A DNA stretch of 64,000 nucleotides, taken from positions 174,985 through 238,984 of IMG/VR virus record IMGVR_UViG_3300042922_001182; one strand, 5' to 3'. The position numbers and the translations under genes were made by a program. Every line of letters begins with the position of its first letter. Position 1 is the first letter of the stretch. This document shows, in pieces, positions 1-64,000 of this stretch. The notes beneath the pieces were generated by a model. The model worked only from the letters and a program-made list of their open reading frames with translations, was not told the DNA's origin and ran no database searches.

Positions 1-124
1 GTCATCGAGGCAATAACCTACGACCTGGTCTAGTTCGAGACCCACAGCTAAAGAAATACGGTCTCGGACCACGGCTAATGAGCATACCTCACCTAGAGCA
101 AAGCCGGTTTACCGGCTGGGGATC

Positions 125-163
125 GGAGGCGGGGCCCTAGCGGCCACGCCTCCCTTCTTTTTT
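125..163 (+). terminator. Intrinsic terminator
   Basis: GGAGGCG..GGCC/GGCC..CGCCTCC stem plus T-tract. Confidence 0.65.
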
Positions 164-191
164 GGGTGTGACCAAGACCCCCGTGCAAACT

Positions 192-203
192 AACATTTCA
201 TTA
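192..203 (+). promoter_or_regulatory. Late-type promoter AACA-N6-TA
   Basis: AACAtttcatTA. Confidence 0.7.
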
Positions 204-250
204 TCGAAAGCGCATTAATCCCTTCAAGGAGAGAGCGAGGAAAACTGTTT

Positions 251-1435
251 ATGCTTAAGGACATTTTCGAAGTGGTCCGGGCGGTGGCGGACTACGCTGA
301 CGTCGATTCGGCCAAGGAGAACATCAAGGACGCTCTCCTCACCAAGAGGAGGGATTCCATCGTCAGCAGGGCGAAGGACTCGATCGCCATGTTCCCGGCG
401 ATCTTCTCGACCAGCGTCAGCCAGACCACGGCCATGATGCTGATCAAGGCCCTGGAGGTCGAGTACGCGGAGCTGTTCCGGATCGTGCTGAGCAACGAGG
501 GAATCATCGACCTCGACAGCAACGACGCGAACACCAAGCGGAGTCTCGTCCGCAAGTTCCACCAGAACACCTACGTCGGCGCCCGTGACGGCATCGATGT
601 TAGCTCCGTCGTCAGGGAGCAGGTCCAGCCCGAGCACGTCTTCCAGGCCTGCCGCGAGCTGCTGACCGCCAGCGCCGAGGACCTCAACCTGGAGAGCCTC
701 AACGACATGACGATCAAGAACGTGCGGATCTTCACCGAGGCCCGCGAGAACGAGATCAAGAACAACGGCGTCCGGAGCCAGATCGACACCAAGGAGATCA
801 AGAAGTTCGGCACGATGGAGCCCCTGATCCTCCGGATCGAGGTCCAGTACAAGACGAACGCCGGTAGCACGACCACCACCGAGCTGGTCCTCGGCGTGAA
901 GGTCGTCCCCCACTTCGTCGACACGAACGAGATGACCTACTACGTGGGCAGCTCGATCAAGCACGAGTCGGTCGTCTTCCGCATCATCCAGTGGGCCACC
1001 GGCGAGATCCAGTTCTTCCGCGACCTGCTCCTGACCGTGGACCAGGCGAAGGACGACGCCCGCTCCAGCTCGTCCATGGGCCGCACCTCGGCCTCCCTGT
1101 GGTGGCACAAGCTCCGCAGCCTGGCAAAGTCGTCGAAGTTCCGCAACCTGCTCGGCACCGAGAAGATCCTGCCCAACGCGACGATGGTCCTGACCATGGA
1201 CGAGGCGCAGCACCTCAAGGCCACCGAGGGCCTGGACCTCATGGACCCCAAGAACGCCCAGAAGCTCGTCGAGGTGTTCTTCCTCATGAGGCTCACCGTG
1301 GTGGACGAGGCCGATGAGATCGCGTACATGTACGACGAGGACACCATGTCGTACAACCGCTACTCCTACTCGTCGTTGTCGAAGTCCGGCAACACCAACG
1401 AGCTCAAGGCGCTAGTCTCCCTGCTCAGCAGGTAG
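251..1435 (+). CDS. Putative virion (head) structural protein
   Basis: 394-aa ORF with GC3-rich codons; late-type promoter at 192-203; first of a 3-gene operon ending in a terminator. Confidence 0.55.
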   Translation: MLKDIFEVVRAVADYADVDSAKENIKDALLTKRRDSIVSRAKDSIAMFPAIFSTSVSQTTAMMLIKALEVEYAELFRIVLSNEGIIDLDSNDANTKRSLVRKFHQNTYVGARDGIDVSSVVREQVQPEHVFQACRELLTASAEDLNLESLNDMTIKNVRIFTEARENEIKNNGVRSQIDTKEIKKFGTMEPLILRIEVQYKTNAGSTTTTELVLGVKVVPHFVDTNEMTYYVGSSIKHESVVFRIIQWATGEIQFFRDLLLTVDQAKDDARSSSSMGRTSASLWWHKLRSLAKSSKFRNLLGTEKILPNATMVLTMDEAQHLKATEGLDLMDPKNAQKLVEVFFLMRLTVVDEADEIAYMYDEDTMSYNRYSYSSLSKSGNTNELKALVSLLSR

Positions 1436-1451
1436 TAACGGAGAGAAGAAG

Positions 1452-2438
1452 ATGAACCAGGACTTCGTTTACAGGACGATCCCCAACGTGGGCATCAACA
1501 GGGACGCGTTCCTCAAGCACACCTTGGTGCGCGAGGCCTCCGACGCCATGCGTTGGAACCGCCTCAACGAGGACGACAAGAGGGAGCTCCAGGCCAAGGT
1601 GGCGGAGTCCCTCTTCTTCACCGTGAAGGACAAGTCGTCGGAGCTCGAATACGACTCCATCGACAAGAGCGGCGGCGATATCGAGGACATGCCCGGCTAC
1701 GACGTGCTGAGCAACAGCATCCACAGCCTGCAGACCATGTACGCCAGCACCAAGTCGGCTCCCAGCGAGGTCAACGACCTCTTCCGGTGCCTGACCAACC
1801 TCCAGAAGTTCAAGCGCTACTTCACCCAGGCCTACGCCAAGGGCGACGAAGCCACCAAGCTGCTCTACCGCAACATGGTGGTGGCGCTGATCGCCGGTAC
1901 CTCCTTCATGGTGGCGACCCACGTCGAGTACATCAAGGAGCCGGGCGGAGAGTTCTCCGCGAAGCTGAAGACCCTGCGCACCATGGAGCGCAGCCTCTTC
2001 CTCGACAACATCGCGAAGTTCAACAGCATGGCCGACTCCGGCCAGCTGAAGACCTTCCTCGACGCCTCCTCCGGCCGCGACAACCTCGTCGGCATGGAGC
2101 TGGTGGCGGTGGGCGTGGGCGCGGTGGCGGTCGTGGGCTTGGTCCTCTGGACCCTGCGCGAGATCGTCTTCACCTACTTCAGGTTCCGAGTCGCCCTCTC
2201 GGAGGAGTTGAAGATGCTGGCGCTGTTCGTCCAGCTCCACTCCAACTCGCTCGCCCCCGAGAAGAAGAACGTGGCCGACAAGCAGCGGGCGATCGTGGAC
2301 GAACTGAATAAGTGGTCCGACCGAATCGCCGTCGATCAGAAGGCGGCTACCAAGGCGGCCGTGGCCGACCTGTCGGACGCGGATCGCGGGGCCACCATGA
2401 CGGCAGTGTCGAGCGCCCCCAGCGGAAACCTGCTGTAA
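1452..2438 (+). CDS. Putative virion/inner-head protein with a hydrophobic segment
   Basis: 328 aa; hydrophobic stretch LVAVGVGAVAVVGLVLWTL; lies in the late operon. Confidence 0.5.
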   Translation: MNQDFVYRTIPNVGINRDAFLKHTLVREASDAMRWNRLNEDDKRELQAKVAESLFFTVKDKSSELEYDSIDKSGGDIEDMPGYDVLSNSIHSLQTMYASTKSAPSEVNDLFRCLTNLQKFKRYFTQAYAKGDEATKLLYRNMVVALIAGTSFMVATHVEYIKEPGGEFSAKLKTLRTMERSLFLDNIAKFNSMADSGQLKTFLDASSGRDNLVGMELVAVGVGAVAVVGLVLWTLREIVFTYFRFRVALSEELKMLALFVQLHSNSLAPEKKNVADKQRAIVDELNKWSDRIAVDQKAATKAAVADLSDADRGATMTAVSSAPSGNLL

Positions 2439-2454
2439 GGGACACCCTCGGGAC

Positions 2455-2466
2455 AACAAAAAGATA
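2455..2466 (+). promoter_or_regulatory. Late-type promoter AACA-N6-TA
   Basis: AACAaaaagaTA. Confidence 0.7.
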
Positions 2467-2532
2467 AGGGTAAGAGGTGACCGCCGCTACGGTCCACTTT
2501 TTTGCATGCAAAAAGAAAGAAGGAGAAGCGGA

Positions 2533-3540
2533 ATGTTTCTGAACGAGAACAACAACACTTTCCGGAACGTGAACACCGGTATCGAGGCCAGCGAGACCAA
2601 CCTGATGGGCGGCTCGGTCGGCATGATGGACATCGCCCTGGAGTCGGAGACGACCTGGAACAACATCTGCGTCGCCATGATGCGTCTGGAGCACACCTCC
2701 TACGTGGAGAAGGACGACGTTCTGATGGAGCGCGGCGTCAAGGCCTTCTGGGGCAAGGTCGTCGCCTTCTTCAAGAAGATGATCGCCAAGGTCAAGGAGT
2801 GGGCCAAGAAGACCTGGAACTCGATCCAGTCGTTCTTCGCCAACTCCAAGAAGTGGCTGGAGCTGAACAAGGCCGCCCTCATGAAGAAGAACCTGAACGG
2901 CTTCAAGTTCTCCATCAACACCTTCCAGAACATCGAGACCGCCAGCGGCAAGATGGACGCCGCCGCTGCCAAGCAGGCCGTCGCCGCCTCCGCCGCTGCT
3001 GGTCGCAGCACGAAGGAAGATGACATGGACGAGTACGACTCGAACTTCCGCGAGGCCTTCCTCCAGGCCATGGGCATCGACGATGACTCCGATGCCCTCG
3101 GCACCGCCTTGAGCCTCTACTTCCGCGCCGACGAAGGCGTCAAGAAGGAGAAGGCCCTGTCGGCGGCCGAGATCGTCAAGGTCCTCGAAGAGACCCCCAA
3201 GGCCCAGCAGCAGGTGGATACCGGCGCCAAGGTGATGGAGCGCCTCGCCGCCCAGGGCATCACCCAGGCCGAGAAGGCCGAAGCCGCCGCCGAGAAGAAG
3301 GACAACGACAAGGGCCGCAAGGAGGCCGCCGGTCACCAGCGTGCCGTCAGCGCGATCCGCAGCCTGCTGGGCCTCCAGCAGCAGGTCCTGTCGGCTCTGG
3401 CCGGTGCCATCGCCGATCGCCACAACCAGTACTTCGCCGCTGCCAAGGCCGCGCTGTCGTACAAGCCCGCGAACGTGAAGGAGTCGACCGACTTCGGCAC
3501 CGACGAGGACGACGTGCTCGACGCGTTCATGCCCATCTAG
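2533..3540 (+). CDS. Putative internal head protein (phiKZ-like), Ala/Lys-rich
   Basis: SD AAGGAG before ATG 2533; own late promoter at 2455-2466; IALE/EASE possible cleavage sites followed by amphipathic GVKAFWGKVVAFFKKMIAKVKEW. Confidence 0.55.
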   Translation: MFLNENNNTFRNVNTGIEASETNLMGGSVGMMDIALESETTWNNICVAMMRLEHTSYVEKDDVLMERGVKAFWGKVVAFFKKMIAKVKEWAKKTWNSIQSFFANSKKWLELNKAALMKKNLNGFKFSINTFQNIETASGKMDAAAAKQAVAASAAAGRSTKEDDMDEYDSNFREAFLQAMGIDDDSDALGTALSLYFRADEGVKKEKALSAAEIVKVLEETPKAQQQVDTGAKVMERLAAQGITQAEKAEAAAEKKDNDKGRKEAAGHQRAVSAIRSLLGLQQQVLSALAGAIADRHNQYFAAAKAALSYKPANVKESTDFGTDEDDVLDAFMPI

Positions 3541-3567
3541 TAGCTCCGGCAAGCAACCAAGGAAACA

Positions 3568-3606
3568 AAGGACCGCATCCCCACTCGGGGATGCGGTCTT
3601 TCCTTT
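3568..3606. terminator. Bidirectional terminator
   Basis: GACCGCATCCCC/GGGGATGCGGTC hairpin between convergent genes. Confidence 0.7.
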
Positions 3607-3609
3607 GCT

Positions 3610-4938
3610 TTATCTCTTCGAGAACGTGCACGTCATCGTGCAGATCATCTCCTCCGTCTGGAGGTTGCGACCGACCCCGTGCAGCGAGAGGGCGTAGTCC
3701 CTCATGACGTACTCGCCGTTGAGCTCCTCCGACCTCTCCTTGTTGCTGAAGATGACGAAGAAGGACTTGTTGGGGGTGAAGATGGAGGGGTCGACGCCGG
3801 AGAAGCTGAAGGCCACCTCGCTGTTGTGCTCCGTGACGTGATGAGCGTGCGTCGTTTCGGCCATCGGGTTGTCGAACCTGTTGTAGAGGACCTTGATCTT
3901 GTCCTCCCCGGCGGCGAAGTTCCCTGGCCCGGCGGCCCCGTCCGTGCTGGTGCCCTCCTGGATGGCCACCTCCCTGATCTGTCCACCCAGCTCCTGGGAG
4001 TCCGAGAGGACGAAGAGCTTGGAGCCGAAGATCTCCTTCGTAGCTCGCCCTCCACGGTTGATGGCCACGGCGTTCTGCACCTTCACCTGGAAGGTCTTGT
4101 TCTTGGTGTCCTCGAAGACGCCGTTGAGCTCCGAAGAGGCGTCCACCTTGTCAGTGACGAAGATGTGGACCTCCCCGTACTCCGTCTTCTCCTTGACCTT
4201 GGAGTCCGCGCCAAGCATGTAGTGGCGGTCCAGGTCGAAGAAGAGGCGCATGCCGCCCTTGTAGATGCCGTAGGCGTCCTGGAGGTAGCGGAGCGAGCTG
4301 ATCACGTTCCCGGGCGGGACCAGGATCTGGTCGTAGACCTTGGTGTTGTCCGGGTTGCCGATCAGCTTGGGGGCGTCCCCGGAGGCGGTCTTCAGCATGT
4401 GAAGGACCACCGGGAGAACCGGGGTCTCCGTGTAGACGTCGTTGAAGATGGCCTTGTTGATGTCCAGGTGCTTCGAGGAGAGAAGCGTGGCCGTCCACTC
4501 GATGTCCCTTCGCTCTTCGGTCTCTACGGCCTGAGCTGGTTGCTCGGTGGGGGAGCGGTCGAAGTCGATGACCCGGAACTCCAGCTGCTTCCAGAGATCG
4601 GTCGGCGGCGGGGGCTCGGAGGCGCTGTTCTCGTCGGAGCTGTCGATGGTCCTATATCGCTTGATGCTGATCACCACCTTGGCGTCGTCGGTGTACTTCT
4701 GGAAGGCCAGCAGGAGCTCGTAGTTCAGCCGTAGGCCTAGGCCGATGACGGGGAAGAACTCGTCCCCGTCCACCTTGCCCTTGACCTGAATCTCCACGAT
4801 GCTCTTGATCAGGCTCATCACCCCGGCGTCCTCCGGGAGGATGAGGTCGGCCTGGGTGATTCGGAACTTGTACCGAGTCAGGTCCCCCAGGACCTTGTTG
4901 GACAGTCTGCCGTCTGCCTCGAAACCGGTGGGTGCCAT
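3610..4938 (-). CDS. Putative tail/baseplate structural protein
   Basis: 442-aa beta-rich ORF, last gene of a reverse operon with a late promoter; hub-like size; family not firmly recognised. Confidence 0.35.
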   Translation of the reverse strand: MAPTGFEADGRLSNKVLGDLTRYKFRITQADLILPEDAGVMSLIKSIVEIQVKGKVDGDEFFPVIGLGLRLNYELLLAFQKYTDDAKVVISIKRYRTIDSSDENSASEPPPPTDLWKQLEFRVIDFDRSPTEQPAQAVETEERRDIEWTATLLSSKHLDINKAIFNDVYTETPVLPVVLHMLKTASGDAPKLIGNPDNTKVYDQILVPPGNVISSLRYLQDAYGIYKGGMRLFFDLDRHYMLGADSKVKEKTEYGEVHIFVTDKVDASSELNGVFEDTKNKTFQVKVQNAVAINRGGRATKEIFGSKLFVLSDSQELGGQIREVAIQEGTSTDGAAGPGNFAAGEDKIKVLYNRFDNPMAETTHAHHVTEHNSEVAFSFSGVDPSIFTPNKSFFVIFSNKERSEELNGEYVMRDYALSLHGVGRNLQTEEMICTMTCTFSKR

Positions 4939-4939
4939 T

Positions 4940-5308
4940 CTAGATCCTCCTGATAACCCGGTGGCGCTTGAGCCTCATGCGCTGCGCCACATCGTACATG
5001 TTCCTCGACCCCGGGGAGCAACCGTCCCAGAGGACGACGACCCCCTTGGCCTTGCCCTGGTGGGCCATCTGGTAGTTGCGGAGGTGCCCGGCCATGTCCC
5101 CCAGGCCCTCCCAGTCGGGGGAGAAGGGGTGGATGGGGATGCCCCGCTCTATGGCGAAGCGCTCCCCCAGGTTGTCGGCCCCCCTCTTGGCACGGCCGCT
5201 GATCACCGAGGTGATGACGACGCCGTGCATGGCCTCGAACTCCTCGGCGGCCCGGACCATGGCCGCGTAGTCCCAGAGCCCCCTGGAGCCCGCTAGTATG
5301 ACCCGCAC
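4940..5308 (-). CDS. DUF2493/YspA-like SLOG-family protein
   Basis: MRVILAGSR, VISGRAKRGAD, AGHLRNYQM motifs. Confidence 0.8.
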   Translation of the reverse strand: MRVILAGSRGLWDYAAMVRAAEEFEAMHGVVITSVISGRAKRGADNLGERFAIERGIPIHPFSPDWEGLGDMAGHLRNYQMAHQGKAKGVVVLWDGCSPGSRNMYDVAQRMRLKRHRVIRRI

Positions 5309-5310
5309 GG

Positions 5311-6417
5311 CTAGGTGCCCACCACGCCGCTGAAGCCCTCGAAGAGGTAGTCCAGCTTGATGTAGTTGGCGCCGTAGTAGCGCTCGTTCACGCGCTTGAG
5401 CGACTCGGGGTCGTACAGGTCGGTGATCTGGGAGCGGAGCATCGCCACCTCGGCGTCGGTGATGCAGGCGAAGGAGTCCTTGATGCTCAGCACTCGGAAG
5501 TTCTGCTCCAGGACCTTCAGCTCCTCGTCGGTTAGCGCTCCCTTCCGCTCGTCCTTGGACACGCGGGCGATGAGGTCATCGGGGTCGTCGTAGGCGGTCT
5601 GGGAGATCAGGCCGTCCTCCAGCCACCCCCGGATGCGCCCCAGGGCCTTCAGCGGGCCGATGCCCCGGCGCACCGCGTCGATGTCGTACCTCTTGGACCC
5701 GGAAAGGGCGAAGACGTACGGCAGGAGCTCGGGGCTGATGAAGCCGGGCACCTTGTCGTCGCTGCCCGCCACGGAGGCGATGGCGCTCTCCCGGTCGACG
5801 ACGTCGCTCTTCTCGCCCTTGGCGGTCATGACGATGGCGTACTCGTCGATCTCGGTGTACTGAACGGCCAGCGGGTCGTTGCTGATGACGCAGGTGAGCT
5901 GCCCGGGGACGTGGAACAGGTAGGGCACCACCCGGTGATCGGTCTCACCGGTGTCGAGGAAGTAGACGTAGGGGATGTACTCGCACACGCCCCGGGCCAG
6001 CTTGATGTTGATGTCCATGACCTCGTTCAGACCGGCGAACTCCGGCGAGGCGGGACCGCGCTTCCGGTAGTAGTCGCTGCGGTACTTGTCGTTGATCTGA
6101 AGCATCCGCTTGGCGGGCTTGCCGGAGTAGTAGAAGTAGACGTTGGTGTACATCTCCAGGCGGCTCCAGAAGTAGTGCCGGTAGTGGGCGGCGGCGTTGA
6201 GGATGCCCTCGGAGGAGATCGCCAGCCGCTGCTCCCTCTTGAGCTTGCCGAACATCTGCAGCATCTCGGGCTTGTAGAGGCTGTTCAGGATGCTCCCCAC
6301 ATCCAGGAAGATGTTGACGGTGTCGTAGCCCTCGGGGATCTTCGTCTTCGTCACCTCGTTGAGCACGTCGTACCGGATCTTCTTGCTGTGCAGGATCTTT
6401 TCAAGCGCGTCGTTCAT
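5311..6417 (-). CDS. PIN/FEN-like 5-prime-3-prime exonuclease-fold protein
   Basis: N-terminal VNIFLDVGSILNSL, later ISNDPL and LSGSKRYDIDAVRRGIGP (H3TH-like); catalytic acidic residues look partly degenerate. Confidence 0.45.
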   Translation of the reverse strand: MNDALEKILHSKKIRYDVLNEVTKTKIPEGYDTVNIFLDVGSILNSLYKPEMLQMFGKLKREQRLAISSEGILNAAAHYRHYFWSRLEMYTNVYFYYSGKPAKRMLQINDKYRSDYYRKRGPASPEFAGLNEVMDINIKLARGVCEYIPYVYFLDTGETDHRVVPYLFHVPGQLTCVISNDPLAVQYTEIDEYAIVMTAKGEKSDVVDRESAIASVAGSDDKVPGFISPELLPYVFALSGSKRYDIDAVRRGIGPLKALGRIRGWLEDGLISQTAYDDPDDLIARVSKDERKGALTDEELKVLEQNFRVLSIKDSFACITDAEVAMLRSQITDLYDPESLKRVNERYYGANYIKLDYLFEGFSGVVGT

Positions 6418-6461
6418 GGCCGGTCGGGGCCTCCTTTGCGGGTAGGGTCGGGGGAAGGTCG

Positions 6462-6473
6462 TATGGGGCTGTT
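6462..6473 (-). promoter_or_regulatory. Late-type promoter AACA-N6-TA
   Basis: AACAgccccaTA. Confidence 0.7.
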
Positions 6474-6758
6474 GGCGGGGGCATTTCCAGGTTATGCGGA
6501 GGCGTGCCTCGCTCGCGGTTAATGATTCCGTATGTCAGAGTAAGTTCTAGGATACATAGTTGCAAATGAAAGAGAGAAAGGAGTACAACAACTCCTTTCT
6601 TCTTATTTAAACACGAAGTTACCTAGAGGTCCCCTAGAGAACCTGGAAAAGGTCATCAAAGGATAGTTTTGACCGGTAATTAACTTTTTAGGGAAGACCT
6701 TAAAGGTCTAAACGGTATGTATCTGTAAATCGCGCGAAATCCCACCCAGGGAATAAAG

Positions 6759-6789
6759 CGAATCTAAGCCATTTCCGACCGTATATTAT
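6759..6789 (+). promoter_or_regulatory. Bipartite early-type promoter CGAATCT-N16-TATATTAT
   Basis: Exact 16-nt spacer, as in 3 other copies. Confidence 0.75.
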
Positions 6790-6833
6790 TGTTGTGACGT
6801 GATTGGATACTTAGCTATAGGAGGTTATTAATC

Positions 6834-7595
6834 ATGAACAACAACAAGCCTTTCGTCCGTGGTAACTTCGAGCAGGCCACCTGGCTGACCGAGCGGATCA
6901 TGCAGCACATCGTCACCGGCAAGGCGAAGCGCGTGCGGGACTACCTGGAGTTCGCCCGCCGCCAGCTCCAGGTTTCTGAGATCCCGGCGGACAACAAGCT
7001 GAAGGTCAGCAGCCTGAAGGTCATCGGCATCCACGAGGACGTCCTCGAACTCGCCATCGAGCTCCTCAAGTCGGAGGGCTGGAAGGCGGGCAACGTCTCC
7101 CAGGAGGACTTCCTCAATGGTTCCCCCTGGCTCCTCGACGCCAAGATGCAGGAAGATCTCCTGAAGAAGGCGGAGAAGGACGAGGAGAAGAAATCCGAAT
7201 CCATCGGGTCCATCTTCCTCTTCGTCAAGGCCAACCAGGTGGTCCTGGACAAGACCACCATCTACCGCGCCGAGTGCGTCGCGGAGGACATCGTCCTCCA
7301 GAGCAAGATGCGCAGCTGCATCGGACTGACCGTCGAGGAGATCGAGGACCGAGGCGGCTTCCTCGCGGAGGCCATGCACGACCTCCAGGGCAAGATGCTC
7401 ACGAAGACCTTCAACTTCCTGAAGAGCTTCGACGACAACGAGCTCAGCACCGCCCAGCGGGACAAGCTCTTGGGCATCATCCTGGGGAACACCGTCGCTC
7501 ACCTCGACGCGATCATCCCCGGCTGCGGGGAGGCCTTCGAGGCGTCCTCCAGCGCCAAGGTCCAGGCCCTGGTCAAGACCGGTTCCAAGCGCTAA
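6834..7595 (+). CDS. Hypothetical early protein
   Basis: 253 aa; SD AGGAGG; bipartite early promoter at 6759-6789. Confidence 0.8.
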   Translation: MNNNKPFVRGNFEQATWLTERIMQHIVTGKAKRVRDYLEFARRQLQVSEIPADNKLKVSSLKVIGIHEDVLELAIELLKSEGWKAGNVSQEDFLNGSPWLLDAKMQEDLLKKAEKDEEKKSESIGSIFLFVKANQVVLDKTTIYRAECVAEDIVLQSKMRSCIGLTVEEIEDRGGFLAEAMHDLQGKMLTKTFNFLKSFDDNELSTAQRDKLLGIILGNTVAHLDAIIPGCGEAFEASSSAKVQALVKTGSKR

Positions 7596-7633
7596 GAAGA
7601 AGGGGAAGCCAGGCGGCTTCCCCTTCTTTTTTT
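7596..7633. terminator. Bidirectional terminator
   Basis: AGAAGGGGAAGCC/GGCTTCCCCTTCT plus T-run. Confidence 0.75.
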
Positions 7634-8396
7634 AGCCCTCGGAGTCCTTCAACCGGACCAGGTAGGCCATGAACGAGTCGTAGTCCTTGTCGACGATCTT
7701 GAAGTACCTGATTCCGAGCCTCTTCACCTCGGCCTCCTTGGCGATCTCCTTGACCCGTTCTCGCTCCCTGTAGTCGTGGGTGTTGGCGATAGATGGGTCC
7801 ACGCCGTCTGCAACGGAGGAACCCTTCACCTCCACGATGAGGTCGTAGCTGGTGAGGTAGAAATCGGGGATGTAGACCCGCTTGACGCCTCCCTCCTCGT
7901 AGACGATGGTCTGCGGGGCGGGGGAGATCACGTCGCTGGGGTTCCACTCAAGGACGACGTCCATGAACTCAAGGAAGTCCCTCTCGTAGGAGCCGGTGTA
8001 GGTGGAGCTGGTGCCGTCCCTCCACTCGTAGGTGCCCGAGATGCCACGGTTGGCGAGCATCTTGCGCTGCTGCTCGGGGTCGTCCAGAAGGTGCTCCTTC
8101 CCGAACTTCTTGACCATCCGCTCCCTGAACTGGCTGCGGTACTTCTCCCGGCAGGAGGTCTCCGGACGGGAGCACAGGCGCTCGTAGCGGCCCGCCTTCT
8201 CGTTGAACGGGACGGACTTGCGGCACATGATGCAGCTACCCCTACGGCCGCCGTTCCTGGAGTCGAAGAGGGCCTGGAGGGGGCTGACGCCGCCGATGGC
8301 CTTGAGCCCGTCCGAGTGCTCCCGCTCGATGTGCTCGCATAGGAGCTTCTCGTCCTTGCCCGTCCTGTCGCAGAACGGGCACTTCTGCTTCCTCAT
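7632..8396 (-). CDS. Zn-finger plus TnsA-like PD-(D/E)xK endonuclease
   Basis: CPFC..HIEREH, CIMC, and YIPDFYLTSYDLIVEVKG nuclease motif. Confidence 0.65.
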   Translation of the reverse strand: MRKQKCPFCDRTGKDEKLLCEHIEREHSDGLKAIGGVSPLQALFDSRNGGRRGSCIMCRKSVPFNEKAGRYERLCSRPETSCREKYRSQFRERMVKKFGKEHLLDDPEQQRKMLANRGISGTYEWRDGTSSTYTGSYERDFLEFMDVVLEWNPSDVISPAPQTIVYEEGGVKRVYIPDFYLTSYDLIVEVKGSSVADGVDPSIANTHDYRERERVKEIAKEAEVKRLGIRYFKIVDKDYDSFMAYLVRLKDSEG

Positions 8397-8422
8397 ATCG
8401 TCCTCCTGTTCTTTCCTGGCTA

Positions 8423-8434
8423 TAATATGGTGTT
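8423..8434 (-). promoter_or_regulatory. Late-type promoter overlapping an early-type CATATTAT
   Basis: AACAccatatTA; CATATTAT at 8422-8429 on the same strand. Confidence 0.6.
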
Positions 8435-8455
8435 TCCACCAGAAGGGCGAAGGCC

Positions 8456-8467
8456 AACAAAACCATA
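8456..8467 (+). promoter_or_regulatory. Late-type promoter AACA-N6-TA
   Basis: AACAaaaccaTA. Confidence 0.7.
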
Positions 8468-8497
8468 ACTTCGCAGAGCCAACAGGAGGAAAGACGG

Positions 8498-8926
8498 ATG
8501 GCAGACGAAATCGTGCCCGAGTACCAGAAGGAGGAGTTCTTCCTCCAGGTGGGCGACTTCAAGAAGGCCAACTCGGTGACCAAGAACCTAGCCCTCGCGA
8601 GGGTGCTGCAGACCCTCATCATCCTGATGCCGGGCACCTACCCCAACGCCCCCGACATGGGCGTCGGGATCGAGCAGTACCTCTTCGAGTTCCTGGACGG
8701 CGTGACCATCCAGCAGCTCACCCAGAGGCTGCGGGACCAGATCGACACCTACATCCCCAACAACGACATCAACGGGATCGAGATCCAACCGATCAAGGGC
8801 CCCGACGGCAAGACCAACACCCTGGGAATGATCTTCACGCTGGGGAATTCGGAACAGGTGGCCTTGGCCTTCGACCTGGCCGCATCCCGCAAGACCAAGG
8901 TGGTCTCCCGCGTCGTCCTCGCCTGA
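8498..8926 (+). CDS. Baseplate wedge protein, gp25/GPW-like
   Basis: LILMPGTYPNAPDMGVGIEQYLFE motif; 142 aa; late promoter at 8456-8467. Confidence 0.65.
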   Translation: MADEIVPEYQKEEFFLQVGDFKKANSVTKNLALARVLQTLIILMPGTYPNAPDMGVGIEQYLFEFLDGVTIQQLTQRLRDQIDTYIPNNDINGIEIQPIKGPDGKTNTLGMIFTLGNSEQVALAFDLAASRKTKVVSRVVLA

Positions 8927-9026
8927 CGAGTTTTAAAGAAAAAGGCATGGGGCCAACAACAGCAGTAGGGCCGCCCTGGGCCTGACCCACCGTGGCACAA
9001 CACCACAGGAAAGGATTCGAGGAAGT

Positions 9027-10550
9027 ATGGAAAGCTTCGACAACACCAACCCCCAGGCCGGGGCGGACTCCACCCCGGCCGGAACCCCCATGTACGGTAG
9101 CGATCAGGCTGAGCCTCCTTTCGCCCGTCCCAAGGCCAGCGAGCCCCAGCAGGCTCCGGCCTACGACCCTCCGTTCGAGAGGAACGCCGGTGTCCCGCTT
9201 CCCGGAGCCACCCCTCTGAAGCAGCTCGTGGAGAAGCAGCAGAGCGTGGCTCCCGTCCAGGGCTACGTCGTCGACATCGACAACGCCCCGGAGGAGACCC
9301 CCGAGGAGATCATGGGAACCGTCTCCGGCTACCTGGAGGCCTACGACAACCTCTTGGGAGAGACCCCGACCAAGAGCCAGGAGCCTTCTGCCCCGGCGGT
9401 CGAGCGGGAGCCCGTCGTCCACGCTCCGACGACCCCTCCCCCTGTGGTCGAGCAGAAGAAGGACGAGATGTGGTCGGAGCCGGTCTCGCCTCCCCCTGTC
9501 CACAACCCGCCCCCGGATCAGCAGCCCGTCCTGGCCATCCAGCTCACCGAGGACGAGCGGCAGGAGCGAGAGAACGGCAAGATCACGACGCGCAACGTCT
9601 TCGACGGTCTGAACGTCTCGATCGACGTCAACAAGATCGTCCTCTCCGAGTCGAACAAGCTGGTCCAGATGACCTCCATGGAGTCGGTGTTCAACGCCGT
9701 GCCCACCATGAAGGTGATCCTCACCCAGTCCGGCTGGTGGGGTGAGATGTCGGCCCTCAGCATGGCGGAGATCAACTCCATCAACCTGTCGACGAACGAC
9801 CCCTACACGGACACCCGCCGCCAGTACCAGATCCTGCACAAGCACATCGAGTCCAGCAACCTGGGCAAGATCGGCTTCAACGACTTCCTGAAGGCCACCG
9901 CCTTCTACGACGTCGACAGCTTGTACTACGGCTGCTACTGCATGACGTTCCCCGGCGAGAACGAGTTCGAGATCACCTGCCCGTCGTGCCAGAAGAAGAC
10001 CGTCGCGATCATCACCAACAACAGCCTCTTCAAGCGCCCGTCGGCGGAGACGATCGCCAAGGTGAAGCAACTGCGCAACACGGTCGCCACCCCGCAGGAG
10101 CTGGTCGCCGCGTCGCTGCTCTCGGAGACGCACCGCGTCGCCCTGCCGGACAGCAAGATGGTCGTCGAGCTGCGTTCGCCCACGCTGGAGGACTACCTGG
10201 AAAACCTGAACGGCATCACCCCCGAGCAGGCCGACAAGTACGCCAGCGCCGTCGGCATCCGGGCCTTCGTCAGCCGCCTGTTCATGCTGGACATCCCCGC
10301 CACCAAGCGGGCCAACGAGCCCAGGTTCTTCGAGGTCCACGGCGACGTGCTGTTCGAGGCCCTGTGCCGCCTGAGCAAGGTCGACGGCAAGACCGTCAGC
10401 ACGGCCATCGAGGGGGACGTCAAGCGGTACATCATCGGCTACTCTCTGAAGCCGTTCCCCTGCCGCAACTGCAACGACACCATCCCGGAGATGCCCGTCA
10501 ACATGGAGCGCGTGCTTTTCACCCAGATCGCGAAGGAGGTGAGGTCCTAA
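9027..10550 (+). CDS. Baseplate/tail assembly protein (T4 gp26-like) with Pro/Glu-rich N-terminus
   Basis: CPSC and CRNC Zn pairs, LRSPTLED motif, follows the gp25-like gene. Confidence 0.5.
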   Translation: MESFDNTNPQAGADSTPAGTPMYGSDQAEPPFARPKASEPQQAPAYDPPFERNAGVPLPGATPLKQLVEKQQSVAPVQGYVVDIDNAPEETPEEIMGTVSGYLEAYDNLLGETPTKSQEPSAPAVEREPVVHAPTTPPPVVEQKKDEMWSEPVSPPPVHNPPPDQQPVLAIQLTEDERQERENGKITTRNVFDGLNVSIDVNKIVLSESNKLVQMTSMESVFNAVPTMKVILTQSGWWGEMSALSMAEINSINLSTNDPYTDTRRQYQILHKHIESSNLGKIGFNDFLKATAFYDVDSLYYGCYCMTFPGENEFEITCPSCQKKTVAIITNNSLFKRPSAETIAKVKQLRNTVATPQELVAASLLSETHRVALPDSKMVVELRSPTLEDYLENLNGITPEQADKYASAVGIRAFVSRLFMLDIPATKRANEPRFFEVHGDVLFEALCRLSKVDGKTVSTAIEGDVKRYIIGYSLKPFPCRNCNDTIPEMPVNMERVLFTQIAKEVRS

Positions 10551-10720
10551 GGTTCAAGTACCGCAAGTACGCTGAACTTTTGGTCTCAATCATCGACCTA
10601 TTCGAGGGTCGCCTCCAGATAGAGCACGTCATGAACCAGCCGATGCCGATCGTGAAGGACATGATCGACGCTAAGATAAAGCAGATCGAGAAGGAGCGGG
10701 CCAAGATGCCCAAGGTGTAG
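10547..10720 (+). CDS. Small assembly-chaperone-like ORF with no clear start codon
   Basis: Coding-like frame LRFKYRKYAELLVSIIDLFEGRLQIEHVMNQPMPIVKDMIDAKIKQIEKE overlapping the upstream stop in the -1 frame. Confidence 0.4.
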   Translation, partial: LRFKYRKYAELLVSIIDLFEGRLQIEHVMNQPMPIVKDMIDAKIKQIEKERAKMPKV

Positions 10721-10760
10721 GTCCGCTCCCCTCCCACCCACAGAAAGAGAAAGAAAGTCA

Positions 10761-11087
10761 ATGAGCACCAACGAGCAGAACGCCCCCGAGCAGAACGACG
10801 AGCAGAACGCCCCCGAGCAGTCCCCTCCTCCCGTCGAGCTGAACCTGGAGCTCTACAGCGCCACCGTCGTCGCTCAGGACGGTAGCAGCGCCCAGACGGC
10901 GCAGCTGTGGCCCAACCGTGGGACCGCCCTTGCCGAGGCCGAGGCCATGGCCGACCGAGCCAAGGTCGCCATCGTCAAGGTCGACGTCGTCACCCACCGC
11001 ATCAACAGCTCCGTCGTGGAGGCCCTGTCGCAGCACATCGCGGCCCTCCGAGCCCAGATGGCCGAGCAGCAGCAGCCGCAGGGCTAG
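10761..11087 (+). CDS. Hypothetical protein with EQNAPEQ duplication
   Basis: 108-aa ORF, typical codon usage. Confidence 0.7.
   Translation: MSTNEQNAPEQNDEQNAPEQSPPPVELNLELYSATVVAQDGSSAQTAQLWPNRGTALAEAEAMADRAKVAIVKVDVVTHRINSSVVEALSQHIAALRAQMAEQQQPQG
10771..10820 (+). repeat. 23-nt direct repeat, period 27
   Basis: ACGAGCAGAACGCCCCCGAGCAG at 10771 and 10798. Confidence 0.85.
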
Positions 11088-11142
11088 GAGGTAGAGCCAT
11101 GCTGACCTCCGATATCCGGGGTCTGACGGTAGGAGGTCGGCT

Positions 11143-11538
11143 ATGAACATCGAGCTCTACCGTTCGGTGACAGGCGGGAGCGGCGACGTCAACGAGGACA
11201 GGGACCGCCTTCTCAAGGGCTTGAGCTTCACCAGCAACTTCAAGCGACTGGAGCAGGCGGTCAACCTCCTTCTCGAATACAGCCTCTTCTCCGTGGCCTC
11301 CAACTTCAGACCGGGTGAACTGGAAGAGTATCCCCAAGAGGCGAAGCTGGAGAGCGTCCGTCTGGACTTCTCCAGCTACGAAGACGCCGAGGCCCTCTAC
11401 GAGAGGATGTCCTCCGGCGCAATCCCCCAGGTGACACCCCTCCGGTACGTCGTCCTGCACCAAGACAGCATCTACCTCTACCTCCACAACGAGGAAGAGC
11501 ACGGTGTCGAGGCCACCGAGTACTCCGTGGCACTGTAA
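11143..11538 (+). CDS. Hypothetical protein
   Basis: 131 aa; SD AGGAGG. Confidence 0.7.
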   Translation: MNIELYRSVTGGSGDVNEDRDRLLKGLSFTSNFKRLEQAVNLLLEYSLFSVASNFRPGELEEYPQEAKLESVRLDFSSYEDAEALYERMSSGAIPQVTPLRYVVLHQDSIYLYLHNEEEHGVEATEYSVAL

Positions 11539-11627
11539 GGGCGAAAGACCTCCGCTGCAAGGCCAATGCGCCTTGCAGCGGAATGGTTCTCCACACTATA
11601 CCAAGACAGGAAAGAGGAAAGACAACC

Positions 11628-13382
11628 ATGTCCCAGAAAAAGAAGACCGACGTGGACAGGAAGATGCCGTTGGAGGAGACCTTTATCACCTCGAACGTCG
11701 TGACCGAGGCCGACACCCGTCGGCAGATCGGGGACACCCTGACCTTCGTCTCCAAGGCGCTCGCCAAGACGCTCGGCCCCTACGGCTCGACCACCATCGT
11801 CCACGATCGCGAGGCCATGGCCCACTTCATGACGAAGGACGGCTACAAGGTGCTCAACTCCATCCAGATCATGGAGGAGGTCCCGCGCACGGTTCTGAAC
11901 ATCATCACCCGCGTCAGCCGGACCCTGGTCCGCACGGTGGGCGACGGATCGACGTCCTCGATCGTGGTTTCCAACAACCTCTACCACCGGATCGCCAAGC
12001 TCCTCCAGAAGTACTCCATCGCCCCCAAGGACATGGTGGACGCGCTCACCCTCGCCTCCCAGATGCTCGCCGACCTGATCGACAAGAAGGCGTACCAGAT
12101 CCCCGACCTCGACACCGAGGAGGGGCTGGAGCTGGTCGCGTGCGTTGCCGCCGTGTCCACCAACAACGACCTGGCGTCGGGCGACCTCGTCGCCAAGATC
12201 TTCCAGGAGATCGGCCGACACGGCTTCGTCACCATCGACGACAACTTCTCCGAGACCGACGAGTACAAGATCACGAACGGCCTGGAGCACAACCGGGGCT
12301 GGATCGACTCTGTCTTCATCAACGACCACAACCGCAGGTCGGTAGAGTTCGAGAACGCATTCGTCCTCCTGGTGGACGACTTCATGACGCAGAACGACCT
12401 CCAGGTGCTGGCTGAGATGATGACAGAGATCGTTGTCAATAACCGCTCTCCCATGGTCATCGTGGCACGCGGCTTCGACGATGCCACGACCAAGTTCTTC
12501 CGGGACAACAAGGTGAGCAGCCCCACGCTCCCCATCTGCGTGGTGGACATCGCCATGTCGAGCAAGGACCACCTGGAGCGCTTCGAGGACATCGCGGCCT
12601 TCATCGGCGGGCGACCCCTCCGCAAGAGCCAGGGCGAGAAGCTGAGCGAAATCAGCCCTGAGGAGCTCGGCATCGTGAAGGCCTTCAGCAGCGACGAGCT
12701 GAAGACGCGCTTCGTCGGCGGTCGGGGCGTCGCCACGGCGAAGCTGAACGAACGCGTGGAAAAGCTCAAGGAGAAGATCCAGGAGCTCTCCGGCGTCAGC
12801 GACCGGGTCAACCGGGACGCCGAGATCCGACTGGTGGAGAAGCGCATCGCCGCGCTGACCTCCGGGATGGCCGTCCTCCGGGTCGGCGGCGCGACGGACT
12901 CCGAGCGGAGCGCCCGCAAGGACCTGTTCGAGGATGCCGTCTACGCCGTCCAGAGCGCCCTGCGCCACGGCATCGTCATGGGCGGCACCCTGGCGGTCCC
13001 GCACATCATCGCCTCCACCCCTACCATCTACGGCGACTTCGCCAACCTGGTGAGGGAGCGCGAGATGCTGCCCACCGTCGAGAAGCTGAACGACTTCAGC
13101 AAGGACTTCCTGGAGTGCATCCTGAAGTCGTTCAAGATGTCGTTCCGCCAGGTGCTGCTCAACTCCGGCATGAAGGAGAACGTCGCCGATGACAACGTGA
13201 ACCGCTGCGTCACCGGGGGCGTAATCTACAACCTCAGCACCCGGGAGTTCGAGCCGTGGGAGGAGACCTCGATCGTGAACTCGGCGGACACGGAGAAGGA
13301 GATCATGAAAGCGGCCTTCTCCATCATCTCGCTCCTCGCAACGTCGAACCAATTCCTTGCCTCCCGGCCGGGGACGCTCTAA
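11628..13382 (+). CDS. groEL: Phage GroEL-like chaperonin
   Basis: KTLGPYG, TKDG, VGDGSTSS and RKDLFEDAVYAVQSALRHGIVMGG motifs; SD before ATG 11628. Confidence 0.9.
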   Translation: MSQKKKTDVDRKMPLEETFITSNVVTEADTRRQIGDTLTFVSKALAKTLGPYGSTTIVHDREAMAHFMTKDGYKVLNSIQIMEEVPRTVLNIITRVSRTLVRTVGDGSTSSIVVSNNLYHRIAKLLQKYSIAPKDMVDALTLASQMLADLIDKKAYQIPDLDTEEGLELVACVAAVSTNNDLASGDLVAKIFQEIGRHGFVTIDDNFSETDEYKITNGLEHNRGWIDSVFINDHNRRSVEFENAFVLLVDDFMTQNDLQVLAEMMTEIVVNNRSPMVIVARGFDDATTKFFRDNKVSSPTLPICVVDIAMSSKDHLERFEDIAAFIGGRPLRKSQGEKLSEISPEELGIVKAFSSDELKTRFVGGRGVATAKLNERVEKLKEKIQELSGVSDRVNRDAEIRLVEKRIAALTSGMAVLRVGGATDSERSARKDLFEDAVYAVQSALRHGIVMGGTLAVPHIIASTPTIYGDFANLVREREMLPTVEKLNDFSKDFLECILKSFKMSFRQVLLNSGMKENVADDNVNRCVTGGVIYNLSTREFEPWEETSIVNSADTEKEIMKAAFSIISLLATSNQFLASRPGTL

Positions 13383-13540
13383 CCTCCGCTTCTCGGGGCC
13401 TCAATGCGAGGCCCTGCGGCAATTTGCGGGAAAAGCGTGCTTTTTTGTTCGGGTCGGGGTATAATGCGGGGGCCGGGGTGTGAGGTAGAGCCTGCTACCC
13501 TCCCCGGCACCCGCCTCGGGGCAATCCCCCGCATCGACTG

Positions 13541-13548
13541 TATATTAT
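13541..13548 (+). promoter_or_regulatory. Early-type motif TATATTAT
   Basis: Intergenic, upstream of 13616. Confidence 0.6.
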
Positions 13549-13615
13549 ACCCTCGATGCGTAACACCGCAAACCCTGGCGGGCAGAACGCACATTCCACA
13601 GGAAGGACAACCGTA

Positions 13616-14446
13616 ATGGCAAGCGAAAGACGGATCTACACCCCGAACGATGAGGTTTGGGATATGACCATTGGTCAGCTCCTGCAGAACCCCACCGGCT
13701 GGGGCTCGGCCGCCGTCGGGAACCGCGAGCGGATCAAGAAGGACCTGGCCGACAGGTTCCAGGTGCTGATGGTGAAGGCCAAGGGCGAGATCGTCCACCA
13801 GGTCTACACCGACGGCGACGACTTCGTGGTTCACCTGCGCGTTCCTTCGGAGACCATCGAGGGTCTCAAGTACGACGTGGTCCTGCGCCTCCACCCCGAG
13901 ACGGCCGACCAAGCCCTATCGGACTACCGGATGACGCTGTTCTCCAACAGCCCTCACTTCGTCTTCACGTACGCGTACGTGCTGAACCAGAAGGGCTCAT
14001 TGGAGGAGACGGTCAAGGGCAAGATGTCCAGCAAGGCGCTGGACGAGGAGCCCAAGATCAGGAACCCGATCGAGACCTGGGGCTTCGAGAAGAGCACGTA
14101 CTTCGCCTGCCTGTACCTCCGGCACTCCATGCGCACCCGCTCTAGGAATGCCATGGCCAAGGACTCCCTCAAGCTCAACCGGAAGCTGCTCCTGGCGAAC
14201 GTCAAAACGTCGGAGGCGAAGATGGTCGAGTACAAGCAGAAGGAGAAGGAGGCCAAGGAGGCCCGGAAGTCCAAGAAGGCGGCTGCGGCCGGTCGTAATG
14301 CCACCAGGGGGCTGGGGCAGGAGGCCGGGGCAGAGGGCCGCGTCGGGAAGGTCAGGGAGGCCCCCGGCGCTGCTGGTCGTCAGGTCAAACAGTCCAAGTC
14401 GGTCGGTAAGACCGGACGGACCCAGCGCAAGCGCCCTACCCGCTAG
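13616..14446 (+). CDS. Hypothetical protein with basic C-terminal tail
   Basis: SD before ATG 13616; early motif TATATTAT at 13541-13548. Confidence 0.75.
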   Translation: MASERRIYTPNDEVWDMTIGQLLQNPTGWGSAAVGNRERIKKDLADRFQVLMVKAKGEIVHQVYTDGDDFVVHLRVPSETIEGLKYDVVLRLHPETADQALSDYRMTLFSNSPHFVFTYAYVLNQKGSLEETVKGKMSSKALDEEPKIRNPIETWGFEKSTYFACLYLRHSMRTRSRNAMAKDSLKLNRKLLLANVKTSEAKMVEYKQKEKEAKEARKSKKAAAAGRNATRGLGQEAGAEGRVGKVREAPGAAGRQVKQSKSVGKTGRTQRKRPTR

Positions 14447-14486
14447 TATTCCCCCTCAACCCCCAGAAGGGAAGGAACATCATCAC

Positions 14487-15938
14487 TTGCAAGAGACCGT
14501 AGAAATCAGAGAATCCGGGAAGATCATCGCGATCGACTTCTCCACCCCGTTCAAGCACGACCTTGAGCACCTTCACGAGTTCAGCCTCGCTCCGAAGCGC
14601 AACTTTGCCAACATCGCCGACTCCATCAAGGAGATCCTCGGCTATGTTATCGGGCGCAGCGAATCCGTGTTGTACGGCTTCCTCCACTTGCAGAACCGTC
14701 TGCAGGACGAGGACGTCATCCTCTCGGAGGAGGAGGTCGCGGACCTGGTGATGTCGGAAATCGTCAACGACGACGCCCGAGCCATCATCGACGAGCACAT
14801 CGAGTCCACCTACTCGGTGAACCTGGACGAGATGACCAAGACGACCAAGAAGGTCAACGAGGAGCTCCAGTTCACCGACATGCACGCCCGCATCATCCTG
14901 AAGGCGAGCATGGCGATGCGCCTGTCCATCCCGGCGCTCACCCAGTATCTACACGTCTACCAACTCGGCAAGTCCGAGAACCTGTTCTTCAACGTCTTCA
15001 GCCGGATCATGGACGCCTTCACGCCGGAGGGTTACGACGCCAAGGCCAAGATCATGAAGCTGACCGGGTCGATCCTGTCGTCCACCCGGTACAGCGACAA
15101 GGTGCTGTGGGCGTACCTGAAGAACATGGCGCTCGACATCCAGACGCTCCACCGGGAGTTCTTCAAGAAGCTGCTCGTCAATGTGCTCCCCAAGCTCAAG
15201 GTCGATCAGAACGTCGTCCCCTACCTCCACGTCACGATCAAGAACCAGATCGACTTCCTGTTCCGCTCCAAGTTCGCCGTCTCCTACAAGTCGGTGAACA
15301 TGATGGAGTCGGACTCGGAGGGCCTGACGGAATTCGACAAGTTCGAGTCCCAGATGGCGATGGTGGACGAGGGCATGTCGGTCATCTCGAAGGACTCCAT
15401 CTCGGAGGAGATCGAGAACACCGCCCGCGCTATCGGAACCACGCTCACGGTCCAGGAGCTGGAGTACTTCCGGGAGCGCATCGTCATCAACAAGACGCAG
15501 ACCAACCTCGTGTTCACCTTCTTCAGCAAGTTCGTGGGCGATTACTTCGACCTGTACAACTGCTCGAAGGACGAGTACGTGGCGCTCTGCGTGCTGACCC
15601 GCAAGTGGCTCCAGAAGAACGGCTACCGCTACCTGTGGCAGTACGTCACCGGTATCCCGGACGAGCTCCGGGAGCGGAAGACGATCAACAAGAAGGAGTT
15701 CATGGACCGACTGCTGTCGTCGCGCCAGTACAAGTCGCTCTTCGACCAGCAGTACAAGCACACGGTCAGCAACATCGTCGACAGCGGCGTCATCCTCAAG
15801 ACGATCGCCACCCTGAAGGCGAACAAGTTCTACAACATCCCGGACATGGAGGAGGGCTCGGACGTCATGGCCGAGATCGATCCCAAGATCGAGGACCTCA
15901 GCGCGGAGTTCTTGAACTTCGTGGCTGCGGCGGTCTAG
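14487..15938 (+). CDS. Candidate non-virion RNAP promoter-specificity (sigma-like) subunit
   Basis: About 483 aa, alpha-helical; TTG start after SD; two genes from the chaperonin as with AR9 gp228/gp226. Synteny inference only. Confidence 0.4.
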   Translation: MQETVEIRESGKIIAIDFSTPFKHDLEHLHEFSLAPKRNFANIADSIKEILGYVIGRSESVLYGFLHLQNRLQDEDVILSEEEVADLVMSEIVNDDARAIIDEHIESTYSVNLDEMTKTTKKVNEELQFTDMHARIILKASMAMRLSIPALTQYLHVYQLGKSENLFFNVFSRIMDAFTPEGYDAKAKIMKLTGSILSSTRYSDKVLWAYLKNMALDIQTLHREFFKKLLVNVLPKLKVDQNVVPYLHVTIKNQIDFLFRSKFAVSYKSVNMMESDSEGLTEFDKFESQMAMVDEGMSVISKDSISEEIENTARAIGTTLTVQELEYFRERIVINKTQTNLVFTFFSKFVGDYFDLYNCSKDEYVALCVLTRKWLQKNGYRYLWQYVTGIPDELRERKTINKKEFMDRLLSSRQYKSLFDQQYKHTVSNIVDSGVILKTIATLKANKFYNIPDMEEGSDVMAEIDPKIEDLSAEFLNFVAAAV

Positions 15939-16014
15939 CGCCGGAACGGCAAAGGAGAGGGGGAGGGCTTCGGCCCTTCCCCAACCAACTTCCCCTAGGA
16001 CAAGGAAACTCAAC

Positions 16015-16512
16015 ATGAACGTATTCGGTAAGAAGCGCTACAACGCCTACACCAGGCCCTGGACCGTGGGTAGCGTGCTGCACATGCTCGGGGACGGCCA
16101 GCTGATCCTGGACGCGCCCTACCAGAGGGGCCACGTCTGGTCCCAGGAGCAGCAGGAGCGGCTCATCGACTCCCTGGCATCCGGCCTGGGCATCCCGCCT
16201 ATCTACATCCGCGAGCTGGATGCGGGCGAGCAGGCGTGGATAGAGGTGATCGACGGCAAGCAGAGGATTACCGCCCTGCAAGCCTTCGTCCGTGGTGAGT
16301 TCGCCTACAAAGGCCACCTCTACCCGGACCTTCCCAGGTCCCAGCAGAGGTTCTTCGAGGCCATCGGCTTCGGGGCGCTCTCCCTAAAGGAGATCACCGA
16401 CGAGGAGGCGTGGGAGGTCTTCAGGCGGGTGAACTTCTGCGGGGTGCCGCAGGACACGCTGTCCTTCGAGGAGAGGCTCCACGACTACCTAGCAAAGAAA
16501 GCAGACCAATGA
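16015..16512 (+). CDS. DUF262 (ParB/Srx-like) domain protein
   Basis: PYQRGHVWS, LIDSL..GLGIPPIY, VIDGKQRITAL motifs. Confidence 0.85.
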   Translation: MNVFGKKRYNAYTRPWTVGSVLHMLGDGQLILDAPYQRGHVWSQEQQERLIDSLASGLGIPPIYIRELDAGEQAWIEVIDGKQRITALQAFVRGEFAYKGHLYPDLPRSQQRFFEAIGFGALSLKEITDEEAWEVFRRVNFCGVPQDTLSFEERLHDYLAKKADQ

Positions 16513-17039
16513 TTCCGACCAACTGGGTACACATCTCCAAGGTTCGCCTCTTCGTCGGCGAGATGACCTCCCTGACGGAGGAGCACCTGGCCGCCGCCGG
16601 TTACGTCCCCTCAGGCGACGAGAACTCCGACGAGTGGCGTGCCTTCCACAAGAACCAGGCGGACCACTTCCGGGAGGCCCTCTGGAAGATCGGGTACGGC
16701 ACCCCCGACTGCTGGAACTCCGGGATGGCGAAGGCGGCCAGGAAGGCCCTGGACACCGCGCCGAAGACCCTGGAGACCGTCGGGGGTCTCCTCAAGGCCC
16801 CCTCCGACTGCGTCTACTTCGTGAACGGGAAGGCGTACGCCAGCTCTGGCGTCCTCATCGGTGGCCGGGAGGTGCTGGGGATGGCCCTCATCCAGGGGGA
16901 CTTCAACCCGCTGACGCAGTCCATGTGGCAAGAAAACCAGGACGGGGAGGACTTCCGGGTCCACTCTGATATGTCCTTCAACATCCAGGGCCAGCGGGTC
17001 TACTTCTACACCGCTCCCAACCAGATCAACGGAGGCTAG
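16509..17039 (+). CDS. Hypothetical protein
   Basis: ATGA overlap with the previous gene; typical codon usage. Confidence 0.7.
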   Translation: MIPTNWVHISKVRLFVGEMTSLTEEHLAAAGYVPSGDENSDEWRAFHKNQADHFREALWKIGYGTPDCWNSGMAKAARKALDTAPKTLETVGGLLKAPSDCVYFVNGKAYASSGVLIGGREVLGMALIQGDFNPLTQSMWQENQDGEDFRVHSDMSFNIQGQRVYFYTAPNQINGG

Positions 17040-17042
17040 AAC

Positions 17043-17699
17043 ATGCACATGAAGAACTGGGCCTGCTCGCGCTGCGGCCTCAAGGGGGAGAACCGGACCT
17101 TCGCGGACGGCACCGTTGTCAAGCTCTGCGGGGCCCATGTCCTGGAGTCGTGCCACGCCTGCGGGGCCGCGATGGGCGTCGGGTCCATGGCGGTAGCGGT
17201 GGACCACCGCTCGACCGGCGTCCACGGGCTCTGCAAGGGCTGCTCCAAGGCGCTCGTCTTCTCCAGCGACGAGCGGTGGAAGAACTGCATGTTCGGCGGC
17301 CTGCGGATGACGCCCATCGGCCTTCCTCACGTCGTCGCCACCAACATGGAGGATGTGGTCGAGGCGGTCCTGAGTGGCCGGGAGGTCCTGGGCGAAGTGG
17401 AGAACGCTGGCTGGGTGGTCTCGAAGGTCGCCCGCCAGAACGGCCGCAATTCCAACTCGCAGCTGGTCTCCATCGACTTCAGCGCCCCGGAGCCGACCAA
17501 TTTCGAGTTGCCTGAGGAGCTCGTTATCCCGAAGGACCACTACGAGAAGATGGACAAGCTCTTCCAGGATCTGTCGCGAAGCGGGGACCTCCACGTCACT
17601 GCCGTTCAGGGTGGTAAGACTATCGTCTGGGACACCCTGGCCGTCGTTGCGGACGAGTTCGCGAGCTGCGGTGGCCCGGTGCTGGCCGATGGCGAGTAG
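17043..17699 (+). CDS. Hypothetical Cys-rich (Zn-binding) protein
   Basis: CSRC, CHAC, CKGC pairs. Confidence 0.65.
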   Translation: MHMKNWACSRCGLKGENRTFADGTVVKLCGAHVLESCHACGAAMGVGSMAVAVDHRSTGVHGLCKGCSKALVFSSDERWKNCMFGGLRMTPIGLPHVVATNMEDVVEAVLSGREVLGEVENAGWVVSKVARQNGRNSNSQLVSIDFSAPEPTNFELPEELVIPKDHYEKMDKLFQDLSRSGDLHVTAVQGGKTIVWDTLAVVADEFASCGGPVLADGE

Positions 17700-18750
17700 C
17701 GACTCCCTGAGCCTCGGGGAGCTGTTCTACGAGGTGGCCTTGCGCCACCTCGCGGTCTGCTACCCGAACGCGGCCGGTACGGACCTGACCATCCGGTGCC
17801 CCTACTGCGGCGACTCCGACAAGAGCACCCGGAAGGGGCACTTCTACGTCAGCCTCCTGGACGAGCCCCTGCGGTTCTACTGCCAGCGCTGCACCGTCTC
17901 CGGGGTGGTGACGGCTACCACCCTCCGCGATCTCAACCTCCCGGACGACTCCCTGCTCATCCGGGTGTACAAGAGCTGCAAGGAGGCGAAGTACTACCGG
18001 AAGCTCAAGACCAGGGAGACCGGCTTCGCCGACAAGCAGCTGGTGGTCCCGTACCCCCTCGGGACGGCCAGGGAGCTGGAGAACCTGGCCTACATCAACG
18101 AGCGGCTCGGCTCCGACATCACCCTTGCCGAAGCGGCGGAGACCTACCGGGTCCTGCTCAGCTTCAGCGCCTTCTTCAAGGCCAACAAGATCAGCGTCCA
18201 CACCGAGGACCCCGACCGCCTGCGCCTCTACGACAAGGCGTGCGTGGGGTTCCTCAGCTACGACCAGTCCCATGTCGGCTTCCGCTCCCTCAACGAGAGG
18301 TCCACCGGATTCCGTTACCGGACTTACAACATCTTCGGCGAGTACGAGGATGCGTCTCGCTTCTACACCATCAAGTCGGAGGTAGACGTCCTGAAGCAGC
18401 GCCAGCACGTCGTGCTGGCCGAGGGATTCTTCGACATCGTGGGCGTCCACCAGCACGTCTACGGCGGGGAGACGAACGGGTCCATATTCGTCGCCATCAA
18501 CGGCAAGGGCTACAACGTGGTCCTTCTCCACCTCCTCCGCCTGGGCTTCCTGGAGATGGACGTGGACATCTACTCCGACGACGAGCTGGAGCTCGGCTTC
18601 TACAAGAACATGCTCAGCCGTGAGCCCAAGCTAGCCGCGCAGAACTACCGGATACACTACAACCGCAAGTCCAAGGACTTCGGAGTCCCGGCGGACAGCA
18701 TCGCCGTTCGATCCGCCACCCTTAGGATAGAGAGGAACATCAGAAGATGA
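17689..18750 (+). CDS. DNA primase (T4 gp61/DnaG-like)
   Basis: RCPYCGDS..GHFY..YCQRC Zn finger; TOPRIM VLAEGFFD and YSDDE. Confidence 0.75.
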   Translation: MASSDSLSLGELFYEVALRHLAVCYPNAAGTDLTIRCPYCGDSDKSTRKGHFYVSLLDEPLRFYCQRCTVSGVVTATTLRDLNLPDDSLLIRVYKSCKEAKYYRKLKTRETGFADKQLVVPYPLGTARELENLAYINERLGSDITLAEAAETYRVLLSFSAFFKANKISVHTEDPDRLRLYDKACVGFLSYDQSHVGFRSLNERSTGFRYRTYNIFGEYEDASRFYTIKSEVDVLKQRQHVVLAEGFFDIVGVHQHVYGGETNGSIFVAINGKGYNVVLLHLLRLGFLEMDVDIYSDDELELGFYKNMLSREPKLAAQNYRIHYNRKSKDFGVPADSIAVRSATLRIERNIRR

Positions 18751-19037
18751 CGACCCCCAACCGAGAAGAGATCGCCCTCCAGCGCACCAACGCCCTCATG
18801 GCCCGCCTAGCCCCCGTGTACGATGGCGTGTACGTCGCCACCGTGGAGGCGAAGATGGATCTGGACCACGCCGAGCTGGCCTACAAGGCGGCGAGCTCGA
18901 ACATGGAATCCGCCAAGGCTCTGTCGAACGTGCTCAACAACCGACCCTCCGTCGCCATGCTCGATTGGGCGGAGAACATCCTCCAGCAGCTGGAGTCCGG
19001 CTACCTGCCCCAGCCCGAGGAAGAGGCGCAGCAGTGA
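18747..19037 (+). CDS. Hypothetical protein
   Basis: ATGA-coupled ORF, 96 aa. Confidence 0.65.
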   Translation: MTTPNREEIALQRTNALMARLAPVYDGVYVATVEAKMDLDHAELAYKAASSNMESAKALSNVLNNRPSVAMLDWAENILQQLESGYLPQPEEEAQQ

Positions 19038-19489
19038 TCGGGACGACGCCCGCTCTGGCCCTGCTGGTCGTCCTCGCGGTCCTACTCAGCGCCCTGGCCC
19101 TGGGGGTGGCCCTCGGTAGGGGCCCCGCCCCCAAGCCCGCAGCGCCCGCCCCCGCGCCCTTCAAGTCCAACTTCGAGGAGGACGTGAAGTACCTCAGCTT
19201 CCTGGTCCTGAGGTCGGTCACGAATCACGTCCTCCTGGTCCTTCGACCGCACATGGACGCCCACCCCAACAAGATCATCAACGACACCATGCTCAGGGAG
19301 GGCATCGAGGCCTGTCTGGATCAGGTCTTCGACAAGATCAGCCCCGAGTACAGGGCGCTCATGTCCAGGTACACCGGAGAGGAGGGCTTCGATCTCCTGG
19401 TCGCGGACATGGTGCTGATCGAGCTCACCAGCGTCGCCACGATGAAGATGAACTCCCCGAGGCTCAAGAAGATGGCCTCCTTCAGCTGA
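19034..19489 (+). CDS. Hypothetical membrane-anchored protein
   Basis: GTG start overlapping the stop; N-terminal TM LALLVVLAVLLSALALGVAL then a Pro/Ala linker. Confidence 0.65.
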   Translation: MIGTTPALALLVVLAVLLSALALGVALGRGPAPKPAAPAPAPFKSNFEEDVKYLSFLVLRSVTNHVLLVLRPHMDAHPNKIINDTMLREGIEACLDQVFDKISPEYRALMSRYTGEEGFDLLVADMVLIELTSVATMKMNSPRLKKMASFS

Positions 19490-19502
19490 CGATCCAGAGA
19501 AC

Positions 19503-19548
19503 GTAGAGACCCCAACGCCGCGATGGCGTTGGGGTCTCTACTTTTTTT
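19503..19548 (+). terminator. Intrinsic terminator
   Basis: GTAGAGACCCCAACGCC/GGCGTTGGGGTCTCTAC 17-bp stem plus T7. Confidence 0.8.
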
Positions 19549-19639
19549 GGCTAGAACGAGAACGGCCTGACGTGGATGACCAACAGGGCCAGAAGGGCCA
19601 CGACCAGGGCCACAGGATATAGGAGCGGTGCTAGACCGC

Positions 19640-19873
19640 CTAGGAGGCGCACCACTCCGCCCTGATGTGCTTGATGTTAGGCTGCTCAGTGAGCCCGTCG
19701 GTGATCACTTCCTTGCAATCGGTGCACTGCACCCACCACTGGAAGCGACCCCCTCCGAGGTCGCCGGTGAAGAGCTCGTGCCTGGTGTGCTTAGCACCTG
19801 GGCACCTCCACCGCTTTCCCTTTCTCGGGCTCTTGTCGCCCTCACCATTCCCGCCTTTGCTTTTGTCCGCCAT
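19640..19873 (-). CDS. Small Zn-ribbon-like protein
   Basis: CPGAKH..CTDC; late promoter at 19922-19933. Confidence 0.55.
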   Translation of the reverse strand: MADKSKGGNGEGDKSPRKGKRWRCPGAKHTRHELFTGDLGGGRFQWWVQCTDCKEVITDGLTEQPNIKHIRAEWCAS

Positions 19874-19921
19874 AAGGATCCCTCTTCCATTTCCGGGCGG
19901 TTGGACCACCCTTGTAGGCGC

Positions 19922-19933
19922 TATCTTGGTGTT
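19922..19933 (-). promoter_or_regulatory. Late-type promoter AACA-N6-TA
   Basis: AACAccaagaTA. Confidence 0.65.
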
Positions 19934-19946
19934 ACCCGAGGGCGCT

Positions 19947-20726
19947 CTACAGGATCAGGGAGATTAGCGGGATGAGGACGCGGGTGTAGTTGTACGTGAT
20001 GTCGATCTCGTCGAGGTCGCCCTCCGTGGCGTTGTGCATGTAGACGGGGGAGCCCGTCACGGAGAGCCTGGTGCGGTAGGCGTTGTTCAGCCCCATCTCC
20101 CGGTACGTCTCGACTGGGAGGTCCCGGCTGAGGTACTTGGATCGATACCTGCGGAGGACCGCTAAAATGCCTGCTTGGTCCAGTCGCTCGGAGGCCCTCA
20201 CGAGGCCCCCGAGGTCCTTGATCAGGAAGTCCTGCTGGGACTCCCTCGCCCCCTTGGCGATGCCCTTCACGTCGAGGCGGTCGTCCCACGCGCTGTAGTA
20301 CAGCTCCACCTGGCGATCCAGCCGGTAGAAAGAGCTGTAACGGTTCTTGGCCTTGAAGCGGTATGCTCCGTTGCAGACCTCGGTCTTGAGTGCGGTCCTA
20401 CCGACGACGAAGAGGGCGTCCCTCTTGATGGCGAGGATCTGGTAGTCCTCGATGCCGTTGTCCTCGACGAAGGCCACGCGGGCCCTCGCCAGCTCGGCCA
20501 TGAACTCCTTGGAGGCGGTCTTGTTGTCGATGAGCAGCTTGCCCACCGCCACGTTTCGCTCGTGCTTGCCGAGGCCCTCCAGGCGCTCGATGACGCCGTC
20601 CTTGAAGATGCGGCGTCGCTTGATTATGCTCCAGCCCGCGTCCTCCATGTCGTACTCCCTGAGCACGGTGGAGCGCAGGTTCAGGACCGCGTTGTTGCTG
20701 TACTGGTGGCGCTCCGCCAGGCTCAT
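19947..20726 (-). CDS. Family-B DNA polymerase-like palm/thumb fragment
   Basis: REYDMEDAG and ILAIKRDALFV resemble PolB motifs A and C; SD TAAGGAG before ATG 20726. Confidence 0.5.
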   Translation of the reverse strand: MSLAERHQYSNNAVLNLRSTVLREYDMEDAGWSIIKRRRIFKDGVIERLEGLGKHERNVAVGKLLIDNKTASKEFMAELARARVAFVEDNGIEDYQILAIKRDALFVVGRTALKTEVCNGAYRFKAKNRYSSFYRLDRQVELYYSAWDDRLDVKGIAKGARESQQDFLIKDLGGLVRASERLDQAGILAVLRRYRSKYLSRDLPVETYREMGLNNAYRTRLSVTGSPVYMHNATEGDLDEIDITYNYTRVLIPLISLIL

Positions 20727-20737
20727 TCTGTGTCTCC

Positions 20738-20944
20738 TTAGTCTACCCTGCCGACGCCGCAGTGGCACTGGCAATCGCACTCTTCTTTCGCTCCCTCCGG
20801 GGAGAAGGCGACCGCTAGGCCGCTGAACACCAGGAGGCCCACCACGATCCAGAAGTAGCGGTTGAACAGGACCTCCCAGTCCGGGGCCCGCTGGCTCCCG
20901 ACCCACCGCTTCAGCCGTCTCTTGAGCTCCCTCATCACACCCAC
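20738..20944 (-). CDS. Small membrane protein
   Basis: One TM segment; Cys-rich tail CDCQCHC. Confidence 0.55.
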   Translation of the reverse strand: MGVMRELKRRLKRWVGSQRAPDWEVLFNRYFWIVVGLLVFSGLAVAFSPEGAKEECDCQCHCGVGRVD

Positions 20945-21087
20945 CTCCCGGTGATCTTGTGGAACGCCGTCGCGAGCATCGCCACGGCGACCAGGAGCAT
21001 GACGAATGACGTCGTCAGCTCCTCGTGGTTGTCAGCCACCCAATCCGCCGCCTTGCCGAGGGCGTCCTGCACCACCCGGGGGTACAT
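20935..21087 (-). CDS. Small membrane protein
   Basis: TGATG overlap with the kinase stop; TM SFVMLLVAVAMLATAF. Confidence 0.5.
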   Translation of the reverse strand: MYPRVVQDALGKAADWVADNHEELTTSFVMLLVAVAMLATAFHKITGRWV

Positions 21088-21683
21088 CAGTCGTCCCTCG
21101 GGTCGGCAACACCGGAGGTCATCAGCTCTACGGGGGCCTCCTTGGCGTCGGGCGGCAGGTAGCCGCGCTCCACGAGGAGGTCCACTACCCCCTGGCACTG
21201 GACGTAGGGGCCGTTCTCCTGACGCACGAAGACGAAGTCGCACATGCGCAGGACCCTGGCCTCCTCGGCCACGAAGCCCGCGTCGCGGCCCTCGCGGACC
21301 ACGGGGTTCAGCACGTCCAAGCCCAGGAAGAAGTAGTCCCAGCCGTGTAGCTCGGCCTGCTCGCGGAAGTCCACGAATCCGGCCCGGTTGAGGATGATCG
21401 TGTTGACCCGGTCGGTGTTGACGGACTCGGGCTTGGTGCCGTAGCTGTTACCCAGGAAGTGCGTGCGGCCGATCAGGCCCGACTCCATCTCGTGGTACCG
21501 CTCGCGGTCGATGAACTCGTAGGTGTCGTCCGGCTCGTCGGCCCTCTGCGCCCTGGTGGTGACCTGAACGGTCTTGTTGAACAGGTCCGGGCGCTCCCGC
21601 ACCAGGGCCCGTTCGAGCTCGTTCTTGCCGGAGCCGGAGACCCCGGCGATGATCAGGAAGCGCCTGTCTTGTTGTTGGTTCAT
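21087..21683 (-). CDS. gmk: Guanylate kinase-like protein
   Basis: P-loop GVSGSGK, VTTRAQR..E....YEFI and GNSYGT motifs; late promoter at 21714-21725. Confidence 0.8.
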   Translation of the reverse strand: MNQQQDRRFLIIAGVSGSGKNELERALVRERPDLFNKTVQVTTRAQRADEPDDTYEFIDRERYHEMESGLIGRTHFLGNSYGTKPESVNTDRVNTIILNRAGFVDFREQAELHGWDYFFLGLDVLNPVVREGRDAGFVAEEARVLRMCDFVFVRQENGPYVQCQGVVDLLVERGYLPPDAKEAPVELMTSGVADPRDD

Positions 21684-21713
21684 GGTGTTACCTCTCTGGA
21701 AGAGTCTCGCGTT

Positions 21714-21725
21714 TAGGGGGTTGTT
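21714..21725 (-). promoter_or_regulatory. Late-type promoter AACA-N6-TA
   Basis: AACAacccccTA. Confidence 0.7.
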
Positions 21726-21769
21726 GGGGAGGGGTTTAGCGCGGTAGGCGGGATGCTCCTTCCGGAAAC

Positions 21770-21800
21770 CGAATCTAGGCAAAACCCGAACGCATATTAT
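21770..21800 (+). promoter_or_regulatory. Bipartite early-type promoter CGAATCT-N16-CATATTAT
   Basis: Exact 16-nt spacer. Confidence 0.75.
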
Positions 21801-21866
21801 TACTGTGACATGATAAGGCATTGGAGACGATGCCTGCCTTATAGCTCTTGAAAGGAGCCCAACACC

Positions 21867-22232
21867 ATGACCACCACCAACATCACCGCCGCCGCCGAGC
21901 TCTCGATCGAGCAGCTGGAAGCCCTCCTCGCCAAGAAGAAGGCTGTGGAGAGCGAGCAGAAGGCCATCGAGGGCGGTGCCAAGACCTACGCCATCTGGCT
22001 CACCACGCTCGGCGACAACGTCAAGTTCGGCCAGATCGTCAAGCTCGTGAAGATGATCGGCGACGAGCCCTTCATGAGCATGATGCACAGCTTCGAGAAT
22101 ACCACCGCCCTGAAGACCTTCGTCAAGGTCCTGGCCTGCTCGACCGCCCGCCCCGGCAACGCGGACGACTGCATCATCCTGGGCGGTCGCTACGCCGTGG
22201 AGGCCCTGGCCAAGGAGAACGGCTGGATGTAA
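21867..22232 (+). CDS. Hypothetical early protein
   Basis: SD AAAGGAG; bipartite early promoter upstream; terminator downstream. Confidence 0.8.
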   Translation: MTTTNITAAAELSIEQLEALLAKKKAVESEQKAIEGGAKTYAIWLTTLGDNVKFGQIVKLVKMIGDEPFMSMMHSFENTTALKTFVKVLACSTARPGNADDCIILGGRYAVEALAKENGWM

Positions 22233-22235
22233 GAG

Positions 22236-22267
22236 GAACGGGAGCCTTCGGGTTCCCTTTTCTTTTT
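22236..22267 (+). terminator. Intrinsic terminator
   Basis: GGGAGCC TTCG GGTTCCC plus T-tract. Confidence 0.7.
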
Positions 22268-22272
22268 GCCCA

Positions 22273-22280
22273 TATATTAT
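22273..22280 (+). promoter_or_regulatory. Early-type motif TATATTAT
   Basis: Just after a terminator, upstream of 22307. Confidence 0.65.
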
Positions 22281-22306
22281 AACGTGACTAGCGAAAGGAG
22301 TCTTTC

Positions 22307-22963
22307 ATGAGTATCGTTATCCCCTACTGTGTTCCTAACACCGAGGTACTGCGTTCCCACATTCCCCTCTGGGCCTTTCCGGCTGTCTCCGAGGCGATCA
22401 AGATGGCCACAGCACAGAACGCCTGGGGGACCGGGAGCGTTGAGGTGATGCTTGACCGCTCGGACGTGCTGCGGTTCGAGGGGGTTGGCATGGCGCGCTC
22501 CCTGGAGGACGGTGGTCCAGAGGACGCGACCTTCGACGAGGAGCGCGGCTGCTGGAGTCTGCTGTTCAACTCCCCGAGCGGTCGCTGGCGGCAGGTGGTC
22601 GTCAACGAACAACATCTCGGTGAGCGAGAGAAGTCAATCCTGATGGACAGGAAGCTGGCCTTCGAGCAGCTCCGGGAGAAGCAGCTGGAGAAGTCCAGGG
22701 TCCTGGTGCGGTGGGCCCTCTCCCAGCAGAGCCTCAACCTGGCCGCCGTGATGGTGGTCCTTGGCGATGTGGGTCTGGATCTCTGTCAGAAGAGCCTGGC
22801 ATTCCTCGGTAACGAGGAGCTGCGCCTCTTCGGGGATATCCTTCTGCGATCCTGCCTCGGTGCGGATCCCCACTCCGACGTCACCGTGGAGGCCACTCGC
22901 CTCCTCTCTGATCTGGACGACTCGCTTGAGTATGTCCAACGGAGAATCATCTCTAAGACCTAA
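22307..22963 (+). CDS. Hypothetical early protein
   Basis: TATATTAT at 22273-22280; SD AAAGGAG. Confidence 0.75.
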   Translation: MSIVIPYCVPNTEVLRSHIPLWAFPAVSEAIKMATAQNAWGTGSVEVMLDRSDVLRFEGVGMARSLEDGGPEDATFDEERGCWSLLFNSPSGRWRQVVVNEQHLGEREKSILMDRKLAFEQLREKQLEKSRVLVRWALSQQSLNLAAVMVVLGDVGLDLCQKSLAFLGNEELRLFGDILLRSCLGADPHSDVTVEATRLLSDLDDSLEYVQRRIISKT

Positions 22964-22973
22964 GGGTGGAAAC

Positions 22974-23004
22974 CGAATCTTCTGCAATCGTCTCCATATA
23001 TTAT
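22974..23004 (+). promoter_or_regulatory. Bipartite early-type promoter CGAATCT-N16-TATATTAT
   Basis: Exact 16-nt spacer. Confidence 0.75.
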
Positions 23005-23043
23005 CTACATGACATACACCCCCATTAGATAGGAGATGATAAA

Positions 23044-23361
23044 ATGAAGCAAGAAGGTTGCAAGGATCGCGACTGCGGCGTCGTGTCGGATCTCGGCGTG
23101 TTGACCTGTCAGCGTTGCGCCGCCGTCCGGGACGCGGCCAGCACCCCCGTGGGCCAGCAGAAGGCCAAGGTGGCCCGGCTCAAGTCCTTGGCCGAGTCCA
23201 TGGAGGCCGACTACCACCGGAAGCTCCGTAAGGGGTTCGAGGACGAGATAGCCAAGGCGGAGCTCCTGATGGACAAAGCCCAGGACGAGTACTACGAGGA
23301 GGACATGAAGCTCTCCGAGATGCTCTACGCCGAGGAAGACAATGAGAGGAACGCCGCGTGA
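23044..23361 (+). CDS. Hypothetical early coiled-coil/Zn protein
   Basis: CKDRDC..CQRC then an acidic helix; bipartite early promoter upstream. Confidence 0.7.
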   Translation: MKQEGCKDRDCGVVSDLGVLTCQRCAAVRDAASTPVGQQKAKVARLKSLAESMEADYHRKLRKGFEDEIAKAELLMDKAQDEYYEEDMKLSEMLYAEEDNERNAA

Positions 23362-23386
23362 GCGGCGTTCCTCTTTCTTTTTTTTT
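23345..23386. terminator. Terminator between convergent genes
   Basis: AGAGGAACGCCGC/GCGGCGTTCCTCT plus T-run. Confidence 0.75.
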
Positions 23387-23387
23387 G

Positions 23388-24086
23388 CTACGACGTCGGT
23401 CCCTTGAGCCTGCCGGTGCCCTTGCACCTGCGGTGGCCCGAGGGGTCGTTGTTGAACTTCAGCTGCTCCTTCTTGGACTTCCTGCGAAGGTGGTCCTGGA
23501 GGTTGGCGTCCTCCTTGCGGTAGGACTCGCTGCCGTCCCACTGGGTGCCCTTGACGTGGGTGTTGAACAACCTGTCCTTCGCCAGGGCGTCGCAGCGGTC
23601 GTTCAGCACGGAGTCGGTCTCGAAGGAGTCCGTGTGGGCCTTGACCCACTTGAAGTCCATCATGAAGTCCGGGTGCTCCATGCACGCGAGGATCCTGACC
23701 CAGAGGTCCCTGTTGGGCACGGGGTTCCCGGTCGAGTTGACCCAGGCGTTCTTCTGCCACGTCCTGAGGTAGTTGTTGATCGACTTGATGACGTAGGCCG
23801 AGTCCGACACCACGGTCACCCGGATGGGCTTGGGGACGTTGCTCAGGTCCCACGCGTTCAGCAGGTCCTCCATGCCCAGGAGCACCGCCCGGAGCTCTCC
23901 CTCGTTGTTGGTGATGCCCTCGGTCGAGTCCACCATCTCCCCGATGACGTCGCCGTTCATCGTGGTGATGCACGCCCACGCGGCGAAGCAGGGCTTGCTG
24001 GGGTCCTTCCGCCCGTTGTTGAACGAGGCGGCGTCCCCGTAGATCCTGAACCTCAGGCCGCCGTCGCGGTTGGGTCTCCTGCGCAT
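23388..24086 (-). CDS. rnhA: Ribonuclease HI
   Basis: IYGDAAS, TNNEGELRA, VVSDSAYV, PNRDLW, FKWVKAH and NDRCDALAK motifs. Confidence 0.92.
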   Translation of the reverse strand: MRRRPNRDGGLRFRIYGDAASFNNGRKDPSKPCFAAWACITTMNGDVIGEMVDSTEGITNNEGELRAVLLGMEDLLNAWDLSNVPKPIRVTVVSDSAYVIKSINNYLRTWQKNAWVNSTGNPVPNRDLWVRILACMEHPDFMMDFKWVKAHTDSFETDSVLNDRCDALAKDRLFNTHVKGTQWDGSESYRKEDANLQDHLRRKSKKEQLKFNNDPSGHRRCKGTGRLKGPTS

Positions 24087-24144
24087 GTCTCCTCCTAAAT
24101 CTCCCTAGGGGGCTTTTGGACGGGGGAGGGCCGGTGCCCGCCCC

Positions 24145-24156
24145 CATCTTGGTGTT
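24145..24156 (-). promoter_or_regulatory. Late-type promoter AACA-N6-TG
   Basis: AACAccaagaTG upstream of RNase H. Confidence 0.55.
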
Positions 24157-24173
24157 CCCGGCCCCCTAACCGG

Positions 24174-24488
24174 CTAGCCGCCAGCCGGTGCGTGGTCGCC
24201 GACGCTGGCGTAGATGAAGAAGCCCTGGGTGCGATGGTCCAGGCTGACCAAGCGGAGGCGGACCTCGTCGGCGAGGTCGAGGTGCCTCACCCTCACCGGG
24301 CCCTTCTCGATGGAGGGCTGGACCATCGCCACCTCCCCGTTCACCAGGACCTCCACGGCGGCGTATCCCTCGGAGCCGAAGTTGCCCTCGATGAGGACGA
24401 CGCCCTGGCCCCTGCAGTCGATGGGGGGAGTGGTGATAGAGGCCCCCGGGTCGAGGCGCCCGACTTGGTAGATGGTGTGCTGTATCAT
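24174..24488 (-). CDS. Hypothetical beta-rich protein
   Basis: Start at MIQHTIY (24488), coupled to the upstream gene. Confidence 0.55.
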   Translation of the reverse strand: MIQHTIYQVGRLDPGASITTPPIDCRGQGVVLIEGNFGSEGYAAVEVLVNGEVAMVQPSIEKGPVRVRHLDLADEVRLRLVSLDHRTQGFFIYASVGDHAPAGG

Positions 24489-24489
24489 C

Positions 24490-25221
24490 CTACGCGGTGG
24501 CCTCCCTGTTCTCGATGACGAGGTCCTCAAGGGTCAGGGGGCGCATGCCCTCCATCTCGACGATGGTGATCGTCCGCTCAAGGGCCTCCGGGACGCGGTC
24601 GCACGCGCCGATACGCTCCATGCGCTCGGCGACGTCGAGCAGGGTGCGGAGGCGGATGAGCTGCTCGTCGTCGAAGCCCTCGCGGTACCGGTTGACGAAC
24701 GTGCGCATGTCGCCGAAGACCTGGTCGGCCGTGATGAACAGGTCGCCGCTGTGGACCAGCTTGTGGGCCGTATTCGACAGGGGGACCAGGGGAATGATGT
24801 TCTCGTAGTGGCACTTCAGGATCTCGTCCGCGATGTCGTAGGGGGAGATCCTGGTGGCCGGACCGCCCTTGACGCACCTCGCCCGCACGACCGCGCTAGT
24901 GACGTCGTACAGGGTCAGGATGGCGTGGTGCATCTCGATCTTGACGCCCTTGTGCTCCTTGGGGTCCGCGCCCGCGATGAACGAGCACCGGCTGATGTCG
25001 AGGCCGGTGCCGACGTAGTGGACGTAGTCCCGGTACTCCATCGACCCGCGCACGATGCGCTCCACGCGCTTCACGTAGTTCTTGAAGTCCTTGGCCTCGT
25101 CGATCTGCCAGGCCTGCATCCTGTGGTCGGTGGTCCTGATCTTCTGGGGGACGCTCAGGGTCTCGAACTTCTCCTGATCGTCGCCGGAGCCCCTCACGGC
25201 CCCGCTGTTGGGCAACTTCAT
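24490..25221 (-). CDS. HNH/His-Me-finger-like protein (paralog A)
   Basis: RCSF..IEMHHAILTLYD..LVPLSNTAHKLVHSG. Confidence 0.5.
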   Translation of the reverse strand: MKLPNSGAVRGSGDDQEKFETLSVPQKIRTTDHRMQAWQIDEAKDFKNYVKRVERIVRGSMEYRDYVHYVGTGLDISRCSFIAGADPKEHKGVKIEMHHAILTLYDVTSAVVRARCVKGGPATRISPYDIADEILKCHYENIIPLVPLSNTAHKLVHSGDLFITADQVFGDMRTFVNRYREGFDDEQLIRLRTLLDVAERMERIGACDRVPEALERTITIVEMEGMRPLTLEDLVIENREATA

Positions 25222-25233
25222 CTCACACCTCCT

Positions 25234-25593
25234 CTAGCTGGTCCAGATGCTCGCCGAAGCCGGGAGCACCATGGAGAGACCTTCGCGGTTGTTGTGCTCC
25301 TCGCAGAGGTCGTAGGGCGTCTCGTTGCAGACGGCGAGGCCCTGGGTGAACTCGCCGCAGACCCTGCACTTGTGCATGCTGTTGCCGCCGCCCTTGACGC
25401 CGTACCGGGTCAGGTGGTCCAGCTTGTACTGCCTGTAGTGCTCTGCGGCACCCTCCCGGCTGTCGTGGCCGGGGCAGCCGTCGGCGCAGTAGCCGGTCGG
25501 GGCGACGACCCCCCGGATGTCGGAGGTCATATGGAACAGACCCGTGCCGACGCCATTCTCGTCCGCCTTCTCCAAAACAGTGTAGTGGCGCAT
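25234..25593 (-). CDS. Hypothetical Cys/His-rich protein
   Basis: YCADGCPGH, CRVC, CEEH. Confidence 0.65.
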   Translation of the reverse strand: MRHYTVLEKADENGVGTGLFHMTSDIRGVVAPTGYCADGCPGHDSREGAAEHYRQYKLDHLTRYGVKGGGNSMHKCRVCGEFTQGLAVCNETPYDLCEEHNNREGLSMVLPASASIWTS

Positions 25594-25596
25594 ATG

Positions 25597-26289
25597 CTAA
25601 ACCTCCTCCGACCCCATGGGGGTCACTCCGCTCTTGTTCCAAGTCCTGCGCTCGTAGGCCAGGGCGCCGCCGTGGGGGGCGCTGCGCTGGCTCTCCTCCA
25701 CCAGGGTGGCCAGCTTGTCGAAGTTCTTAGGGTGGACGCCCTCCTTGTACTTCTCGACGAAGGCGCGGATGTCCCCGAAGACCATGGACAGGGGGATGAA
25801 CAGCTGGCCGCTGTGGGCCATCTGGTGGGCCGTCTCGGAGAGCATGACCCCGCCGATACGGTCGGCGTAGTGCTCCTCCAGGAGCCTGTCGACCAGCCTC
25901 GGAACGGAGACCATCTCGCCGTTCAGGGCCATCTGCACGGCGATCGCCTCGGCGCAGTCGTACAGGGTCAGGGGGTAGTGGTGGAACTCGATGTCGGCGT
26001 TGTCGCCGTCGACGTTGCCCAGGAAGGCGCACCGGTCCATCCCCACGCTGCTCCTGAGGTAGGCCAGGTACGACGTGTACTCGTCGCTGCGCCTGAACAG
26101 AGTCTCCGCGTTCTTCACGAACTTCTTGAGCCTCTTGGGGTCGGCGTCGAAGCTCTCCGTGTAGTAGGGGAGGACGTAGTATCCTCCGTCCCTGACCTCC
26201 ACGTTGCCGTTCTTCAGCCGGAAGGCGTCGATATTGGCCACCTTGCCTAGGGGCTGCTCCTCCGCGCCGTTATCGAAATAGTCGTCCAT
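25597..26289 (-). CDS. HNH/His-Me-finger-like protein (paralog B)
   Basis: RCAF..IEFHHYPLTLYD..VMLSETAHQMAHSG; late promoter at 26317-26328. Confidence 0.5.
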   Translation of the reverse strand: MDDYFDNGAEEQPLGKVANIDAFRLKNGNVEVRDGGYYVLPYYTESFDADPKRLKKFVKNAETLFRRSDEYTSYLAYLRSSVGMDRCAFLGNVDGDNADIEFHHYPLTLYDCAEAIAVQMALNGEMVSVPRLVDRLLEEHYADRIGGVMLSETAHQMAHSGQLFIPLSMVFGDIRAFVEKYKEGVHPKNFDKLATLVEESQRSAPHGGALAYERRTWNKSGVTPMGSEEV

Positions 26290-26316
26290 CTCTTGGATCT
26301 CCTTTCCTCTCTATCC

Positions 26317-26328
26317 TAATCATTTGTT
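26317..26328 (-). promoter_or_regulatory. Late-type promoter AACA-N6-TA
   Basis: AACAaatgatTA. Confidence 0.7.
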
Positions 26329-26341
26329 CGCCGTTCGTCCA

Positions 26342-26349
26342 CATATTAT
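26342..26349 (+). promoter_or_regulatory. Early-type motif CATATTAT
   Basis: Upstream of 26386. Confidence 0.65.
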
Positions 26350-26385
26350 GAGGGTGAATCCTATTGAACCAAACCGCAAGGAGGT

Positions 26386-27531
26386 ATGGAGTTGCGCGAT
26401 ACCGATAGCACTAAGAAGAAAGAAATGATCGAGTTCATCTTCAAGGCGATCGTGTCCTACATGGAAAGGCACAGCCTGGCCACCGATAGCTTCGAGAACT
26501 ACGATAAGGATAGAGCCTGCACCGCCGCCTACCAGAGCCACATCGAGGCGATCCTTAGTGGGTTGGGGCTCAACTGGCACGTCGTGTTCGACATTATGTC
26601 ACCCGGTGGGAACATCCTCGCGATGAGCTCCGCGAAAGATGTCCCCACGACGGAGGGTGGTACCATGTACCGTGGTTGCGTGAAGTACCTGACGGATTTC
26701 CTCGGAGGTCTGTACGGCAACGCATCGGGCCACCCCGGCGTCGACTACTTCGCCGCCGATCTGTACGACATGGCCGTTGAGAGCAACACCACGCTCCGGG
26801 TGCCCCACTGGGACGTGGCCACCCCGAAGGAAACCCGGAAGGCTGAGCCGGTGACCTTCGAGGTCAGCGTGCTCCTGTTCAGCAGGGAGAAGCTACGCAT
26901 GTACCAGTCCGAAATCGCCAGGGCCGAAGAGTGCGAGGCCAACCCTAGCACCATCCCCGACGAAGAGTTGCTCGGCATGGCCGTCACCAACTTCGGGGAG
27001 GCGAGGTCACTGGAGATGGGCTACCAGATCCGCACCTGCAGGGTCGTCCATAAAGCCACGGCACTGGAGGAAGGGGAGAAGGAGGCCGACACGAAGCTGC
27101 TGGAGTACTGGCAGCTCGGCACCCACTTCCCCTTCAACCCCACGGAGGCGGACCTCCGTGATCTGGAGGCGACCCGAGAGGTCGTACTGAGGTACATGGT
27201 GGACAACTCCCTGGGCACCGGGGCGTTCAACCAGTCCAATAGCGCCCCGAACGAGGCGTCGGAGGTCATCGACCACTACCGGGCCATCCTCAACAAGCTG
27301 GAGCTCGACACCGACGGCTGGGACGTGCGCTTCACCTCCGGCGAGACCTTCTACGAGCTCACGGCCGAGCGCCAGACCACCGAGTACGGCGGTCTCCTCG
27401 GGTCCCTGACTTGCATGAAGCAGGTGAAGAAGATCGCCCACATCTTCAACGGAACCTACAACAACGTGGACACCGCAGCGAAGTTCCTCGCCCTCGACCT
27501 CGTCGACATGAAGAGACTGTCAGAAAGGTAG
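26386..27531 (+). CDS. Hypothetical early protein
   Basis: 381 aa; SD AAGGAGG; CATATTAT at 26342-26349. Confidence 0.75.
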   Translation: MELRDTDSTKKKEMIEFIFKAIVSYMERHSLATDSFENYDKDRACTAAYQSHIEAILSGLGLNWHVVFDIMSPGGNILAMSSAKDVPTTEGGTMYRGCVKYLTDFLGGLYGNASGHPGVDYFAADLYDMAVESNTTLRVPHWDVATPKETRKAEPVTFEVSVLLFSREKLRMYQSEIARAEECEANPSTIPDEELLGMAVTNFGEARSLEMGYQIRTCRVVHKATALEEGEKEADTKLLEYWQLGTHFPFNPTEADLRDLEATREVVLRYMVDNSLGTGAFNQSNSAPNEASEVIDHYRAILNKLELDTDGWDVRFTSGETFYELTAERQTTEYGGLLGSLTCMKQVKKIAHIFNGTYNNVDTAAKFLALDLVDMKRLSER

Positions 27532-27540
27532 GCTAGAGCC

Positions 27541-29331
27541 TTGGAAGACAAAGAGAAGAAGTACGGGGACCTGATCAACCAGGACGCCGCCCGTCGAGTA
27601 CTGCGCGGGATGTTCAACGACTCCGTCCCCGGGGTCGTCGCCGAGCTGCTGCAGAACGCCCAGCGGGCGGGCGCCACCCGCGTGGAGTTCGCCACCTCGG
27701 GGGAGGGTGGGTCCTACGCCGTCTCCTACAGGGACGACGGCCACGGTCTCCTCGGCGGTATGGACGGGCTGCACGCCTTCCTGAAGCTGGCCGAGACCTT
27801 CTTCGAGAACCCCGACGTGTACGACCAGCAGCCCATGGGGGTCGGCATCTACTCCCTCCTGGCCCACCCCGACATCCAGTCGGTGGTCGTCCGCTCCGGG
27901 GGCCTGGCGCTGGAGGTCGACACCCAGCGGTGGTGGGTGGAGCCCGGCTACTCGAAGACCTGGTTCGACCGCGTCCTTGAGTCGTCTGCCGAAGCCGACC
28001 CCGGCCTCAGGCTCAACATCACCTGCAACGCGTCCTTCGCGAAGGCCCTGAAGGACTGCCTCCCACCCTACCGCCCTCAGGCCCTGGAGGCCGAGGGCAG
28101 GGTCCGGGAGGTGCTAAACTTCCCCGCCGTCGGGTACGAGGGCATTCTTTCTGTGTCCCTTGATGGAACCCCTGTCTACACTGGTATCCCCCGCCGCATC
28201 CGAATCCCCGAATCCATCCTGAACTTCGAGTTCAGGGGCTCCATGGTCCGTGCCTCCTGGGTGGACCCGGAGGGCGGTGGCGCTACCCCGTCCTCCGTCG
28301 TGAACTGGTACGGCCAGCTCATCCCGATCGCCTCCAAGCGCCTCCGTAGGCTGCAGTTCTTCATGGACGTGAAGGACGGAAGGCCGCTGAACCCGCTGAC
28401 CCCCACCAGGAAGGGCATCGTCGAGGACGAGGCGTTCACCGAGCTCCTACAGGAGCTGGAGGACAAGCTGTTCGCATTCGTCTGCGACGAGTCCAACCGC
28501 CACCGGATCGGGCCCACCGTGATCGCTGGCCTGTTCACCATCGACGCGGCGAGGGCCCGCCGCCGGTGCCCCTACTACCTCGCCGCCAGGGTGGACAAGG
28601 CGGAGCCGTACCCCACCTCGTTCGAGTCCCTGACCCACACAAGCGATCTCGTGATCCTCTCCTACGACGAGGTGGTCACGGTCGTCGAGCCAGCCGTCCG
28701 GGTGTTCGACCAGGCCACGAAGAAGGAGATCAGCCTGACCATGAAGGGCCTCTCTACCTTCGCAGCCCTGGAGGGGGCCCCGGAGATGGTCATCCCCACC
28801 AGGTTCGCCGACTCCAAGCGGCTCCACAAGCAGGCTGTCTGGTGGGTGGTGGACACCGCCGCAGCTAACAAGGCAGCACGGTTCATCGTCCCTCCCGGCT
28901 TCTGGGCCGTCGGCGGTGTCGACGAGGTCCCCACCAACCTGAAAGCCGTGGAGGGGGAGGTGTTCGCCCTGGAGGTCCCCGCAGCCAGGGAGATCAGGGA
29001 CGCCGAGTGGCTCTGCGGCACCGACGACCCCGTAGGGTTCCTCCAGAGGTGGTCCAACGCGGCCTTCGAGCCCGCAGTGGAGGAGCGCCTGTTCGAAGAC
29101 GAGCTCTCCGACTACAGCGACTCCGTCAAGCGGCTGATCCGCAAGGTGCTCGGGAACCGCATACCCCTCAACTTCACACACGGGGAGCTCCAGCAGTTCT
29201 TCCCCGAGCGTCAGAAGACGAAGATATCCTCCGTGGTGTTCATCCACGGCAACCCGGGGTCGTCGATCCCGACAGAGATAGCAGTCTACTCCTCCGACGG
29301 GCAGGAGGTTCGCCTCACCATCATGGAGTAG
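27541..29331 (+). CDS. GHKL (Hsp90/MORC-like HATPase_c) ATPase protein 1
   Basis: AELLQNAQRAGA (N box), YRDDGHGL (G1), QPMGVGIYSLL (G2). Confidence 0.8.
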   Translation: MEDKEKKYGDLINQDAARRVLRGMFNDSVPGVVAELLQNAQRAGATRVEFATSGEGGSYAVSYRDDGHGLLGGMDGLHAFLKLAETFFENPDVYDQQPMGVGIYSLLAHPDIQSVVVRSGGLALEVDTQRWWVEPGYSKTWFDRVLESSAEADPGLRLNITCNASFAKALKDCLPPYRPQALEAEGRVREVLNFPAVGYEGILSVSLDGTPVYTGIPRRIRIPESILNFEFRGSMVRASWVDPEGGGATPSSVVNWYGQLIPIASKRLRRLQFFMDVKDGRPLNPLTPTRKGIVEDEAFTELLQELEDKLFAFVCDESNRHRIGPTVIAGLFTIDAARARRRCPYYLAARVDKAEPYPTSFESLTHTSDLVILSYDEVVTVVEPAVRVFDQATKKEISLTMKGLSTFAALEGAPEMVIPTRFADSKRLHKQAVWWVVDTAAANKAARFIVPPGFWAVGGVDEVPTNLKAVEGEVFALEVPAAREIRDAEWLCGTDDPVGFLQRWSNAAFEPAVEERLFEDELSDYSDSVKRLIRKVLGNRIPLNFTHGELQQFFPERQKTKISSVVFIHGNPGSSIPTEIAVYSSDGQEVRLTIME

Positions 29332-29356
29332 ACGACACTAGGAAGGAGAAACACCA

Positions 29357-29845
29357 ATGACCGTTAAGAAGGCCGTCCCGCCCAAGCCGAAGGCCGCCGC
29401 CAAGCAGCCCACCCGCATCACCCCGAAGGGGGACCACGCGGCCCTCGCCGTCATCCCCTCGGAGCAGCCGCCCGGCACCGCCCTGCTGTACGCCACCGTC
29501 GGCGGCCAGGAGGACCCGGAGACGGACCACGAGTACGCCGAGGGCGTCATGCTGTTCGTCAACGGCAAGCTCATCATGGAGGACTTCGGCGGCTGCTTCG
29601 CGGCGGCTGGAGTCGGCCTGTGGGCGATGGCCGCGAACCTCTCCGAGGCCCTCGGCGCCGAGATCGTCAAGGAGGAGATCGGCAAGGAGCACGAGGAGCG
29701 GATGGAGAAGTACTCCTACTCCGAGGCCCTGAACGGCCGCTCGGCCGACTCCCTCGACATGGCGATGTGGACCCTCGCCGACCGAGGCCTCATCGACTAC
29801 ACCCCTATGCACCTGCGAGAGCAGGAGAAGGAGATCACCGAATAA
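29357..29845 (+). CDS. Hypothetical protein (single LFxxGxL domain)
   Basis: Shares a motif with the next gene; SD AGGAAGGAG. Confidence 0.7.
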   Translation: MTVKKAVPPKPKAAAKQPTRITPKGDHAALAVIPSEQPPGTALLYATVGGQEDPETDHEYAEGVMLFVNGKLIMEDFGGCFAAAGVGLWAMAANLSEALGAEIVKEEIGKEHEERMEKYSYSEALNGRSADSLDMAMWTLADRGLIDYTPMHLREQEKEITE

Positions 29846-30459
29846 TGAGCGACGCGATCCTCAACCCCACCCACGTCTCCATCAACGACCACGTCCTGGT
29901 CTCGACCGAGGCGGCGGAGTACGCACTCGTCCTGTTCATCGGCGGCCAGCTCGTCACCCACGGCTCCGAGGGCGCCGGGGCCGAGACCGTCCGGCAGCTG
30001 GCCACCCAGCTCGCCTCCCTCTACGGCCAGAACGTGGTCGACCTGAGCTTCGAGGCCGCCCAGGTCGGCTACGAGTTCGACGACATCTACAATGACCAGG
30101 ACGTGCTGTTCAGCACCCTGACGAAGTGGCTGACGTCGCTGCGCACCGGCGAGGAGGAGCCCCGCGTGACGTTCGTCGAGGTCATCAGCCTGAACGACGC
30201 CGACAAGTCGCAGGCCGCCTTCCTCAACGGCCAGCTGGTCGTCTTCGACCGCGACCGCCGCAACCCGGACTTCACGGCCTCCGAGGTCGCCAACCGCATG
30301 GCGACGGCGCTCGGAGTCGGCCTGGAGTCGGTGGAGTGTCCCATCGAGCACATCGCCATGCCCCAGAACGGCGACTACGAGGTGACGGACCTCGTCCAGT
30401 GGGTCCAGATCAACTACTTCCCGGAGCTCCTGGAGGAGGAGTCCGCTCAGCCCGAGTAG
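29845..30459 (+). CDS. Hypothetical acidic protein with two LFxxGQLV repeats
   Basis: TAATG coupling; LFIGGQLV..LATQLASLYG and FLNGQLV..VANRMATALG. Confidence 0.7.
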   Translation: MSDAILNPTHVSINDHVLVSTEAAEYALVLFIGGQLVTHGSEGAGAETVRQLATQLASLYGQNVVDLSFEAAQVGYEFDDIYNDQDVLFSTLTKWLTSLRTGEEEPRVTFVEVISLNDADKSQAAFLNGQLVVFDRDRRNPDFTASEVANRMATALGVGLESVECPIEHIAMPQNGDYEVTDLVQWVQINYFPELLEEESAQPE

Positions 30460-30486
30460 GGCCAGGGCGAACGAGTTTTAATCCGA

Positions 30487-30520
30487 AAGGGTGGGTGCCA
30501 GCAGGCGCCCATTCTTTTTG
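30487..30520 (+). terminator. Intrinsic terminator
   Basis: GGGTGCC/GGCGCCC stem plus T-tract. Confidence 0.55.
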
Positions 30521-30524
30521 TCCA

Positions 30525-30532
30525 CATATTAT
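30525..30532 (+). promoter_or_regulatory. Early-type motif CATATTAT
   Basis: Just after a terminator, upstream of 30568. Confidence 0.65.
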
Positions 30533-30567
30533 AGACGCGAGCCCAACCCAACATAGGAGGTAAGACA

Positions 30568-31029
30568 TTGATCGAAATACGCCAAGAGAGCGAGGCCACC
30601 GCCCTGCTCGCCAACCCCGACCTCAGCCCCGCCATGCGGGCCATGATCGAGGGGTGCGGCAGCATCCAGAAGGCCATCGTCGATGGTCTGTCGGATGGAC
30701 CCTGGACGGTCGAGGACGTCGGCTGGTGCGTCATCATCGAGAACGTAAACGATCTCGCCTCCTTCGAGGCGAGCGGCGAGATCGAAGACGGCATCGTGTG
30801 GACGACGGCCGAGGCCGTCACCTACAACAGCGAGCACCAGTTCTTCAGCATCACCATCATCTACAACAACGACTTCGGCAAGAACTTCTTCGTTCCCTAC
30901 GAGATCCTGGGTAACAACGAGCGCGTCGAGCTGCTGAAGCAGGCCGTCGAATACGAGCGGTCGGCCCTGAAGACGCTCTCGGAGGCCTACGAGATCCTCA
31001 AGGACTCCAAGAAGGACGGCCCCAAGTGA
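30568..31029 (+). CDS. Hypothetical early protein (family shared with 36427)
   Basis: TTG start, SD AGGAGG, CATATTAT at 30525-30532; IIYNNDFGKNFFVP. Confidence 0.7.
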   Translation: MIEIRQESEATALLANPDLSPAMRAMIEGCGSIQKAIVDGLSDGPWTVEDVGWCVIIENVNDLASFEASGEIEDGIVWTTAEAVTYNSEHQFFSITIIYNNDFGKNFFVPYEILGNNERVELLKQAVEYERSALKTLSEAYEILKDSKKDGPK

Positions 31030-31226
31030 GCGCCCCGAACCGCTGCGGGGAGTGCCCCGCCTGCATCCGCTTCAAGCGGGTGCAGCAGCAGATGCTCTCC
31101 AACCTGCCCCTGATCGCCAACGGCATGATGGTCCAGGGGAGCCACCTAACGGACAGCGACGTGGCCTTCTACAACCGCTCCCTAGAGGAGAACCCCTGCG
31201 AAAAGAAAGAAGGTGAGCAACAGTGA
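31026..31226 (+). CDS. Small CxxCxxC protein
   Basis: CGECPAC; GTGA coupling. Confidence 0.55.
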   Translation: MSAPNRCGECPACIRFKRVQQQMLSNLPLIANGMMVQGSHLTDSDVAFYNRSLEENPCEKKEGEQQ

Positions 31227-32047
31227 ACGAGCCCATCAGCACCCAGGACATGCTCCTGGCCGTCTGCACGACCCTCATGTGGAGCATGTTCGGGGGAGGT
31301 CGGAGGCCCCTCACCACCAAGAGCGACGGGAAGGAAGTGGCGTTGCTGTACCTCCCCGAGCGGTTCAGCGGGGTCGAGGCCCTGATCGCCGTGAGGTCGG
31401 AGAACATCGTTGGGAAGGCCCTCCACATCAAGGGGTTCTCCCTGGTCTTCACCGCGACGACGGCCGTCGGTCGCGACGCCCTCATGGACGCCCAGCAGGA
31501 CATGCGGCAGAGGAAGGGCTGGTTCGACTCGCCCAGCGAGCCCATCCGGGCGCTGGCGCAGTGGGGGCTTGAGGGGGAGGACCCCTCGTCCATCACCGTC
31601 GAGCTGGACACCGGCTCCATCACGGAGGCCGTGCACGTCTTCACGGAGGCGATGGTCATCGTCGACAACCTGTTGAAGAGCACGACCGACGCGGCGTGCT
31701 CCTCTTTCCGCGAGAAGGTCAGGCGGGTGGCCGAGGACACCCTCGACGAGATGTCGCACATCGACCGCCCGCTCTTCAACCTGTGCATGCAGGCCGTCGG
31801 CCTGGGGCGCATCCAGACCGTCGTCGACACGACGACCGACAGGGCGGGTGTCGCGATCGCGCCCGTCACCAGGCTCACCGCCCTGGTCCCCTTCCCCTTC
31901 AACACCAACGGCAACAGCGCCCTCTCCCTGAGCATGCTGCTCTCCGCCAGCGCCCCCGAGGAGTGCGAGGAGGCCTTCATGCTCACGTTGAAGGAGGCCA
32001 TCCATACCTCCGTCAACTACAGCCAGGAGGCTGAGACCACGCCCTGA
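31223..32047 (+). CDS. Hypothetical protein, distant paralog of 39518/40851
   Basis: VVDTTTD..LVPFP resembles IVDTSTD..LVPVP of 40851. Confidence 0.6.
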   Translation: MNEPISTQDMLLAVCTTLMWSMFGGGRRPLTTKSDGKEVALLYLPERFSGVEALIAVRSENIVGKALHIKGFSLVFTATTAVGRDALMDAQQDMRQRKGWFDSPSEPIRALAQWGLEGEDPSSITVELDTGSITEAVHVFTEAMVIVDNLLKSTTDAACSSFREKVRRVAEDTLDEMSHIDRPLFNLCMQAVGLGRIQTVVDTTTDRAGVAIAPVTRLTALVPFPFNTNGNSALSLSMLLSASAPEECEEAFMLTLKEAIHTSVNYSQEAETTP

Positions 32048-32056
32048 GGGCGAACT

Positions 32057-32087
32057 GCGGGGGGCCTCGGCCCCCCGTATTTTTTTG
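32057..32087 (+). terminator. Intrinsic terminator
   Basis: GCGGGGGGCC/GGCCCCCCGT plus T-run. Confidence 0.75.
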
Positions 32088-32095
32088 GGCACGGC

Positions 32096-32107
32096 AACAA
32101 TCCCATA
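32096..32107 (+). promoter_or_regulatory. Late-type promoter AACA-N6-TA
   Basis: AACAatcccaTA. Confidence 0.7.
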
Positions 32108-32136
32108 GGCAACTACGTGAGAATTTCCGACTGGGG

Positions 32137-34203
32137 GTGACCGCATTGAAACTAACGGACAGCCAGAGAGAAGACCTGGACAGGCTCTTCGAATTCGTGC
32201 TCACCCTCGTCGTCAAGGACGAGTGGCAGGCCGAGGCCAACGAGACCGTCGAGTCGGCGAGGCTGGCCTACGAGTACATGGACGCCATCCTTGGCGTGGA
32301 CGGCAGGACCGAGGCGGAGAGGCAGCTGCTTATCTCCTCGTACGTCGAGCCCAATCCCTACTACAAGAAGCTGCAGGACGACCACGGCATCTCGCCGTTC
32401 GAGGCCAGGTCGGCCAAGAACTTCCAGATCCTCAGCTACGAGCGATTCATCCTCCCGCAGGCCAGGTACGCCGTCTTCCTGGACGAGTACTACAAGGTGA
32501 TGAGGTACTTCACGGCCGTCCTCTACACGAAGGCGTTCGAGTCCGACCTCCTCTACCCCAACTTCTGCAGGCTCTACATCACGATGATGGCGATCCTCCG
32601 GTACCTGGACGCGTCCATGGACCAGACCGGCAACATCGACTTCCTGAGCTCCAGCGCCCTGGAGAACATGCTCAAGTCCCACGGCCTGGGCATCCTGACC
32701 ACCCTCCCCGCCGTGTACCAGCGGAAGGTGCTGAAGAACCTGACGGAGCTCATCCGATTCAAGGGAACGACGACCGCCATCGAGCGCATCGTGGACCTGT
32801 TCGGCTTCAGCGGCGTCTTCATCTACCGTCACTACCTCTTCAAGGACTACCCGAGAGACGAGGCGGGCGCGATCGTCGACTGGTCCTCCCCCGACATCAG
32901 GTTCCTCAAGATCCGGCACGACGCCGAGGACGTCGAGAGGGAGATCCCCGACGCGGCGTCCGACAGCTACGACTTCTTCACTGGGCGCGATCCCTACTGG
33001 CAGTGCAGCCGCGAGGAGCTGCTGGCGAAGGACTTCAACCTCCTGGCCACCAAGTACATCTCCATCGGCTCGACGCTGGACTTCGTCGGCACGGCCCTTG
33101 AGCTGTCCTACTTCAGGACGCTCATCAACCGCATCGAGACGACGGGCATCCCGGCGCACCTCCAGTTCCTCAACGAGAAGATCTCGGCGGAGGAGATCAA
33201 GGTCTACGATGCCCTCATCGCGGCGCAGATCCTCGTCACGAGGTTCCTCGGCTTCAACGATACCATCATCACGAGCGAGACCGGGGTGGCGACCGTCTAC
33301 GGGTACTCCTTCGACCAGGCCGACAAGTTCGAGATCGACGGGGTCAGCGACGTCGTCGACCCGGCCACGCTGCCGAAGGCCGACGAGCAGGCGTTCATCG
33401 AAACGTACCGGCGAAACAACATCTACCGTAGGGCCTTCGAGAGAATCACAGCAGGGACGCAGGACTACGAGACCTACAAGGAGCTCGCCAGGATCCACAA
33501 GGTGAAGTTCATCGCGCAGTACCAGTCGGCGGTCTTCGACGGCTTCGCGACGTACTCCGCGTACCTCCTCACCAGGAACCCGGACCTGCACAAGTACGTC
33601 GAGGAGGCCCTGGTGCTCACCGAGGACCAGGACGTCGACGTGGAGGCCACGAGGAACATCATCGTCGATCGGCTCTCGGAGATCGTCACCTCGCTGGACA
33701 ACTACCTCGACCTTGAGGACGGCGCGTTGAACATCTTCGCCTCGGCCAACTCGGCCCTGGTGGACCAGATCAAGGTCTACATGCGCCAGGTGGTCCAGCT
33801 GTTCAAGTCCTACACCGTGGACCTGCGCGACTTCGTCGTGACCTACATGGTGAAGGGCGACCCCTTCAACACCGGCATCCACTGGCGCGAGAGGAAGACG
33901 CTCACCTCCGAGCTCTGGAAGGCGGACGACGCCTCGGAGCACGCCTACGACAGGTTCTCCATCATCATCCCCGTACAGAGGGGCACGATCGACCACATGG
34001 TCTTCGAGGACGAGCTCTGGATCACCTCCAGGGTGCGTAAGCGAGACGACGCGGCGTTCAGCGACGACAGGACCATCACCGCCAGCACGGCGAGGGCCGA
34101 CCTGCTGCCGCTCAGCGACGACAGGAAGACCCACGGCTTCTTCCAGAGGGCGGACGGCCTGACGGGAATGCACGACACGTTCACCATCACGGTGATACCA
34201 TAA
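32137..34203 (+). CDS. Putative baseplate wedge/tail protein
   Basis: 688 aa; LKNLTELIRFKGTTTAIERIVDLFG motif typical of wedge (tail-I-like) proteins; late promoter at 32096-32107; exact start uncertain. Confidence 0.55.
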   Translation: MTALKLTDSQREDLDRLFEFVLTLVVKDEWQAEANETVESARLAYEYMDAILGVDGRTEAERQLLISSYVEPNPYYKKLQDDHGISPFEARSAKNFQILSYERFILPQARYAVFLDEYYKVMRYFTAVLYTKAFESDLLYPNFCRLYITMMAILRYLDASMDQTGNIDFLSSSALENMLKSHGLGILTTLPAVYQRKVLKNLTELIRFKGTTTAIERIVDLFGFSGVFIYRHYLFKDYPRDEAGAIVDWSSPDIRFLKIRHDAEDVEREIPDAASDSYDFFTGRDPYWQCSREELLAKDFNLLATKYISIGSTLDFVGTALELSYFRTLINRIETTGIPAHLQFLNEKISAEEIKVYDALIAAQILVTRFLGFNDTIITSETGVATVYGYSFDQADKFEIDGVSDVVDPATLPKADEQAFIETYRRNNIYRRAFERITAGTQDYETYKELARIHKVKFIAQYQSAVFDGFATYSAYLLTRNPDLHKYVEEALVLTEDQDVDVEATRNIIVDRLSEIVTSLDNYLDLEDGALNIFASANSALVDQIKVYMRQVVQLFKSYTVDLRDFVVTYMVKGDPFNTGIHWRERKTLTSELWKADDASEHAYDRFSIIIPVQRGTIDHMVFEDELWITSRVRKRDDAAFSDDRTITASTARADLLPLSDDRKTHGFFQRADGLTGMHDTFTITVIP

Positions 34204-34221
34204 GAAAGGAAGAGTAAAGGG

Positions 34222-35022
34222 ATGCAGAAGAAGGAGAACATCGTCGTCAAGACCTTCAAGGAGCTGCTCAAGCTCCGGGAGAAGGTCGTCGGCCTGACGG
34301 CAGAGGCGGTGGGCGCCACCGTCAGCGCCTACGAGAGGCAGCCGATGGGCGGCGCCCTGACGACCGGCCACAAGAAGAACAAGATCATCATCAGGGACGC
34401 CATCACCAACGAGATCCTCCTGGAGGACTGGCCCAACCTGATCGTGCTCCGTGGGCGCACCTACGCCCTGGAGAAGCTGTTCGCCGACCCCATCGGCGCC
34501 TCAGGCACCAACCCGGCGTACGTCAACAACCTGAACCGCAAGATCGCCCTCTTCTCGATCGGCGACGGCGGGGCCCCCTCGGCCGACCCCTTCAACCCCA
34601 CGCCCCCTGAGCCGCTGGACCAGGCGCTCGGCAACCGCATTCCGTTCAGGACGGTGGACTCCAGGGACGCGGCCACCAACCTCAGCGTCCCCGAGCAGTC
34701 GATGTACTACCAGTCCGTCGTCACCAACCTGAACGACGGCGCCCCGTACACCCTGACGAAGTACTACGCCAAGACGTTCGACGTGGCCGACCCCGAGTGG
34801 GGCCTGGACACGGCGAACAACGAGGTGTACAAGAAGATCGTCCTCCGCATCAGCGACAAGGACGCCCGCAACCTCGGCGTGAACGAGATCATGCTCATGA
34901 TCGCCGAGTGGACCGGGAGCACCTACGCGGACATCGAGGCGTACTCCATCATCACCTTCCCGACGGAGTCGCTCCTGGACCCCACGAAGCAGCTCATCAT
35001 CGAGTACTACGTCTACTCCTAG
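34222..35022 (+). CDS. Putative virion baseplate/tail-collar protein
   Basis: NLIVLRGR..LEKLF and FSIGDGG motifs; downstream of the wedge gene. Confidence 0.45.
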   Translation: MQKKENIVVKTFKELLKLREKVVGLTAEAVGATVSAYERQPMGGALTTGHKKNKIIIRDAITNEILLEDWPNLIVLRGRTYALEKLFADPIGASGTNPAYVNNLNRKIALFSIGDGGAPSADPFNPTPPEPLDQALGNRIPFRTVDSRDAATNLSVPEQSMYYQSVVTNLNDGAPYTLTKYYAKTFDVADPEWGLDTANNEVYKKIVLRISDKDARNLGVNEIMLMIAEWTGSTYADIEAYSIITFPTESLLDPTKQLIIEYYVYS

Positions 35023-35036
35023 GCGATCATCAAGCA

Positions 35037-35044
35037 CATATTAT
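35037..35044 (+). promoter_or_regulatory. Early-type motif CATATTAT
   Basis: Upstream of 35102. Confidence 0.6.
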
Positions 35045-35046
35045 AG

Positions 35047-35081
35047 ACCGGCAAGCCTTCGGGCTTGCCGGTTTCCGTTTT
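35047..35081 (+). terminator. Intrinsic terminator or leader hairpin
   Basis: ACCGGCAAGCC TTCG GGCTTGCCGGT plus T-rich tail. Confidence 0.6.
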
Positions 35082-35101
35082 CGCCCTATAGGAGGCTAGA
35101 C

Positions 35102-35578
35102 ATGATCGCAGACATCGCCCGTCAGGACGACGTGGAGACGAAGACCCTGGTCCTCTACAGGGCCGCCATGGACTTCAAGCCCTCGCGGCACAGCATGCTC
35201 ACCCACCTCGTCGGCAAGGTGGTCAAGGATGAGGTTTACTACGTTTCCTACATGGCCCGCATGGCGGCCAAGTGGGGCGTTCAGCTCTACCTCCGCTCCT
35301 CCGAGCTGAAGATCTACAGGATCGAGGCGAGCCACGCCTACGGGTGGAGCCGACAGTACCAGAACTGGGACGAGAAGAAGCTCTGGCGGTCCGGAGAGAA
35401 GATGCCGGAGGACGGATTCACGATCGTCCGCAGCACCCGCGAGGCCTCTCGCGAGGCCCACTGCGAGCTGATCACGCCGCCGGAGCTCATCGTCCCCAAG
35501 ATGGCGATCATCACTTACGATGAGCTCTCCCCCGAAGAGACGAAGCGCTACCTCATTGATGCGTCCTACAGGTGCTAG
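35102..35578 (+). CDS. Hypothetical early protein
   Basis: SD AGGAGG; CATATTAT at 35037-35044. Confidence 0.7.
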   Translation: MIADIARQDDVETKTLVLYRAAMDFKPSRHSMLTHLVGKVVKDEVYYVSYMARMAAKWGVQLYLRSSELKIYRIEASHAYGWSRQYQNWDEKKLWRSGEKMPEDGFTIVRSTREASREAHCELITPPELIVPKMAIITYDELSPEETKRYLIDASYRC

Positions 35579-35695
35579 CAGGGGAAGAACAAATCTTCTG
35601 AAGAGAAAGAAAAAAAACGCGGATCCGTTTGGAACCCGTGGGTTCTGGGTATGAAGGACGGGGCGAGAGGTCGCCCCCACTAGAAAGGAGGAGTC

Positions 35696-36430
35696 TTGCA
35701 GTTCCAGGTGATCAACAAAGGCACGGGTGAGGAGGTCATCCTGATAGGGGTGGAGAGCAGGGAAGAGATCTACGAACGTCTCTTCAAAATGCAGGGATTC
35801 ACTATCAACGGACTCGATGAGAATGGGTTCGACAGCAAGGTCGAGCACTTCCTCAGAAGCACGTCCAAGCTGCACAGGGACGACACCTGGTACCCCGAGG
35901 ACGAGACCCACACCGTCCCCCGGCAGGTGGCGGACGTGGTCTGGCCGAAGGGGGCCAGCGGCCCCTCGGTCCACTACAGGGTGAATGGGTCGGCGTCCGT
36001 CCGGAGGTGCTCCGTGGAGGTCTGGTACGGCTGGGCGTTCTCCTACCGGTGCCGCCCGCGCACGGGACCGCCCCCGGCCCACGCGGCCCCCGACTGGGAC
36101 CCCCTGGTGGACGCCATCGGGGCGGTGATCAACAACTCCTCCCCGCTGATGCGAGAACCGGCGGAGCCGTGGGGAGGCGTTAGCTTCCACACCCTGCTAC
36201 AGATGATCACCGGGAGGCTCCGCTTCCTCCCTAGGGGGACCAAGCAGCACGACCTATGGCCCGGGACCGAGGGCAAGCTCGTCCAGCGCCTCCGCAGCCA
36301 GGAGTTCATCGTCAGGCTGGCGGAGCGCCAGAACATCTACTACCACCTTGACAAGCAGTCGGCCACCTTCATGCGCGTCCCGGGAACGGGACGCCCGATG
36401 AGCCGCGACCAGAGAGGAGAAACAACTTGA
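35696..36430 (+). CDS. Hypothetical protein
   Basis: TTG start after AAAGGAGG. Confidence 0.65.
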   Translation: MQFQVINKGTGEEVILIGVESREEIYERLFKMQGFTINGLDENGFDSKVEHFLRSTSKLHRDDTWYPEDETHTVPRQVADVVWPKGASGPSVHYRVNGSASVRRCSVEVWYGWAFSYRCRPRTGPPPAHAAPDWDPLVDAIGAVINNSSPLMREPAEPWGGVSFHTLLQMITGRLRFLPRGTKQHDLWPGTEGKLVQRLRSQEFIVRLAERQNIYYHLDKQSATFMRVPGTGRPMSRDQRGETT

Positions 36431-36825
36431 TCCGTTTCATGACCCAGGCCCAGCTCGAAGCCGACAGGGAGAACCTGCAGCCGAGCGTCTACACCTCCAT
36501 CGTCCACCGCATCGACGAGCTCGCCACCTTCGACGAAGACCCGGCCTTCCACGGGCCGATCGTCTTCCTGGAGGACAGCGACCCCCTGGACGACCTGACC
36601 GCCTTCGGGGTGAGCAAGGAGCAGCGCGGGCTGTACGGCCCCGCCATCGACGGCGTCCACCTCTACGACAACGGCCTCGTCTGGATGGCCACCTTCCTGG
36701 TCGGCGTCGGCAAGAGCGGCACCGGCTCCGGGGTGGACGTCTTCGTCCACGACACCCACCCGGCCATGAACGAGGCCGTCCGGCAGAACCTGCTGGCGAT
36801 CTACAGGAAGGCAGGCGGTCGATGA
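36427..36825 (+). CDS. Hypothetical protein (family shared with 30568)
   Basis: GPIVFLEDSDPLDDL similar to GWCVIIENVNDL; C-terminal GxxxFV. Confidence 0.65.
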   Translation: MIRFMTQAQLEADRENLQPSVYTSIVHRIDELATFDEDPAFHGPIVFLEDSDPLDDLTAFGVSKEQRGLYGPAIDGVHLYDNGLVWMATFLVGVGKSGTGSGVDVFVHDTHPAMNEAVRQNLLAIYRKAGGR

Positions 36826-37502
36826 AGAAGACCATCGAGTTCGCGCAGGACCTCGGCGACCTGGCCCTTGAGGTGGGGCGCATGGCCCAGGACAAGGAGA
36901 ACGAGCACCGCACGGAGGACGCCAAGATCGCCATCAAGCTGGTCGAGCTCCTCCAGGCCATCGCGGCGGCCCCCACGGGCCGTCTGGAGGCGGCCTTCAA
37001 CAACATGAACGCCAAGGCTGCCCTCAAGGGCGCCTTGGCGCGTTCCAAGCACGCGATCAGGTTCGAGGAGCTCCCCCCGGAGACCACCGGGCTGATGATC
37101 GGCGCTGGTCCGCGCATGTGGACCAGCGGCTCCATGGGGGCCAACATGTACCCCTACCGCTACGACGAGAAGGGCAGATTGGTGCCCGTGTCGGAGGACG
37201 ACCGCTGGATGTTCCAGGACTCCATCGATCACGGTTTCTCCGTCATCAACCTCCTCCCCGTCGGGCCACACGGCCCCGGGATGGCTCGCACCCTGACGAC
37301 CGGGGACCTCCTCTCCGTCCTGGCCCCGGACATCCAGGTCCGCGTCGTCAGCGGGGAGCTTGAGCTCACCTGGGGGCACATGGACCAGAAGGAGGTCTAC
37401 GTCGTGGACCCGTCCGACCTGACCCAGGAGCTCCCCTGGATCCCCGACCCCTACGAGTCGGTGGACAGCTCCAACCCCGCCAAGACCAAGGAGATCACCT
37501 AG
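36822..37502 (+). CDS. Hypothetical protein
   Basis: ATGA coupling, 226 aa. Confidence 0.7.
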   Translation: MKKTIEFAQDLGDLALEVGRMAQDKENEHRTEDAKIAIKLVELLQAIAAAPTGRLEAAFNNMNAKAALKGALARSKHAIRFEELPPETTGLMIGAGPRMWTSGSMGANMYPYRYDEKGRLVPVSEDDRWMFQDSIDHGFSVINLLPVGPHGPGMARTLTTGDLLSVLAPDIQVRVVSGELELTWGHMDQKEVYVVDPSDLTQELPWIPDPYESVDSSNPAKTKEIT

Positions 37503-37503
37503 C

Positions 37504-39468
37504 ATGACGAAGAGCACCAAGGACTACACCAAGCTCGTCAACGAGCACAAGATCCGCAGCGGCATCCGCCGCGCCTTCACCGGCGAGGTCGGCGAGGTCG
37601 TCGCCGAGCTGCTGCAGAACTCCCAGCGGGCAGGTGCCCGCACCGTGGACGCCCGCACCGAGTACGAGGGGGAACCTTCGGTCCCGCAGATGAAGGCGGC
37701 GGCCCCCAAGATGAAGGGGGGACCCATGCCCAAGAGGGCTCCCTCACCCGCGCCCATCCCCAGCGCCGCGAAGAAGGCCGGTAGCGGGGAGTGGAAGGAT
37801 CAGGCCGCCGGACGTTTCTGCTACAGCGACGACGGCCACGGCCTCTCGCGTGGTAAGGACTCTTTCCACGACCTCCTGAGCATGGGGGACAGCGGCTACG
37901 ACCGCCCCGAGGTGGAGCAGCAGCATCCCATGGGCATCGGCATCAACTCCCTTTTGGCCCTGGAGGGCGTCAAGCGTGTGGTCCTCCGCTCCAACGGCCT
38001 CCGCCTGAGCATCGACACCCACTCCTGGTGGGAGGACGAGGGGTACTACACGACCTGGGCGGACCGCGTGGAGGCGGACCCCCTACCGGTGGACGGGCTC
38101 GCCATCGAGGCCGACCTGGCCCCCGGGGTCCTCTGGGAGTTCGAGAAGTGCTTCCTCCGCTACGATCGAGGCGATAGCGCGCTCCTAGCTGTCACCGGCT
38201 ACGGCGAGGTATTCGACGCCCTCCGGATCAACGGGGTTCAGGCCGACACCGCAATCCCCTCCGCCGTCCTTCCGTTCTCGTCGGAGCCGCTGGTCGACAC
38301 CGACTTCGACGGCTCGCGCCTCCGCGTCTGGCACGTGCCGCCGGAGAACCGCTACGACTACTCCAAGAAGAGCCTCGTGAGCTGGTATGGCCAGCTCATT
38401 CCCATTCACATCGAGGCGATGCAGTACCGCCAGCGGTTCTTCTTCCACCTCCAGGTCGGCTCCGGCACCCCCGTCACCCCCAAGAGCCCCACCCGGGACT
38501 CGATCGTGAAGGACGCCAAGTGGGACAAGCTCAACCGGGCCATCGTCGACGCCCTGTTCGCCTCCGCATCCGACGAGTCCAAGGTGGAGACGTGGACCGC
38601 AAAGGCTGTAAAGGCGCTCTACCATATCGACCGCATCCGCGCCTCACGCACCCTCTTCTTCGTGGCGGCCCCCGTCGATGAAGAGGCCATCAAGAAAGCG
38701 CAAACGCACGCGCACGACGGTTCCAGCTACGACGAGCCTCCGGATCTAGAGGTCTACCGCACCAAGGAGATCAGCCAGCTGATGACCATCTCCGGCGTCG
38801 TCCGGGTGATCGGCGGCGAGGGCAAGAAGGCGAAGAAGAAGAAGGAGGAGGAGAAGGGGTTCAAGGCGGAGAACCTCGGCTGCCTGGGCTCCTTCGCGCT
38901 CCCCGAGGGGACGGTCCTCCTGACCGACCTCCAGGTTCCAGACGGCTGGGAGGGTCGCCTGTTCGACCTGGAGGTCTCCCTGGACGCCGAGCCCTTCTTC
39001 GTCTGGGCTGACGCGTCCTTCTTCCGCTCCGCCAGCTGGCGGCTCGTGCCCCGGGACCACGGGACTGCGACGGACTGGAAGCCGCTCGCCAAGGACGCGT
39101 GGTTCCTGAAGGAGGACTTCCAGTACACCTTCGGCGACGTCAAGACCAGCGCGGTGGTGCTCGACGGCAACGTCAAGCGCTTCCTGAACGAATTCGGCGA
39201 CTACCTCATCTACCTCGGCGAGGACGACCAGGACGGCCAGGAGGAGAACCACTCCGACTGCATCGCCACCGCCATCCGAGAGTTCGTCGGCAAGGACGTC
39301 ATCGAGGAGGGCTTCACGATGCACACCCTCTCCATGATGTTCAAGAAGCTCACCGGTAAGAAGCAGGAGGTCGAGAGCATCAAGGTCAATCGCGACAAGG
39401 ACGGCAACATGACCAGCATCGACGTCGTCAGCACCACCGGGACCGCGCAGACCCTGCGCGTCCTTTAG
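37504..39468 (+). CDS. GHKL (Hsp90/MORC-like HATPase_c) ATPase protein 2
   Basis: AELLQNSQRAGA, YSDDGHGL, HPMGIGINSLL, SWYGQLI; paralog of 27541. Confidence 0.8.
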   Translation: MTKSTKDYTKLVNEHKIRSGIRRAFTGEVGEVVAELLQNSQRAGARTVDARTEYEGEPSVPQMKAAAPKMKGGPMPKRAPSPAPIPSAAKKAGSGEWKDQAAGRFCYSDDGHGLSRGKDSFHDLLSMGDSGYDRPEVEQQHPMGIGINSLLALEGVKRVVLRSNGLRLSIDTHSWWEDEGYYTTWADRVEADPLPVDGLAIEADLAPGVLWEFEKCFLRYDRGDSALLAVTGYGEVFDALRINGVQADTAIPSAVLPFSSEPLVDTDFDGSRLRVWHVPPENRYDYSKKSLVSWYGQLIPIHIEAMQYRQRFFFHLQVGSGTPVTPKSPTRDSIVKDAKWDKLNRAIVDALFASASDESKVETWTAKAVKALYHIDRIRASRTLFFVAAPVDEEAIKKAQTHAHDGSSYDEPPDLEVYRTKEISQLMTISGVVRVIGGEGKKAKKKKEEEKGFKAENLGCLGSFALPEGTVLLTDLQVPDGWEGRLFDLEVSLDAEPFFVWADASFFRSASWRLVPRDHGTATDWKPLAKDAWFLKEDFQYTFGDVKTSAVVLDGNVKRFLNEFGDYLIYLGEDDQDGQEENHSDCIATAIREFVGKDVIEEGFTMHTLSMMFKKLTGKKQEVESIKVNRDKDGNMTSIDVVSTTGTAQTLRVL

Positions 39469-39517
39469 CCAATCGAGGGAGGGGCCTGCGCCCCTCCCCC
39501 TTAGAAAAGAGGAAACC

Positions 39518-40897
39518 ATGGAAAACACCGGGCACCGCGAGGTCCAGGGGTACGAGGAGATACGCCAGGAGGCCGCGAAGGCCGACGAGCGCGGTAACGA
39601 GCTCTTTGCCCTCGCCTGGAGGCACCACGCGATCATCGAGGAGAACACGGAGGAGGGGGAGCGGGACTCCATCGGTCCGATCCTGGTCTTCCTCCCCAAG
39701 GGGGAGGAAGACAGCGACGAGGAGCTGGTCCGGATCACCGAGGACACCTTCGAGGAGCTGGTCTATGTCCCTGCGGTCAGGGCCTTCACCGGCATCATCA
39801 TCACCGGTGAGGAAGGCTTCGGGGTCGTGTTCCCCGAGGAGCGCCTGTCGCCGAGGGATGTCGAGCACCTCAAGACCGTCGCGACCGAGTACGGGGACCA
39901 GCAGGTCATCTCCCCCCTGGCGGGCTTCGGCACCCCCGAGGCCCAGGCCAAGGAGGCCCAGGACGTCATGACCCAACACCTGTTCCAGCACGGCGGCTTC
40001 TACGCCGTCGGCCCCGTCTGGACCTTCTCGAACTCTCGTAGCAAGGTCACTTACCGGGACGCCATGATCGCGGAGCGGATGACCCACGTCGTCGCCTGCG
40101 CCATCGAGGCTGGCCTCAAGGAAGGCCGGGAGGAGATCCTCAAGACGTCGGAGGCGCTGGCGCAGGCCCTCGGCTCGTACTCCTCCGTCCTCTCCAACGT
40201 CGCCATGGCCACCTTCTTCGCCCGCTTCCCGGGAGTGACCGGCGATTTCGGCCTCAAGGACAACGAGGCGTTCATCCACCTCGTGCGGAAGGTCGTCGAA
40301 GGCGGTGGCCTCTCTGTGGGGGCCGTGATCTACGCCAAGAGGGAGCTCGCCGAGCGCTCCGAGATGCAGGTCGCCGCCCTCCCGGAGGCGGTGTCGGAGG
40401 CTGGCGGCGCCGTGCCGGAGGACATGGTGCCAGTCTCCGTGACGGGCCTCGGGGCGGGCCACCACCCCCTTGACGAGGACGCGGTCGACATCCTGGAGGA
40501 GGCCGCGACGCTGATCGGCATCTCCGAGGTGATCAGCTCGTACCTGGATCAGCCCATCCTGCTCACCGCCTTCCTGTCAATGGAGCAGCTCCAATCCCTC
40601 AACCAGCGGCTCACCGGCCACATCCAGTGGCTGCAGTCCGGCTTCATGGCGGATGCCGCCGAGGCCCTGAAGGACAAAGACGAGGCCCGGCGTGGGGATC
40701 CCGATCCCATCCTGGTGCTCCAAGGCCCCAGCGGTGCCCCGATGCTCCTGACGTGCAAGTGCGTCCTGGATCGGGCGGGGATGAAGGTCGAGGGCCTCGA
40801 CAAGGTCCCCAATAAGGTCATCTACGAGATCGTCGGCATCGTGACCGACGTTGAAGAGAAAGGAAACGACGACAGTGGATCCGAATCGCAAGAGTAG
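39518..40897 (+). CDS. Hypothetical acidic protein, paralog of 40851
   Basis: VSVTGLGAGHHPL and LLTCKCVLDRAG. Confidence 0.75.
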   Translation: MENTGHREVQGYEEIRQEAAKADERGNELFALAWRHHAIIEENTEEGERDSIGPILVFLPKGEEDSDEELVRITEDTFEELVYVPAVRAFTGIIITGEEGFGVVFPEERLSPRDVEHLKTVATEYGDQQVISPLAGFGTPEAQAKEAQDVMTQHLFQHGGFYAVGPVWTFSNSRSKVTYRDAMIAERMTHVVACAIEAGLKEGREEILKTSEALAQALGSYSSVLSNVAMATFFARFPGVTGDFGLKDNEAFIHLVRKVVEGGGLSVGAVIYAKRELAERSEMQVAALPEAVSEAGGAVPEDMVPVSVTGLGAGHHPLDEDAVDILEEAATLIGISEVISSYLDQPILLTAFLSMEQLQSLNQRLTGHIQWLQSGFMADAAEALKDKDEARRGDPDPILVLQGPSGAPMLLTCKCVLDRAGMKVEGLDKVPNKVIYEIVGIVTDVEEKGNDDSGSESQE

Positions 40898-41780
40898 CAC
40901 CGACCCCTTCGGCAGGCAGCAGTTCGAGGAGCACGCCCGCGACCACGGCGGCTTCTTCATCGCGGGCCAGGTCTGGGACTGGGGCACCAAGAACGAGCAG
41001 GAGCTGTACAAGCTCCTCGCCGTCATGAAGACGCAACTCGTTCGCCTCTTCTCCCTGGCCCGGGTCAACGACAAGAGCCGTGACCTCACCGAGGCCGCCG
41101 CAGTCCTCTCCTCGTCCCTGGCCCTGGCCTCCAGGCTGTCCAGCAGCGCGGCCATCGAGGCCTTCTGCAAGGACAAGACCGCCGAGGAGATCCTGACCGG
41201 TGGGGTTGGCACCGTCATCAAGCAGACCAAGTTCGAAGGCGCCCACGGCGGCATCGAGATCTACGTCTTCATGCTCCCGGAGTTCGCCGAGTCCCTCGGC
41301 ATGGCCGCCGTGGAGCCCCCGCGCCACGTCGCGGATCAGCTCCCTCCCGGGACCGTGCTCGTCTCGGTCACCGGGCGAGGCGCCCTGGACCACAACCCCC
41401 TCCCTGCTCGGGCCCTGCTGCGGTTCATGAGCTCGGACGTCTACCACACCGTGAGGCCCTTCCTCCTCAAGGCCTCCCAGTCCAAGTCCGCCGTGAAGTC
41501 CCTGCTCCAAGGGGACTTCTTCCAGGCCTTCGAGGAGAAGCTTCGCAACGACACGGAGGCCCTCAGGACGGTCCTCTTCTACAAGGCGGTCGACGCCCTC
41601 GGCGTCGGCGTCGGCGAGGAGTCCAGGGACCCCCTCCTCTCCATCGTCGACACCTCGACCGACGCGGTCGCCCTGGTGACCTGCCAGTGCGTCATGGACC
41701 GCAACGGCATCGAGAAGCTCGTCCCCGTCCCGCTGAGCGTCGTCCGGGAGGCCCTGGACGCCGGTCTGGCTGGCGGCTGA
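40851..41780 (+). CDS. Hypothetical protein, paralog of 39518
   Basis: VSVTGRGALDHNPL and LVTCQCVMDRNG; start uncertain. Confidence 0.75.
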   Translation: MKRKETTTVDPNRKSSTDPFGRQQFEEHARDHGGFFIAGQVWDWGTKNEQELYKLLAVMKTQLVRLFSLARVNDKSRDLTEAAAVLSSSLALASRLSSSAAIEAFCKDKTAEEILTGGVGTVIKQTKFEGAHGGIEIYVFMLPEFAESLGMAAVEPPRHVADQLPPGTVLVSVTGRGALDHNPLPARALLRFMSSDVYHTVRPFLLKASQSKSAVKSLLQGDFFQAFEEKLRNDTEALRTVLFYKAVDALGVGVGEESRDPLLSIVDTSTDAVALVTCQCVMDRNGIEKLVPVPLSVVREALDAGLAGG

Positions 41781-41828
41781 ATCTCAAACACCGCTTGAAG
41801 ACACACATTATCGGGTTGGACTCGATAC

Positions 41829-41858
41829 AGGAAAGGCCCTGGCAAGGCCTTTCTTTTT
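41829..41858 (+). terminator. Intrinsic terminator
   Basis: AAAGGCC/GGCCTTT plus T-tract. Confidence 0.55.
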
Positions 41859-41875
41859 CGGACAGGAGAAACGAC

Positions 41876-42283
41876 TTGACAAGAGAAGAGTTGCTGGCCA
41901 GGTTCAGCGACCCCAAGGGGGAGGCTTACGCCAGTTGGAGGAAGAAGAAGGAGAGCGGGGAGTCCGATCGCCGGATGGCCGAGGAGCTGAAGGCGGCTAA
42001 GGAAGACCTGGCCGTGACCCTCGGGCGAATCAGGAGCATGACGGAGAAGACCGGCTCGCCTTTCAGCTTCACGATGAAGCGGTTCGAGGCCGAGGACAAG
42101 CACAGGGAAGAGGTCCACAGGATCGAATCGAAGTACCGATGGCCCCGAGACGTCAAGGGAGACGAGGTGCTCGACGCCATCCTGCGGAACCAACGGCTGA
42201 TCGTCGAGCAGCTGAGCCTGCCGAAGAAGCCCGAGAGAAAGCCGAGGCGGTGGAAGACCGCCTCCAGCCCAATCAGAAGATAG
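41876..42283 (+). CDS. Hypothetical charged coiled-coil protein
   Basis: TTG start after SD AGGAG. Confidence 0.55.
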   Translation: MTREELLARFSDPKGEAYASWRKKKESGESDRRMAEELKAAKEDLAVTLGRIRSMTEKTGSPFSFTMKRFEAEDKHREEVHRIESKYRWPRDVKGDEVLDAILRNQRLIVEQLSLPKKPERKPRRWKTASSPIRR

Positions 42284-42296
42284 GAGAAACGAAATC

Positions 42297-42821
42297 ATGA
42301 TCAAGATCACCTGCATCGAGGAGCTCAAGGCGCTTCCGGACGGGGCCCCGCTCTTCGTGGTCGAGCCCGACAACTTCACCATGCTGTGGGGCTGGTTCGA
42401 CAAGGAGGGGACGGATGAGAGCGGCGAAGAGCTATCCGTCATCCCCGAGAGCAAGGCCCACCACGGCCAGGGAGACATCGAGTACCTCAGCGCCGTTTAC
42501 TACCCGCTGGAGTTCATCTTCCAGCAGGAGGGCAGCTGCTCCCCCGAGGCCGGCACCCACGTCTACCACCTCGACAACTCCGCCGAGACGCGTGGAATGG
42601 AGGAGCCCCTGCCGGAGCCCACCGAGCAGGACAAGAAGAACGCCAGGGAGGTCCTGCGCCTCGCCACTTCCGACGACGATACCGAAGACGTCGATCTGGC
42701 CTTCCTGGCCGAGGCGGCGGCCGAGGTTCTGAACGGCTGGCCGAAATGGGTGGGCTACCTGAACAAGGAGCTCGAAGAGCGTCGTACGGGTAAGAAGGAG
42801 GAGAACGGCGATGAGGGATAG
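42297..42821 (+). CDS. Hypothetical acidic protein
   Basis: 174 aa; SD AGGAG. Confidence 0.7.
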   Translation: MIKITCIEELKALPDGAPLFVVEPDNFTMLWGWFDKEGTDESGEELSVIPESKAHHGQGDIEYLSAVYYPLEFIFQQEGSCSPEAGTHVYHLDNSAETRGMEEPLPEPTEQDKKNAREVLRLATSDDDTEDVDLAFLAEAAAEVLNGWPKWVGYLNKELEERRTGKKEENGDEG

Positions 42822-43164
42822 CACCGAGGGGGCGGTCGTCGCCCCCGAGCTCTACCGCACCCTTCTGGGCCCCGAGCTCTACCGCACGCGCCAGGGCGTC
42901 GGCTGCCGGGAGATCCTCGACGTGCTCGGCAAGACCGTCAAGGTCGACATCTACCGGGACTCCGTAGAGTTCCAGTCCCACGCCAGGGCGAAGATCTGGG
43001 ACGGCTTCCAGTGGAACTCCATGGCGTCCGTCCACTGGTCGAACATGGAGACCCCGGAGAACCTGCACGTCAAGAAGTCGGCCAGCACCGCCGTCTTCCT
43101 GGTCGACCGGGCGGCGGTCCTCGAACAGGTCCTCGTCATCCTGCGGCCCCGTGAGGGCGGCTAG
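42811..43164 (+). CDS. Hypothetical protein with PELYRT duplication
   Basis: 117 aa. Confidence 0.65.
   Translation: MRDSTEGAVVAPELYRTLLGPELYRTRQGVGCREILDVLGKTVKVDIYRDSVEFQSHARAKIWDGFQWNSMASVHWSNMETPENLHVKKSASTAVFLVDRAAVLEQVLVILRPREGG
42843..42887 (+). repeat. 18-nt direct repeat, period 27
   Basis: CCCCGAGCTCTACCGCAC at 42843 and 42870. Confidence 0.85.
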
Positions 43165-43165
43165 G

Positions 43166-43411
43166 ATGGGTTCGACGATCAGGTTCTACGCCGTGGCGAT
43201 CCTGGTCGGTGCCTTGGTCGGCTGGCTCCAGCCCATCAAGCCCGCAGCCGCCGCCAGGGGGTACTACGACCAGCTCAACTGGGCCCCGAACCAGGAGACG
43301 GCCAACCTCTGGCTGGCCGACCCGCGCTACGAGACCCACGTCCTTTCTGTAGTCCACGACCGTTACAGCCAGGTCGTGGGCGTATGGCTCATCAGGAGGC
43401 AACCGAGATGA
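43166..43411 (+). CDS. Small exported/membrane protein
   Basis: N-terminal hydrophobic signal-like segment. Confidence 0.55.
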   Translation: MGSTIRFYAVAILVGALVGWLQPIKPAAAARGYYDQLNWAPNQETANLWLADPRYETHVLSVVHDRYSQVVGVWLIRRQPR

Positions 43412-43731
43412 TGCAATCCAAGCTTGAGGAGATCCTCAGCCTAGTCTCAGTGTCCGGAGAGGAGGGAGTCGACCGGAAGACGACCGACTCTCACGTCGTC
43501 CACTACGACCTCGGCACCAGGGACGACCGGTGGATCTCCATCACCGTCGGCATCGCCGGGGAGAGACCGGAGGTCACGTTCATGAGCGTCGTGATCCTCG
43601 GGGAGGATCCCGGCATCTTCTTCCACAGCTCCCCGAACGTCGTCGGGGCGGAGGTCCTGGTCGACCTCCTCTTCGGCGACTACCTCTACGGCGACAGGGC
43701 CCCTCAGGGCGGGGGGTACATCGGTGGCTGA
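43408..43731 (+). CDS. Hypothetical protein
   Basis: ATGA coupling. Confidence 0.6.
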   Translation: MMQSKLEEILSLVSVSGEEGVDRKTTDSHVVHYDLGTRDDRWISITVGIAGERPEVTFMSVVILGEDPGIFFHSSPNVVGAEVLVDLLFGDYLYGDRAPQGGGYIGG

Positions 43732-44422
43732 CCCGCAGAACGCCAACACCTGGGGGCCGACGCCCCCCTCTCGCCCGAACCTGGGCCCCCTGCCGGAGTT
43801 CCTGAGGGGGACCCACTGGAGGGCGAGCAAGACGCTCCCCTTCCGCCTCTGGCCCGAGGTCGTGGCCAAGTACGGACCGCCGAAGACGTTCCAGGAGGTC
43901 TTCCCAGGGGAGGTCTACCTGGAGATGGAGTTCACCAACATGAGAGCGGGATTCCTGATGAACAGCTACAAGCCCCTCGAACGGGGCACCCCCGAGAGGG
44001 AATCCTACGAGAACGAGCTGGGGAAGGCCCTGGAGGAGTGCTTCCGGTACTCCCTGCGGGCGGTTGCCCACCTGGACACGAAGGAGGAGATCTGGGTCCA
44101 CCTCGGCGAGTTCTGGGAGGGGTTCGGCCACATGGCCCTCGACTCCCTGCTCCCCGCCGTCGGCATCCGGGACTGGGACCTCTACTTCCCCCCTGGGTTC
44201 CGGTTCGAGGAGGACGAGCGGACCCGCACCGCCAGCTCCGCGCACAGCGCGATCGGCTGGCAGGCCGGAGGCGCCGCGTCGGAGCGGTGGTTCCTCGGCG
44301 GCATGATGACCCCCTGGATGGGTAAGAGGATGGCGTTCGCCATCATCGAATCCGTGCAGGAGCAGCTGGAAGAGATCGAGGAGTACAGGAAGAGTGAATC
44401 AGAGCAACGCGAGGGGGTTTAG
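43724..44422 (+). CDS. Hypothetical protein
   Basis: 232 aa, aromatic-rich. Confidence 0.65.
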   Translation: MADPQNANTWGPTPPSRPNLGPLPEFLRGTHWRASKTLPFRLWPEVVAKYGPPKTFQEVFPGEVYLEMEFTNMRAGFLMNSYKPLERGTPERESYENELGKALEECFRYSLRAVAHLDTKEEIWVHLGEFWEGFGHMALDSLLPAVGIRDWDLYFPPGFRFEEDERTRTASSAHSAIGWQAGGAASERWFLGGMMTPWMGKRMAFAIIESVQEQLEEIEEYRKSESEQREGV

Positions 44423-44816
44423 CCCCCACGTCGAACCGCTGGTCCCCATCCGGGTCGACGTCCAAATGAACCATGCGCAACAGGAGCGCCTCAGGTCTAT
44501 GATCCTTGGTCACCCGAGTCACAACGACTACAACAAGGGGGACGAAGGCTACCTGAACCACCTGACCCTCACGCAGACCATCAAGGACAAGAACTACACC
44601 TACGACTACGACGTCAAGATAGCCATCTGGCCTGACAGACCGGTCAGGATCTACACCGGCTTCGGGCAGAACACGACGCTCGTCTCACGTATCTTCGACG
44701 TATCGAAGGCCGACGACGAGCTCAAGCGGCGGCTGGCGTCGATCGCGGCGGGGCTCCTCCTGGACGTCCAGGCCATGCTCCTCGAACTCTTCGCCGAGAT
44801 CAGGGAGGCGCAGTGA
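44394..44816 (+). CDS. Hypothetical protein
   Basis: 140 aa; start uncertain. Confidence 0.6.
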   Translation: MNQSNARGFSPHVEPLVPIRVDVQMNHAQQERLRSMILGHPSHNDYNKGDEGYLNHLTLTQTIKDKNYTYDYDVKIAIWPDRPVRIYTGFGQNTTLVSRIFDVSKADDELKRRLASIAAGLLLDVQAMLLELFAEIREAQ

Positions 44817-45514
44817 GGAAGCTGTACACCTTCGCTCCTGCCCACAGGCTCCTGGGAGGGGTCCCAGGGGTGCGCCCCATCGCCGAGCTAGCGGAGGAGG
44901 TCGGCATGTACTCCGCCAGCCCGGACTTCGTCCGCCGGAACGGCGGCCCCATCGCCAACCAGATCCTGGACTCCGTGCCCCCCTCGTGGTTCGAGGAGTG
45001 CGAGGCCAGGGGGCTCGTCCCGAACATCGACGTCCGGGTCCACCGGCTCTACCCCGGCGACTACCCGGCCTTCCCCGGCTGGCACTGCGACGGGGAGTTC
45101 CGGGAGACCTACTTCTCCCAGCCAGACCTGGATCGGGTTCCGGTCTCGGGGCACATGGTCGCCACCGTGGCGAGCCACGAGTCCGGCGTCTCCCGCACGG
45201 AGTGGCTCAACGAGGCGTACGACTTCTTCCTCGACAAGGTCGGGGAGGGCGACCAAGGGCTCTGGGCCCAGGTCGACAAGAAGCTGAACGCCATCTCGGA
45301 GAACCACCGGCTGTGGACCACGTCGTACCCTCCCGGGTCCATCGTGTCCTTCGACTCCCGGACCCTCCACCGCGCCACGGCTACGGCCGTTCGCGGGTGG
45401 CGGCTCTTCTTCCGTATGAGCCAGTGGCACAAGCCGGGGCTGGGCCCCGACAGCGAGGGGAGGCTCGCGAAGCAGGAGCAGATATACCGCATGGTAGGCC
45501 CCACCGGTTGGTAG
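44813..45514 (+). CDS. 2OG-Fe(II) dioxygenase-fold protein
   Basis: PGWHCDG (HxD) and distal LHRAT..RLFFR (His, Arg). Confidence 0.75.
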   Translation: MRKLYTFAPAHRLLGGVPGVRPIAELAEEVGMYSASPDFVRRNGGPIANQILDSVPPSWFEECEARGLVPNIDVRVHRLYPGDYPAFPGWHCDGEFRETYFSQPDLDRVPVSGHMVATVASHESGVSRTEWLNEAYDFFLDKVGEGDQGLWAQVDKKLNAISENHRLWTTSYPPGSIVSFDSRTLHRATATAVRGWRLFFRMSQWHKPGLGPDSEGRLAKQEQIYRMVGPTGW

Positions 45515-45529
45515 GGCGGAAAGGAAATT

Positions 45530-45817
45530 ATGACCGACAGAATAACCTGGGACTGCCTAGAGAGGCACGATGGCCCTGACCTCACCGTGTACAGCTTCAA
45601 CGCAGAGAACTGCACGGACCGAGAGATCACGGAGTTCATGAAGCTGCACGGCTTCGAGGAGGTCCTGACAGAGAGCCAGGAGCCCGTCGTGCGCTCTTTG
45701 GAAGCGGCCAACCGCCGCCTGGCCGAGCACGGGCTGGAGCTGGAGCTGCTGGACGCGCAGACGGACGGGTCCCACCACCTCTCCGTCCGGGCCGTCAGTA
45801 TGAAGGGGGTGGAATAG
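45530..45817 (+). CDS. Hypothetical protein
   Basis: SD AAAGGA; 95 aa. Confidence 0.65.
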   Translation: MTDRITWDCLERHDGPDLTVYSFNAENCTDREITEFMKLHGFEEVLTESQEPVVRSLEAANRRLAEHGLELELLDAQTDGSHHLSVRAVSMKGVE

Positions 45818-46246
45818 ATGTACATCACCGACCGCAACAGGCACCCCAACCGGATGGTGCTTGAGAACAGCCTGCTGGTCGTCGGCGACATCGACGAGAA
45901 GACGCTGGATGTCGTCATTCGGATACCGGACATCAGGACGAAGATCCAGTTCTCCGTCACCGGTGCGGACGAGATCAAGAAGATGCTCGCCCGCTTCGAG
46001 GTTGGGAAGGTCGTCCTGCTGGAGCACGACATGGGCCAGGAGGAAGGCTACTACGTGACCCTCACGCCCACCTCCGTGAGCCTCGTGGGCAGCACTCTGA
46101 CGGTCGAGGCGACCGCCAAGGAGCACGGCTGCGACGGTCGAGGCGTGTCCTACGGCGACACCCCCGACGAATGGCGGTACTGCGGCAACAGGGATTGCGA
46201 GATCTGTGAAGGAAGGAAATCGGCCGATGACGACTACCCGGATTAG
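45818..46246 (+). CDS. Hypothetical protein with C-terminal Cys cluster
   Basis: CGNRDCEIC; QEEGYYV shared with the next gene. Confidence 0.65.
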   Translation: MYITDRNRHPNRMVLENSLLVVGDIDEKTLDVVIRIPDIRTKIQFSVTGADEIKKMLARFEVGKVVLLEHDMGQEEGYYVTLTPTSVSLVGSTLTVEATAKEHGCDGRGVSYGDTPDEWRYCGNRDCEICEGRKSADDDYPD

Positions 46247-46955
46247 GGCCCTTGAGGTCGCCGAGGGCAAGATGCTCCTCGACAACGTCCACTGCCACCC
46301 CCCGGCGCCCCTCGACCGGGAGGAGGGCGGGGCCACCACGCCGGAGGTGTTCTGGGCCCTGCGGCTCGGGGAGCACGTCGTCATCAGCGGCACGTCCTTC
46401 GAGGACGAGGACTGCGAGGACCGGGACCACCTCCACGTCTTCGTCGTCCCCGAGGCCAAGGAGTACGTCTTCGGCTGGACGCAGGAGGAGGGCTACTACG
46501 TCGAGTACGACGCCCAGCACGCCTGCGAGACCTGCAAGGGGCCGATGGTGGCCGCCGGTAGGGGCCGCTGGATCTGCGCCCCGTGCGCGGCCGACAGCCT
46601 CCAGGAGATGGCGGAGGCCCTGGAGGGAGAGGACCTGGGCGAGGAGCTCGGTAGGATGGTCTGGACCCCCGGGCAGCCCGACAAGCTCCAGCAGGGGACG
46701 CCGGTGGTCATCACTCGGGAGTTCCGGGGGGTGAACGCCTACAAGGACGGCGACTTTGCGGAGACGCCGCCCTGGGAGGAGATCGAGCCCGACGACATCG
46801 TCGTGCCCGTGGGCACCCCGGCGTCCGTGTCCCAGTACGTGGGGGAGGGTCAGTACCAGCTCCTCGTCGAGCACGATTCCATCGACGGGGGCAGGCTGCA
46901 CTACTGGGTCGTCTCCGAGGACGACTTCTCCTCCGTAGAGAGCACTGCGGAATAA
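46227..46955 (+). CDS. Hypothetical acidic Zn-binding protein
   Basis: CETC, CAPC; QEEGYYV. Confidence 0.65.
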   Translation: MTTTRIRALEVAEGKMLLDNVHCHPPAPLDREEGGATTPEVFWALRLGEHVVISGTSFEDEDCEDRDHLHVFVVPEAKEYVFGWTQEEGYYVEYDAQHACETCKGPMVAAGRGRWICAPCAADSLQEMAEALEGEDLGEELGRMVWTPGQPDKLQQGTPVVITREFRGVNAYKDGDFAETPPWEEIEPDDIVVPVGTPASVSQYVGEGQYQLLVEHDSIDGGRLHYWVVSEDDFSSVESTAE

Positions 46956-46970
46956 GCACATATCATTATC

Positions 46971-47008
46971 CGGGAAGGCCTGACGCCTTCCCGGGTACTT
47001 TTTCTTTT
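46971..47008 (+). terminator. Intrinsic terminator
   Basis: CGGGAAGGC/GCCTTCCCG plus T-tract. Confidence 0.65.
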
Positions 47009-47029
47009 AGCTGAAAGTAGGACTGATCA

Positions 47030-47329
47030 ATGCCCTTTGATGAAGATCCCAGGGACGGCATTCCTTATGACAAGGAGTCGTACGAGGAGTGGGAGCGCTC
47101 CCAACAGAAGAAGGTCCAGGTGACCTGGAATGTCGTCGACGAGCAGAAGCTCAGGGCGGCGTACGCCCGGCTCAGCGAGTCCGATCCGCAGGCCTTCCCC
47201 CCGGTGCTGGACGGCGGCGTCGAGCAGGTCGCCCGCTACGTCGCCGTCAACATCGACACCTACTGCCACCGCTTCACCAAGGTCCCGCTCGGGAGCTGGG
47301 GGGACGTCGGACTGGAGCTGACGAAATGA
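47030..47329 (+). CDS. Hypothetical protein, paralog of 60073
   Basis: VTWNVVDEQKLRAAYARL. Confidence 0.7.
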   Translation: MPFDEDPRDGIPYDKESYEEWERSQQKKVQVTWNVVDEQKLRAAYARLSESDPQAFPPVLDGGVEQVARYVAVNIDTYCHRFTKVPLGSWGDVGLELTK

Positions 47330-47343
47330 GAAAGGAAGGAACG

Positions 47344-47805
47344 TTGAGCGAGTACAAGCTATTGACGGGGGCGTTCAACCCCCTCGACATGATGCTCCCG
47401 CACGGCTACGACGACGACTTCGAGACGGAGTGCGCCGCCGGTGAGGCCTACGGGCGGGAGATGCTCATCGCGCTCGGCGGCGACCCCGACCGGGACGAGC
47501 TCGTCGTCATCTACGGCTACGAGACCCCCACAGGGGCCAACGCGGAGCTGTGGGCGGCCGTTCACCTGGGGTTCTTCCCGGGAGCAACCGGCCCCCTCGC
47601 GGAGGCCCTGGGGGTCTTGTGCGTGCAGTCCAAGGGCGTCAGCGCCTCGGTCCACCATGACGTCGAGGGCCACGAGCCGGTCATCGGCATCGCCAACCAG
47701 GACTCCTGCCCCGTCGGCGTCTTCGTGCTGAAGCGCGAGCTGGTCCGCCTGAAGGAGCAAGGCGGGATGGACTACGAGCTTGAGGAGGCGAAAGAAAATG
47801 GCTAG
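47344..47805 (+). CDS. Hypothetical acidic protein
   Basis: TTG after SD (or ATG at 47326). Confidence 0.65.
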   Translation: MSEYKLLTGAFNPLDMMLPHGYDDDFETECAAGEAYGREMLIALGGDPDRDELVVIYGYETPTGANAELWAAVHLGFFPGATGPLAEALGVLCVQSKGVSASVHHDVEGHEPVIGIANQDSCPVGVFVLKRELVRLKEQGGMDYELEEAKENG

Positions 47806-48424
47806 AACCTTCACCCCCATCGAATCCGTCGACTTCCCCATGACCGCCCGACCCGGTTACACCTACCGGGCCTCGTTCGGGTACCAGCAGAGGCACGGCG
47901 GCGAGGGCGTGGTCGCAGCTGTCATCGTCCGGGTGGTGGACGACCGCACCGGCCACGTTCTGGGTCGCATGAGCCCCACCTATGCCAACGCCACCGACCT
48001 GGAGCGGATGCACAAGGAGGTGGACAGCCTTGTGGAGAAGTACAAGCAGCAGCTCGACAAGAACGAGGCCGCCGTCAAGGACAACAGCTCGGCCGTGGAA
48101 CGGGCCAAGGCCATCGTAGGTTTCAAGGACAAGCTCAAGTCCATGGAGTTCCACGGCGACCTGTGGATCGGGGTCGGGGAGGTGTCCGTCACCTTCGGCG
48201 AGAAGCTGGGGCTGGATGACAAGCGCCATTTCACGGACGAGCAGCTGCTCGGCGTCTTCGCCGACCACTTCGCCAACCAGTTTCCGGCAGCCTTCGGCAA
48301 GAAGCGCCAGGAGATCATCGACCTCCTCGACGAGTGGGAGAAGTACGATCCCTTCGACGACAAGGAGCTCCTGCTCGGCGTCGCCAACAGGATCGTGCCC
48401 ATCCTCAGTAAAATGGTGGAATAG
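47798..48424 (+). CDS. Hypothetical protein
   Basis: SD GAGGAGG; terminator downstream. Confidence 0.7.
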   Translation: MARTFTPIESVDFPMTARPGYTYRASFGYQQRHGGEGVVAAVIVRVVDDRTGHVLGRMSPTYANATDLERMHKEVDSLVEKYKQQLDKNEAAVKDNSSAVERAKAIVGFKDKLKSMEFHGDLWIGVGEVSVTFGEKLGLDDKRHFTDEQLLGVFADHFANQFPAAFGKKRQEIIDLLDEWEKYDPFDDKELLLGVANRIVPILSKMVE

Positions 48425-48436
48425 GAAGGAAAGAGT

Positions 48437-48464
48437 CCCAAGGGCCCCTGTCGGGTCCCTTGGG
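48437..48464. terminator. Hairpin between convergent genes
   Basis: CCCAAGGGCCC/GGGTCCCTTGGG imperfect stem. Confidence 0.55.
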
Positions 48465-48476
48465 GTTGTCTCGATC

Positions 48477-48878
48477 CTAGTCCTTGGTCTCCTCCACGGA
48501 GACCTTGCCCTTGAAGCCCTTGAGGTCCACGCCGTCCTTGGCCCTCGCGACGGCCTCGCCGCCGCTACCGGCCCAGCCGACGACCACCTTGTCCTCGCCG
48601 CCGTCGGCGGAGTGGAAGGTGACCTTGAACTTCTTGTCGCCGGGCTGCTTGCCGTCCTCGCCGGTCTTGAACGACGCCAGCTCGGCCTCGCTCACCACCC
48701 GGTTCAGGCCGGTCAGGCGGCACCCGGGGTACTCCCGGGCGAAGCCCTCAAGGATGGCCACGGCGTCCTCGGAGTCGCTGAACCTCGTCAGCACACCCCC
48801 CTCCAGGGTGACGTACTCGACGGCCCAGACGGCGCCATCCGGCGCAGCGCCCGCGAGCGCTGAGAAACGATCTGTCAT
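48477..48878 (-). CDS. Hypothetical late protein (isolated antisense gene)
   Basis: SD AGGAGGT before ATG 48878; late promoter at 48909-48920. Confidence 0.7.
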   Translation of the reverse strand: MTDRFSALAGAAPDGAVWAVEYVTLEGGVLTRFSDSEDAVAILEGFAREYPGCRLTGLNRVVSEAELASFKTGEDGKQPGDKKFKVTFHSADGGEDKVVVGWAGSGGEAVARAKDGVDLKGFKGKVSVEETKD

Positions 48879-48908
48879 AGCTTTACCTCCTACGCGCCTC
48901 TGCGCTGT

Positions 48909-48920
48909 CATAGGAGTGTT
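48909..48920 (-). promoter_or_regulatory. Late-type promoter AACA-N6-TG
   Basis: AACActcctaTG. Confidence 0.6.
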
Positions 48921-48967
48921 CCCCACCACAGCGAAAGTCCCCTCTGAGGGAGAATAGGAGAACCGAA

Positions 48968-49159
48968 ATGACCTACAACTACACCGTTACCGGCGTGCTG
49001 CCTGACGAGAACGCGGAAGTGATGATCTCCTCGGAGAAGGAGATCAAGGTCAACGACATCATCCGTGTGGATAACCAGGAGTACTACGTCACCGAGGTTG
49101 ATGGCCGTAGCGTCGAAGTCGTCGATGTCGCCATCGTCCAGGTCCAGCGAATCAGCTAG
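48968..49159 (+). CDS. Small beta-rich protein
   Basis: SD AGGAG; 63 aa. Confidence 0.65.
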   Translation: MTYNYTVTGVLPDENAEVMISSEKEIKVNDIIRVDNQEYYVTEVDGRSVEVVDVAIVQVQRIS

Positions 49160-49178
49160 AGAAAGGAACACAGAGAAA

Positions 49179-49790
49179 ATGGATAAGACCAAGGTAATCG
49201 ACTCCCTCATCGCGGCCCCCATCACCGTGGAACGGAATACCGTCATCCGCCAGACCTGGGAGAACGAGCAGGGGCACCAGGTGGTCCTGGCGTACAGCCC
49301 GCTGGCGTCCTACCCCAAGGCCCCCTTCTCGGTGGAGGTGTTCAGCGTCCCCCTGGCCGAGGGCGAGCCGGAGTACGTCGTCAGCGCCCCGACCATCGGG
49401 AGGGCCCTGATGGAGGCCTCCTACGACGTCGGCTTCATCCGCCCCCAGCTCATCGCCAGGTCGCTCCTCCAGGACGCCCTCGCCCTGGAGGAGCGGGGGT
49501 GGGTCATCACCGACATCTCGGAGCCCTTCCAGAGGGTCTACGAGTCCGCCGTGGAGATCCGCGCCTTCTGGAAGAAGCACAGCTCCTACCACATCTCCCT
49601 AGCGAACGAGAGCGGTACGGTGATCACCGTCAGCGGCGGCGAGGGCGCTAACCTCTTCTCCGAGACCGAGATCGGCGGCGAGGAGCTCAACCGGTGGAAC
49701 TGGCACCCCCTCCTCAGCCGCAAGGTCATCCCTGACCTCTCGGAGGTCGTCACGGTCGCCGAGGAGCACATCAACGAAGTTAGCTGCTAG
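49179..49790 (+). CDS. Hypothetical protein
   Basis: SD AAAGGA. Confidence 0.7.
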   Translation: MDKTKVIDSLIAAPITVERNTVIRQTWENEQGHQVVLAYSPLASYPKAPFSVEVFSVPLAEGEPEYVVSAPTIGRALMEASYDVGFIRPQLIARSLLQDALALEERGWVITDISEPFQRVYESAVEIRAFWKKHSSYHISLANESGTVITVSGGEGANLFSETEIGGEELNRWNWHPLLSRKVIPDLSEVVTVAEEHINEVSC

Positions 49791-49815
49791 CGCGGCGAAA
49801 GGAAAGGAGAACGCA

Positions 49816-50235
49816 TTGGAAGACAAGGAATTCGTGCTGAGCCGGTTCCCCGACTCGAAGGCCGAGACCGGCGAGGACGGCGGCGTGTACATCGTGACCT
49901 CCGTCCGGGGCCAATACCGCTCCAGGGCCATCGTCGAGGTGGACCCCGAGCCCGACAACGAGGCCGACGCCTGGACCGAGGTGGCCAACTTCATCCGATC
50001 GGCCGACGAGGACAGAGCGAAGTCCTACATGATGCCCCTGACCAAGGAGGACTGGATGCGGTCGTTCTCCGACTACGTCCCGCCCGAGAAGCCCGGGGGC
50101 GAGCCCAACCTCATCACCGTGGTGGTTGAGATCTTACCCGGGCTGAAGCCCGACGACGTGGCCGAGGAGCTGGTAGGCGCCTTGTCCAAGGTCAACGGAA
50201 TCATCGAGACACGAGAGATCAAGGAGGTCAAGTAG
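49816..50235 (+). CDS. Hypothetical acidic protein
   Basis: TTG start after SD AAAGGAG. Confidence 0.65.
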   Translation: MEDKEFVLSRFPDSKAETGEDGGVYIVTSVRGQYRSRAIVEVDPEPDNEADAWTEVANFIRSADEDRAKSYMMPLTKEDWMRSFSDYVPPEKPGGEPNLITVVVEILPGLKPDDVAEELVGALSKVNGIIETREIKEVK

Positions 50236-50238
50236 ACC

Positions 50239-50883
50239 ATGAGCAACTACGTGGACCCGACCACCGCCGCCATCAGGAACGCGTGGGTGGAAGAGGGCAA
50301 GGAATTCCCGGTGGACATGGCCCTCGGGCGGCGAACGTTCGTCCGAGTCGGGAACGCCGTGGAGGAGCGCGGTACGTACTGGCAATCCGGCGAGAGCTAC
50401 GTCGTCCACCGCTACCGAGTCCTGGACAACGACTACATCGACTACCTCTCGGAGGAGAAGATCGCCGTGCTGGAGCGGTACCCCGACGCCAGGGAGGTGC
50501 AGGGTGAGGACGGTACCTGGGACATCCTCACGCCCCAGTACCGGCTCAGCGAGGGTGACGACCACGTCGAGGCCAAGGATGCCTGGAAGGACGCCGCCAA
50601 GAGCATCCGACAGAACGACGAGGACGCCGCCGTCACCCTGGACGAGACCTGGGCCTACGTCAACTCCGAGGAGGACAAGGACCCCGAAGGCGAGGAGTGG
50701 CAGCACGGCGGCGAGGGTCGGGACGCCAAGGTCGGTATCCTGAACGCCGTCGGGGCGGTCAAAGAGCTCGTCGAGAAGATGGAGGCCATGGACAAGGTCA
50801 AGGCTCTCCCCGTCGACCTCTGGGCGGCTGTCGAGAAGGTCAAGCTCTACGTCCAGGGACCCGACAAGGAGCCGACGTCATGA
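50239..50883 (+). CDS. Hypothetical acidic protein
   Basis: 214 aa; SD AAGGAGG. Confidence 0.7.
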   Translation: MSNYVDPTTAAIRNAWVEEGKEFPVDMALGRRTFVRVGNAVEERGTYWQSGESYVVHRYRVLDNDYIDYLSEEKIAVLERYPDAREVQGEDGTWDILTPQYRLSEGDDHVEAKDAWKDAAKSIRQNDEDAAVTLDETWAYVNSEEDKDPEGEEWQHGGEGRDAKVGILNAVGAVKELVEKMEAMDKVKALPVDLWAAVEKVKLYVQGPDKEPTS

Positions 50884-51221
50884 GCGAAAGCGAGGATCAG
50901 AAGCCCCCCGTCGTCCACCACCCCCTCTCCTACGACGTCGCGGAGGAGAGATCGATCTACATCCCATCCTCCCAAGAGGAGCACTACAACGCCACCGGCT
51001 TCTGGCTCGGCGATGGAAGGCTCATCGTCAACATCCGGGACTACAACACCGACGACAACTTCAACACCGTCTTCGAGGGAATCCCTGATTCGGACCTGAC
51101 CCTGATCATGTACACAAACGGCGAGGGTCAGTACGTGGCCGCGCTGGTCGAGGGGGATGTCGAGTGGGACGGCGACCCGTCGTCGCTGGGGCTCCCCGGT
51201 GGGAAGGGGGGCAACGCGTGA
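50880..51221 (+). CDS. Hypothetical acidic protein
   Basis: ATGA coupling. Confidence 0.65.
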   Translation: MSESEDQKPPVVHHPLSYDVAEERSIYIPSSQEEHYNATGFWLGDGRLIVNIRDYNTDDNFNTVFEGIPDSDLTLIMYTNGEGQYVAALVEGDVEWDGDPSSLGLPGGKGGNA

Positions 51222-51502
51222 ACGAGTTCCTGATCGAGAGCCTGTTCGCCGACGTCCCTCCCCTCCAGGTCACCCTGGGCAACTGGAGGGACACCCCCGA
51301 CGGCAGGGAGGTGTGCGACGCCACCCTGACGGACGGGGCGGAGAGCGTGGTCATGACCCGCTACTCCCCCTCACCAATCAGCCGGGGCCAGGACGACTGG
51401 GTCGACGACATGGTGACCTTCATCGAGGCCGTCACGGACGACCCAGATCAGAGAAGGGCCCACGAGCTGTGGGCGGGCAAGTACGAGAGCCCCATCGACT
51501 AG
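51218..51502 (+). CDS. Hypothetical acidic protein
   Basis: GTGA coupling. Confidence 0.6.
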   Translation: MNEFLIESLFADVPPLQVTLGNWRDTPDGREVCDATLTDGAESVVMTRYSPSPISRGQDDWVDDMVTFIEAVTDDPDQRRAHELWAGKYESPID

Positions 51503-51515
51503 AGAGGAAAAGGCC

Positions 51516-52169
51516 ATGATCACACATCAACAGAGGCTGACCGCCCTGTTCAAGAGCCTGGCGGAGCTACGCGGGGCCGCCCTGGACGAGAGGCCGGTCA
51601 ACGACGAGGGCGCCACGCCGGTCGCCATCGTGGCCCGGCTACCCTCTGGCAGGGGGGTCAAGCTCAACACGGGGGACAGGTACACCCCCCACGAGGGGTA
51701 CGTCTGGTTCAGGGAGGCGGACTCCTACCAACAGGCCGCGTTCGACCTCATGGACGAGGAGTACGGGTCCAAGCTGCTCCTAGCCGCCTTCGACCGCAAG
51801 CGCCTACCGAGCGCCTCCAAGACCGCCAAGGCCGACAACCAGGCGTGGGCCGACAGGGTGAAGCGCGTCGTGGAGTCCATGGGGCTCGGCTGGGAGCTGC
51901 GCTGGGCCGAGGCGTACCTGAACGACGGGAACGAGGCCAAGGCGTGCGCCATCTACGGCCTGCCGGGCACAGCAACGGACAACGCCGAGAGCCGAGCGAT
52001 GACGGCCTCGTTCCAGGCCAAGACGGGGGCGTACGCCCACTTCCACCACGGCCCCCCGTGGGGGCCTCCGACCGCCTCCGCCAGGTGGGACGACGACGAG
52101 GGCATCCGACGGGCCGTTCAGGCCATCGCCGACCTCGGGCCGTTCCAGATGAACGAAGGCGTCAGGTAG
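51516..52169 (+). CDS. Hypothetical protein
   Basis: 217 aa; SD GAGGA. Confidence 0.7.
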   Translation: MITHQQRLTALFKSLAELRGAALDERPVNDEGATPVAIVARLPSGRGVKLNTGDRYTPHEGYVWFREADSYQQAAFDLMDEEYGSKLLLAAFDRKRLPSASKTAKADNQAWADRVKRVVESMGLGWELRWAEAYLNDGNEAKACAIYGLPGTATDNAESRAMTASFQAKTGAYAHFHHGPPWGPPTASARWDDDEGIRRAVQAIADLGPFQMNEGVR

Positions 52170-52300
52170 GTGGAGCCCTTGCCCCACCTCTACGACTGGG
52201 GGATGTGGTTGGTGCTCGCCGCGATGGCGGGCGTCTCGGCCCTGGTCGGCGTGATAGCGGAGGCCCTCATCAGGAGGGCCAGAGAAAGAAGGCTAGAGAA

Positions 52301-52561
52301 ATGATTCTGAAGATGAAGGGGTACCCTACGGTCGAGATCGCCGATTTCGCCGAGGCCTCCAAGGTGTTCTGCGAGCGGCGCGAGGAGTCGGGCCTCGGTT
52401 TCAGGGACTTCGTCGACGGGTTCGTCTACGAGGGGAAGAAGAAGGTCGCCCGGATCAGCTACAACGGCCGCGTCTGGCCGCCGGGGCCCTACAAGGAGGG
52501 CCAGGTCCCCCTCTGGGACAACCGGAGGGGTAGCGATACTAGAGAGAAAGAAGGTAGCTAG
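52301..52561 (+). CDS. Hypothetical protein (ARISYNGRVW motif)
   Basis: ATG 52301; typical codon usage. Confidence 0.6.
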   Translation: MILKMKGYPTVEIADFAEASKVFCERREESGLGFRDFVDGFVYEGKKKVARISYNGRVWPPGPYKEGQVPLWDNRRGSDTREKEGS

Positions 52562-52562
52562 C

Positions 52563-52736
52563 ATGTCCAAGAAGTACAAGTTCGACGTCATGGTGCAGAA
52601 GCCCAACAGCAGCGCTCATCGCCACGACGGGGTCAACTCCTTCGTCCAGACCATCGAGGTGGAAAGCACCCAGGAGGCCCTGGAGGCCCTCGGGAGCTAC
52701 AAGCTCGTCGTGGTCCCCTCGGACCAGGAGGGCTAG
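52563..52736 (+). CDS. Small hypothetical protein
   Basis: 57-aa ORF MSKKYKFDV read manually; below the ORF-track cutoff. Confidence 0.55.
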   Translation: MSKKYKFDVMVQKPNSSAHRHDGVNSFVQTIEVESTQEALEALGSYKLVVVPSDQEG

Positions 52737-52739
52737 GGC

Positions 52740-52946
52740 ATGGCGGACACGCACACCTTCGCCAACCTCATCTCCCCCCTGGTGGCCTCGCTCGTCATGT
52801 ACGAGCGGGCCGGGGACGGCAACGACCTCAAGGACGAGTTCGCCGACCACCTGGCCGAGACCTCGCGCAGGATGATCGTCAAGATGGCGGACATCGAGGG
52901 CCCCCACCAGGAGGCCTTCAGGGCCGCCGCCAGGCTGCTCACGTAG
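52740..52946 (+). CDS. Small hypothetical protein
   Basis: SD GGAGG; 68 aa. Confidence 0.6.
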   Translation: MADTHTFANLISPLVASLVMYERAGDGNDLKDEFADHLAETSRRMIVKMADIEGPHQEAFRAAARLLT

Positions 52947-52961
52947 AGGGGGGCATCCACC

Positions 52962-53261
52962 ATGGACAAGTTCACGAAGGAGCTCCTGGACGGGCTGACG
53001 AAGGTCGACCCCATCGAGGAGCGCCCCAACCTCTACCACGCCGTCGTCACGGAGAAGCTCGAAGATGATCTCGACTGGGGCACCCTGGAGGACCTGGGGT
53101 ACCGCATGCTGGGCCTCGATGAGGGGGCCATCTCCGACGAGGCCCTGCTCACCTTCGCCGACGCCCTGGACGAGATCGGCGTGGACCTCCACGTCGTCGA
53201 GCACTGGTGCTGCGGCCCCCAGGCCATCAAGCTGGTCAAGAGAGAGGAGACCGAGTCGTGA
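52962..53261 (+). CDS. Small, highly acidic protein
   Basis: 99 aa, D/E-rich. Confidence 0.65.
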   Translation: MDKFTKELLDGLTKVDPIEERPNLYHAVVTEKLEDDLDWGTLEDLGYRMLGLDEGAISDEALLTFADALDEIGVDLHVVEHWCCGPQAIKLVKREETES

Positions 53262-54004
53262 AGAAGGAACCCGGCATCGTCGAGATGCTCGACGCCCTGA
53301 TCGCACTCCAGCAGGAGACCAACCGCCTCCTGGGGATCCTCGTGGAGCGAGAGCTACCCGGGGTGGACCACACGCAGCCCACCATGGCCCGCCGCCGCGA
53401 GACCGTCCTCGGGGTGGACCACACGCAGCACACCAGGAAGCCCACCCGGATACGGGAGTACCCGGAGGACTACCGGAGGGAGGCGGTCTCCCTTTACGAG
53501 GACCAGTCCCTCACCTCCTGGCACACCGCCGAGGAGATGGGCAGGCTCCATCCGGAGATCCAGAAGCCCTCCACCAAGATTATCGACCACTGGGTCAGCC
53601 AGGTCCGTAAGGCCAAGGCATCGAGGCCGGAGAAGCTTCCGGTGATCGAGGCGGGTCAGAGGTGGGTCATTCCCTCTGGTGGCAAGGGATTCAACGCCAC
53701 CGCTCGCAGGGTCTACGAGGTCTCCTATGGGATGGTCTACTTCCTCGGGTCCAACGGGAAGGGCCGCGTAGACAGCCTGAGCAACTTCCAGAGGTTCGTC
53801 GCGGAGCGGAACCCCAGGCTGACGAGCTGGACCCCCGTCCCCACGAAGGCCAAGTGCCTCGTATGCGGGGCGTGGGTAGAGGGTCAGATGCCATCCCACC
53901 TCCGGTGGAACGCCAAGGAGCACCTGCAGAGGAGCCACAAGCTACCTGCGAAGTTGCCCACCTGTTTGAACAAATTCCTTTCCCCGGTGGCGGTTGACCA
54001 ATAA
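53258..54004 (+). CDS. Hypothetical protein with HTH-like and Zn-finger segments
   Basis: REYPEDYRREAVSL (transposase-HTH-like), CLVC..HL..HL..H; GVDHTQ duplicated. Confidence 0.6.
   Translation: MKKEPGIVEMLDALIALQQETNRLLGILVERELPGVDHTQPTMARRRETVLGVDHTQHTRKPTRIREYPEDYRREAVSLYEDQSLTSWHTAEEMGRLHPEIQKPSTKIIDHWVSQVRKAKASRPEKLPVIEAGQRWVIPSGGKGFNATARRVYEVSYGMVYFLGSNGKGRVDSLSNFQRFVAERNPRLTSWTPVPTKAKCLVCGAWVEGQMPSHLRWNAKEHLQRSHKLPAKLPTCLNKFLSPVAVDQ
53359..53429 (+). repeat. 20-nt direct repeat, period 51
   Basis: CGGGGTGGACCACACGCAGC at 53359 and 53410. Confidence 0.85.
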
Positions 54005-54025
54005 TAGAAGAGGAACTATAACACA

Positions 54026-54559
54026 ATGCCTTCAGGAGAGCACGCTAGGAAGATCGGCTACAAGAAGCACGCGGAGATCCAGGCCCTCAGGACCTCCGGG
54101 ATGACGCTCAGGGCCATCGGGTCCAGGTACGGGGTGTCCGCAGAGGCCGTCCGGCTGATCCTCAAGAAGATGGGGTACGTCCACGTCCCCAAGGAGGACC
54201 CCCTCGTAGGGCTGGCCGCGAAGCTGGGCTTCGACCTCGTTTCCAAGAGCGCCAGGGGAATCTGGACGTACCGCTGCCGCAGCTGCGGGCACGAGGCGCA
54301 GTCCAAGCGATCCTCGATCGAGGACGGCACGTTCCGGTGCTCGAAGTGCTCCTACGCGGGCCTGCGGGCGTCCCAGGTGGGCCAGAAGCACGGCCTCTGG
54401 ACCGTGGTGGGCTACCCGGAGACCGGAAAGTGGAGGGTCAGGTGCGCCTGCGGCGTGGAGCGCCTCAGGAACGCCGCCGCCATCAGGACGGGTCGCTCCA
54501 AGGGGTGCTGCAAGTGCCGCCACAGGGCCAGGCAAGACGAGAGGAACGAAGAATCATGA
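54026..54559 (+). CDS. HTH plus CxCG Zn-ribbon DNA-binding protein (homing-endonuclease-associated modules)
   Basis: GMTLRAIGSRYGVSAEAVRLIL HTH; YRCRSCG, GQKHGLWTV..WRVRCACG..GRSKGCCKC. Confidence 0.65.
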   Translation: MPSGEHARKIGYKKHAEIQALRTSGMTLRAIGSRYGVSAEAVRLILKKMGYVHVPKEDPLVGLAAKLGFDLVSKSARGIWTYRCRSCGHEAQSKRSSIEDGTFRCSKCSYAGLRASQVGQKHGLWTVVGYPETGKWRVRCACGVERLRNAAAIRTGRSKGCCKCRHRARQDERNEES

Positions 54560-54871
54560 TAAGTAGAGACACCAGCGTCCTGAGGATGCTCGACGTGAGC
54601 ACCCAGCACCTGGCCCTGCCCACCCGGGCGAGCTACCTCCCGGCCTGCGTCAGGAACCGGGGGGGACTACCCCCTCATCGTCTACGAGAAGGGCGAGTAC
54701 GGGTGGCTCGTCAGGGTCCCCCAGGAGCCCATGGGGGTCCGTGACGCGCACCTCGTCCCCCACGACCTGTGGGGGGTGCTGGTGGTGGCCCGCGAGAGGG
54801 GCTGCGAGTGGGTCCAGCTCGACGTCGAGGGCGACGAGCACCCGTGGCTACCCAGGTACGAGGACGTGTAG
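54556..54871 (+). pseudogene. DUF5983-like gene split by a +1 frameshift at a G7 run
   Basis: LDVSTQHL in one frame; YEKGEYGWLV..ARERGCEWVQLD continues in the +1 frame after G7 at 54659-54665. Confidence 0.6.
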
Positions 54872-54892
54872 AGAAGAAAGGATACCAAGGAT

Positions 54893-55264
54893 ATGTGGAC
54901 AGTGCAGGTCGGCATCGACCTCATCAAGTTGCTCGACGAGGGCGACTACGAGACCGTCAGGCAGTTCGTCGACGCCCACGAGGACGCGGTCAAGACCAAG
55001 CTTACCGTGGACACGGCGGCGGACCACCACAACGGGGAGGAGACGTGGTTCGAGGCCGAGGTCGGCCCGTTCGACGACGCGGTCTCCTACGCGGCGGCCC
55101 TTCCGGCCCTCTCGGGGGCTTTCGTCGTCGTCAGCTGGTCGGCCATGATGGAGCAGGAACCCGTGACCCCTCCCGAGGGCGCCGACCGGGCCCTGATCGA
55201 GGCCGGTTTCGTCCGGCCCGACGAGTCCCCCTACTGGCGCCGAGATCCCAAGGAGGAGAGCTAG
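54893..55264 (+). CDS. Hypothetical acidic protein (tandem paralog A)
   Basis: WTVQV..D...LL..D..TVRQF.DA..WFEAEV. Confidence 0.7.
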   Translation: MWTVQVGIDLIKLLDEGDYETVRQFVDAHEDAVKTKLTVDTAADHHNGEETWFEAEVGPFDDAVSYAAALPALSGAFVVVSWSAMMEQEPVTPPEGADRALIEAGFVRPDESPYWRRDPKEES

Positions 55265-55636
55265 ATGGCCTGGAAGGTACAGGTCGTCGTCGACTTCCAC
55301 CAGCTCCTCCTGGAGCGCGACCACTGGACCGTCAGGGAGTTCATGGACGCCTACGGGATGGCCAAGGAGGACGACATCCTCAACGGCGTGGGCGAGAAGC
55401 ACGAGAGCCAGGACGCCTGGTTCGAGGTCGCCGTGTCCACCTTCGTCGAGGCGAGGGACTACGCCCTGGGCCTGCCCCCGCTGAGGGGCGCGGCGGTCAA
55501 CCTCCGCTGGGACGACGAGGGGGAGCCCCCGGCCTACAGCGCGACCCGCGTGGACGTGCTACTCCAGAGGGGCTTCGTCAAGGACAAGGAAGAGCAGCAC
55601 ATGTGGCGAAAGGAGCCCCAGTATGGAAAGCAATAG
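55265..55636 (+). CDS. Hypothetical acidic protein (tandem paralog B)
   Basis: WKVQV..D...LL..D..TVREF.DA..WFEVAV; same 123-aa length. Confidence 0.7.
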   Translation: MAWKVQVVVDFHQLLLERDHWTVREFMDAYGMAKEDDILNGVGEKHESQDAWFEVAVSTFVEARDYALGLPPLRGAAVNLRWDDEGEPPAYSATRVDVLLQRGFVKDKEEQHMWRKEPQYGKQ

Positions 55637-56222
55637 CAAGGTAGAGTACGAGGAGGCCGAGGAGGGCTCCATCCGCTTCGCCGTCGTGGAGGACATGAAC
55701 GTCGTGGACATGGACGCCCCCGGGTGGCTCCACCTGGGCCCCGGCGAGCCCGTCGCCCGGACCCTGAGGCGGTTCGTCGACGAGCACCAGGCCTCCGTGG
55801 GCCGGGGACCCCTCCAGACGGAGCTCCCCGAGGACGACCCCGCTCACACCGAGGGCAACGAGTGGCCCGAGGACCTCTCCGGGGACGAGGCCGCCGCGAT
55901 GCTCAACGAGGAGCTGGCCGACAGGGGCTACGAGATCGTCGGCGTCATGGACGACTCCGGCGAATCCATCCAGCTGAAGGTGGTGGAGCTGGGCGCGAGC
56001 CCCGAGATCCCCATGAAGAGGTACACGCTCTGCACCGTCGACGTCCAGCTGTCGTTCATGGTGCGGGAGGGCGAGGATCCCATGCCGGTCTACAACCAGC
56101 TCAGCAGCGCCGCAGACGCCCTGGCCAACCACGGGGCCGTCTCCGAGCTCACCTTCGGACCCGGCTACAGCAGCCGCCCCGCCACCGAGCGGGAGGTCCG
56201 TGATCACATCTACGACGCCTAG
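55623..56222 (+). CDS. Hypothetical highly acidic protein
   Basis: 199 aa, D/E-rich. Confidence 0.65.
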   Translation: MESNSKVEYEEAEEGSIRFAVVEDMNVVDMDAPGWLHLGPGEPVARTLRRFVDEHQASVGRGPLQTELPEDDPAHTEGNEWPEDLSGDEAAAMLNEELADRGYEIVGVMDDSGESIQLKVVELGASPEIPMKRYTLCTVDVQLSFMVREGEDPMPVYNQLSSAADALANHGAVSELTFGPGYSSRPATEREVRDHIYDA

Positions 56223-56238
56223 AGAGAAGGGAATAGCC

Positions 56239-56508
56239 ATGCAGTTCGAGATAGAGGTCAAGCCCCTGGGAGACCTCCCGGTGGTGGTGACCGGCCCCGG
56301 GCGGTACCGCACCAGGGGCGGGCTCCGGGTGGAGGTCTTCGAGGGGCGCGGGACGGGCACGTTCCCCGTAAGGGGGTGCTGGTTCGACGCCGGGAAGGAG
56401 AAGCGCAGCAAGAGCTACCCCGGGGAGTACAGCATCTGGCACCCCTCGGGGCGCTACATGCCCCTGGCGGAGCACCCCCTGGACATCGTGGGGCCTTGGG
56501 AGGGATGA
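56239..56508 (+). CDS. Hypothetical protein
   Basis: SD before ATG 56239. Confidence 0.6.
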   Translation: MQFEIEVKPLGDLPVVVTGPGRYRTRGGLRVEVFEGRGTGTFPVRGCWFDAGKEKRSKSYPGEYSIWHPSGRYMPLAEHPLDIVGPWEG

Positions 56509-57077
56509 AGAGGCACGAGATCTTCACCGAGATGGCCAAGAGGCTCGTCCCCGAGCTGGCTGACGGGATCTCCGTCCAGACCCACGCCGACGGCAGGATC
56601 AGCGCCTACTACAAGAGGACCAGGATGGGGGGCCTATACAGGCCCGGCTGGAACGCCCCGCTGACCTCCAGCAGGGTCGAGGAGATCCTACCCCTGGTGG
56701 CCTTCTCCACCCGCCGCAGGCTGTTCCCCACCCCCGAGGAGCTGTCCGTGCCTCCCAGGGTCTTCTCCATGACCATCACCCCGGAGGAGGAGAAGGAGGC
56801 CATGGAGCTCTTCCTGGAGATCCGCGCCCACGGGGGCTCCTCCGACAGGTGGAGGAGGGCCGCCCGGACCCCGTGCCTGCAGGCCAGGGTCAAGTACCTG
56901 CTGGGGATGGGGCGGTACGACCCGGAGGACGTCCTGGAGCAGTTCTACCGCTACGGGGACTCCGGGATGCCCTCCGGGGACCACATCTGGAGGCGGGACG
57001 TGGACGTGCCAGCGGAGGAGAAGGAAAAGGGGCCCGACTCGGGCCTGTCCCCCTCTTTGGGGGGAGAAAGGAGCTAG
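56505..57077 (+). CDS. Hypothetical protein
   Basis: ATGA coupling. Confidence 0.6.
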   Translation: MKRHEIFTEMAKRLVPELADGISVQTHADGRISAYYKRTRMGGLYRPGWNAPLTSSRVEEILPLVAFSTRRRLFPTPEELSVPPRVFSMTITPEEEKEAMELFLEIRAHGGSSDRWRRAARTPCLQARVKYLLGMGRYDPEDVLEQFYRYGDSGMPSGDHIWRRDVDVPAEEKEKGPDSGLSPSLGGERS

Positions 57078-57081
57078 AGAA

Positions 57082-57501
57082 TTGGAAAGCGATCAGAGGA
57101 TAGTCAGGCCGGGTCAGCCCATCGTGTCCGGCGCTCTCACCATCATGCCGCCCAAGGAGCACAGGACCCTCATCGTGAGGTGCCCTCCCGGGCTCCCCGT
57201 CAAGGCGGCGGACGCCCTCATCGACCGGCGGTTCACCGTGCTGTTCGTGCAGGACAGGGCCCATCGCGGCTTCGTCAGGTACCACTGGGTGGCCGGTTGG
57301 GACTGGCCGGACCTCTGGCTCCTGGACTACCGCAGGGGGTGCTCCTCCGGGTGGCAGGCCGCTGCGGCCCAGGTTGTGGAGGGCAGGCTGACGCCGGTGG
57401 AGAGGTCCCTGTTCCGCGTCAGGTCGATGCCGCACGAGACGGCGGCCCGGATCCACCCCAAGCTGCAGCCCAGCCGCTGGAACTGGGGGTTCGAGGTATG
57501 A
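57082..57501 (+). CDS. Hypothetical protein
   Basis: TTG start after SD AAGGAG. Confidence 0.55.
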   Translation: MESDQRIVRPGQPIVSGALTIMPPKEHRTLIVRCPPGLPVKAADALIDRRFTVLFVQDRAHRGFVRYHWVAGWDWPDLWLLDYRRGCSSGWQAAAAQVVEGRLTPVERSLFRVRSMPHETAARIHPKLQPSRWNWGFEV

Positions 57502-57917
57502 TCAGGATCTACGCGGTCCCCTACGCCAGGGAGATGGTGAACCTCGTCCACGAGGACGATCTGAGGGCGTTCGAGGAGCTGCTGGGCCTGACCCTGGCCG
57601 TCCCCCTGGACCGGGTGTTGGTCGTCTACGACTACGACCTCGGGGAGGGCCGGGTGGAGGAGATGAACGACGGGGACGGGCTCCTGACCGTGGAGGGCGT
57701 CGAGCTGGAGCTGGCGCCCCGGGCGGCCGAGATCCTGAGGGACCTGGAGTCCAGCACCTCGCTGTGCGGGCTGTCCGCGTCCCCCTCCTACGGGATCGCG
57801 GGGATAGCCAACGGCGAGGTGTTCGTGGCGGGCGTCTACGTGCGCCGGGACAGCCTGGAGAGGCTGGCGAGGCACATCGGTGCCGAGATAGTAGAGGAAG
57901 GAATCCAAGAATCATGA
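57498..57917 (+). CDS. Hypothetical protein, paralog of 59634
   Basis: VPYA..PSYGIAGIANGE..GVYVRRDSLERL. Confidence 0.7.
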   Translation: MIRIYAVPYAREMVNLVHEDDLRAFEELLGLTLAVPLDRVLVVYDYDLGEGRVEEMNDGDGLLTVEGVELELAPRAAEILRDLESSTSLCGLSASPSYGIAGIANGEVFVAGVYVRRDSLERLARHIGAEIVEEGIQES

Positions 57918-58540
57918 GCAACGTCACCAACATCGTCCTGGCGACGACCCACGTCTTCCCTGAGGACGAGTTCCAGCCCTTCCTGGAGAGGGTCAACGCC
58001 TACTTCGCGGGGACGGCGAGGCCCGGGGGCTTCGTGGCCGTCGAGGACCCCACCAGGGCGACCGAGATCTGGGCCTCCGGCACCGGATGGGCCCTGGAGT
58101 GCTCCTTCGCGCTGGGCGCCTTCAACCACCTGGACCTGGACGAGCTGGTGGCCCACATCAGGGCCATCGAGGTGGACGACGAGACCGTCCAGCTGCTCGT
58201 CCACCGCCAGGAGGACCTGAACTTCCACGTCGTCGACGTCCACCGCAGGGCTTCCCCCCGGGAGGACGAGCGCTACAAGGCCCTCAACATGGAGCCCTTC
58301 AACGACGCCGACCGGTGGACCCTGGCCCACCTCAGCAGGACCGTCGTGGCCACCACCGGGGAGCTGGCGGCGTACAGGGGGACCGAGTACACCATGCTGG
58401 GGCGGACCCCGGACGACGAGTACGAGCGCGTCGAGCCCGAGGCGGGCTCCCTGTGGCGTATCAGGCTGCACGACGGCGAGGTCGTCAACGCTTACGGCGA
58501 CGAGATCGCCAAGGAGGTCAAGGAAAATGGCGGAGAGTGA
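57914..58540 (+). CDS. Hypothetical two-domain protein
   Basis: ATGA coupling; C-terminal WRIRLHDGEVVNAYGDEI. Confidence 0.65.
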   Translation: MSNVTNIVLATTHVFPEDEFQPFLERVNAYFAGTARPGGFVAVEDPTRATEIWASGTGWALECSFALGAFNHLDLDELVAHIRAIEVDDETVQLLVHRQEDLNFHVVDVHRRASPREDERYKALNMEPFNDADRWTLAHLSRTVVATTGELAAYRGTEYTMLGRTPDDEYERVEPEAGSLWRIRLHDGEVVNAYGDEIAKEVKENGGE

Positions 58541-58832
58541 CCAGCAGGTGGTGAGCGGGTGGACCTGGACGAGGGACCACCTGGACTGCACCCCGATCAA
58601 GGCCAAGAGGGTCTCCGAGGGGTCTATCGAGGTAGTGGAGGCGGACGAGGCCCTCACCCGGATGGGGAAGGGGAGCATCCGCTCGGCGTCGGTGCTGCTC
58701 GACTCCCCCCTGGCGGTCCTCGCCCGCCTGGAGGAGTGGAAGAGGGAGGAGCTCAAGCGGGCCCAGAGCGCCGTCGGGCGGGCCGAGGCGGACCTCGTCA
58801 CCCTGGAGGCCAGGAGGAAGGACCTCCGCTAG
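58527..58832 (+). CDS. Hypothetical coiled-coil protein
   Basis: 101 aa. Confidence 0.6.
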   Translation: MAESDQQVVSGWTWTRDHLDCTPIKAKRVSEGSIEVVEADEALTRMGKGSIRSASVLLDSPLAVLARLEEWKREELKRAQSAVGRAEADLVTLEARRKDLR

Positions 58833-58859
58833 ACTGTAGAGAAAGGACACAGAAAGACC

Positions 58860-59633
58860 ATGGAGAACGATACCAACGACGGGGTCGTCCGCACCGAGGG
58901 GTGGGGCGAGGCCCTGGAGGAGATCCTGGAGGACAGCGTCAACGAGATCGGCCTGGCCGAGATGCACGACAACTCCCCCGGGGAGCCCAGCGGGCGCTAC
59001 GCCCTGGCCACCCGCTCGGGCCTCTGCGGCTACCTGCTGCACGTCGAGGACTTCAACACCGAGGGGGAGCTGTGGGCCAAGGCCCGCGAGGTGGCCGCCC
59101 ACGGGGTAGGGGAGTGGCTGTCCTACATGCCCTCGAACGCGTGGGACCTGGAGGAGAAGCGCGAGCTGCAGTGGCCCGAGGACGTCCTGCGCTGGCGCGG
59201 CGTCCCCTCCGAGGACGGCGAGTTCTGGCCCGCCGACCTGGACGGCTGGTTCGGCATCATCTCCGCCCTCCACAGCGCCGACTTCGCCCTGGAGCTGGCG
59301 GGCCACGTAGCCGAGGGGCTCTCCGGGCTGGGCGTCCTCCTGGACTGCGTCCGCTCCGGGGACGACGTCAAGATGCGCCTCTCCACCCAGGGGTACTCCC
59401 CGGAGGAGCCCACGGAGTGGCGCACCTTCCAGATCGTGGACCTCGGGGCGGACGGTCGCGTCGACTCCCTGGGCGAGCGGTGGCCCGACGAGGAGGGCCA
59501 GCTCTTCGACGCCGAGCAGGTCCTTGAGGCCCTCCAGCAGCACCTCGCCCTCATCGGGGTGGGGCTGGAGTTCAGCGCCCCCGACAGGGAGGGCGGCCAC
59601 GTCGCCTACCGGTTCACCAAGGAGGAGGCCTAG
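58860..59633 (+). CDS. Hypothetical highly acidic protein
   Basis: 257 aa, D/E-rich. Confidence 0.7.
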   Translation: MENDTNDGVVRTEGWGEALEEILEDSVNEIGLAEMHDNSPGEPSGRYALATRSGLCGYLLHVEDFNTEGELWAKAREVAAHGVGEWLSYMPSNAWDLEEKRELQWPEDVLRWRGVPSEDGEFWPADLDGWFGIISALHSADFALELAGHVAEGLSGLGVLLDCVRSGDDVKMRLSTQGYSPEEPTEWRTFQIVDLGADGRVDSLGERWPDEEGQLFDAEQVLEALQQHLALIGVGLEFSAPDREGGHVAYRFTKEEA

Positions 59634-60080
59634 ATGACCAAGGCCATCCACTGCGTGCCCTACGCCCCCGAGACGGTCTGCGCCGTGGACGAGCAGGTCC
59701 CCCTCTTCGAGGAGCTCCTCACGCTCTTCTTCGGGGTGTCCCTCGACCAGGTAGCGGTCGTCTACGGCTACGACGTCGGGCAGGGCCTGGTCCACGAGCT
59801 CTACGCGGACGACTCCGACGAGTTCATACTGACCGAGGGTGTGGATCCCTTCACCGGCAGGATGAAGGATATCGTCGACTCGCTGGAGTGGAAGTGGACC
59901 GGGTCCTGCACCATCGGCCTCGGGCCCTCCTACAGGATCGCGGGCGTCGCCAACGGCGAGATCACCCTGGGGGTGTACGTCCGCAAGGACAGCCTGGAGC
60001 GCCTGGGGAGGTACTCCGGGGTGGAGATCGTCGAAACGGGGAACGCAGACGACGAGGAGAAGGGAGGGGACAATGCCTAA
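59634..60080 (+). CDS. Hypothetical protein, paralog of 57498
   Basis: VPYA..PSYRIAGVANGE..GVYVRKDSLERL. Confidence 0.7.
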   Translation: MTKAIHCVPYAPETVCAVDEQVPLFEELLTLFFGVSLDQVAVVYGYDVGQGLVHELYADDSDEFILTEGVDPFTGRMKDIVDSLEWKWTGSCTIGLGPSYRIAGVANGEITLGVYVRKDSLERLGRYSGVEIVETGNADDEEKGGDNA

Positions 60081-60300
60081 AGGAGGCAACGTGAAGACGC
60101 TGACGATGTCCTGGAGGATCGTCGACGAGGCCAGGGTCAGGGCCGCCTACGCCAAGCTCATGAGCCTCCAGTGGGACGGGGCGGAGTTCGACTCCGTCGA
60201 GAAGATGGCCGAGGAGCTGGTCACCTTCATGGACGTCTGGGGCAAGAACTTCGGCGAGGTGGACTGGCTCGACCTCGGCATGCAGCGGACGTACGTCTGA
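60073..60300 (+). CDS. Hypothetical protein, paralog of 47030
   Basis: MSWRIVDEARVRAAYAKL. Confidence 0.65.
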   Translation: MPKGGNVKTLTMSWRIVDEARVRAAYAKLMSLQWDGAEFDSVEKMAEELVTFMDVWGKNFGEVDWLDLGMQRTYV

Positions 60301-60311
60301 CGGCGATCGCC

Positions 60312-60351
60312 AAAAAAAAGAAGGGACCTGCGAGGGCCCCTTCTTTTTTTT
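60312..60351. terminator. Bidirectional terminator
   Basis: A8-GAAGGG..CCCTTC-T8. Confidence 0.8.
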
Positions 60352-60364
60352 GCTGCAGAACGAC

Positions 60365-60601
60365 CTACCCCTGCCCCGCGAGGTTCTTGAGGACGACGTT
60401 CTGGTGGTAGTCCGCGCACGGGGCGCACCGGCCGCCGCGCATGGTCTCCAGGGGGACCTCGGAGCTGCACCGGACGCACTCGTTCTCCGGGGGCACGTCG
60501 TACGCCTCCGGGTTGCAGTCCTTGCACTTGCCGTCGACCGTCGACGGGACGTCCTGGCCGCAACCGGTGCAAGACACGTTCTCCCAAAGTGAGTTCTCCA
60601 T
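60365..60601 (-). CDS. Small multi-CxxC Zn-binding protein
   Basis: CTGC, CKDC, CVRC, CAPC. Confidence 0.65.
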   Translation of the reverse strand: MENSLWENVSCTGCGQDVPSTVDGKCKDCNPEAYDVPPENECVRCSSEVPLETMRGGRCAPCADYHQNVVLKNLAGQG

Positions 60602-60634
60602 GGTGATGTCTCCTATCTGCCCTCTAGGGGCTAA

Positions 60635-60985
60635 TTACCAAACCGCCTCGCTAGCCTTGGGCTGACCGGGGTAGAGCGGGGTGCCGTCGAGCTTCACCCA
60701 CCGCCCGTCGGCGTAGTAGGCCCCGACCGTCTTGGTCTCCTCCTCGATGCGCTTGAGGCGCCCCGCGTCGGCCTTGATGGGCTTCCCGTCCTGGGAGACC
60801 CGGGTGGCGGTGTGCCCCACCGCGTACCCGACCGTGACCTCCCCCTGGGGGGTGGCGACCTTGCGGGCCTGGACGTGGTCGAACGCCACGAAGTCCACCG
60901 TCACCCGCCTGCACCCCCGGTGCCCCTCGATCCACAACGGGGCCTTGTAGAAGGTGGGGGCGTCGTTCCTGAGCTGGTCGTTCAT
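60635..60985 (-). CDS. Hypothetical early protein
   Basis: SD AAGGAG; 116 aa. Confidence 0.7.
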   Translation of the reverse strand: MNDQLRNDAPTFYKAPLWIEGHRGCRRVTVDFVAFDHVQARKVATPQGEVTVGYAVGHTATRVSQDGKPIKADAGRLKRIEEETKTVGAYYADGRWVKLDGTPLYPGQPKASEAVW

Positions 60986-61045
60986 GCTCGTTCTCCTTCG
61001 CTAGCTATTGTGGAAAAATAAGAGGCCTGCTAGGGCCTCTTACCT

Positions 61046-61231
61046 CTAGGGGACGACGGTGATGGGGGTGCTCTGCCAGCACTCGGGGCACTTGCCCGAG
61101 GGCTCGGTCGCCATCCCGTGGCGGGCCCCCTCGCCGCCGGTGAGGCGCACCTGGGGGACGCCCACGGTGGAGGTGACGCGGCTGAGGTCGTTGAGGGCGG
61201 CCTGGAGGCCGGGGTTGAACTTGGACTGCAT
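61046..61231 (-). CDS. Small early protein
   Basis: SD AAGGAG; bipartite early promoter at 61272-61302. Confidence 0.6.
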   Translation of the reverse strand: MQSKFNPGLQAALNDLSRVTSTVGVPQVRLTGGEGARHGMATEPSGKCPECWQSTPITVVP

Positions 61232-61271
61232 ATCTCTAATCTCCTTCTACAGACTGTGGGTTATCGTAGGA

Positions 61272-61302
61272 ATAATATGTGTAGACCCCTCCGCTAGATT
61301 CG
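61272..61302 (-). promoter_or_regulatory. Bipartite early-type promoter CGAATCT-N16-CATATTAT
   Basis: Reverse complement, exact 16-nt spacer. Confidence 0.75.
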
Positions 61303-61311
61303 GTTACGACG

Positions 61312-61323
61312 AACAACCCCATA
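61312..61323 (+). promoter_or_regulatory. Late-type promoter AACA-N6-TA
   Basis: AACAaccccaTA. Confidence 0.7.
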
Positions 61324-61347
61324 CCGCAGAGAGGAGAGGCTAGACAG

Positions 61348-61668
61348 ATGTTACACGAGTACTTCATGCTCCAACCCCCCAAGGGGCGCCCAGCCCCCTC
61401 CGACCCCAAGGACGGCGAGGGGCACCTCCCCTCGGTGCTGAGGTCGCTGGCCCGCATCAGGGGGGTCCCCGCCTCCAGGGTGGACCCCGACCTCCCGTTC
61501 GAGGCCTACGACGGCGGCCCGACCGACCGCGTCGAGGCCCTCATGGCGGCGGAGTCCCGCCTGAGGATCGAGATCCCCGACCACTTGGCCGACCAGGCCA
61601 CCACCCCCCGCCGTCTCGCCGGGATCATAGGGAATATCGAGTCGAACAAGCAGCTGTACAGGCATTAG
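61348..61668 (+). CDS. Acyl carrier protein-like protein lacking the Ppant serine
   Basis: GV....V....F.....D.VE..MA.E....IEIPD..A....T aligns by eye with AcpP; DSL replaced by GPT. Confidence 0.65.
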   Translation: MLHEYFMLQPPKGRPAPSDPKDGEGHLPSVLRSLARIRGVPASRVDPDLPFEAYDGGPTDRVEALMAAESRLRIEIPDHLADQATTPRRLAGIIGNIESNKQLYRH

Positions 61669-61679
61669 GAGGATACACC

Positions 61680-62912
61680 ATGTCCAAGGACAAGAAGAAG
61701 CGGAGGGAGCCCAGGCACCTCTCCAAGGAGGAGGTCCAGACCTTGATCATCCTGCCCCAGCAGGAGGTCACCCTCGCCTGGGTCCGGGGGGTGCTGGCGT
61801 CCACCTCCCAGAGGGAGGCCCGGTACCTCCCCAACGACACCCTCACCCTCCCCAAGGGGAGCCTCCCGGGGACGTCGGGCAAGCTACCCGCCTCCGACCT
61901 CAAGACCACGGTCGGCAGGCTCATCTTCAACCGCGCCGTCGTCGAGCCCCTCGGCTACGACGTCCTCGGCTACAGGAACGAGCCCATGGGCAAGCCCGGC
62001 ATCTCCAAATTGGACAGGGACGTGGCCGACCTCCTCCTGGAGGGGAGGGTCACCGCGCCCCAGGCGATCGCCCACGTCGACCGGCTCCAGTGGCTCGGGT
62101 TCTCCGCGTCGGCGTTCGTCAACCCGTCGCTCTCCCCCTGGCTCGTCGTCCCCCTCCCGGAGGTGGAGAAGCGCAAGAAGGAGCTCGTCAAGATCCACGA
62201 GGAGGCCATCCAGGCCGGTGACGTCTTCAAGGCCGGTGAGATCGAGGCGGAGCTGTTGAACCTGGCCCGAGGGATCCTCAAGGACGACCCGAGCTACGCC
62301 ATCTACGCCTCGGAGAGTCGCGGGGACTTCAAGAACAACTACAAGAACACGGCGGTGATGCGCGGCGCCATGCGCTCCGGCGTCGACGGCTCCTACTCGG
62401 TCTCCAGCGCCAACCTGGCCGAGGGGATCCCCCGGGGGGAGTACGATAAGTACGCGGACATGGCCGTGGAGGCGTCCTACGGTCGAGCCGTGCAGACGCG
62501 GATGGGCGGGTACGAGGCCAAGAAGCTTTCCGCCGCCTTCCAGTCCGTAGTTCTGGGCGAACCGTCTTCCGACTGCCTCACACGCGGGCTCCTGACCGTG
62601 GACATCACGCGTGAGAATGCGCCGGGGTTCAAGTACAGGTTCGTGAAGGAGGGCAACCGCCTAGTCGAGCTTACCCCCGACGTCCTCCAGACGTACATCG
62701 GCAGGTCCGTCCAGGTCCGGTCCCCCATGTTCTGCCGGGGCGAGGCCCTGTGTAGCCGCTGCTCGGGCACCCTCTACCACCGGATGGGCATCCGCAACGT
62801 GGGGCTCCTGAGCAGCCGGGTGGGGACGCGAATCCTCAACCTGGCCCTGAAGGCGTTCCACGACAGCTCGGTGAAGACCGCGAGGCTCTCGGTGGACAGG
62901 TACGTGTACTAG
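61680..62912 (+). CDS. rpoC: Phage multisubunit RNA polymerase beta-prime subunit, C-terminal part
   Basis: Bridge helix GRAVQTRMGGYEAKKL, SDCLT, and RSPMFC....LCSRCSG Zn site; split-gene size typical of phiKZ/AR9-like phages. Confidence 0.85.
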   Translation: MSKDKKKRREPRHLSKEEVQTLIILPQQEVTLAWVRGVLASTSQREARYLPNDTLTLPKGSLPGTSGKLPASDLKTTVGRLIFNRAVVEPLGYDVLGYRNEPMGKPGISKLDRDVADLLLEGRVTAPQAIAHVDRLQWLGFSASAFVNPSLSPWLVVPLPEVEKRKKELVKIHEEAIQAGDVFKAGEIEAELLNLARGILKDDPSYAIYASESRGDFKNNYKNTAVMRGAMRSGVDGSYSVSSANLAEGIPRGEYDKYADMAVEASYGRAVQTRMGGYEAKKLSAAFQSVVLGEPSSDCLTRGLLTVDITRENAPGFKYRFVKEGNRLVELTPDVLQTYIGRSVQVRSPMFCRGEALCSRCSGTLYHRMGIRNVGLLSSRVGTRILNLALKAFHDSSVKTARLSVDRYVY

Positions 62913-62916
62913 GGAG

Positions 62917-63183
62917 GTGATGACGATGTTCTACGACGAGCAGAGGCCGGTGGCCTGGGCCGGGGCCGACCCGGACCCGTTCCAGGCGCTCTTCGAGGAG
63001 CTCACCGACGGGCTCCCCGAGCGCCCCATGGCGATCGTGAGGGACTGGTGGGGCGGCAAGTGCATCCAGAGGTCCTCCGACCCCGAGCCCGCCATGGCGC
63101 CGGAGTACGCGGGGTACACGCTGGAGGAGCGCCGGGAGGCGGCGAGGATTGTGACGTACCTGGCCTGCAGGGGCCTGGGGTAG
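62917..63183 (+). CDS. Hypothetical protein
   Basis: SD GGGAGG; 88 aa. Confidence 0.55.
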   Translation: MMTMFYDEQRPVAWAGADPDPFQALFEELTDGLPERPMAIVRDWWGGKCIQRSSDPEPAMAPEYAGYTLEERREAARIVTYLACRGLG

Positions 63184-63210
63184 CTGAGATAGACTAGGAG
63201 GTAACGGGAT

Positions 63211-63777
63211 ATGGCCGAGAGGGTGGTGGACGGCAGGACGGAGCGCCTGTACGTCCTTCTTACGAGGACGGGGAGCCTGGTGGGCGAGCTGGTGATACAC
63301 CCGTACACCCAGCAGCCCTACGGGCACGTGTCGCTGGCTTTCGACGAGAGCCTGAGGGACGTGTACTCGTTCGTGATGGTGAAGGGCTTCGTCAAGGAGA
63401 CCCTGGCGGCGTACCCGCCCGACACGACGTACTCCCTGTACGAGCTGAGGGTCACGCCCGCGCAGAAGCGGGAGGCCCGGAGGCAGGTGGAGGCGCTGTG
63501 GCGCAGGCGGCACAAGCTGGAGTTCAACCTGATGGGCATGGCCACCGGATTCCTGCTCGGCAGGCCCGTGGAGAACAAGGACGCCATGTTCTGCAGCCAG
63601 TTCGTGGTGACGGTCCTGAAGGCGGCGGGCGTGGACTGCTTCAAGAAGCCCGCGTACATGACCACCCCGTTCGACGTGGTGGAGAGCCGGGAGTTCCGGT
63701 TCGTGTCCAAGGGCAGGCTCAGGGACCTGTGGGAGGGCGCCGACGGCGACCCCCGGGAGGACGTGACCAGGGCATAG
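63211..63777 (+). CDS. Permuted papain-like (YiiX/YebB NlpC/P60) amidase
   Basis: YGHVSL (His) precedes MFCSQFV (Cys). Confidence 0.8.
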   Translation: MAERVVDGRTERLYVLLTRTGSLVGELVIHPYTQQPYGHVSLAFDESLRDVYSFVMVKGFVKETLAAYPPDTTYSLYELRVTPAQKREARRQVEALWRRRHKLEFNLMGMATGFLLGRPVENKDAMFCSQFVVTVLKAAGVDCFKKPAYMTTPFDVVESREFRFVSKGRLRDLWEGADGDPREDVTRA

Positions 63778-63789
63778 GCCCGACGAGAA

Positions 63790-63824
63790 GACCCCAACGA
63801 CCTTCGATAGGTCGTTGGGGCTTT
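63790..63824 (+). terminator. Terminator-like hairpin
   Basis: CCCCAACGACC/GGTCGTTGGGG stem. Confidence 0.6.
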
Positions 63825-63888
63825 CGTACACACATTATGGAGGTGAGACTGAGATACCCACACCCCAACCGAGACCAAGGAGGCGACC

Positions 63889-64000
63889 ATGCCCATCTGC
63901 GAGTGCTACCCCGGCCACACCTGCGGCACCTGCATGTCGGACATGGAGGCCGACTACGACGAGATGACGACCTACACCCACTCAAGAGGAGACAACGACA
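63889..64000 (+). CDS. Partial hypothetical protein (runs off the window)
   Basis: SD AAGGAGG then MPICECYPGHTCGTC. Confidence 0.55.
   Translation, partial: MPICECYPGHTCGTCMSDMEADYDEMTTYTHSRGDND

What the first reader, a model, noticed from the sequence alone, without database searches (positions are those of the whole stretch)
27541..41780. Duplicated GHKL-ATPase multigene module: candidate undescribed system
Seen: two paralogous ~600-650-aa GHKL ATPases (27541, 37504) share N, G1 and G2 boxes plus WYGQLI and P..PTR..IV.D motifs. Each lies near members of the same two other families: 30568/36427, and 31223/39518/40851 (VSVTG.G..H.PL and L.TC.CV.DR.G clear in the last two, weaker in 31223). 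Both clusters sit downstream of early-type motifs. Known: GHKL ATPases (Hsp90, MORC, MutL, sacsin) act as chaperones or nucleic-acid clamps, and many occur in defence systems. Inference: a phage-encoded ATPase-plus-partner system for host takeover, anti-defence or phage-phage exclusion, retained twice.
Basis: partly seen in the sequence, partly recalled or inferred. Interest (0 to 1): 0.68.

Follow-up and report, generated by a model that had tools for sequence, protein, structure and literature searches.

The report
Two stand-alone GHKL ATPases, no module
A soil jumbo phage carries two old, diverged copies of an uncharacterised Hsp90/MORC-like ATPase that are probably made early in infection, but the "partner" genes said to form a duplicated multigene system around them are unrelated to each other or occur only in this genome.

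Summary
The window is the last 64 kb of a complete 239-kb soil-metagenome jumbo phage of the AR9/PBS1/phiR1-37 kind.

Confirmed:
- 27541-29331 (A1) and 37504-39468 (A2) are true paralogues (E 2e-52, 32% identity).
- Both have intact GHKL motifs. The A1 model matches Hsp90/MORC through the transducer domain.
- 39518 and 40851 are tandem paralogues (E 2e-14).

Not confirmed:
- 30568 and 36427 are no more alike than shuffled sequences.
- 31223 is not detectably in the 39518/40851 family.

On the module:
- The two ATPases lie in different transcription units, with late virion genes between them.
- They are not each other's closest relatives (AU p 0.013).
- In 34 other loci that carry the ATPase, no neighbour from this window recurs.
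- An exhaustive profile search of 1.84 billion proteins finds 39518/40851 nowhere else.

So the ATPase is a stand-alone gene. Its family is small, patchy and mostly carried on phage-like elements. Its 250-residue acidic C-terminal region gives a confident model with no known fold match.

My best reading is an early-expressed ATP-driven dimeric clamp, more likely acting on a protein client than on DNA. The function is inferred, not shown.

The parts
26340..26349 (+). Early-type (virion-RNAP-like) promoter core CACATATTAT, followed by 6N-G. It heads the unit that contains A1.
   Evidence: Motif enrichment is 11 observed versus 0.23 expected. The 6N-G rule holds. AR9 early consensus from PMC5312081.
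26386..27531 (+). ORF of 381 aa, unknown function, first gene of the A1 unit. Its stop lies 10 nt before the A1 start.
   Evidence: GC3 0.86. No Pfam, PHROG or PADLOC match. No homologue near other ATPases.
27541..29331 (+). A1: GHL-type GHKL ATPase, 596 aa. Residues 1-~200 form the Bergerat ATPase domain, ~200-343 the transducer/middle domain, and 343-596 a family-specific acidic beta-rich region.
   Evidence: 16 of 19 family members hit HATPase_c_3. Model pLDDT 84. GRP94 Z 17.6 and MORC2 Z 14.7. C-terminal model pLDDT 91 with no fold match.
29357..29845 (+). ORF of 162 aa, unknown function, in the A1 unit.
   Evidence: GC3 0.93. No family match.
29845..30459 (+). ORF of 204 aa, unknown function, last gene of the A1 unit. 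Its start overlaps the preceding stop (TAATG).
   Evidence: Sequence read. No family match.
30523..30532 (+). Second early-type promoter core CACATATTAT + 6N-G. It starts a separate unit: 30568, 31026, 31223.
30568..31029 (+). ORF of 153 aa, unknown function. It is NOT related to 36427.
   Evidence: z 1.2.
31223..32047 (+). ORF of 274 aa, unknown function. Membership in the 39518/40851 family is not supported.
32056..32079 (+). Intrinsic-terminator-like hairpin (10 pairs) plus a T run. It ends the 30568-31223 unit.
32096..32107 (+). Late-type promoter AACA-(6N)-TA, 41 nt upstream of virion gene 32137.
   Evidence: AR9 late consensus AACA-(6N)-TA/G (PMC5312081).
32137..35022 (+). Two virion structural genes (32137-34203 and 34222-35022) lying between the two ATPase clusters.
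   Evidence: phrog_20751 E 2.8e-116 and phrog_19418 E 5.3e-50. 27-29% identity to virion proteins of AR9, PBS1 and phiR1-37.
35035..35044 (+). Third early-type promoter core. It is the nearest such motif upstream of the A2 cluster.
35696..37502 (+). Three tightly packed ORFs (35696-36430, 36427-36825, 36822-37502), stop and start overlapping or adjacent, running into A2. All are of unknown function.
   Evidence: 36822 has weak paralogues elsewhere in the genome.
37504..39468 (+). A2: second GHL-type ATPase, 654 aa. It has a Pro/Ala/Lys-rich insert of about 45 residues between the N box and the G1 box.
   Evidence: Sister to the ATPase of a related jumbo phage, L008 (SH-aLRT 98).
39518..41780 (+). 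Tandem paralogue pair 39518-40897 (459 aa) and 40851-41780 (309 aa). They are found only in this genome and are separated from A2 by a GC-rich hairpin.
   Evidence: z 22.8. Word search finds only itself. Exhaustive profile search finds only these two. Atlas gives no usable hit.

Best explanation
A1 and A2 are two anciently diverged copies of one stand-alone gene family. The family is an uncharacterised GHL-type ATPase.

Architecture:
- A GHKL Bergerat ATP-binding domain.
- A transducer/middle domain as in Hsp90, MORC, MutL and type II topoisomerases.
- A family-specific, mostly acidic C-terminal region of about 250 residues with no detectable known fold.

Distribution: the family occurs sporadically, nearly always as one copy, on large phage-like or other mobile elements in soil and sediment bacteria.

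In this phage, A1 is the second gene of a unit headed by an AR9-type early (virion RNA polymerase) promoter. A2 ends a separate four-gene string that starts 0.65 kb downstream of another such promoter, with gene 35102-35578 in between. Late virion genes lie between the two clusters.

Inferred mechanism: like other GHL ATPases, the protein works as a homodimer. ATP binding closes the two N-terminal domains. The invariant Arg of the PTR motif, in the transducer domain, senses the gamma-phosphate. The C-terminal region holds the dimer together and/or binds the client. The best structural match is Hsp90 (N plus middle domains) and the family is acidic, above all in the C-terminal region. I therefore think the client is more likely a protein, host or phage, than DNA.

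What is shown: paralogy, the motifs, the fold, the transcription-unit layout and the lack of conserved partners. What is inferred: dimerisation, the role of the Arg, the client and the biological role.

The flanking genes are ordinary lineage-specific early genes, not components of a conserved system.
For: Paralogy and copy number.

GHKL identity:
- N, G1 and G2 residues invariant and the catalytic Glu nearly invariant in 19 members.
- 16 of 19 members hit Pfam HATPase_c_3, best E 8.7e-7.
- A profile hits MutL N-terminal domains in the PDB, E 0.004.

Fold:
- A1 model pLDDT 84.
- GRP94 Z 17.6 over residues 1-441; TRAP1 Z 16.9; MORC2 Z 14.7; SMCHD1 and ParE Z 14.3.
- Foldseek best hit TRAP1, E 1e-9.
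- C-terminal 254 residues: pLDDT 91, with best VIA Z 4.3, no Foldseek hit at E<=0.001 and Atlas TM<=0.33.
- The C-terminal region is acidic in 19 of 19 members, net charge -1 to -27.

Stand-alone nature:
- BLASTP of 18 window ORFs against six-frame ORFs of 34 loci with a family member returns only the ATPases.
- Neighbours that recur elsewhere (sigma54-type activators, ThiF + Prok-E2_D) were not found in this genome.
- Three other genomes each hold one copy.

Patchy distribution:
- 1 of 101 and 5 of 151 related bacterial genomes have a match; two of these contain stop codons.
- Nearly identical copies sit in MAGs assigned to different phyla.

Old divergence: A2 groups with the ATPase of related phage L008 (SH-aLRT 98). 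The AU test rejects A1+A2 as a clade, p 0.013.

Transcription layout: with the AR9 consensus from PMC5312081. Two RNAP beta-like genes lie elsewhere in the genome.
Against: - No experiment and no RNA data exist; the only sequencing run holding the DNA is the source soil metagenome.
- 'Early' rests on similarity of a promoter motif to AR9, a distant relative. A2 has no motif of its own.
- The preference for Hsp90 over MORC or topoisomerase is a Z difference of about 3 on a predicted model. Fold does not give function.
- The N-box sequence is closest to the sacsin/MutL/MORC type, not to Hsp90.
- An acidic C-terminal region does not exclude DNA binding by the mildly basic middle domain (pI about 9 in A1 and A2).
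- Small, fast-evolving partners could escape BLASTP at this distance, since the ATPases themselves are only about 30% identical.
- 39518/40851 could still be a lineage-specific adaptor for A2.
- The family size is not measured. The Atlas suggests more clusters than the 40 or so sequences I analysed.
Confidence: 0.6

Rival explanations
1. A conserved multigene system, made of an ATPase plus members of two partner families, was duplicated as a module and is used for takeover, anti-defence or exclusion.
For: Two ATPase paralogues lie within 10 kb. A paralogue pair sits just downstream of A2. Early-type promoters are nearby.
Against: - The 30568/36427 family does not exist.
- 31223 is not in the 39518/40851 family.
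- 39518/40851 flank A2 only and have no relatives anywhere.
- No window neighbour recurs in 34 other loci.
- Related phage L008 places its ATPase among other genes.
- A1 and 30568/31223 are in separate transcription units, and virion genes separate the two clusters.
- A1 and A2 are not sisters.
- There is no DNA-level duplication.
Confidence: 0.05
2. A functional analogue or very distant member of the rIIA family. rIIA is an early phage protein with an N-terminal GHKL domain and a variable C-terminus that protects the infection from exclusion by prophage or host abortive-infection systems.
For: - rIIA-annotated proteins are among the best BFVD structural hits, E about 4e-8.
- Iyer et al. [quoted passage not shown]
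- Probable early expression and a size of about 600-650 aa fit.
- An rIIA N-domain profile finds no rIIA in this genome; its only hit is the topoisomerase, E 0.003.
Against: - Profile-profile comparison with an rIIA N-domain alignment gives only 50% probability, E 1.7e-4, over 143 columns of the Bergerat domain. Against T4 rIIA alone the probability is 7%.
- No RIIA PHROG is hit by any of 19 members.
- BFVD TM-scores are about 0.3 and are equalled by topoisomerases.
- No rIIB-like gene was detected by family scans.
- The N box differs: ELLQNxQRAGA here versus RExxCNAxDAH in rIIA.
Confidence: 0.12
3. A DNA-directed GHL clamp, MORC/MutL/topoisomerase-like. It would compact, repair, segregate or topologically manage the phage genome during replication.
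For: - Sequence-level hits are to HATPase_c_3 and MutL.
- MORC2, SMCHD1 and ParE score Z about 14.
- Elsewhere the gene sits among DNA-metabolism genes: pol III beta, ParB, RNR, UvrD, thymidylate synthases, Mom, DpdA.
- The middle domain is mildly basic in A1 and A2.
Against: - The proteins are acidic overall (pI about 5) and the C-terminal region is strongly acidic.
- No nuclease, Toprim, MutL_C or known DNA-binding domain was found.
- The phage already has a canonical topoisomerase II large subunit at genome positions 53428-55839.
- DNA-metabolism neighbours are simply what early and middle regions of big phages contain.
Confidence: 0.15
4. A defence or superinfection-exclusion gene of mobile elements. 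It would be a sacsin/Tiamat-clade GHL sensor lacking a fused nuclease, carried by the phage to exclude competitors.
For: - The N box is sacsin-like; NCBIfam P_loop_sacsin and Pfam SACS give weak hits.
- Tiamat, a sacsin-related GHL ATPase, is an anti-phage protein (bioRxiv 10.64898/2026.09.30.754977).
- Distribution in bacteria is patchy and some copies are decayed.
- Some contexts sit next to NB-ARC/nSTAND NTPases and a transposase.
Against: - No PADLOC model, Tiamat included, is hit at E<=0.01.
- There is no effector domain.
- Most contexts look like phage replication or early regions rather than defence islands.
Confidence: 0.08

Closest known systems
Hsp90 family (HtpG, GRP94, TRAP1)
   Same: The Bergerat ATPase plus middle/transducer domain superposes best on GRP94 (Z 17.6, 359 residues, rmsd 5.5) and TRAP1 (Z 16.9). 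The protein is acidic. An invariant Arg in the second domain (PTR) sits where Hsp90 has its catalytic Arg; this is inference, as coordinates were not compared residue by residue.
   Different: There is no Pfam HSP90 match. The N box is of the sacsin/MutL type. The C-terminal 250 residues are beta-rich with no match to the helical Hsp90 dimerisation domain. Sequence identity is 12-15%.
MORC / SMCHD1 / MutL (Pfam HATPase_c_3 clan)
   Same: This is the only curated sequence family hit: 16 of 19 members, best E 8.7e-7. A profile hits the MutL N-terminal domain at E 0.004. MORC2 scores Z 14.7 and SMCHD1 Z 14.3 over residues 1-329.
   Different: There are no MutL_C, CW, coiled-coil or hinge domains. 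The scores of A1 and A2 themselves are below Pfam's cut-off. The protein is acidic rather than DNA-binding-like.
T4 rIIA and rIIA-like proteins of large phages
   Same: Phage-borne, probably early, 600-800 aa, with an N-terminal GHKL domain and a lineage-variable C-terminus. They are among the top hits in the viral structure library.
   Different: Similarity is confined to the Bergerat domain: hhalign 50% probability over 143 columns. There is no PHROG RIIA hit, no rIIB-like neighbour, and the N-box signature differs.
Tiamat / sacsin-clade GHL ATPases
   Same: A sacsin-like N box (ELLQN..). Occurrence is linked to mobile elements. Tiamat is a single-gene GHL anti-phage protein.
   Different: Tiamat is defined by DUF3684 plus a C-terminal PD-(D/E)xK nuclease; neither is found here. 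The proteins here are about half its length.

Membership tests
GHKL (Bergerat-fold) ATPase superfamily | N box (E...N), G1 box (DxGxG) and G2 box (glycine-rich ATP lid) in order | tested here: met
   E35/N39, D65-G67-G69 and Q96-P98-G100-G102 are invariant or nearly so in 19 members, A1 and A2 included. HATPase_c_3 is hit by 16 of 19 members.
GHKL (Bergerat-fold) ATPase superfamily | Bergerat alpha/beta sandwich fold | tested here: met
   The AF2 model (pLDDT 84) matches 28 PDB representatives at Z>=8, all GHKL proteins. ATP binding or hydrolysis itself cannot be tested with these tools.
GHL subclass (gyrase, Hsp90, MutL, MORC type) | Transducer/middle domain directly after the ATPase domain, contributing a conserved basic residue to the active site | tested here: inconclusive
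   Fold matches run through residues about 330-441 (GRP94, TRAP1, MORC2, ParE), and R290 of the PTR motif is invariant. That R290 reaches the gamma-phosphate is inferred, not measured.
GHL subclass | Constitutive C-terminal dimerisation and ATP-driven N-terminal dimerisation | not tested
   The full-length dimer exceeds the size limit of the complex predictor, and no job was sent. This needs SEC-MALS or a structure.
Hsp90 family proper | Pfam HSP90 signature and the helical C-terminal dimerisation domain | tested here: not met
   No HSP90 Pfam hit for A1, A2 or any family member. The C-terminal model has no PDB match.
rIIA family | Sequence similarity over the rIIA N-terminal ~300 residues, PHROG/annotation as RIIA, and usually an adjacent rIIB | tested here: not met
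   hhalign 50% probability, 143 columns only. No RIIA PHROG among the hits. No rIIB-like neighbour.
Type II topoisomerase ATPase subunit | GHKL + DNA_gyraseB transducer + Toprim | tested here: not met
   No DNA_gyraseB or Toprim hit in A1 or A2. The genome has a separate canonical topo II large subunit at genome positions 53428-55839.
Tiamat (TmtA) defence protein | GHKL + DUF3684 middle region + PD-(D/E)xK nuclease | tested here: not met
   No PADLOC hit at E<=0.01. No nuclease domain.
Conserved multigene system (as proposed) | The same partner families next to the ATPase in both copies | tested here: not met
   30568/36427 are unrelated; 31223 is not a member of the family; 39518/40851 lie beside A2 only.
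Conserved multigene system (as proposed) | Co-occurrence of the partners with the ATPase in other genomes | tested here: not met
   Only the ATPases match across 34 loci. 39518/40851 have no relatives in 1.84e9 representative proteins. No hits for the ATPases in 50,697 phage or 72,556 plasmid records.

The most novel reading that the evidence does not exclude
The family is a previously unrecognised class of phage-borne Hsp90/sacsin-like molecular clamp. Its new C-terminal fold captures a host or rival-phage protein early in infection, for counter-defence or exclusion. This jumbo phage keeps two specialised versions, and the genome-specific 39518/40851 pair serves as adaptors for A2.
Probability: 0.12. 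Interest if true: 0.65.

Novelty: new variant of a known kind. Interest (0 to 1): 0.33.

Why it matters
The proposed "system" would have been a new multigene phage weapon, and the evidence says it is not one. What remains is more modest.

- It is an uncharacterised GHL ATPase family with intact catalytic motifs and a confidently modelled C-terminal region that matches no known fold.
- It is spread patchily on large phage-like elements across several bacterial phyla.
- It is present twice in one AR9-like jumbo phage, probably as early genes.

GHL ATPases are turning up in immunity (MORC, Tiamat, Hsp90-like defence proteins) and in counter-defence (rIIA). A stand-alone phage version is therefore a reasonable candidate for conflict biology and for structural work.

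The window also gives an independent, GC-rich example of AR9-type early and late promoter motifs. That is useful for annotating uncultured jumbo phages.

Tried and rejected
1. Partner families.
- BLASTP, phmmer --max, a two-sequence profile and shuffle tests rejected 30568/36427 and 31223.
- I also compared the true operon mates of A1 (26386, 29357, 29845) with those of A2 (35696, 36427, 36822). No similarity.

2. Co-occurrence.
- I examined 34 loci from metagenomes, IMG/VR and GTDB genomes. Only the ATPase is shared.
- Neighbours that recur elsewhere (sigma54 activators, ThiF + Prok-E2_D) were not found in this genome.

3. Cultured phages and plasmids. tblastn of A1, A2 and P0021 gave no match.

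4. Closer relatives of this phage. A search of IMG/VR with the virion protein found none.

5. rIIA hypothesis. Similarity is limited to the generic GHKL domain.

6. Defence libraries. PADLOC and NCBIfam gave nothing beyond weak N-box hits.

7. Fold of the C-terminal region. No match with VIA wide, Foldseek PDB or the Atlas. This does not prove the fold is new.

8. 39518/40851. Word search, exhaustive profile search and the Atlas gave nothing.

9. Expression. Only the source soil DNA run holds the sequence and there is no RNA run.

10. Complex prediction was not sent. I do not claim that any pair binds, and ORFan partners without alignments would make a negative result meaningless.

11. Two calls (117, 118) failed on a handle format and were repeated correctly.

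Full report
SETTING

The window is bases 174,985-238,984 of a 238,984-bp IMG/VR virus record with direct terminal repeats. CheckV rates it complete.
- It is 60-69% G+C.
- The only public run that holds it is a soil metagenome, probably its source.
- Real genes stand out by GC3 of about 0.9, and nearly all lie on the + strand.
- The virion gene at 32137-34203 is 27-29% identical to virion proteins of Bacillus phages AR9 and PBS1, Yersinia phage phiR1-37 and Staphylococcus jumbo phages. It hits phrog_20751 at E 3e-116.
- The genome has two RNA-polymerase beta-like genes and a beta'-like fragment.
- It also has a canonical topoisomerase II large subunit at genome positions 53428-55839.

So this is an uncultured, GC-rich jumbo phage of the AR9/phiKZ-type transcription scheme.

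The two ATPases are true paralogues.
- A1 (27541-29331, 596 aa) and A2 (37504-39468, 654 aa) align at E 2e-52, 32% identity over about 450 residues.
- They are the only two copies in the genome.
These are the N box ELLQN[AS]QRAGA, DDGHGL, Q.PMG.G, WYGQLI and P..PTR..IV.D.

39518-40897 and 40851-41780 are also real paralogues (E 2e-14; z 22.8 against shuffles). They carry the two motifs quoted.

The other family claims fail.
- 30568 and 36427 give no BLAST alignment. Their local-alignment score is reached by 140 of 1000 shuffles. Neither finds the other with phmmer at maximum sensitivity.
- 31223 scores E 0.058 against 40851, with z 2.2 against 40851 and z 0.7 against 39518.
- A profile of 39518+40851 does not find 31223.
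- At DNA level only 95 nt over the N box are alike (74% identity).

LAYOUT

The "early-type motif" is real.
- CAYATATTAT with at most 1 mismatch occurs 11 times in the window against 0.23 expected.
- Ten are on the gene strand and intergenic. Nine of those ten are followed by six bases and a G.
- This is the core of the experimentally mapped AR9 early (virion RNA polymerase) promoter, AAATATATATTAT-(6N)-G (PMC5312081).
- The AR9 late motif AACA-(6N)-TA occurs 41 nt upstream of virion gene 32137.

Reading these with the terminator-like hairpin at 32056-32079 and the gene spacing, the region divides as follows.
- Early promoter 26340, then 26386, A1, 29357 and 29845.
- Early promoter 30523, then 30568, 31026 and 31223, then the terminator.
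- Late promoter 32096, then two virion genes.
- Early promoter 35035, then 35102.
- A string with overlapping or adjacent stops and starts: 35696, 36427, 36822, A2.
- A GC-rich hairpin, then 39518 and 40851.

Three things follow.
- A1 is not co-transcribed with its supposed partners.
- The two clusters are separated by late structural genes.
- The real operon mates of A1 and A2 are unrelated to each other.

That the promoters are early is an inference from AR9. No RNA data exist for this phage.

THE ATPASE FAMILY

Sequence evidence:
- A1 alone gives only sub-threshold Pfam hits: HATPase_c_3 E 0.013 and SACS E 0.049. A2 gives none.
- The word search found 20 metagenomic relatives at 26-36% identity over the full length.
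- 16 of 19 aligned members hit HATPase_c_3, best E 8.7e-7. Five hit the unannotated phrog_6203.

Structure evidence:
- The AlphaFold model of A1 built on this alignment is good: pLDDT 84, pTM 0.73.
- Its first 330-440 residues superpose on GHL ATPases including their second (transducer/middle) domain.
- The scores are GRP94 Z 17.6, TRAP1 16.9, MORC2 14.7, SMCHD1 14.3, ParE 14.3, T6 topoisomerase II 13.3 and MutL 11.7.
- Foldseek agrees, with TRAP1 at E 1e-9.
- Residues 343-596 modelled alone reach pLDDT 91. Their best VIA Z is 4.3, Foldseek gives no hit at E<=0.001, and Atlas TM-scores are at most 0.33.
- This region is acidic in every member; net charge is -11 in A1 and -15 in A2. Whole-protein pI is about 5.

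The invariant Arg of PTR lies in the transducer domain. Other GHL enzymes supply a Lys or Arg there to the gamma-phosphate, for example the QTK loop of GyrB and the catalytic Arg of Hsp90. This is established knowledge of the superfamily, but its application here is inference.

DOES A MODULE EXIST ELSEWHERE?

I collected 34 further loci with a family member.
- They come from metagenome contigs up to 143 kb, one complete 169-kb IMG/VR phage, and 26 GTDB genomes.
- The GTDB genomes include Pyrinomonadaceae and other Acidobacteriota, Heliomicrobium, cyanobacteria, Ktedonobacterales, a planctomycete, a gammaproteobacterial MAG and the isolate Herpetosiphon geysericola DSM 7119.
- BLASTP of 18 window ORFs (26386-42821) against all six-frame ORFs within 10 kb of the ATPase (less where the contig ends) returned only the ATPases.

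One locus, L008/L009, belongs to a related jumbo phage.
- Four other genes are 37-52% identical to genes of this genome.
- Its A2-type ATPase sits between different genes, including a 2OG-Fe(II) oxygenase.
- No homologue of 35696-36822 or 39518/40851 is nearby.

Other points:
- The 39518/40851 profile, run exhaustively over 1.84 billion representative proteins, finds only the two window proteins. The word search and the Atlas agree.
- Genes that do recur near the ATPase elsewhere are sigma54-type AAA+ activators (9 loci) and ThiF + Prok-E2_D pairs. Neither was found in this genome.
- Cultured phages (50,697 records) and plasmids (72,556 records) hold no detectable homologue.
- In bacteria the gene is patchy: 1 of 101 genomes sampled in the class of Herpetosiphon and 5 of 151 in the family of one Acidobacteriota host. 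Two of those copies contain stop codons.
- Near-identical copies appear in MAGs assigned to different phyla. This points to mobile or viral contigs binned by mistake.
- Contexts are those of large phage-like elements: pol III beta, ParB, RNR, UvrD, ThyA/Thy1, CTP synthase, Mom, DpdA and actin-like ALP_N.

HOW OLD IS THE DUPLICATION?

In a maximum-likelihood tree of 41 members, A2 is sister to the L008 phage protein (SH-aLRT 98). A1 lies elsewhere with weak support. Forcing A1 and A2 together costs 28 log-likelihood units, AU p 0.013. Long branches call for caution. Even so, the two copies were either duplicated before these phage lineages split or acquired separately. "Retained twice" holds for the ATPase only.

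COMPARISON WITH KNOWN FAMILIES

The protein is a member of the GHKL superfamily and, by fold, of the GHL subclass. It is not a detectable member of any named family within that subclass.
- Hsp90: no HSP90 Pfam signature and a different C-terminus.
- Type II topoisomerase: no Toprim, and the phage has its own topoisomerase.
- MutL: no MutL_C domain.
- Tiamat: no nuclease and no PADLOC hit.
- rIIA: profile-profile similarity is limited to 143 columns of the Bergerat domain at 50% probability, with no RIIA PHROG hit.

rIIA remains the nearest known phage analogue in lifestyle: early, GHKL plus a variable C-terminus, and involved in conflict (PMC7824862).

VERDICT

The duplicated multigene module is not real as a system. 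The duplicated ATPase is real. It belongs to an uncharacterised, sporadically distributed, stand-alone GHL family with an unmatched C-terminal region.

I commit to an early-expressed ATP-driven dimeric clamp, more probably acting on a protein client than on DNA.
- Confidence is about 0.8 for identity and stand-alone status.
- Confidence is about 0.35 for the protein-client mechanism.
- Overall confidence is 0.6.

Interest is moderate to low. This is a candidate for structural and conflict-biology follow-up, not a new system.

Noticed in passing
window 6780, 21791, 22995, 61281(-); genome 3782, 87900, 127802, 140624: A subset of the early-type promoters carries a second conserved element, AAA[CG]CGAATCTA, about 13 nt upstream of the CAYATATTAT core. 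The promoters in front of the A1, 30568 and 35102 units lack it. There may be two promoter classes, for example immediate-early versus delayed-early.
   Followed up: partly
window 32096-32107: An AR9-type late promoter motif, AACA-(6N)-TA, lies 41 nt upstream of virion gene 32137. It is one of only two matches in 17 kb. AR9 promoter logic seems to be conserved in a phage of 64% G+C.
   Followed up: partly
genome G000:C1:7965-14876 (minus strand, outside the window): Three tandem paralogues of about 700-740 aa each, 34-39% identical (E down to 1e-130). This is the largest paralogue family in the genome. Function was not examined.
   Followed up: no
window 24490-25233(-) and 25597-26310(-); 54872-55264 and 55265-55636; 49624-50235 and 50236-50883: Further tandem paralogue pairs (E 2e-29, 2e-18 and 3e-5). 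Tandem duplication of small genes is common in this genome, so the 39518/40851 pair is not unusual.
   Followed up: no
window 36822-37502: The gene just upstream of A2 has weak paralogues elsewhere in the genome: 46334-46969 (E 6.5e-6), 47072-47848 and 102846-104228.
   Followed up: partly
L025 vs L036; L032 vs L033; L019/L020/L021 vs L030: Nearly identical ATPase genes, with tree branch lengths of 0.02-0.1, occur in MAGs assigned to different phyla: Blastocatellia and Heliobacteriaceae; Pyrinomonadaceae and Tepidisphaeraceae; Acidobacteriota, Heliomicrobium and Gammaproteobacteria. These contigs are probably phage or mobile-element DNA binned wrongly.
   Followed up: partly
L006, L011, L041 and the 56-kb contig of P0025: A ThiF (E1-like) plus Prok-E2_D (E2-like) gene pair recurs within 2-8 kb of the ATPase on phage-like contigs, often together with sigma54-type activators. 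This may be a ubiquitin-like conjugation module of large uncultured phages. It was not found in this genome.
   Followed up: partly
L007:9293-11722 (IMG/VR contig of 168,796 bp with terminal repeats): In this complete phage the ATPase lies in an 810-aa open frame, with about 235 extra residues at the N-terminus (a possible fusion). The extension was not analysed.
   Followed up: no
window 37666-37800 (A2 residues ~55-100): A2 has a Pro/Ala/Lys-rich low-complexity insert between the N box and the G1 box. P0016, P0017 and P0019 have inserts at the same position, so this is a tolerated insertion site in the ATP-binding domain.
   Followed up: no
window 31026-31226: A 66-aa ORF with a CxxCxxC cluster and one further Cys near the C-terminus lies between 30568 and 31223, overlapping both by 4 nt. 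It may be a small metal-binding protein.
   Followed up: no

What the first reader, a model, noticed from the sequence alone, without database searches (positions are those of the whole stretch)
61348..62912. ACP-like protein with the phosphopantetheine serine replaced, placed ahead of the phage RNAP beta-prime gene
Seen: the 106-aa ORF aligns by eye with E. coli AcpP (GVPASRVDPDLPFEAYDGGPTDRVEALMAAESRLRIEIPDHLADQATT vs [49 protein letters not shown]). The invariant Ser of DSL aligns to Pro (GPT). The gene sits 11 nt upstream of the RNAP subunit, behind a late promoter. Known: ACP needs this Ser for Ppant, and host ACP also binds non-lipid partners such as SpoT and MukB. Inference: a non-acylatable ACP mimic or decoy that could titrate ACP partners or AcpS, or an RNAP/virion accessory factor.
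Basis: partly seen in the sequence, partly recalled or inferred. Interest (0 to 1): 0.75.

Follow-up and report, generated by a model that had tools for sequence, protein, structure and literature searches.

The report
Serine-less ACP-fold orphan in jumbo phage
A soil jumbo phage carries a real but one-of-a-kind gene for an acyl-carrier-protein-shaped protein that has proline where the cofactor-bearing serine should be, made late in one transcript with a virion RNA polymerase piece; it cannot be an ordinary carrier, and what it does instead remains unproven.

Summary
ORF 61348-61668 (+, 106 aa) is coding by its GC3 and passes Pfam PP-binding's gathering score. Its model matches only solved carrier proteins. 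Pro58 (CCG, 61519-61521) sits at the phosphopantetheine serine, within G57-P58-T59-D60 against D-S-L-D. An independent assembly at about 705x depth gives the same sequence.

The gene ends 11 nt before a beta-prime fragment of the virion RNA polymerase (61680-62912). An AR9-type late promoter, AACA-N6-TA (61312-61323), lies 36 nt upstream.

The protein is an orphan. An exhaustive search of 1.84 billion representatives found only itself and weak hits to tandem ACP domains. None of six related RNAP-encoding jumbo phages has any PP-binding gene, and none of four closest metagenomic loci has an ACP-like gene by the polymerase gene. The phage encodes no PPTase, ketosynthase or adenylating enzyme. 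The protein is near neutral (pI 6.4).

So a non-acylatable ACP homologue is supported. A conserved RNAP partner is not. A charge-faithful mimic of host ACP is doubtful.

Best guess, at low confidence: a lineage-specific, protein-binding, obligate apo-ACP analogue. A decaying relic and a virion or RNAP accessory remain live rivals. This is a new variant of a known kind, of moderate interest.

The parts
61272..61281 (-). Early-type (virion-RNAP-type) promoter core CACATATTAT on the minus strand. N6 then G puts the predicted start at 61265. It faces away from the ACP-like gene and drives the small minus-strand genes that begin at 61231.
   Evidence: There are 21 ATATTAT sites in the genome, 18 followed by N6-G and nearly all oriented toward a gene 30-200 nt downstream. 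The motif matches the AR9 early consensus AAATATATATTAT-(6N)-G (PMC5312081).
61312..61323 (+). Late-type (non-virion-RNAP-type) promoter AACA-ACCCCA-TA. The predicted transcription start is A 61323, 25 nt before the ATG.
   Evidence: AACA-N6-TA occurs 28 times in sense orientation in 273 upstream 100-mers. Shuffles give 3.9 (maximum 10) and six control patterns give 0-3. It equals the AR9 late consensus AACA-(6N)-TA/G. AR9 has the same motif directly before its homologous beta-prime gene.
61331..61339 (+). Shine-Dalgarno sequence GAGGAGAGG, 8 nt before the ATG.
   Evidence: Read from the sequence.
61348..61668 (+). ACP-fold (PP-binding homologue) gene, 106 aa. It has a low-confidence (probably disordered) Pro-rich N-terminus of about 21 residues. 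Helices are I 22-38, II 58-72, III 78-82 and IV 87-104.
   Evidence: GC3 0.935. Pfam 24.4 bits against 20.8. AF2 models. The top 50 Foldseek PDB matches are all carrier proteins, with target-normalised TM 0.61-0.84. The ESM Atlas model reaches TM 0.71-0.80 to ACP clusters.
61519..61521 (+). Codon CCG = Pro58, at the position of the phosphopantetheine-bearing Ser. The preceding GGC = Gly57 replaces the usual Asp.
   Evidence: Ungapped BLASTP to the Motura ACP. HMMER alignments to PDB ACPs. Helix II starts at 58. Sequence identical in an independent contig at about 705x.
61666..61673 (+). TAGGAGGA: the stop codon of the ACP-like gene overlaps the Shine-Dalgarno sequence of the next gene. The intergenic gap is 11 nt and holds no terminator.
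   Evidence: Sequence. The terminator scan finds none there.
61680..62912 (+). Virion RNA polymerase beta-prime fragment (mid-domain type), 410 aa.
   Evidence: phrog_2962 at 1.3e-68. TIGR02386 rpoC positions 546-792 of 1147. 40-41% identity to the AR9/PBS1 gene annotated as a virion RNAP subunit. Homologues in Madawaska ('beta-prime, mid-domain') and phiR1-37 ('phage structural protein').
61046..61231 (-). First of three small divergent genes (61, 116 and 78 aa, running down to 60365), predicted early and of unknown function.
   Evidence: GC3 0.95-1.0. An early-type promoter lies 47 nt upstream. No family hits.

Best explanation
Shown: this is a real, lineage-specific gene for an AcpP-type four-helix acyl-carrier-protein fold. 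The cofactor attachment motif Asp-Ser reads Gly-Pro. The gene sits in one predicted late transcript with a virion-RNAP beta-prime fragment.

Inferred: it cannot carry phosphopantetheine or acyl chains, so if it works at all it works by protein binding. Its recognisable similarity to ACPs lies mostly in helix II, the loop and helix III (D60, V62, E63, M66, A67, E69, I76-P77-D78, D82). That is the face by which ACPs dock on their partner enzymes.

Most likely mechanism: an obligate apo-ACP analogue that docks on an ACP-recognising protein of the host and occupies it without delivering a substrate. It would be made late and possibly carried along with virion components. Every step after 'non-carrier' is inference.
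For: - Fold and homology.
- Pro at the Ser site, with no Ser nearby. Not an assembly slip.
- The phage has no PPTase (PF01648), no ketosynthase (PF00109), no adenylating enzyme (PF00501), and no second PP-binding gene or paralogue.
- NCBIfam AcpP and PHROG acyl-carrier matches are confined to residues 59/60-86 or 60-93, the helix II-III docking region.
- The gene is lineage-specific and sits in a variable, rearranged part of the genome, which is typical of accessory host-interaction genes.
[quoted passage not shown] 1995). Plasmodium mitochondrial ACP with Ser replaced by Phe is essential and works purely by binding Isd11 (PMC8547962).
Against: - No homologues exist, so purifying selection cannot be shown. 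In 64% GC DNA an open 106-codon frame is weak evidence by itself; the antisense frame is open for 104 codons too.
- Net charge is near zero and the pI is 6.4. D35, E48 and E49 of the AcpP numbering are lost, which weakens docking on enzymes that read the acidic helix II.
- A late promoter shared with virion genes is not where host-takeover genes usually sit.
- The helix II-III region is the best-conserved part of all ACPs, so HMM signal concentrating there is expected anyway.
- The host is unknown (soil metagenome), so no partner can be named.
Confidence: 0.3

Rival explanations
1. Decaying or neutral relic. A phage-borne ACP of the kind other jumbo phages carry lost its Asp-Ser motif by two transitions (GAC TCG to GGC CCG). 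It now rides along in the late transcript without a function.
For: It is a singleton with no orthologue among 1.84 billion representatives. It is absent from all related phages checked. Both key residues are one transition away from Asp and Ser. An open frame is cheap in high-GC DNA. The acidic character is lost.
Against: It is only about 25-32% identical to any ACP, yet it still passes Pfam's gathering score and still folds as an ACP in three independent predictions. It has a strong Shine-Dalgarno sequence, tight operon packing and codon-position GC like its neighbours. It sits inside the mRNA of a core virion RNAP gene.
Confidence: 0.3
2. Virion-RNAP or virion accessory. The protein binds the beta-prime fragment or the assembled virion polymerase, or is packaged with it. 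It would act as an assembly, packaging or ejection helper specific to this lineage.
For: Same predicted late transcript, 11 nt from the beta-prime fragment. The late motif precedes mostly large proteins (up to 2764, 1383 and 903 aa, which I read as virion-type). The homologous beta-prime fragment is a virion protein in phiR1-37 and AR9. Jumbo-phage RNAPs lack alpha and omega, and no virion RNAP had been purified by 2020, so its full make-up is open (PMC7598289).
Against: There is no PP-binding gene in AR9, BpSp, Madawaska, LPJP1, phiR1-37 or JD-Fnp1. None lies beside the gene in the closest metagenomic relatives. So it is not part of the conserved enzyme. Adjacency of small orphan genes in phages predicts function poorly, and the synteny here is rearranged.
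Confidence: 0.2
3. Still a carrier. Thr59 (or another residue) is phosphopantetheinylated by a host transferase, so the protein is an ordinary though odd ACP.
For: With a one-residue gap, Thr59 aligns to the attachment position. A large family of PfaA-like tandem ACP domains has Thr, not Ser, at that position (184 of 188 domains). In the one such locus I looked at, the domains sit beside an ACPS-family transferase, so Thr-type carriers may exist.
Against: Ungapped and HMM alignments to canonical ACPs, and the predicted helix boundary, put Pro58 at the site and Thr59 at the following, normally hydrophobic, position. The preceding Asp is missing. There is no PPTase or ACP-using enzyme in the phage. 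From my own knowledge, known PPTases are specific for Ser. The top database hits are tandem-domain proteins whose scores sum over four domains, which is no sign of special kinship.
Confidence: 0.05
4. Not a gene, or a chance resemblance in a spurious high-GC ORF.
For: High-GC genomes have many long spurious ORFs.
Against: The GC3 pattern, the Shine-Dalgarno sequence, the promoter, Pfam above gathering score, the PDB hits, the fold matches and the ungapped alignment to a phage ACP all speak against it.
Confidence: 0.02

Closest known systems
Type II fatty-acid-synthase acyl carrier protein (AcpP; Pfam PF00550 PP-binding)
   Same: Same four-helix fold and helix spacing: helix II has 15 residues and is followed by I-P-D and a short helix III. 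It keeps the conserved D, V-E, M-A, E and IEIPD positions, and Pfam scores above the gathering score.
   Different: Gly-Pro stands in place of Asp-Ser. The pI is 6.4, not about 4. There is a 21-residue low-confidence Pro-rich N-terminus and a longer helix IV. It scores far below the AcpP equivalog cut-offs.
Phage-encoded ACPs (PHROG 5934; for example Achromobacter phage Motura gp339)
   Same: Closest single phage protein: 32% identity without gaps over 66 residues, in a jumbo phage.
   Different: The Motura protein keeps DLDSLD and is strongly acidic. It sits among tRNA and small genes, not by an RNAP gene. The PHROG match here is partial, residues 60-93, E 3.7e-4.
Ppant-independent mitochondrial ACP of Plasmodium and other apicomplexans (Ser replaced by Phe, Cys or Gly)
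   Same: An ACP homologue that has lost the serine, in a setting without the ACP-modifying transferase or fatty acid synthase. It works by protein binding alone (PMC8547962).
   Different: There is no kinship beyond the ACP family. The partner there is the LYR protein Isd11. Here no partner is known, the replacement is Pro, and no conservation can be shown.
Obligate apo-ACP mutants (for example S39A) and apo-ACP toxicity in E. coli
   Same: A folded ACP that cannot be modified, acting as an inhibitor of ACP-dependent enzymes. This is the mechanism proposed here (PMC4736557, citing Keating et al. 1995).
   Different: Those are laboratory constructs that keep the full acidic surface. This natural protein has lost much of it.

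Membership tests
PP-binding / ACP superfamily (PF00550) | Profile match above the curated gathering score | tested here: met
   24.4 bits against 20.8, residues 30-92 on profile positions 3-65 of 67. 25 bits in the genome scan.
PP-binding / ACP superfamily (PF00550) | Four-helix carrier-protein fold | tested here: met
   AF2 with alignment: pLDDT 64, helices 22-38, 58-72, 78-82 and 87-104. The top 50 Foldseek PDB matches are all carrier proteins, rmsd mostly 1.6-3.4 A. The alignment-free ESM model reaches TM 0.71-0.80 to ACP clusters. Caveat: model confidence is moderate, and the alignment used was made of ACP domains.
Functional acyl/peptidyl carrier protein | Conserved Ser at the N-terminus of helix II (D-S-L motif) that bears 4'-phosphopantetheine | tested here: not met
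   G57-P58-T59 lies under D-S-L in the ungapped BLASTP and HMMER alignments. There is no Ser between S43 and S70.
Functional acyl/peptidyl carrier protein | Actual phosphopantetheinylation | not testable with these tools
   This needs intact mass or a labelling assay. The phage has no PF01648 transferase.
AcpP equivalogs (TIGR00517, NF002148-NF002151) | Score above the NCBIfam cut-off | tested here: not met
   13.5-16.3 bits against cut-offs of 70-106. The matches cover only residues 59/60-86.
Conserved subunit set of jumbo-phage virion RNAP | Presence in related RNAP-encoding jumbo phages, beside or apart from RNAP genes | tested here: not met
   0 of 6 records (AR9, BpSp, Madawaska, LPJP1, phiR1-37, JD-Fnp1) have any PP-binding match. 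None of the 4 closest metagenomic loci has one beside the gene.
Conserved subunit set of jumbo-phage virion RNAP | Physical association with the polymerase | tested here: inconclusive
   The complex prediction with the beta-prime fragment gave no verdict. This is evidence neither way.
Ppant-independent ACPs of apicomplexan type | Ser lost and an essential binding partner (LYR protein) | tested here: inconclusive
   Loss of the Ser is met. No partner was sought or is known. This is an analogy, not kinship.

The most novel reading that the evidence does not exclude
The ACP-fold protein is packaged with, or bound to, the virion RNA polymerase of this lineage. It would serve either as an extra assembly or ejection subunit for an enzyme that lacks alpha and omega, or as an injected obligate apo-ACP that jams host lipid or ACP-dependent metabolism from the first minute of infection.
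Probability: 0.15. Interest if true: 0.7.

Novelty: new variant of a known kind. Interest (0 to 1): 0.38.

Why it matters
Carrier proteins without their cofactor site that are kept for another job are rare. The clear case is the malaria parasite's mitochondrial ACP. A phage example would show that viruses can reuse the ACP docking surface as a pure binding module, against host lipid metabolism or in their own transcription machinery. The make-up of jumbo-phage virion polymerases beyond the split beta and beta-prime pieces is still open, so any co-expressed small protein is a candidate worth one pull-down. As it stands, though, this is a single gene in a single uncultured soil phage with no relatives, and its weight is limited until a second genome or an experiment speaks.

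Tried and rejected
- **Orthologue searches.** I tried megablast and tblastn against 50,697 phage records, the word-indexed search of 5.8 billion proteins, exhaustive phmmer over 1.84 billion representatives, and degenerate-pattern scans of viral and genome contigs. They found nothing but the protein itself, the Motura ACP at E 7e-3, and tandem-ACP proteins whose scores add up over four domains.
- **Profile search** with the query plus tandem-ACP domains. It returned only that PfaA-like family, which was useful as an alignment for folding but not as kin.
- **AF2 without an alignment.** pLDDT 48, too poor to search with, although it shows the same four helices.
- **Complex prediction** of the ACP-like protein with the beta-prime fragment. 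No verdict (score 0.00); this is evidence neither for nor against.
- **Microdiversity and selection from reads.** Only one run holds the sequence, a soil metagenome that is probably the source. It is kept as contigs, so variants cannot be counted; it only confirms the consensus.
- **tblastn with the Motura ACP** to map phage ACPs. It found only itself, because the query is too short for that database.
- **Prohead-protease motif (S/A/G-x-E, from memory of phiKZ).** A by-eye look found only one match, and it lies inside helix II. Rejected as evidence of packaging.
- **Fusion to the beta-prime fragment by readthrough or frameshift.** The two genes are in different frames, and nothing in the genome suggests another code. 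Rejected.

Full report
**Where the window lies.** The window is the last 64 kb of a 238,984-bp IMG/VR virus record with terminal repeats and 63.5% GC. The only public run holding it is a soil metagenome. The genome belongs to the jumbo phages that encode split multisubunit RNA polymerases. The 410-aa product of 61680-62912 matches phrog_2962 at 1.3e-68. It is 40-41% identical over its full length to the AR9/PBS1 gene annotated as a virion RNAP subunit. It also hits the bacterial beta-prime model TIGR02386 at positions 546-792 of 1147. Its Staphylococcus-phage homologue is annotated 'beta-prime, mid-domain', and its phiR1-37 homologue is a virion structural protein. More precisely, it is a fragment of the virion enzyme.

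**The gene is real.** ORF 61348-61668 has GC by codon position of 0.66/0.47/0.935, like its neighbours. It has a GAGGAGAGG ribosome-binding site 8 nt before the ATG. It ends in a TAG that overlaps the AGGAGGA of the next gene, which starts 11 nt later with no terminator between. An independently assembled contig of the soil run covers 60300-63300 with no difference at a word depth of about 705. The sequence, including the Pro codon, is thus not a slip of one assembly.

**It is an ACP homologue with an ACP fold.**
- Pfam PP-binding scores 24.4 bits against a gathering score of 20.8.
- It is the only such match in the genome, and there is no paralogue.
- Against PDB sequences, 68 chains match at E<1, and 59 of the 60 listed are ACPs.
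- The ACP of Achromobacter phage Motura aligns without a gap over 66 residues at 32% identity.
- Language-model features (0.91, 173-175 shared) and the Atlas's own alignment-free model (pTM 0.66) point to ACP clusters with TM 0.71-0.80.
- AF2 alone gave a poor model (pLDDT 48). With an alignment of 26 ACP-type domains it gave pLDDT 64.
- Both AF2 models show helices at about 22/27-38, 58-72, 78-82 and 87-104.
- The 50 best Foldseek matches in PDB are all acyl or peptidyl carrier proteins, with target-normalised TM 0.61-0.84.
- The caveat is moderate model confidence and an alignment made of ACP domains.

**The serine is gone.** In the ungapped Motura alignment, and in the HMMER alignments to solved ACPs, G57-P58-T59-D60 lies under D-S-L-D. 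Helix II is predicted to start at Pro58, where canonical ACPs (from my own knowledge of the family) have the serine at the start of that helix. No Ser lies between S43 and S70. Both changes are single transitions away from Asp and Ser (GGC CCG against GAC TCG).

One ambiguity should be stated. With a one-residue gap, Thr59 can be placed under the attachment residue, and MAFFT does this against a family of PfaA-like tandem ACP domains. Those domains carry Thr where others have Ser, in 184 of 188 domains counted. In the one such locus examined they sit in a KS-AT-ACPn-KR-DH synthase next to an ACPS-type transferase. A Thr-linked cofactor therefore cannot be dismissed on principle. Here, however, the register of D60, V62, E63, M66 and E69, the missing Asp and the helix boundary all favour Pro58 as the site. 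The phage encodes no phosphopantetheinyl transferase, ketosynthase or adenylating enzyme. I put 'still a carrier' at about 5%.

**Transcription context.** Two motifs known from AR9 are conserved in this much more GC-rich phage.
- ATATTAT-N6-G occurs at 21 sites, 18 with the G, nearly all pointing at a gene. This matches the AR9 early consensus (PMC5312081).
- AACA-N6-TA occurs 28 times in sense orientation in 273 upstream 100-mers. Shuffles give 3.9 and control patterns give 0-3. This equals the AR9 late consensus, and it precedes mostly large proteins that look like virion components.

In the 116-bp gap before the ACP-like gene, the early-type motif (61272-61281) lies on the minus strand. It serves three small divergent genes. 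The late-type motif (61312-61323) lies on the plus strand, 36 nt before the ATG. AR9 has the same late motif directly before its homologous beta-prime gene, and an early promoter pointing the other way. In effect, the ACP-like gene sits between a late promoter and the polymerase gene.

**It is an orphan and not a conserved neighbour of the polymerase gene.** No orthologue was found in 5.8 billion clustered proteins, in an exhaustive scan of 1.84 billion representatives, or in phage, viral-contig and genome-contig scans. The three weak hits are tandem-ACP synthase fragments whose scores add over several domains.

The closest relatives of the beta-prime fragment are only 45-46% identical. Upstream they carry a conserved pair of about 690-aa and 250-aa genes, or a 61-aa hydrophobic protein, or a gap, and never an ACP-like gene. 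In this phage the homologues of that pair lie 26 kb away (window 32146-35019), so the region has been rearranged. AR9, BpSp, Madawaska, LPJP1, phiR1-37 and JD-Fnp1 have no PP-binding match anywhere.

**What it most likely does.** What is shown is a folded, non-carrier ACP homologue made late with a virion polymerase piece. Everything further is inference.

I favour, at about 0.3, an obligate apo-ACP analogue that docks on an ACP-recognising host protein. Three points support this. The recognisable similarity lies in helix II-III, the docking face. Unmodifiable ACPs are known to inhibit growth, and apo-ACP inhibits glycerol-3-phosphate acyltransferase. The Plasmodium Ser-less ACP shows such proteins can live by binding alone. 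Against it stand the near-neutral charge (pI 6.4), the late timing, and the fact that helix II-III is the best-conserved part of any ACP.

A neutral relic is about as likely (0.3). It is a singleton, two transitions from Asp-Ser, and an open frame costs little in high-GC DNA. Still, its persistence as a Pfam-detectable, foldable domain at 25-32% identity argues for some constraint.

A lineage-specific virion or RNAP accessory (0.2) fits the operon and the open question of virion RNAP composition (PMC7598289). It is not conserved, and the one complex prediction gave no verdict.

**Verdict.** The hoped-for conservation next to rpoC is absent. This is a new variant of a known kind, a Ser-less ACP-fold protein, here in a phage. 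It is of moderate interest because it is a single, unconserved gene in an uncultured phage.

Noticed in passing
P0002, P0003, P0125-P0244; L015:3074-13194: A large family of PfaA-like tandem ACP domains has the motif DLG[IV]DTVKQAE, with Thr where carriers have the phosphopantetheine Ser (184 of 188 domains counted). In a Chloroflexota MAG they sit in a KS-AT-ACPn-KR-DH synthase followed by an ACPS-family transferase. I found no paper on Thr-type carriers in the library.
   Followed up: partly
whole genome G000; e.g. window 61272-61281(-), 61312-61323(+), 35038(+), 30526(+): AR9-type early (ATATTAT-N6-G) and late (AACA-N6-TA) promoter motifs are conserved in this 63.5% GC soil phage, although its polymerase subunit is only about 40% identical to AR9's. 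In AR9 the late motif is read on a uracil-containing template strand, so one may ask whether this phage's DNA also carries uracil.
   Followed up: partly
window 32146-35019 versus 61680-62912; L004, L006, L007: The gene order [about 690 aa][about 250 aa][beta-prime fragment] is kept in three metagenomic relatives and in phiR1-37, where the two upstream genes are virion structural. It is broken here by about 26 kb that begins with an early-type promoter at 35038.
   Followed up: partly
window 63211-63777 (+): The 188-aa protein has a His...Cys pattern and resembles permuted papain-like YaeF/YiiX enzymes (phrog_1128 at 4e-10, although that PHROG is labelled 'enoyl-CoA hydratase-like'; NCBIfam YaeF at E 0.075; no Pfam hit). 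It lies two genes after the ACP-like gene in the same orientation.
   Followed up: partly
window 60365-60601 (-): A 78-aa predicted early protein with several CxxC pairs looks like a double zinc ribbon. It has only sub-threshold Pfam hits.
   Followed up: no
window 62917-63183 (+): A small ORF lies right after the beta-prime fragment. The likelier start is the ATG at 62926, 7 nt after GGAGGTG, rather than the listed GTG at 62917. It has no family match.
   Followed up: no
L004:7637-7936: A SpoVS-family gene sits between the two virion beta-prime fragments in the closest metagenomic relative.
   Followed up: no
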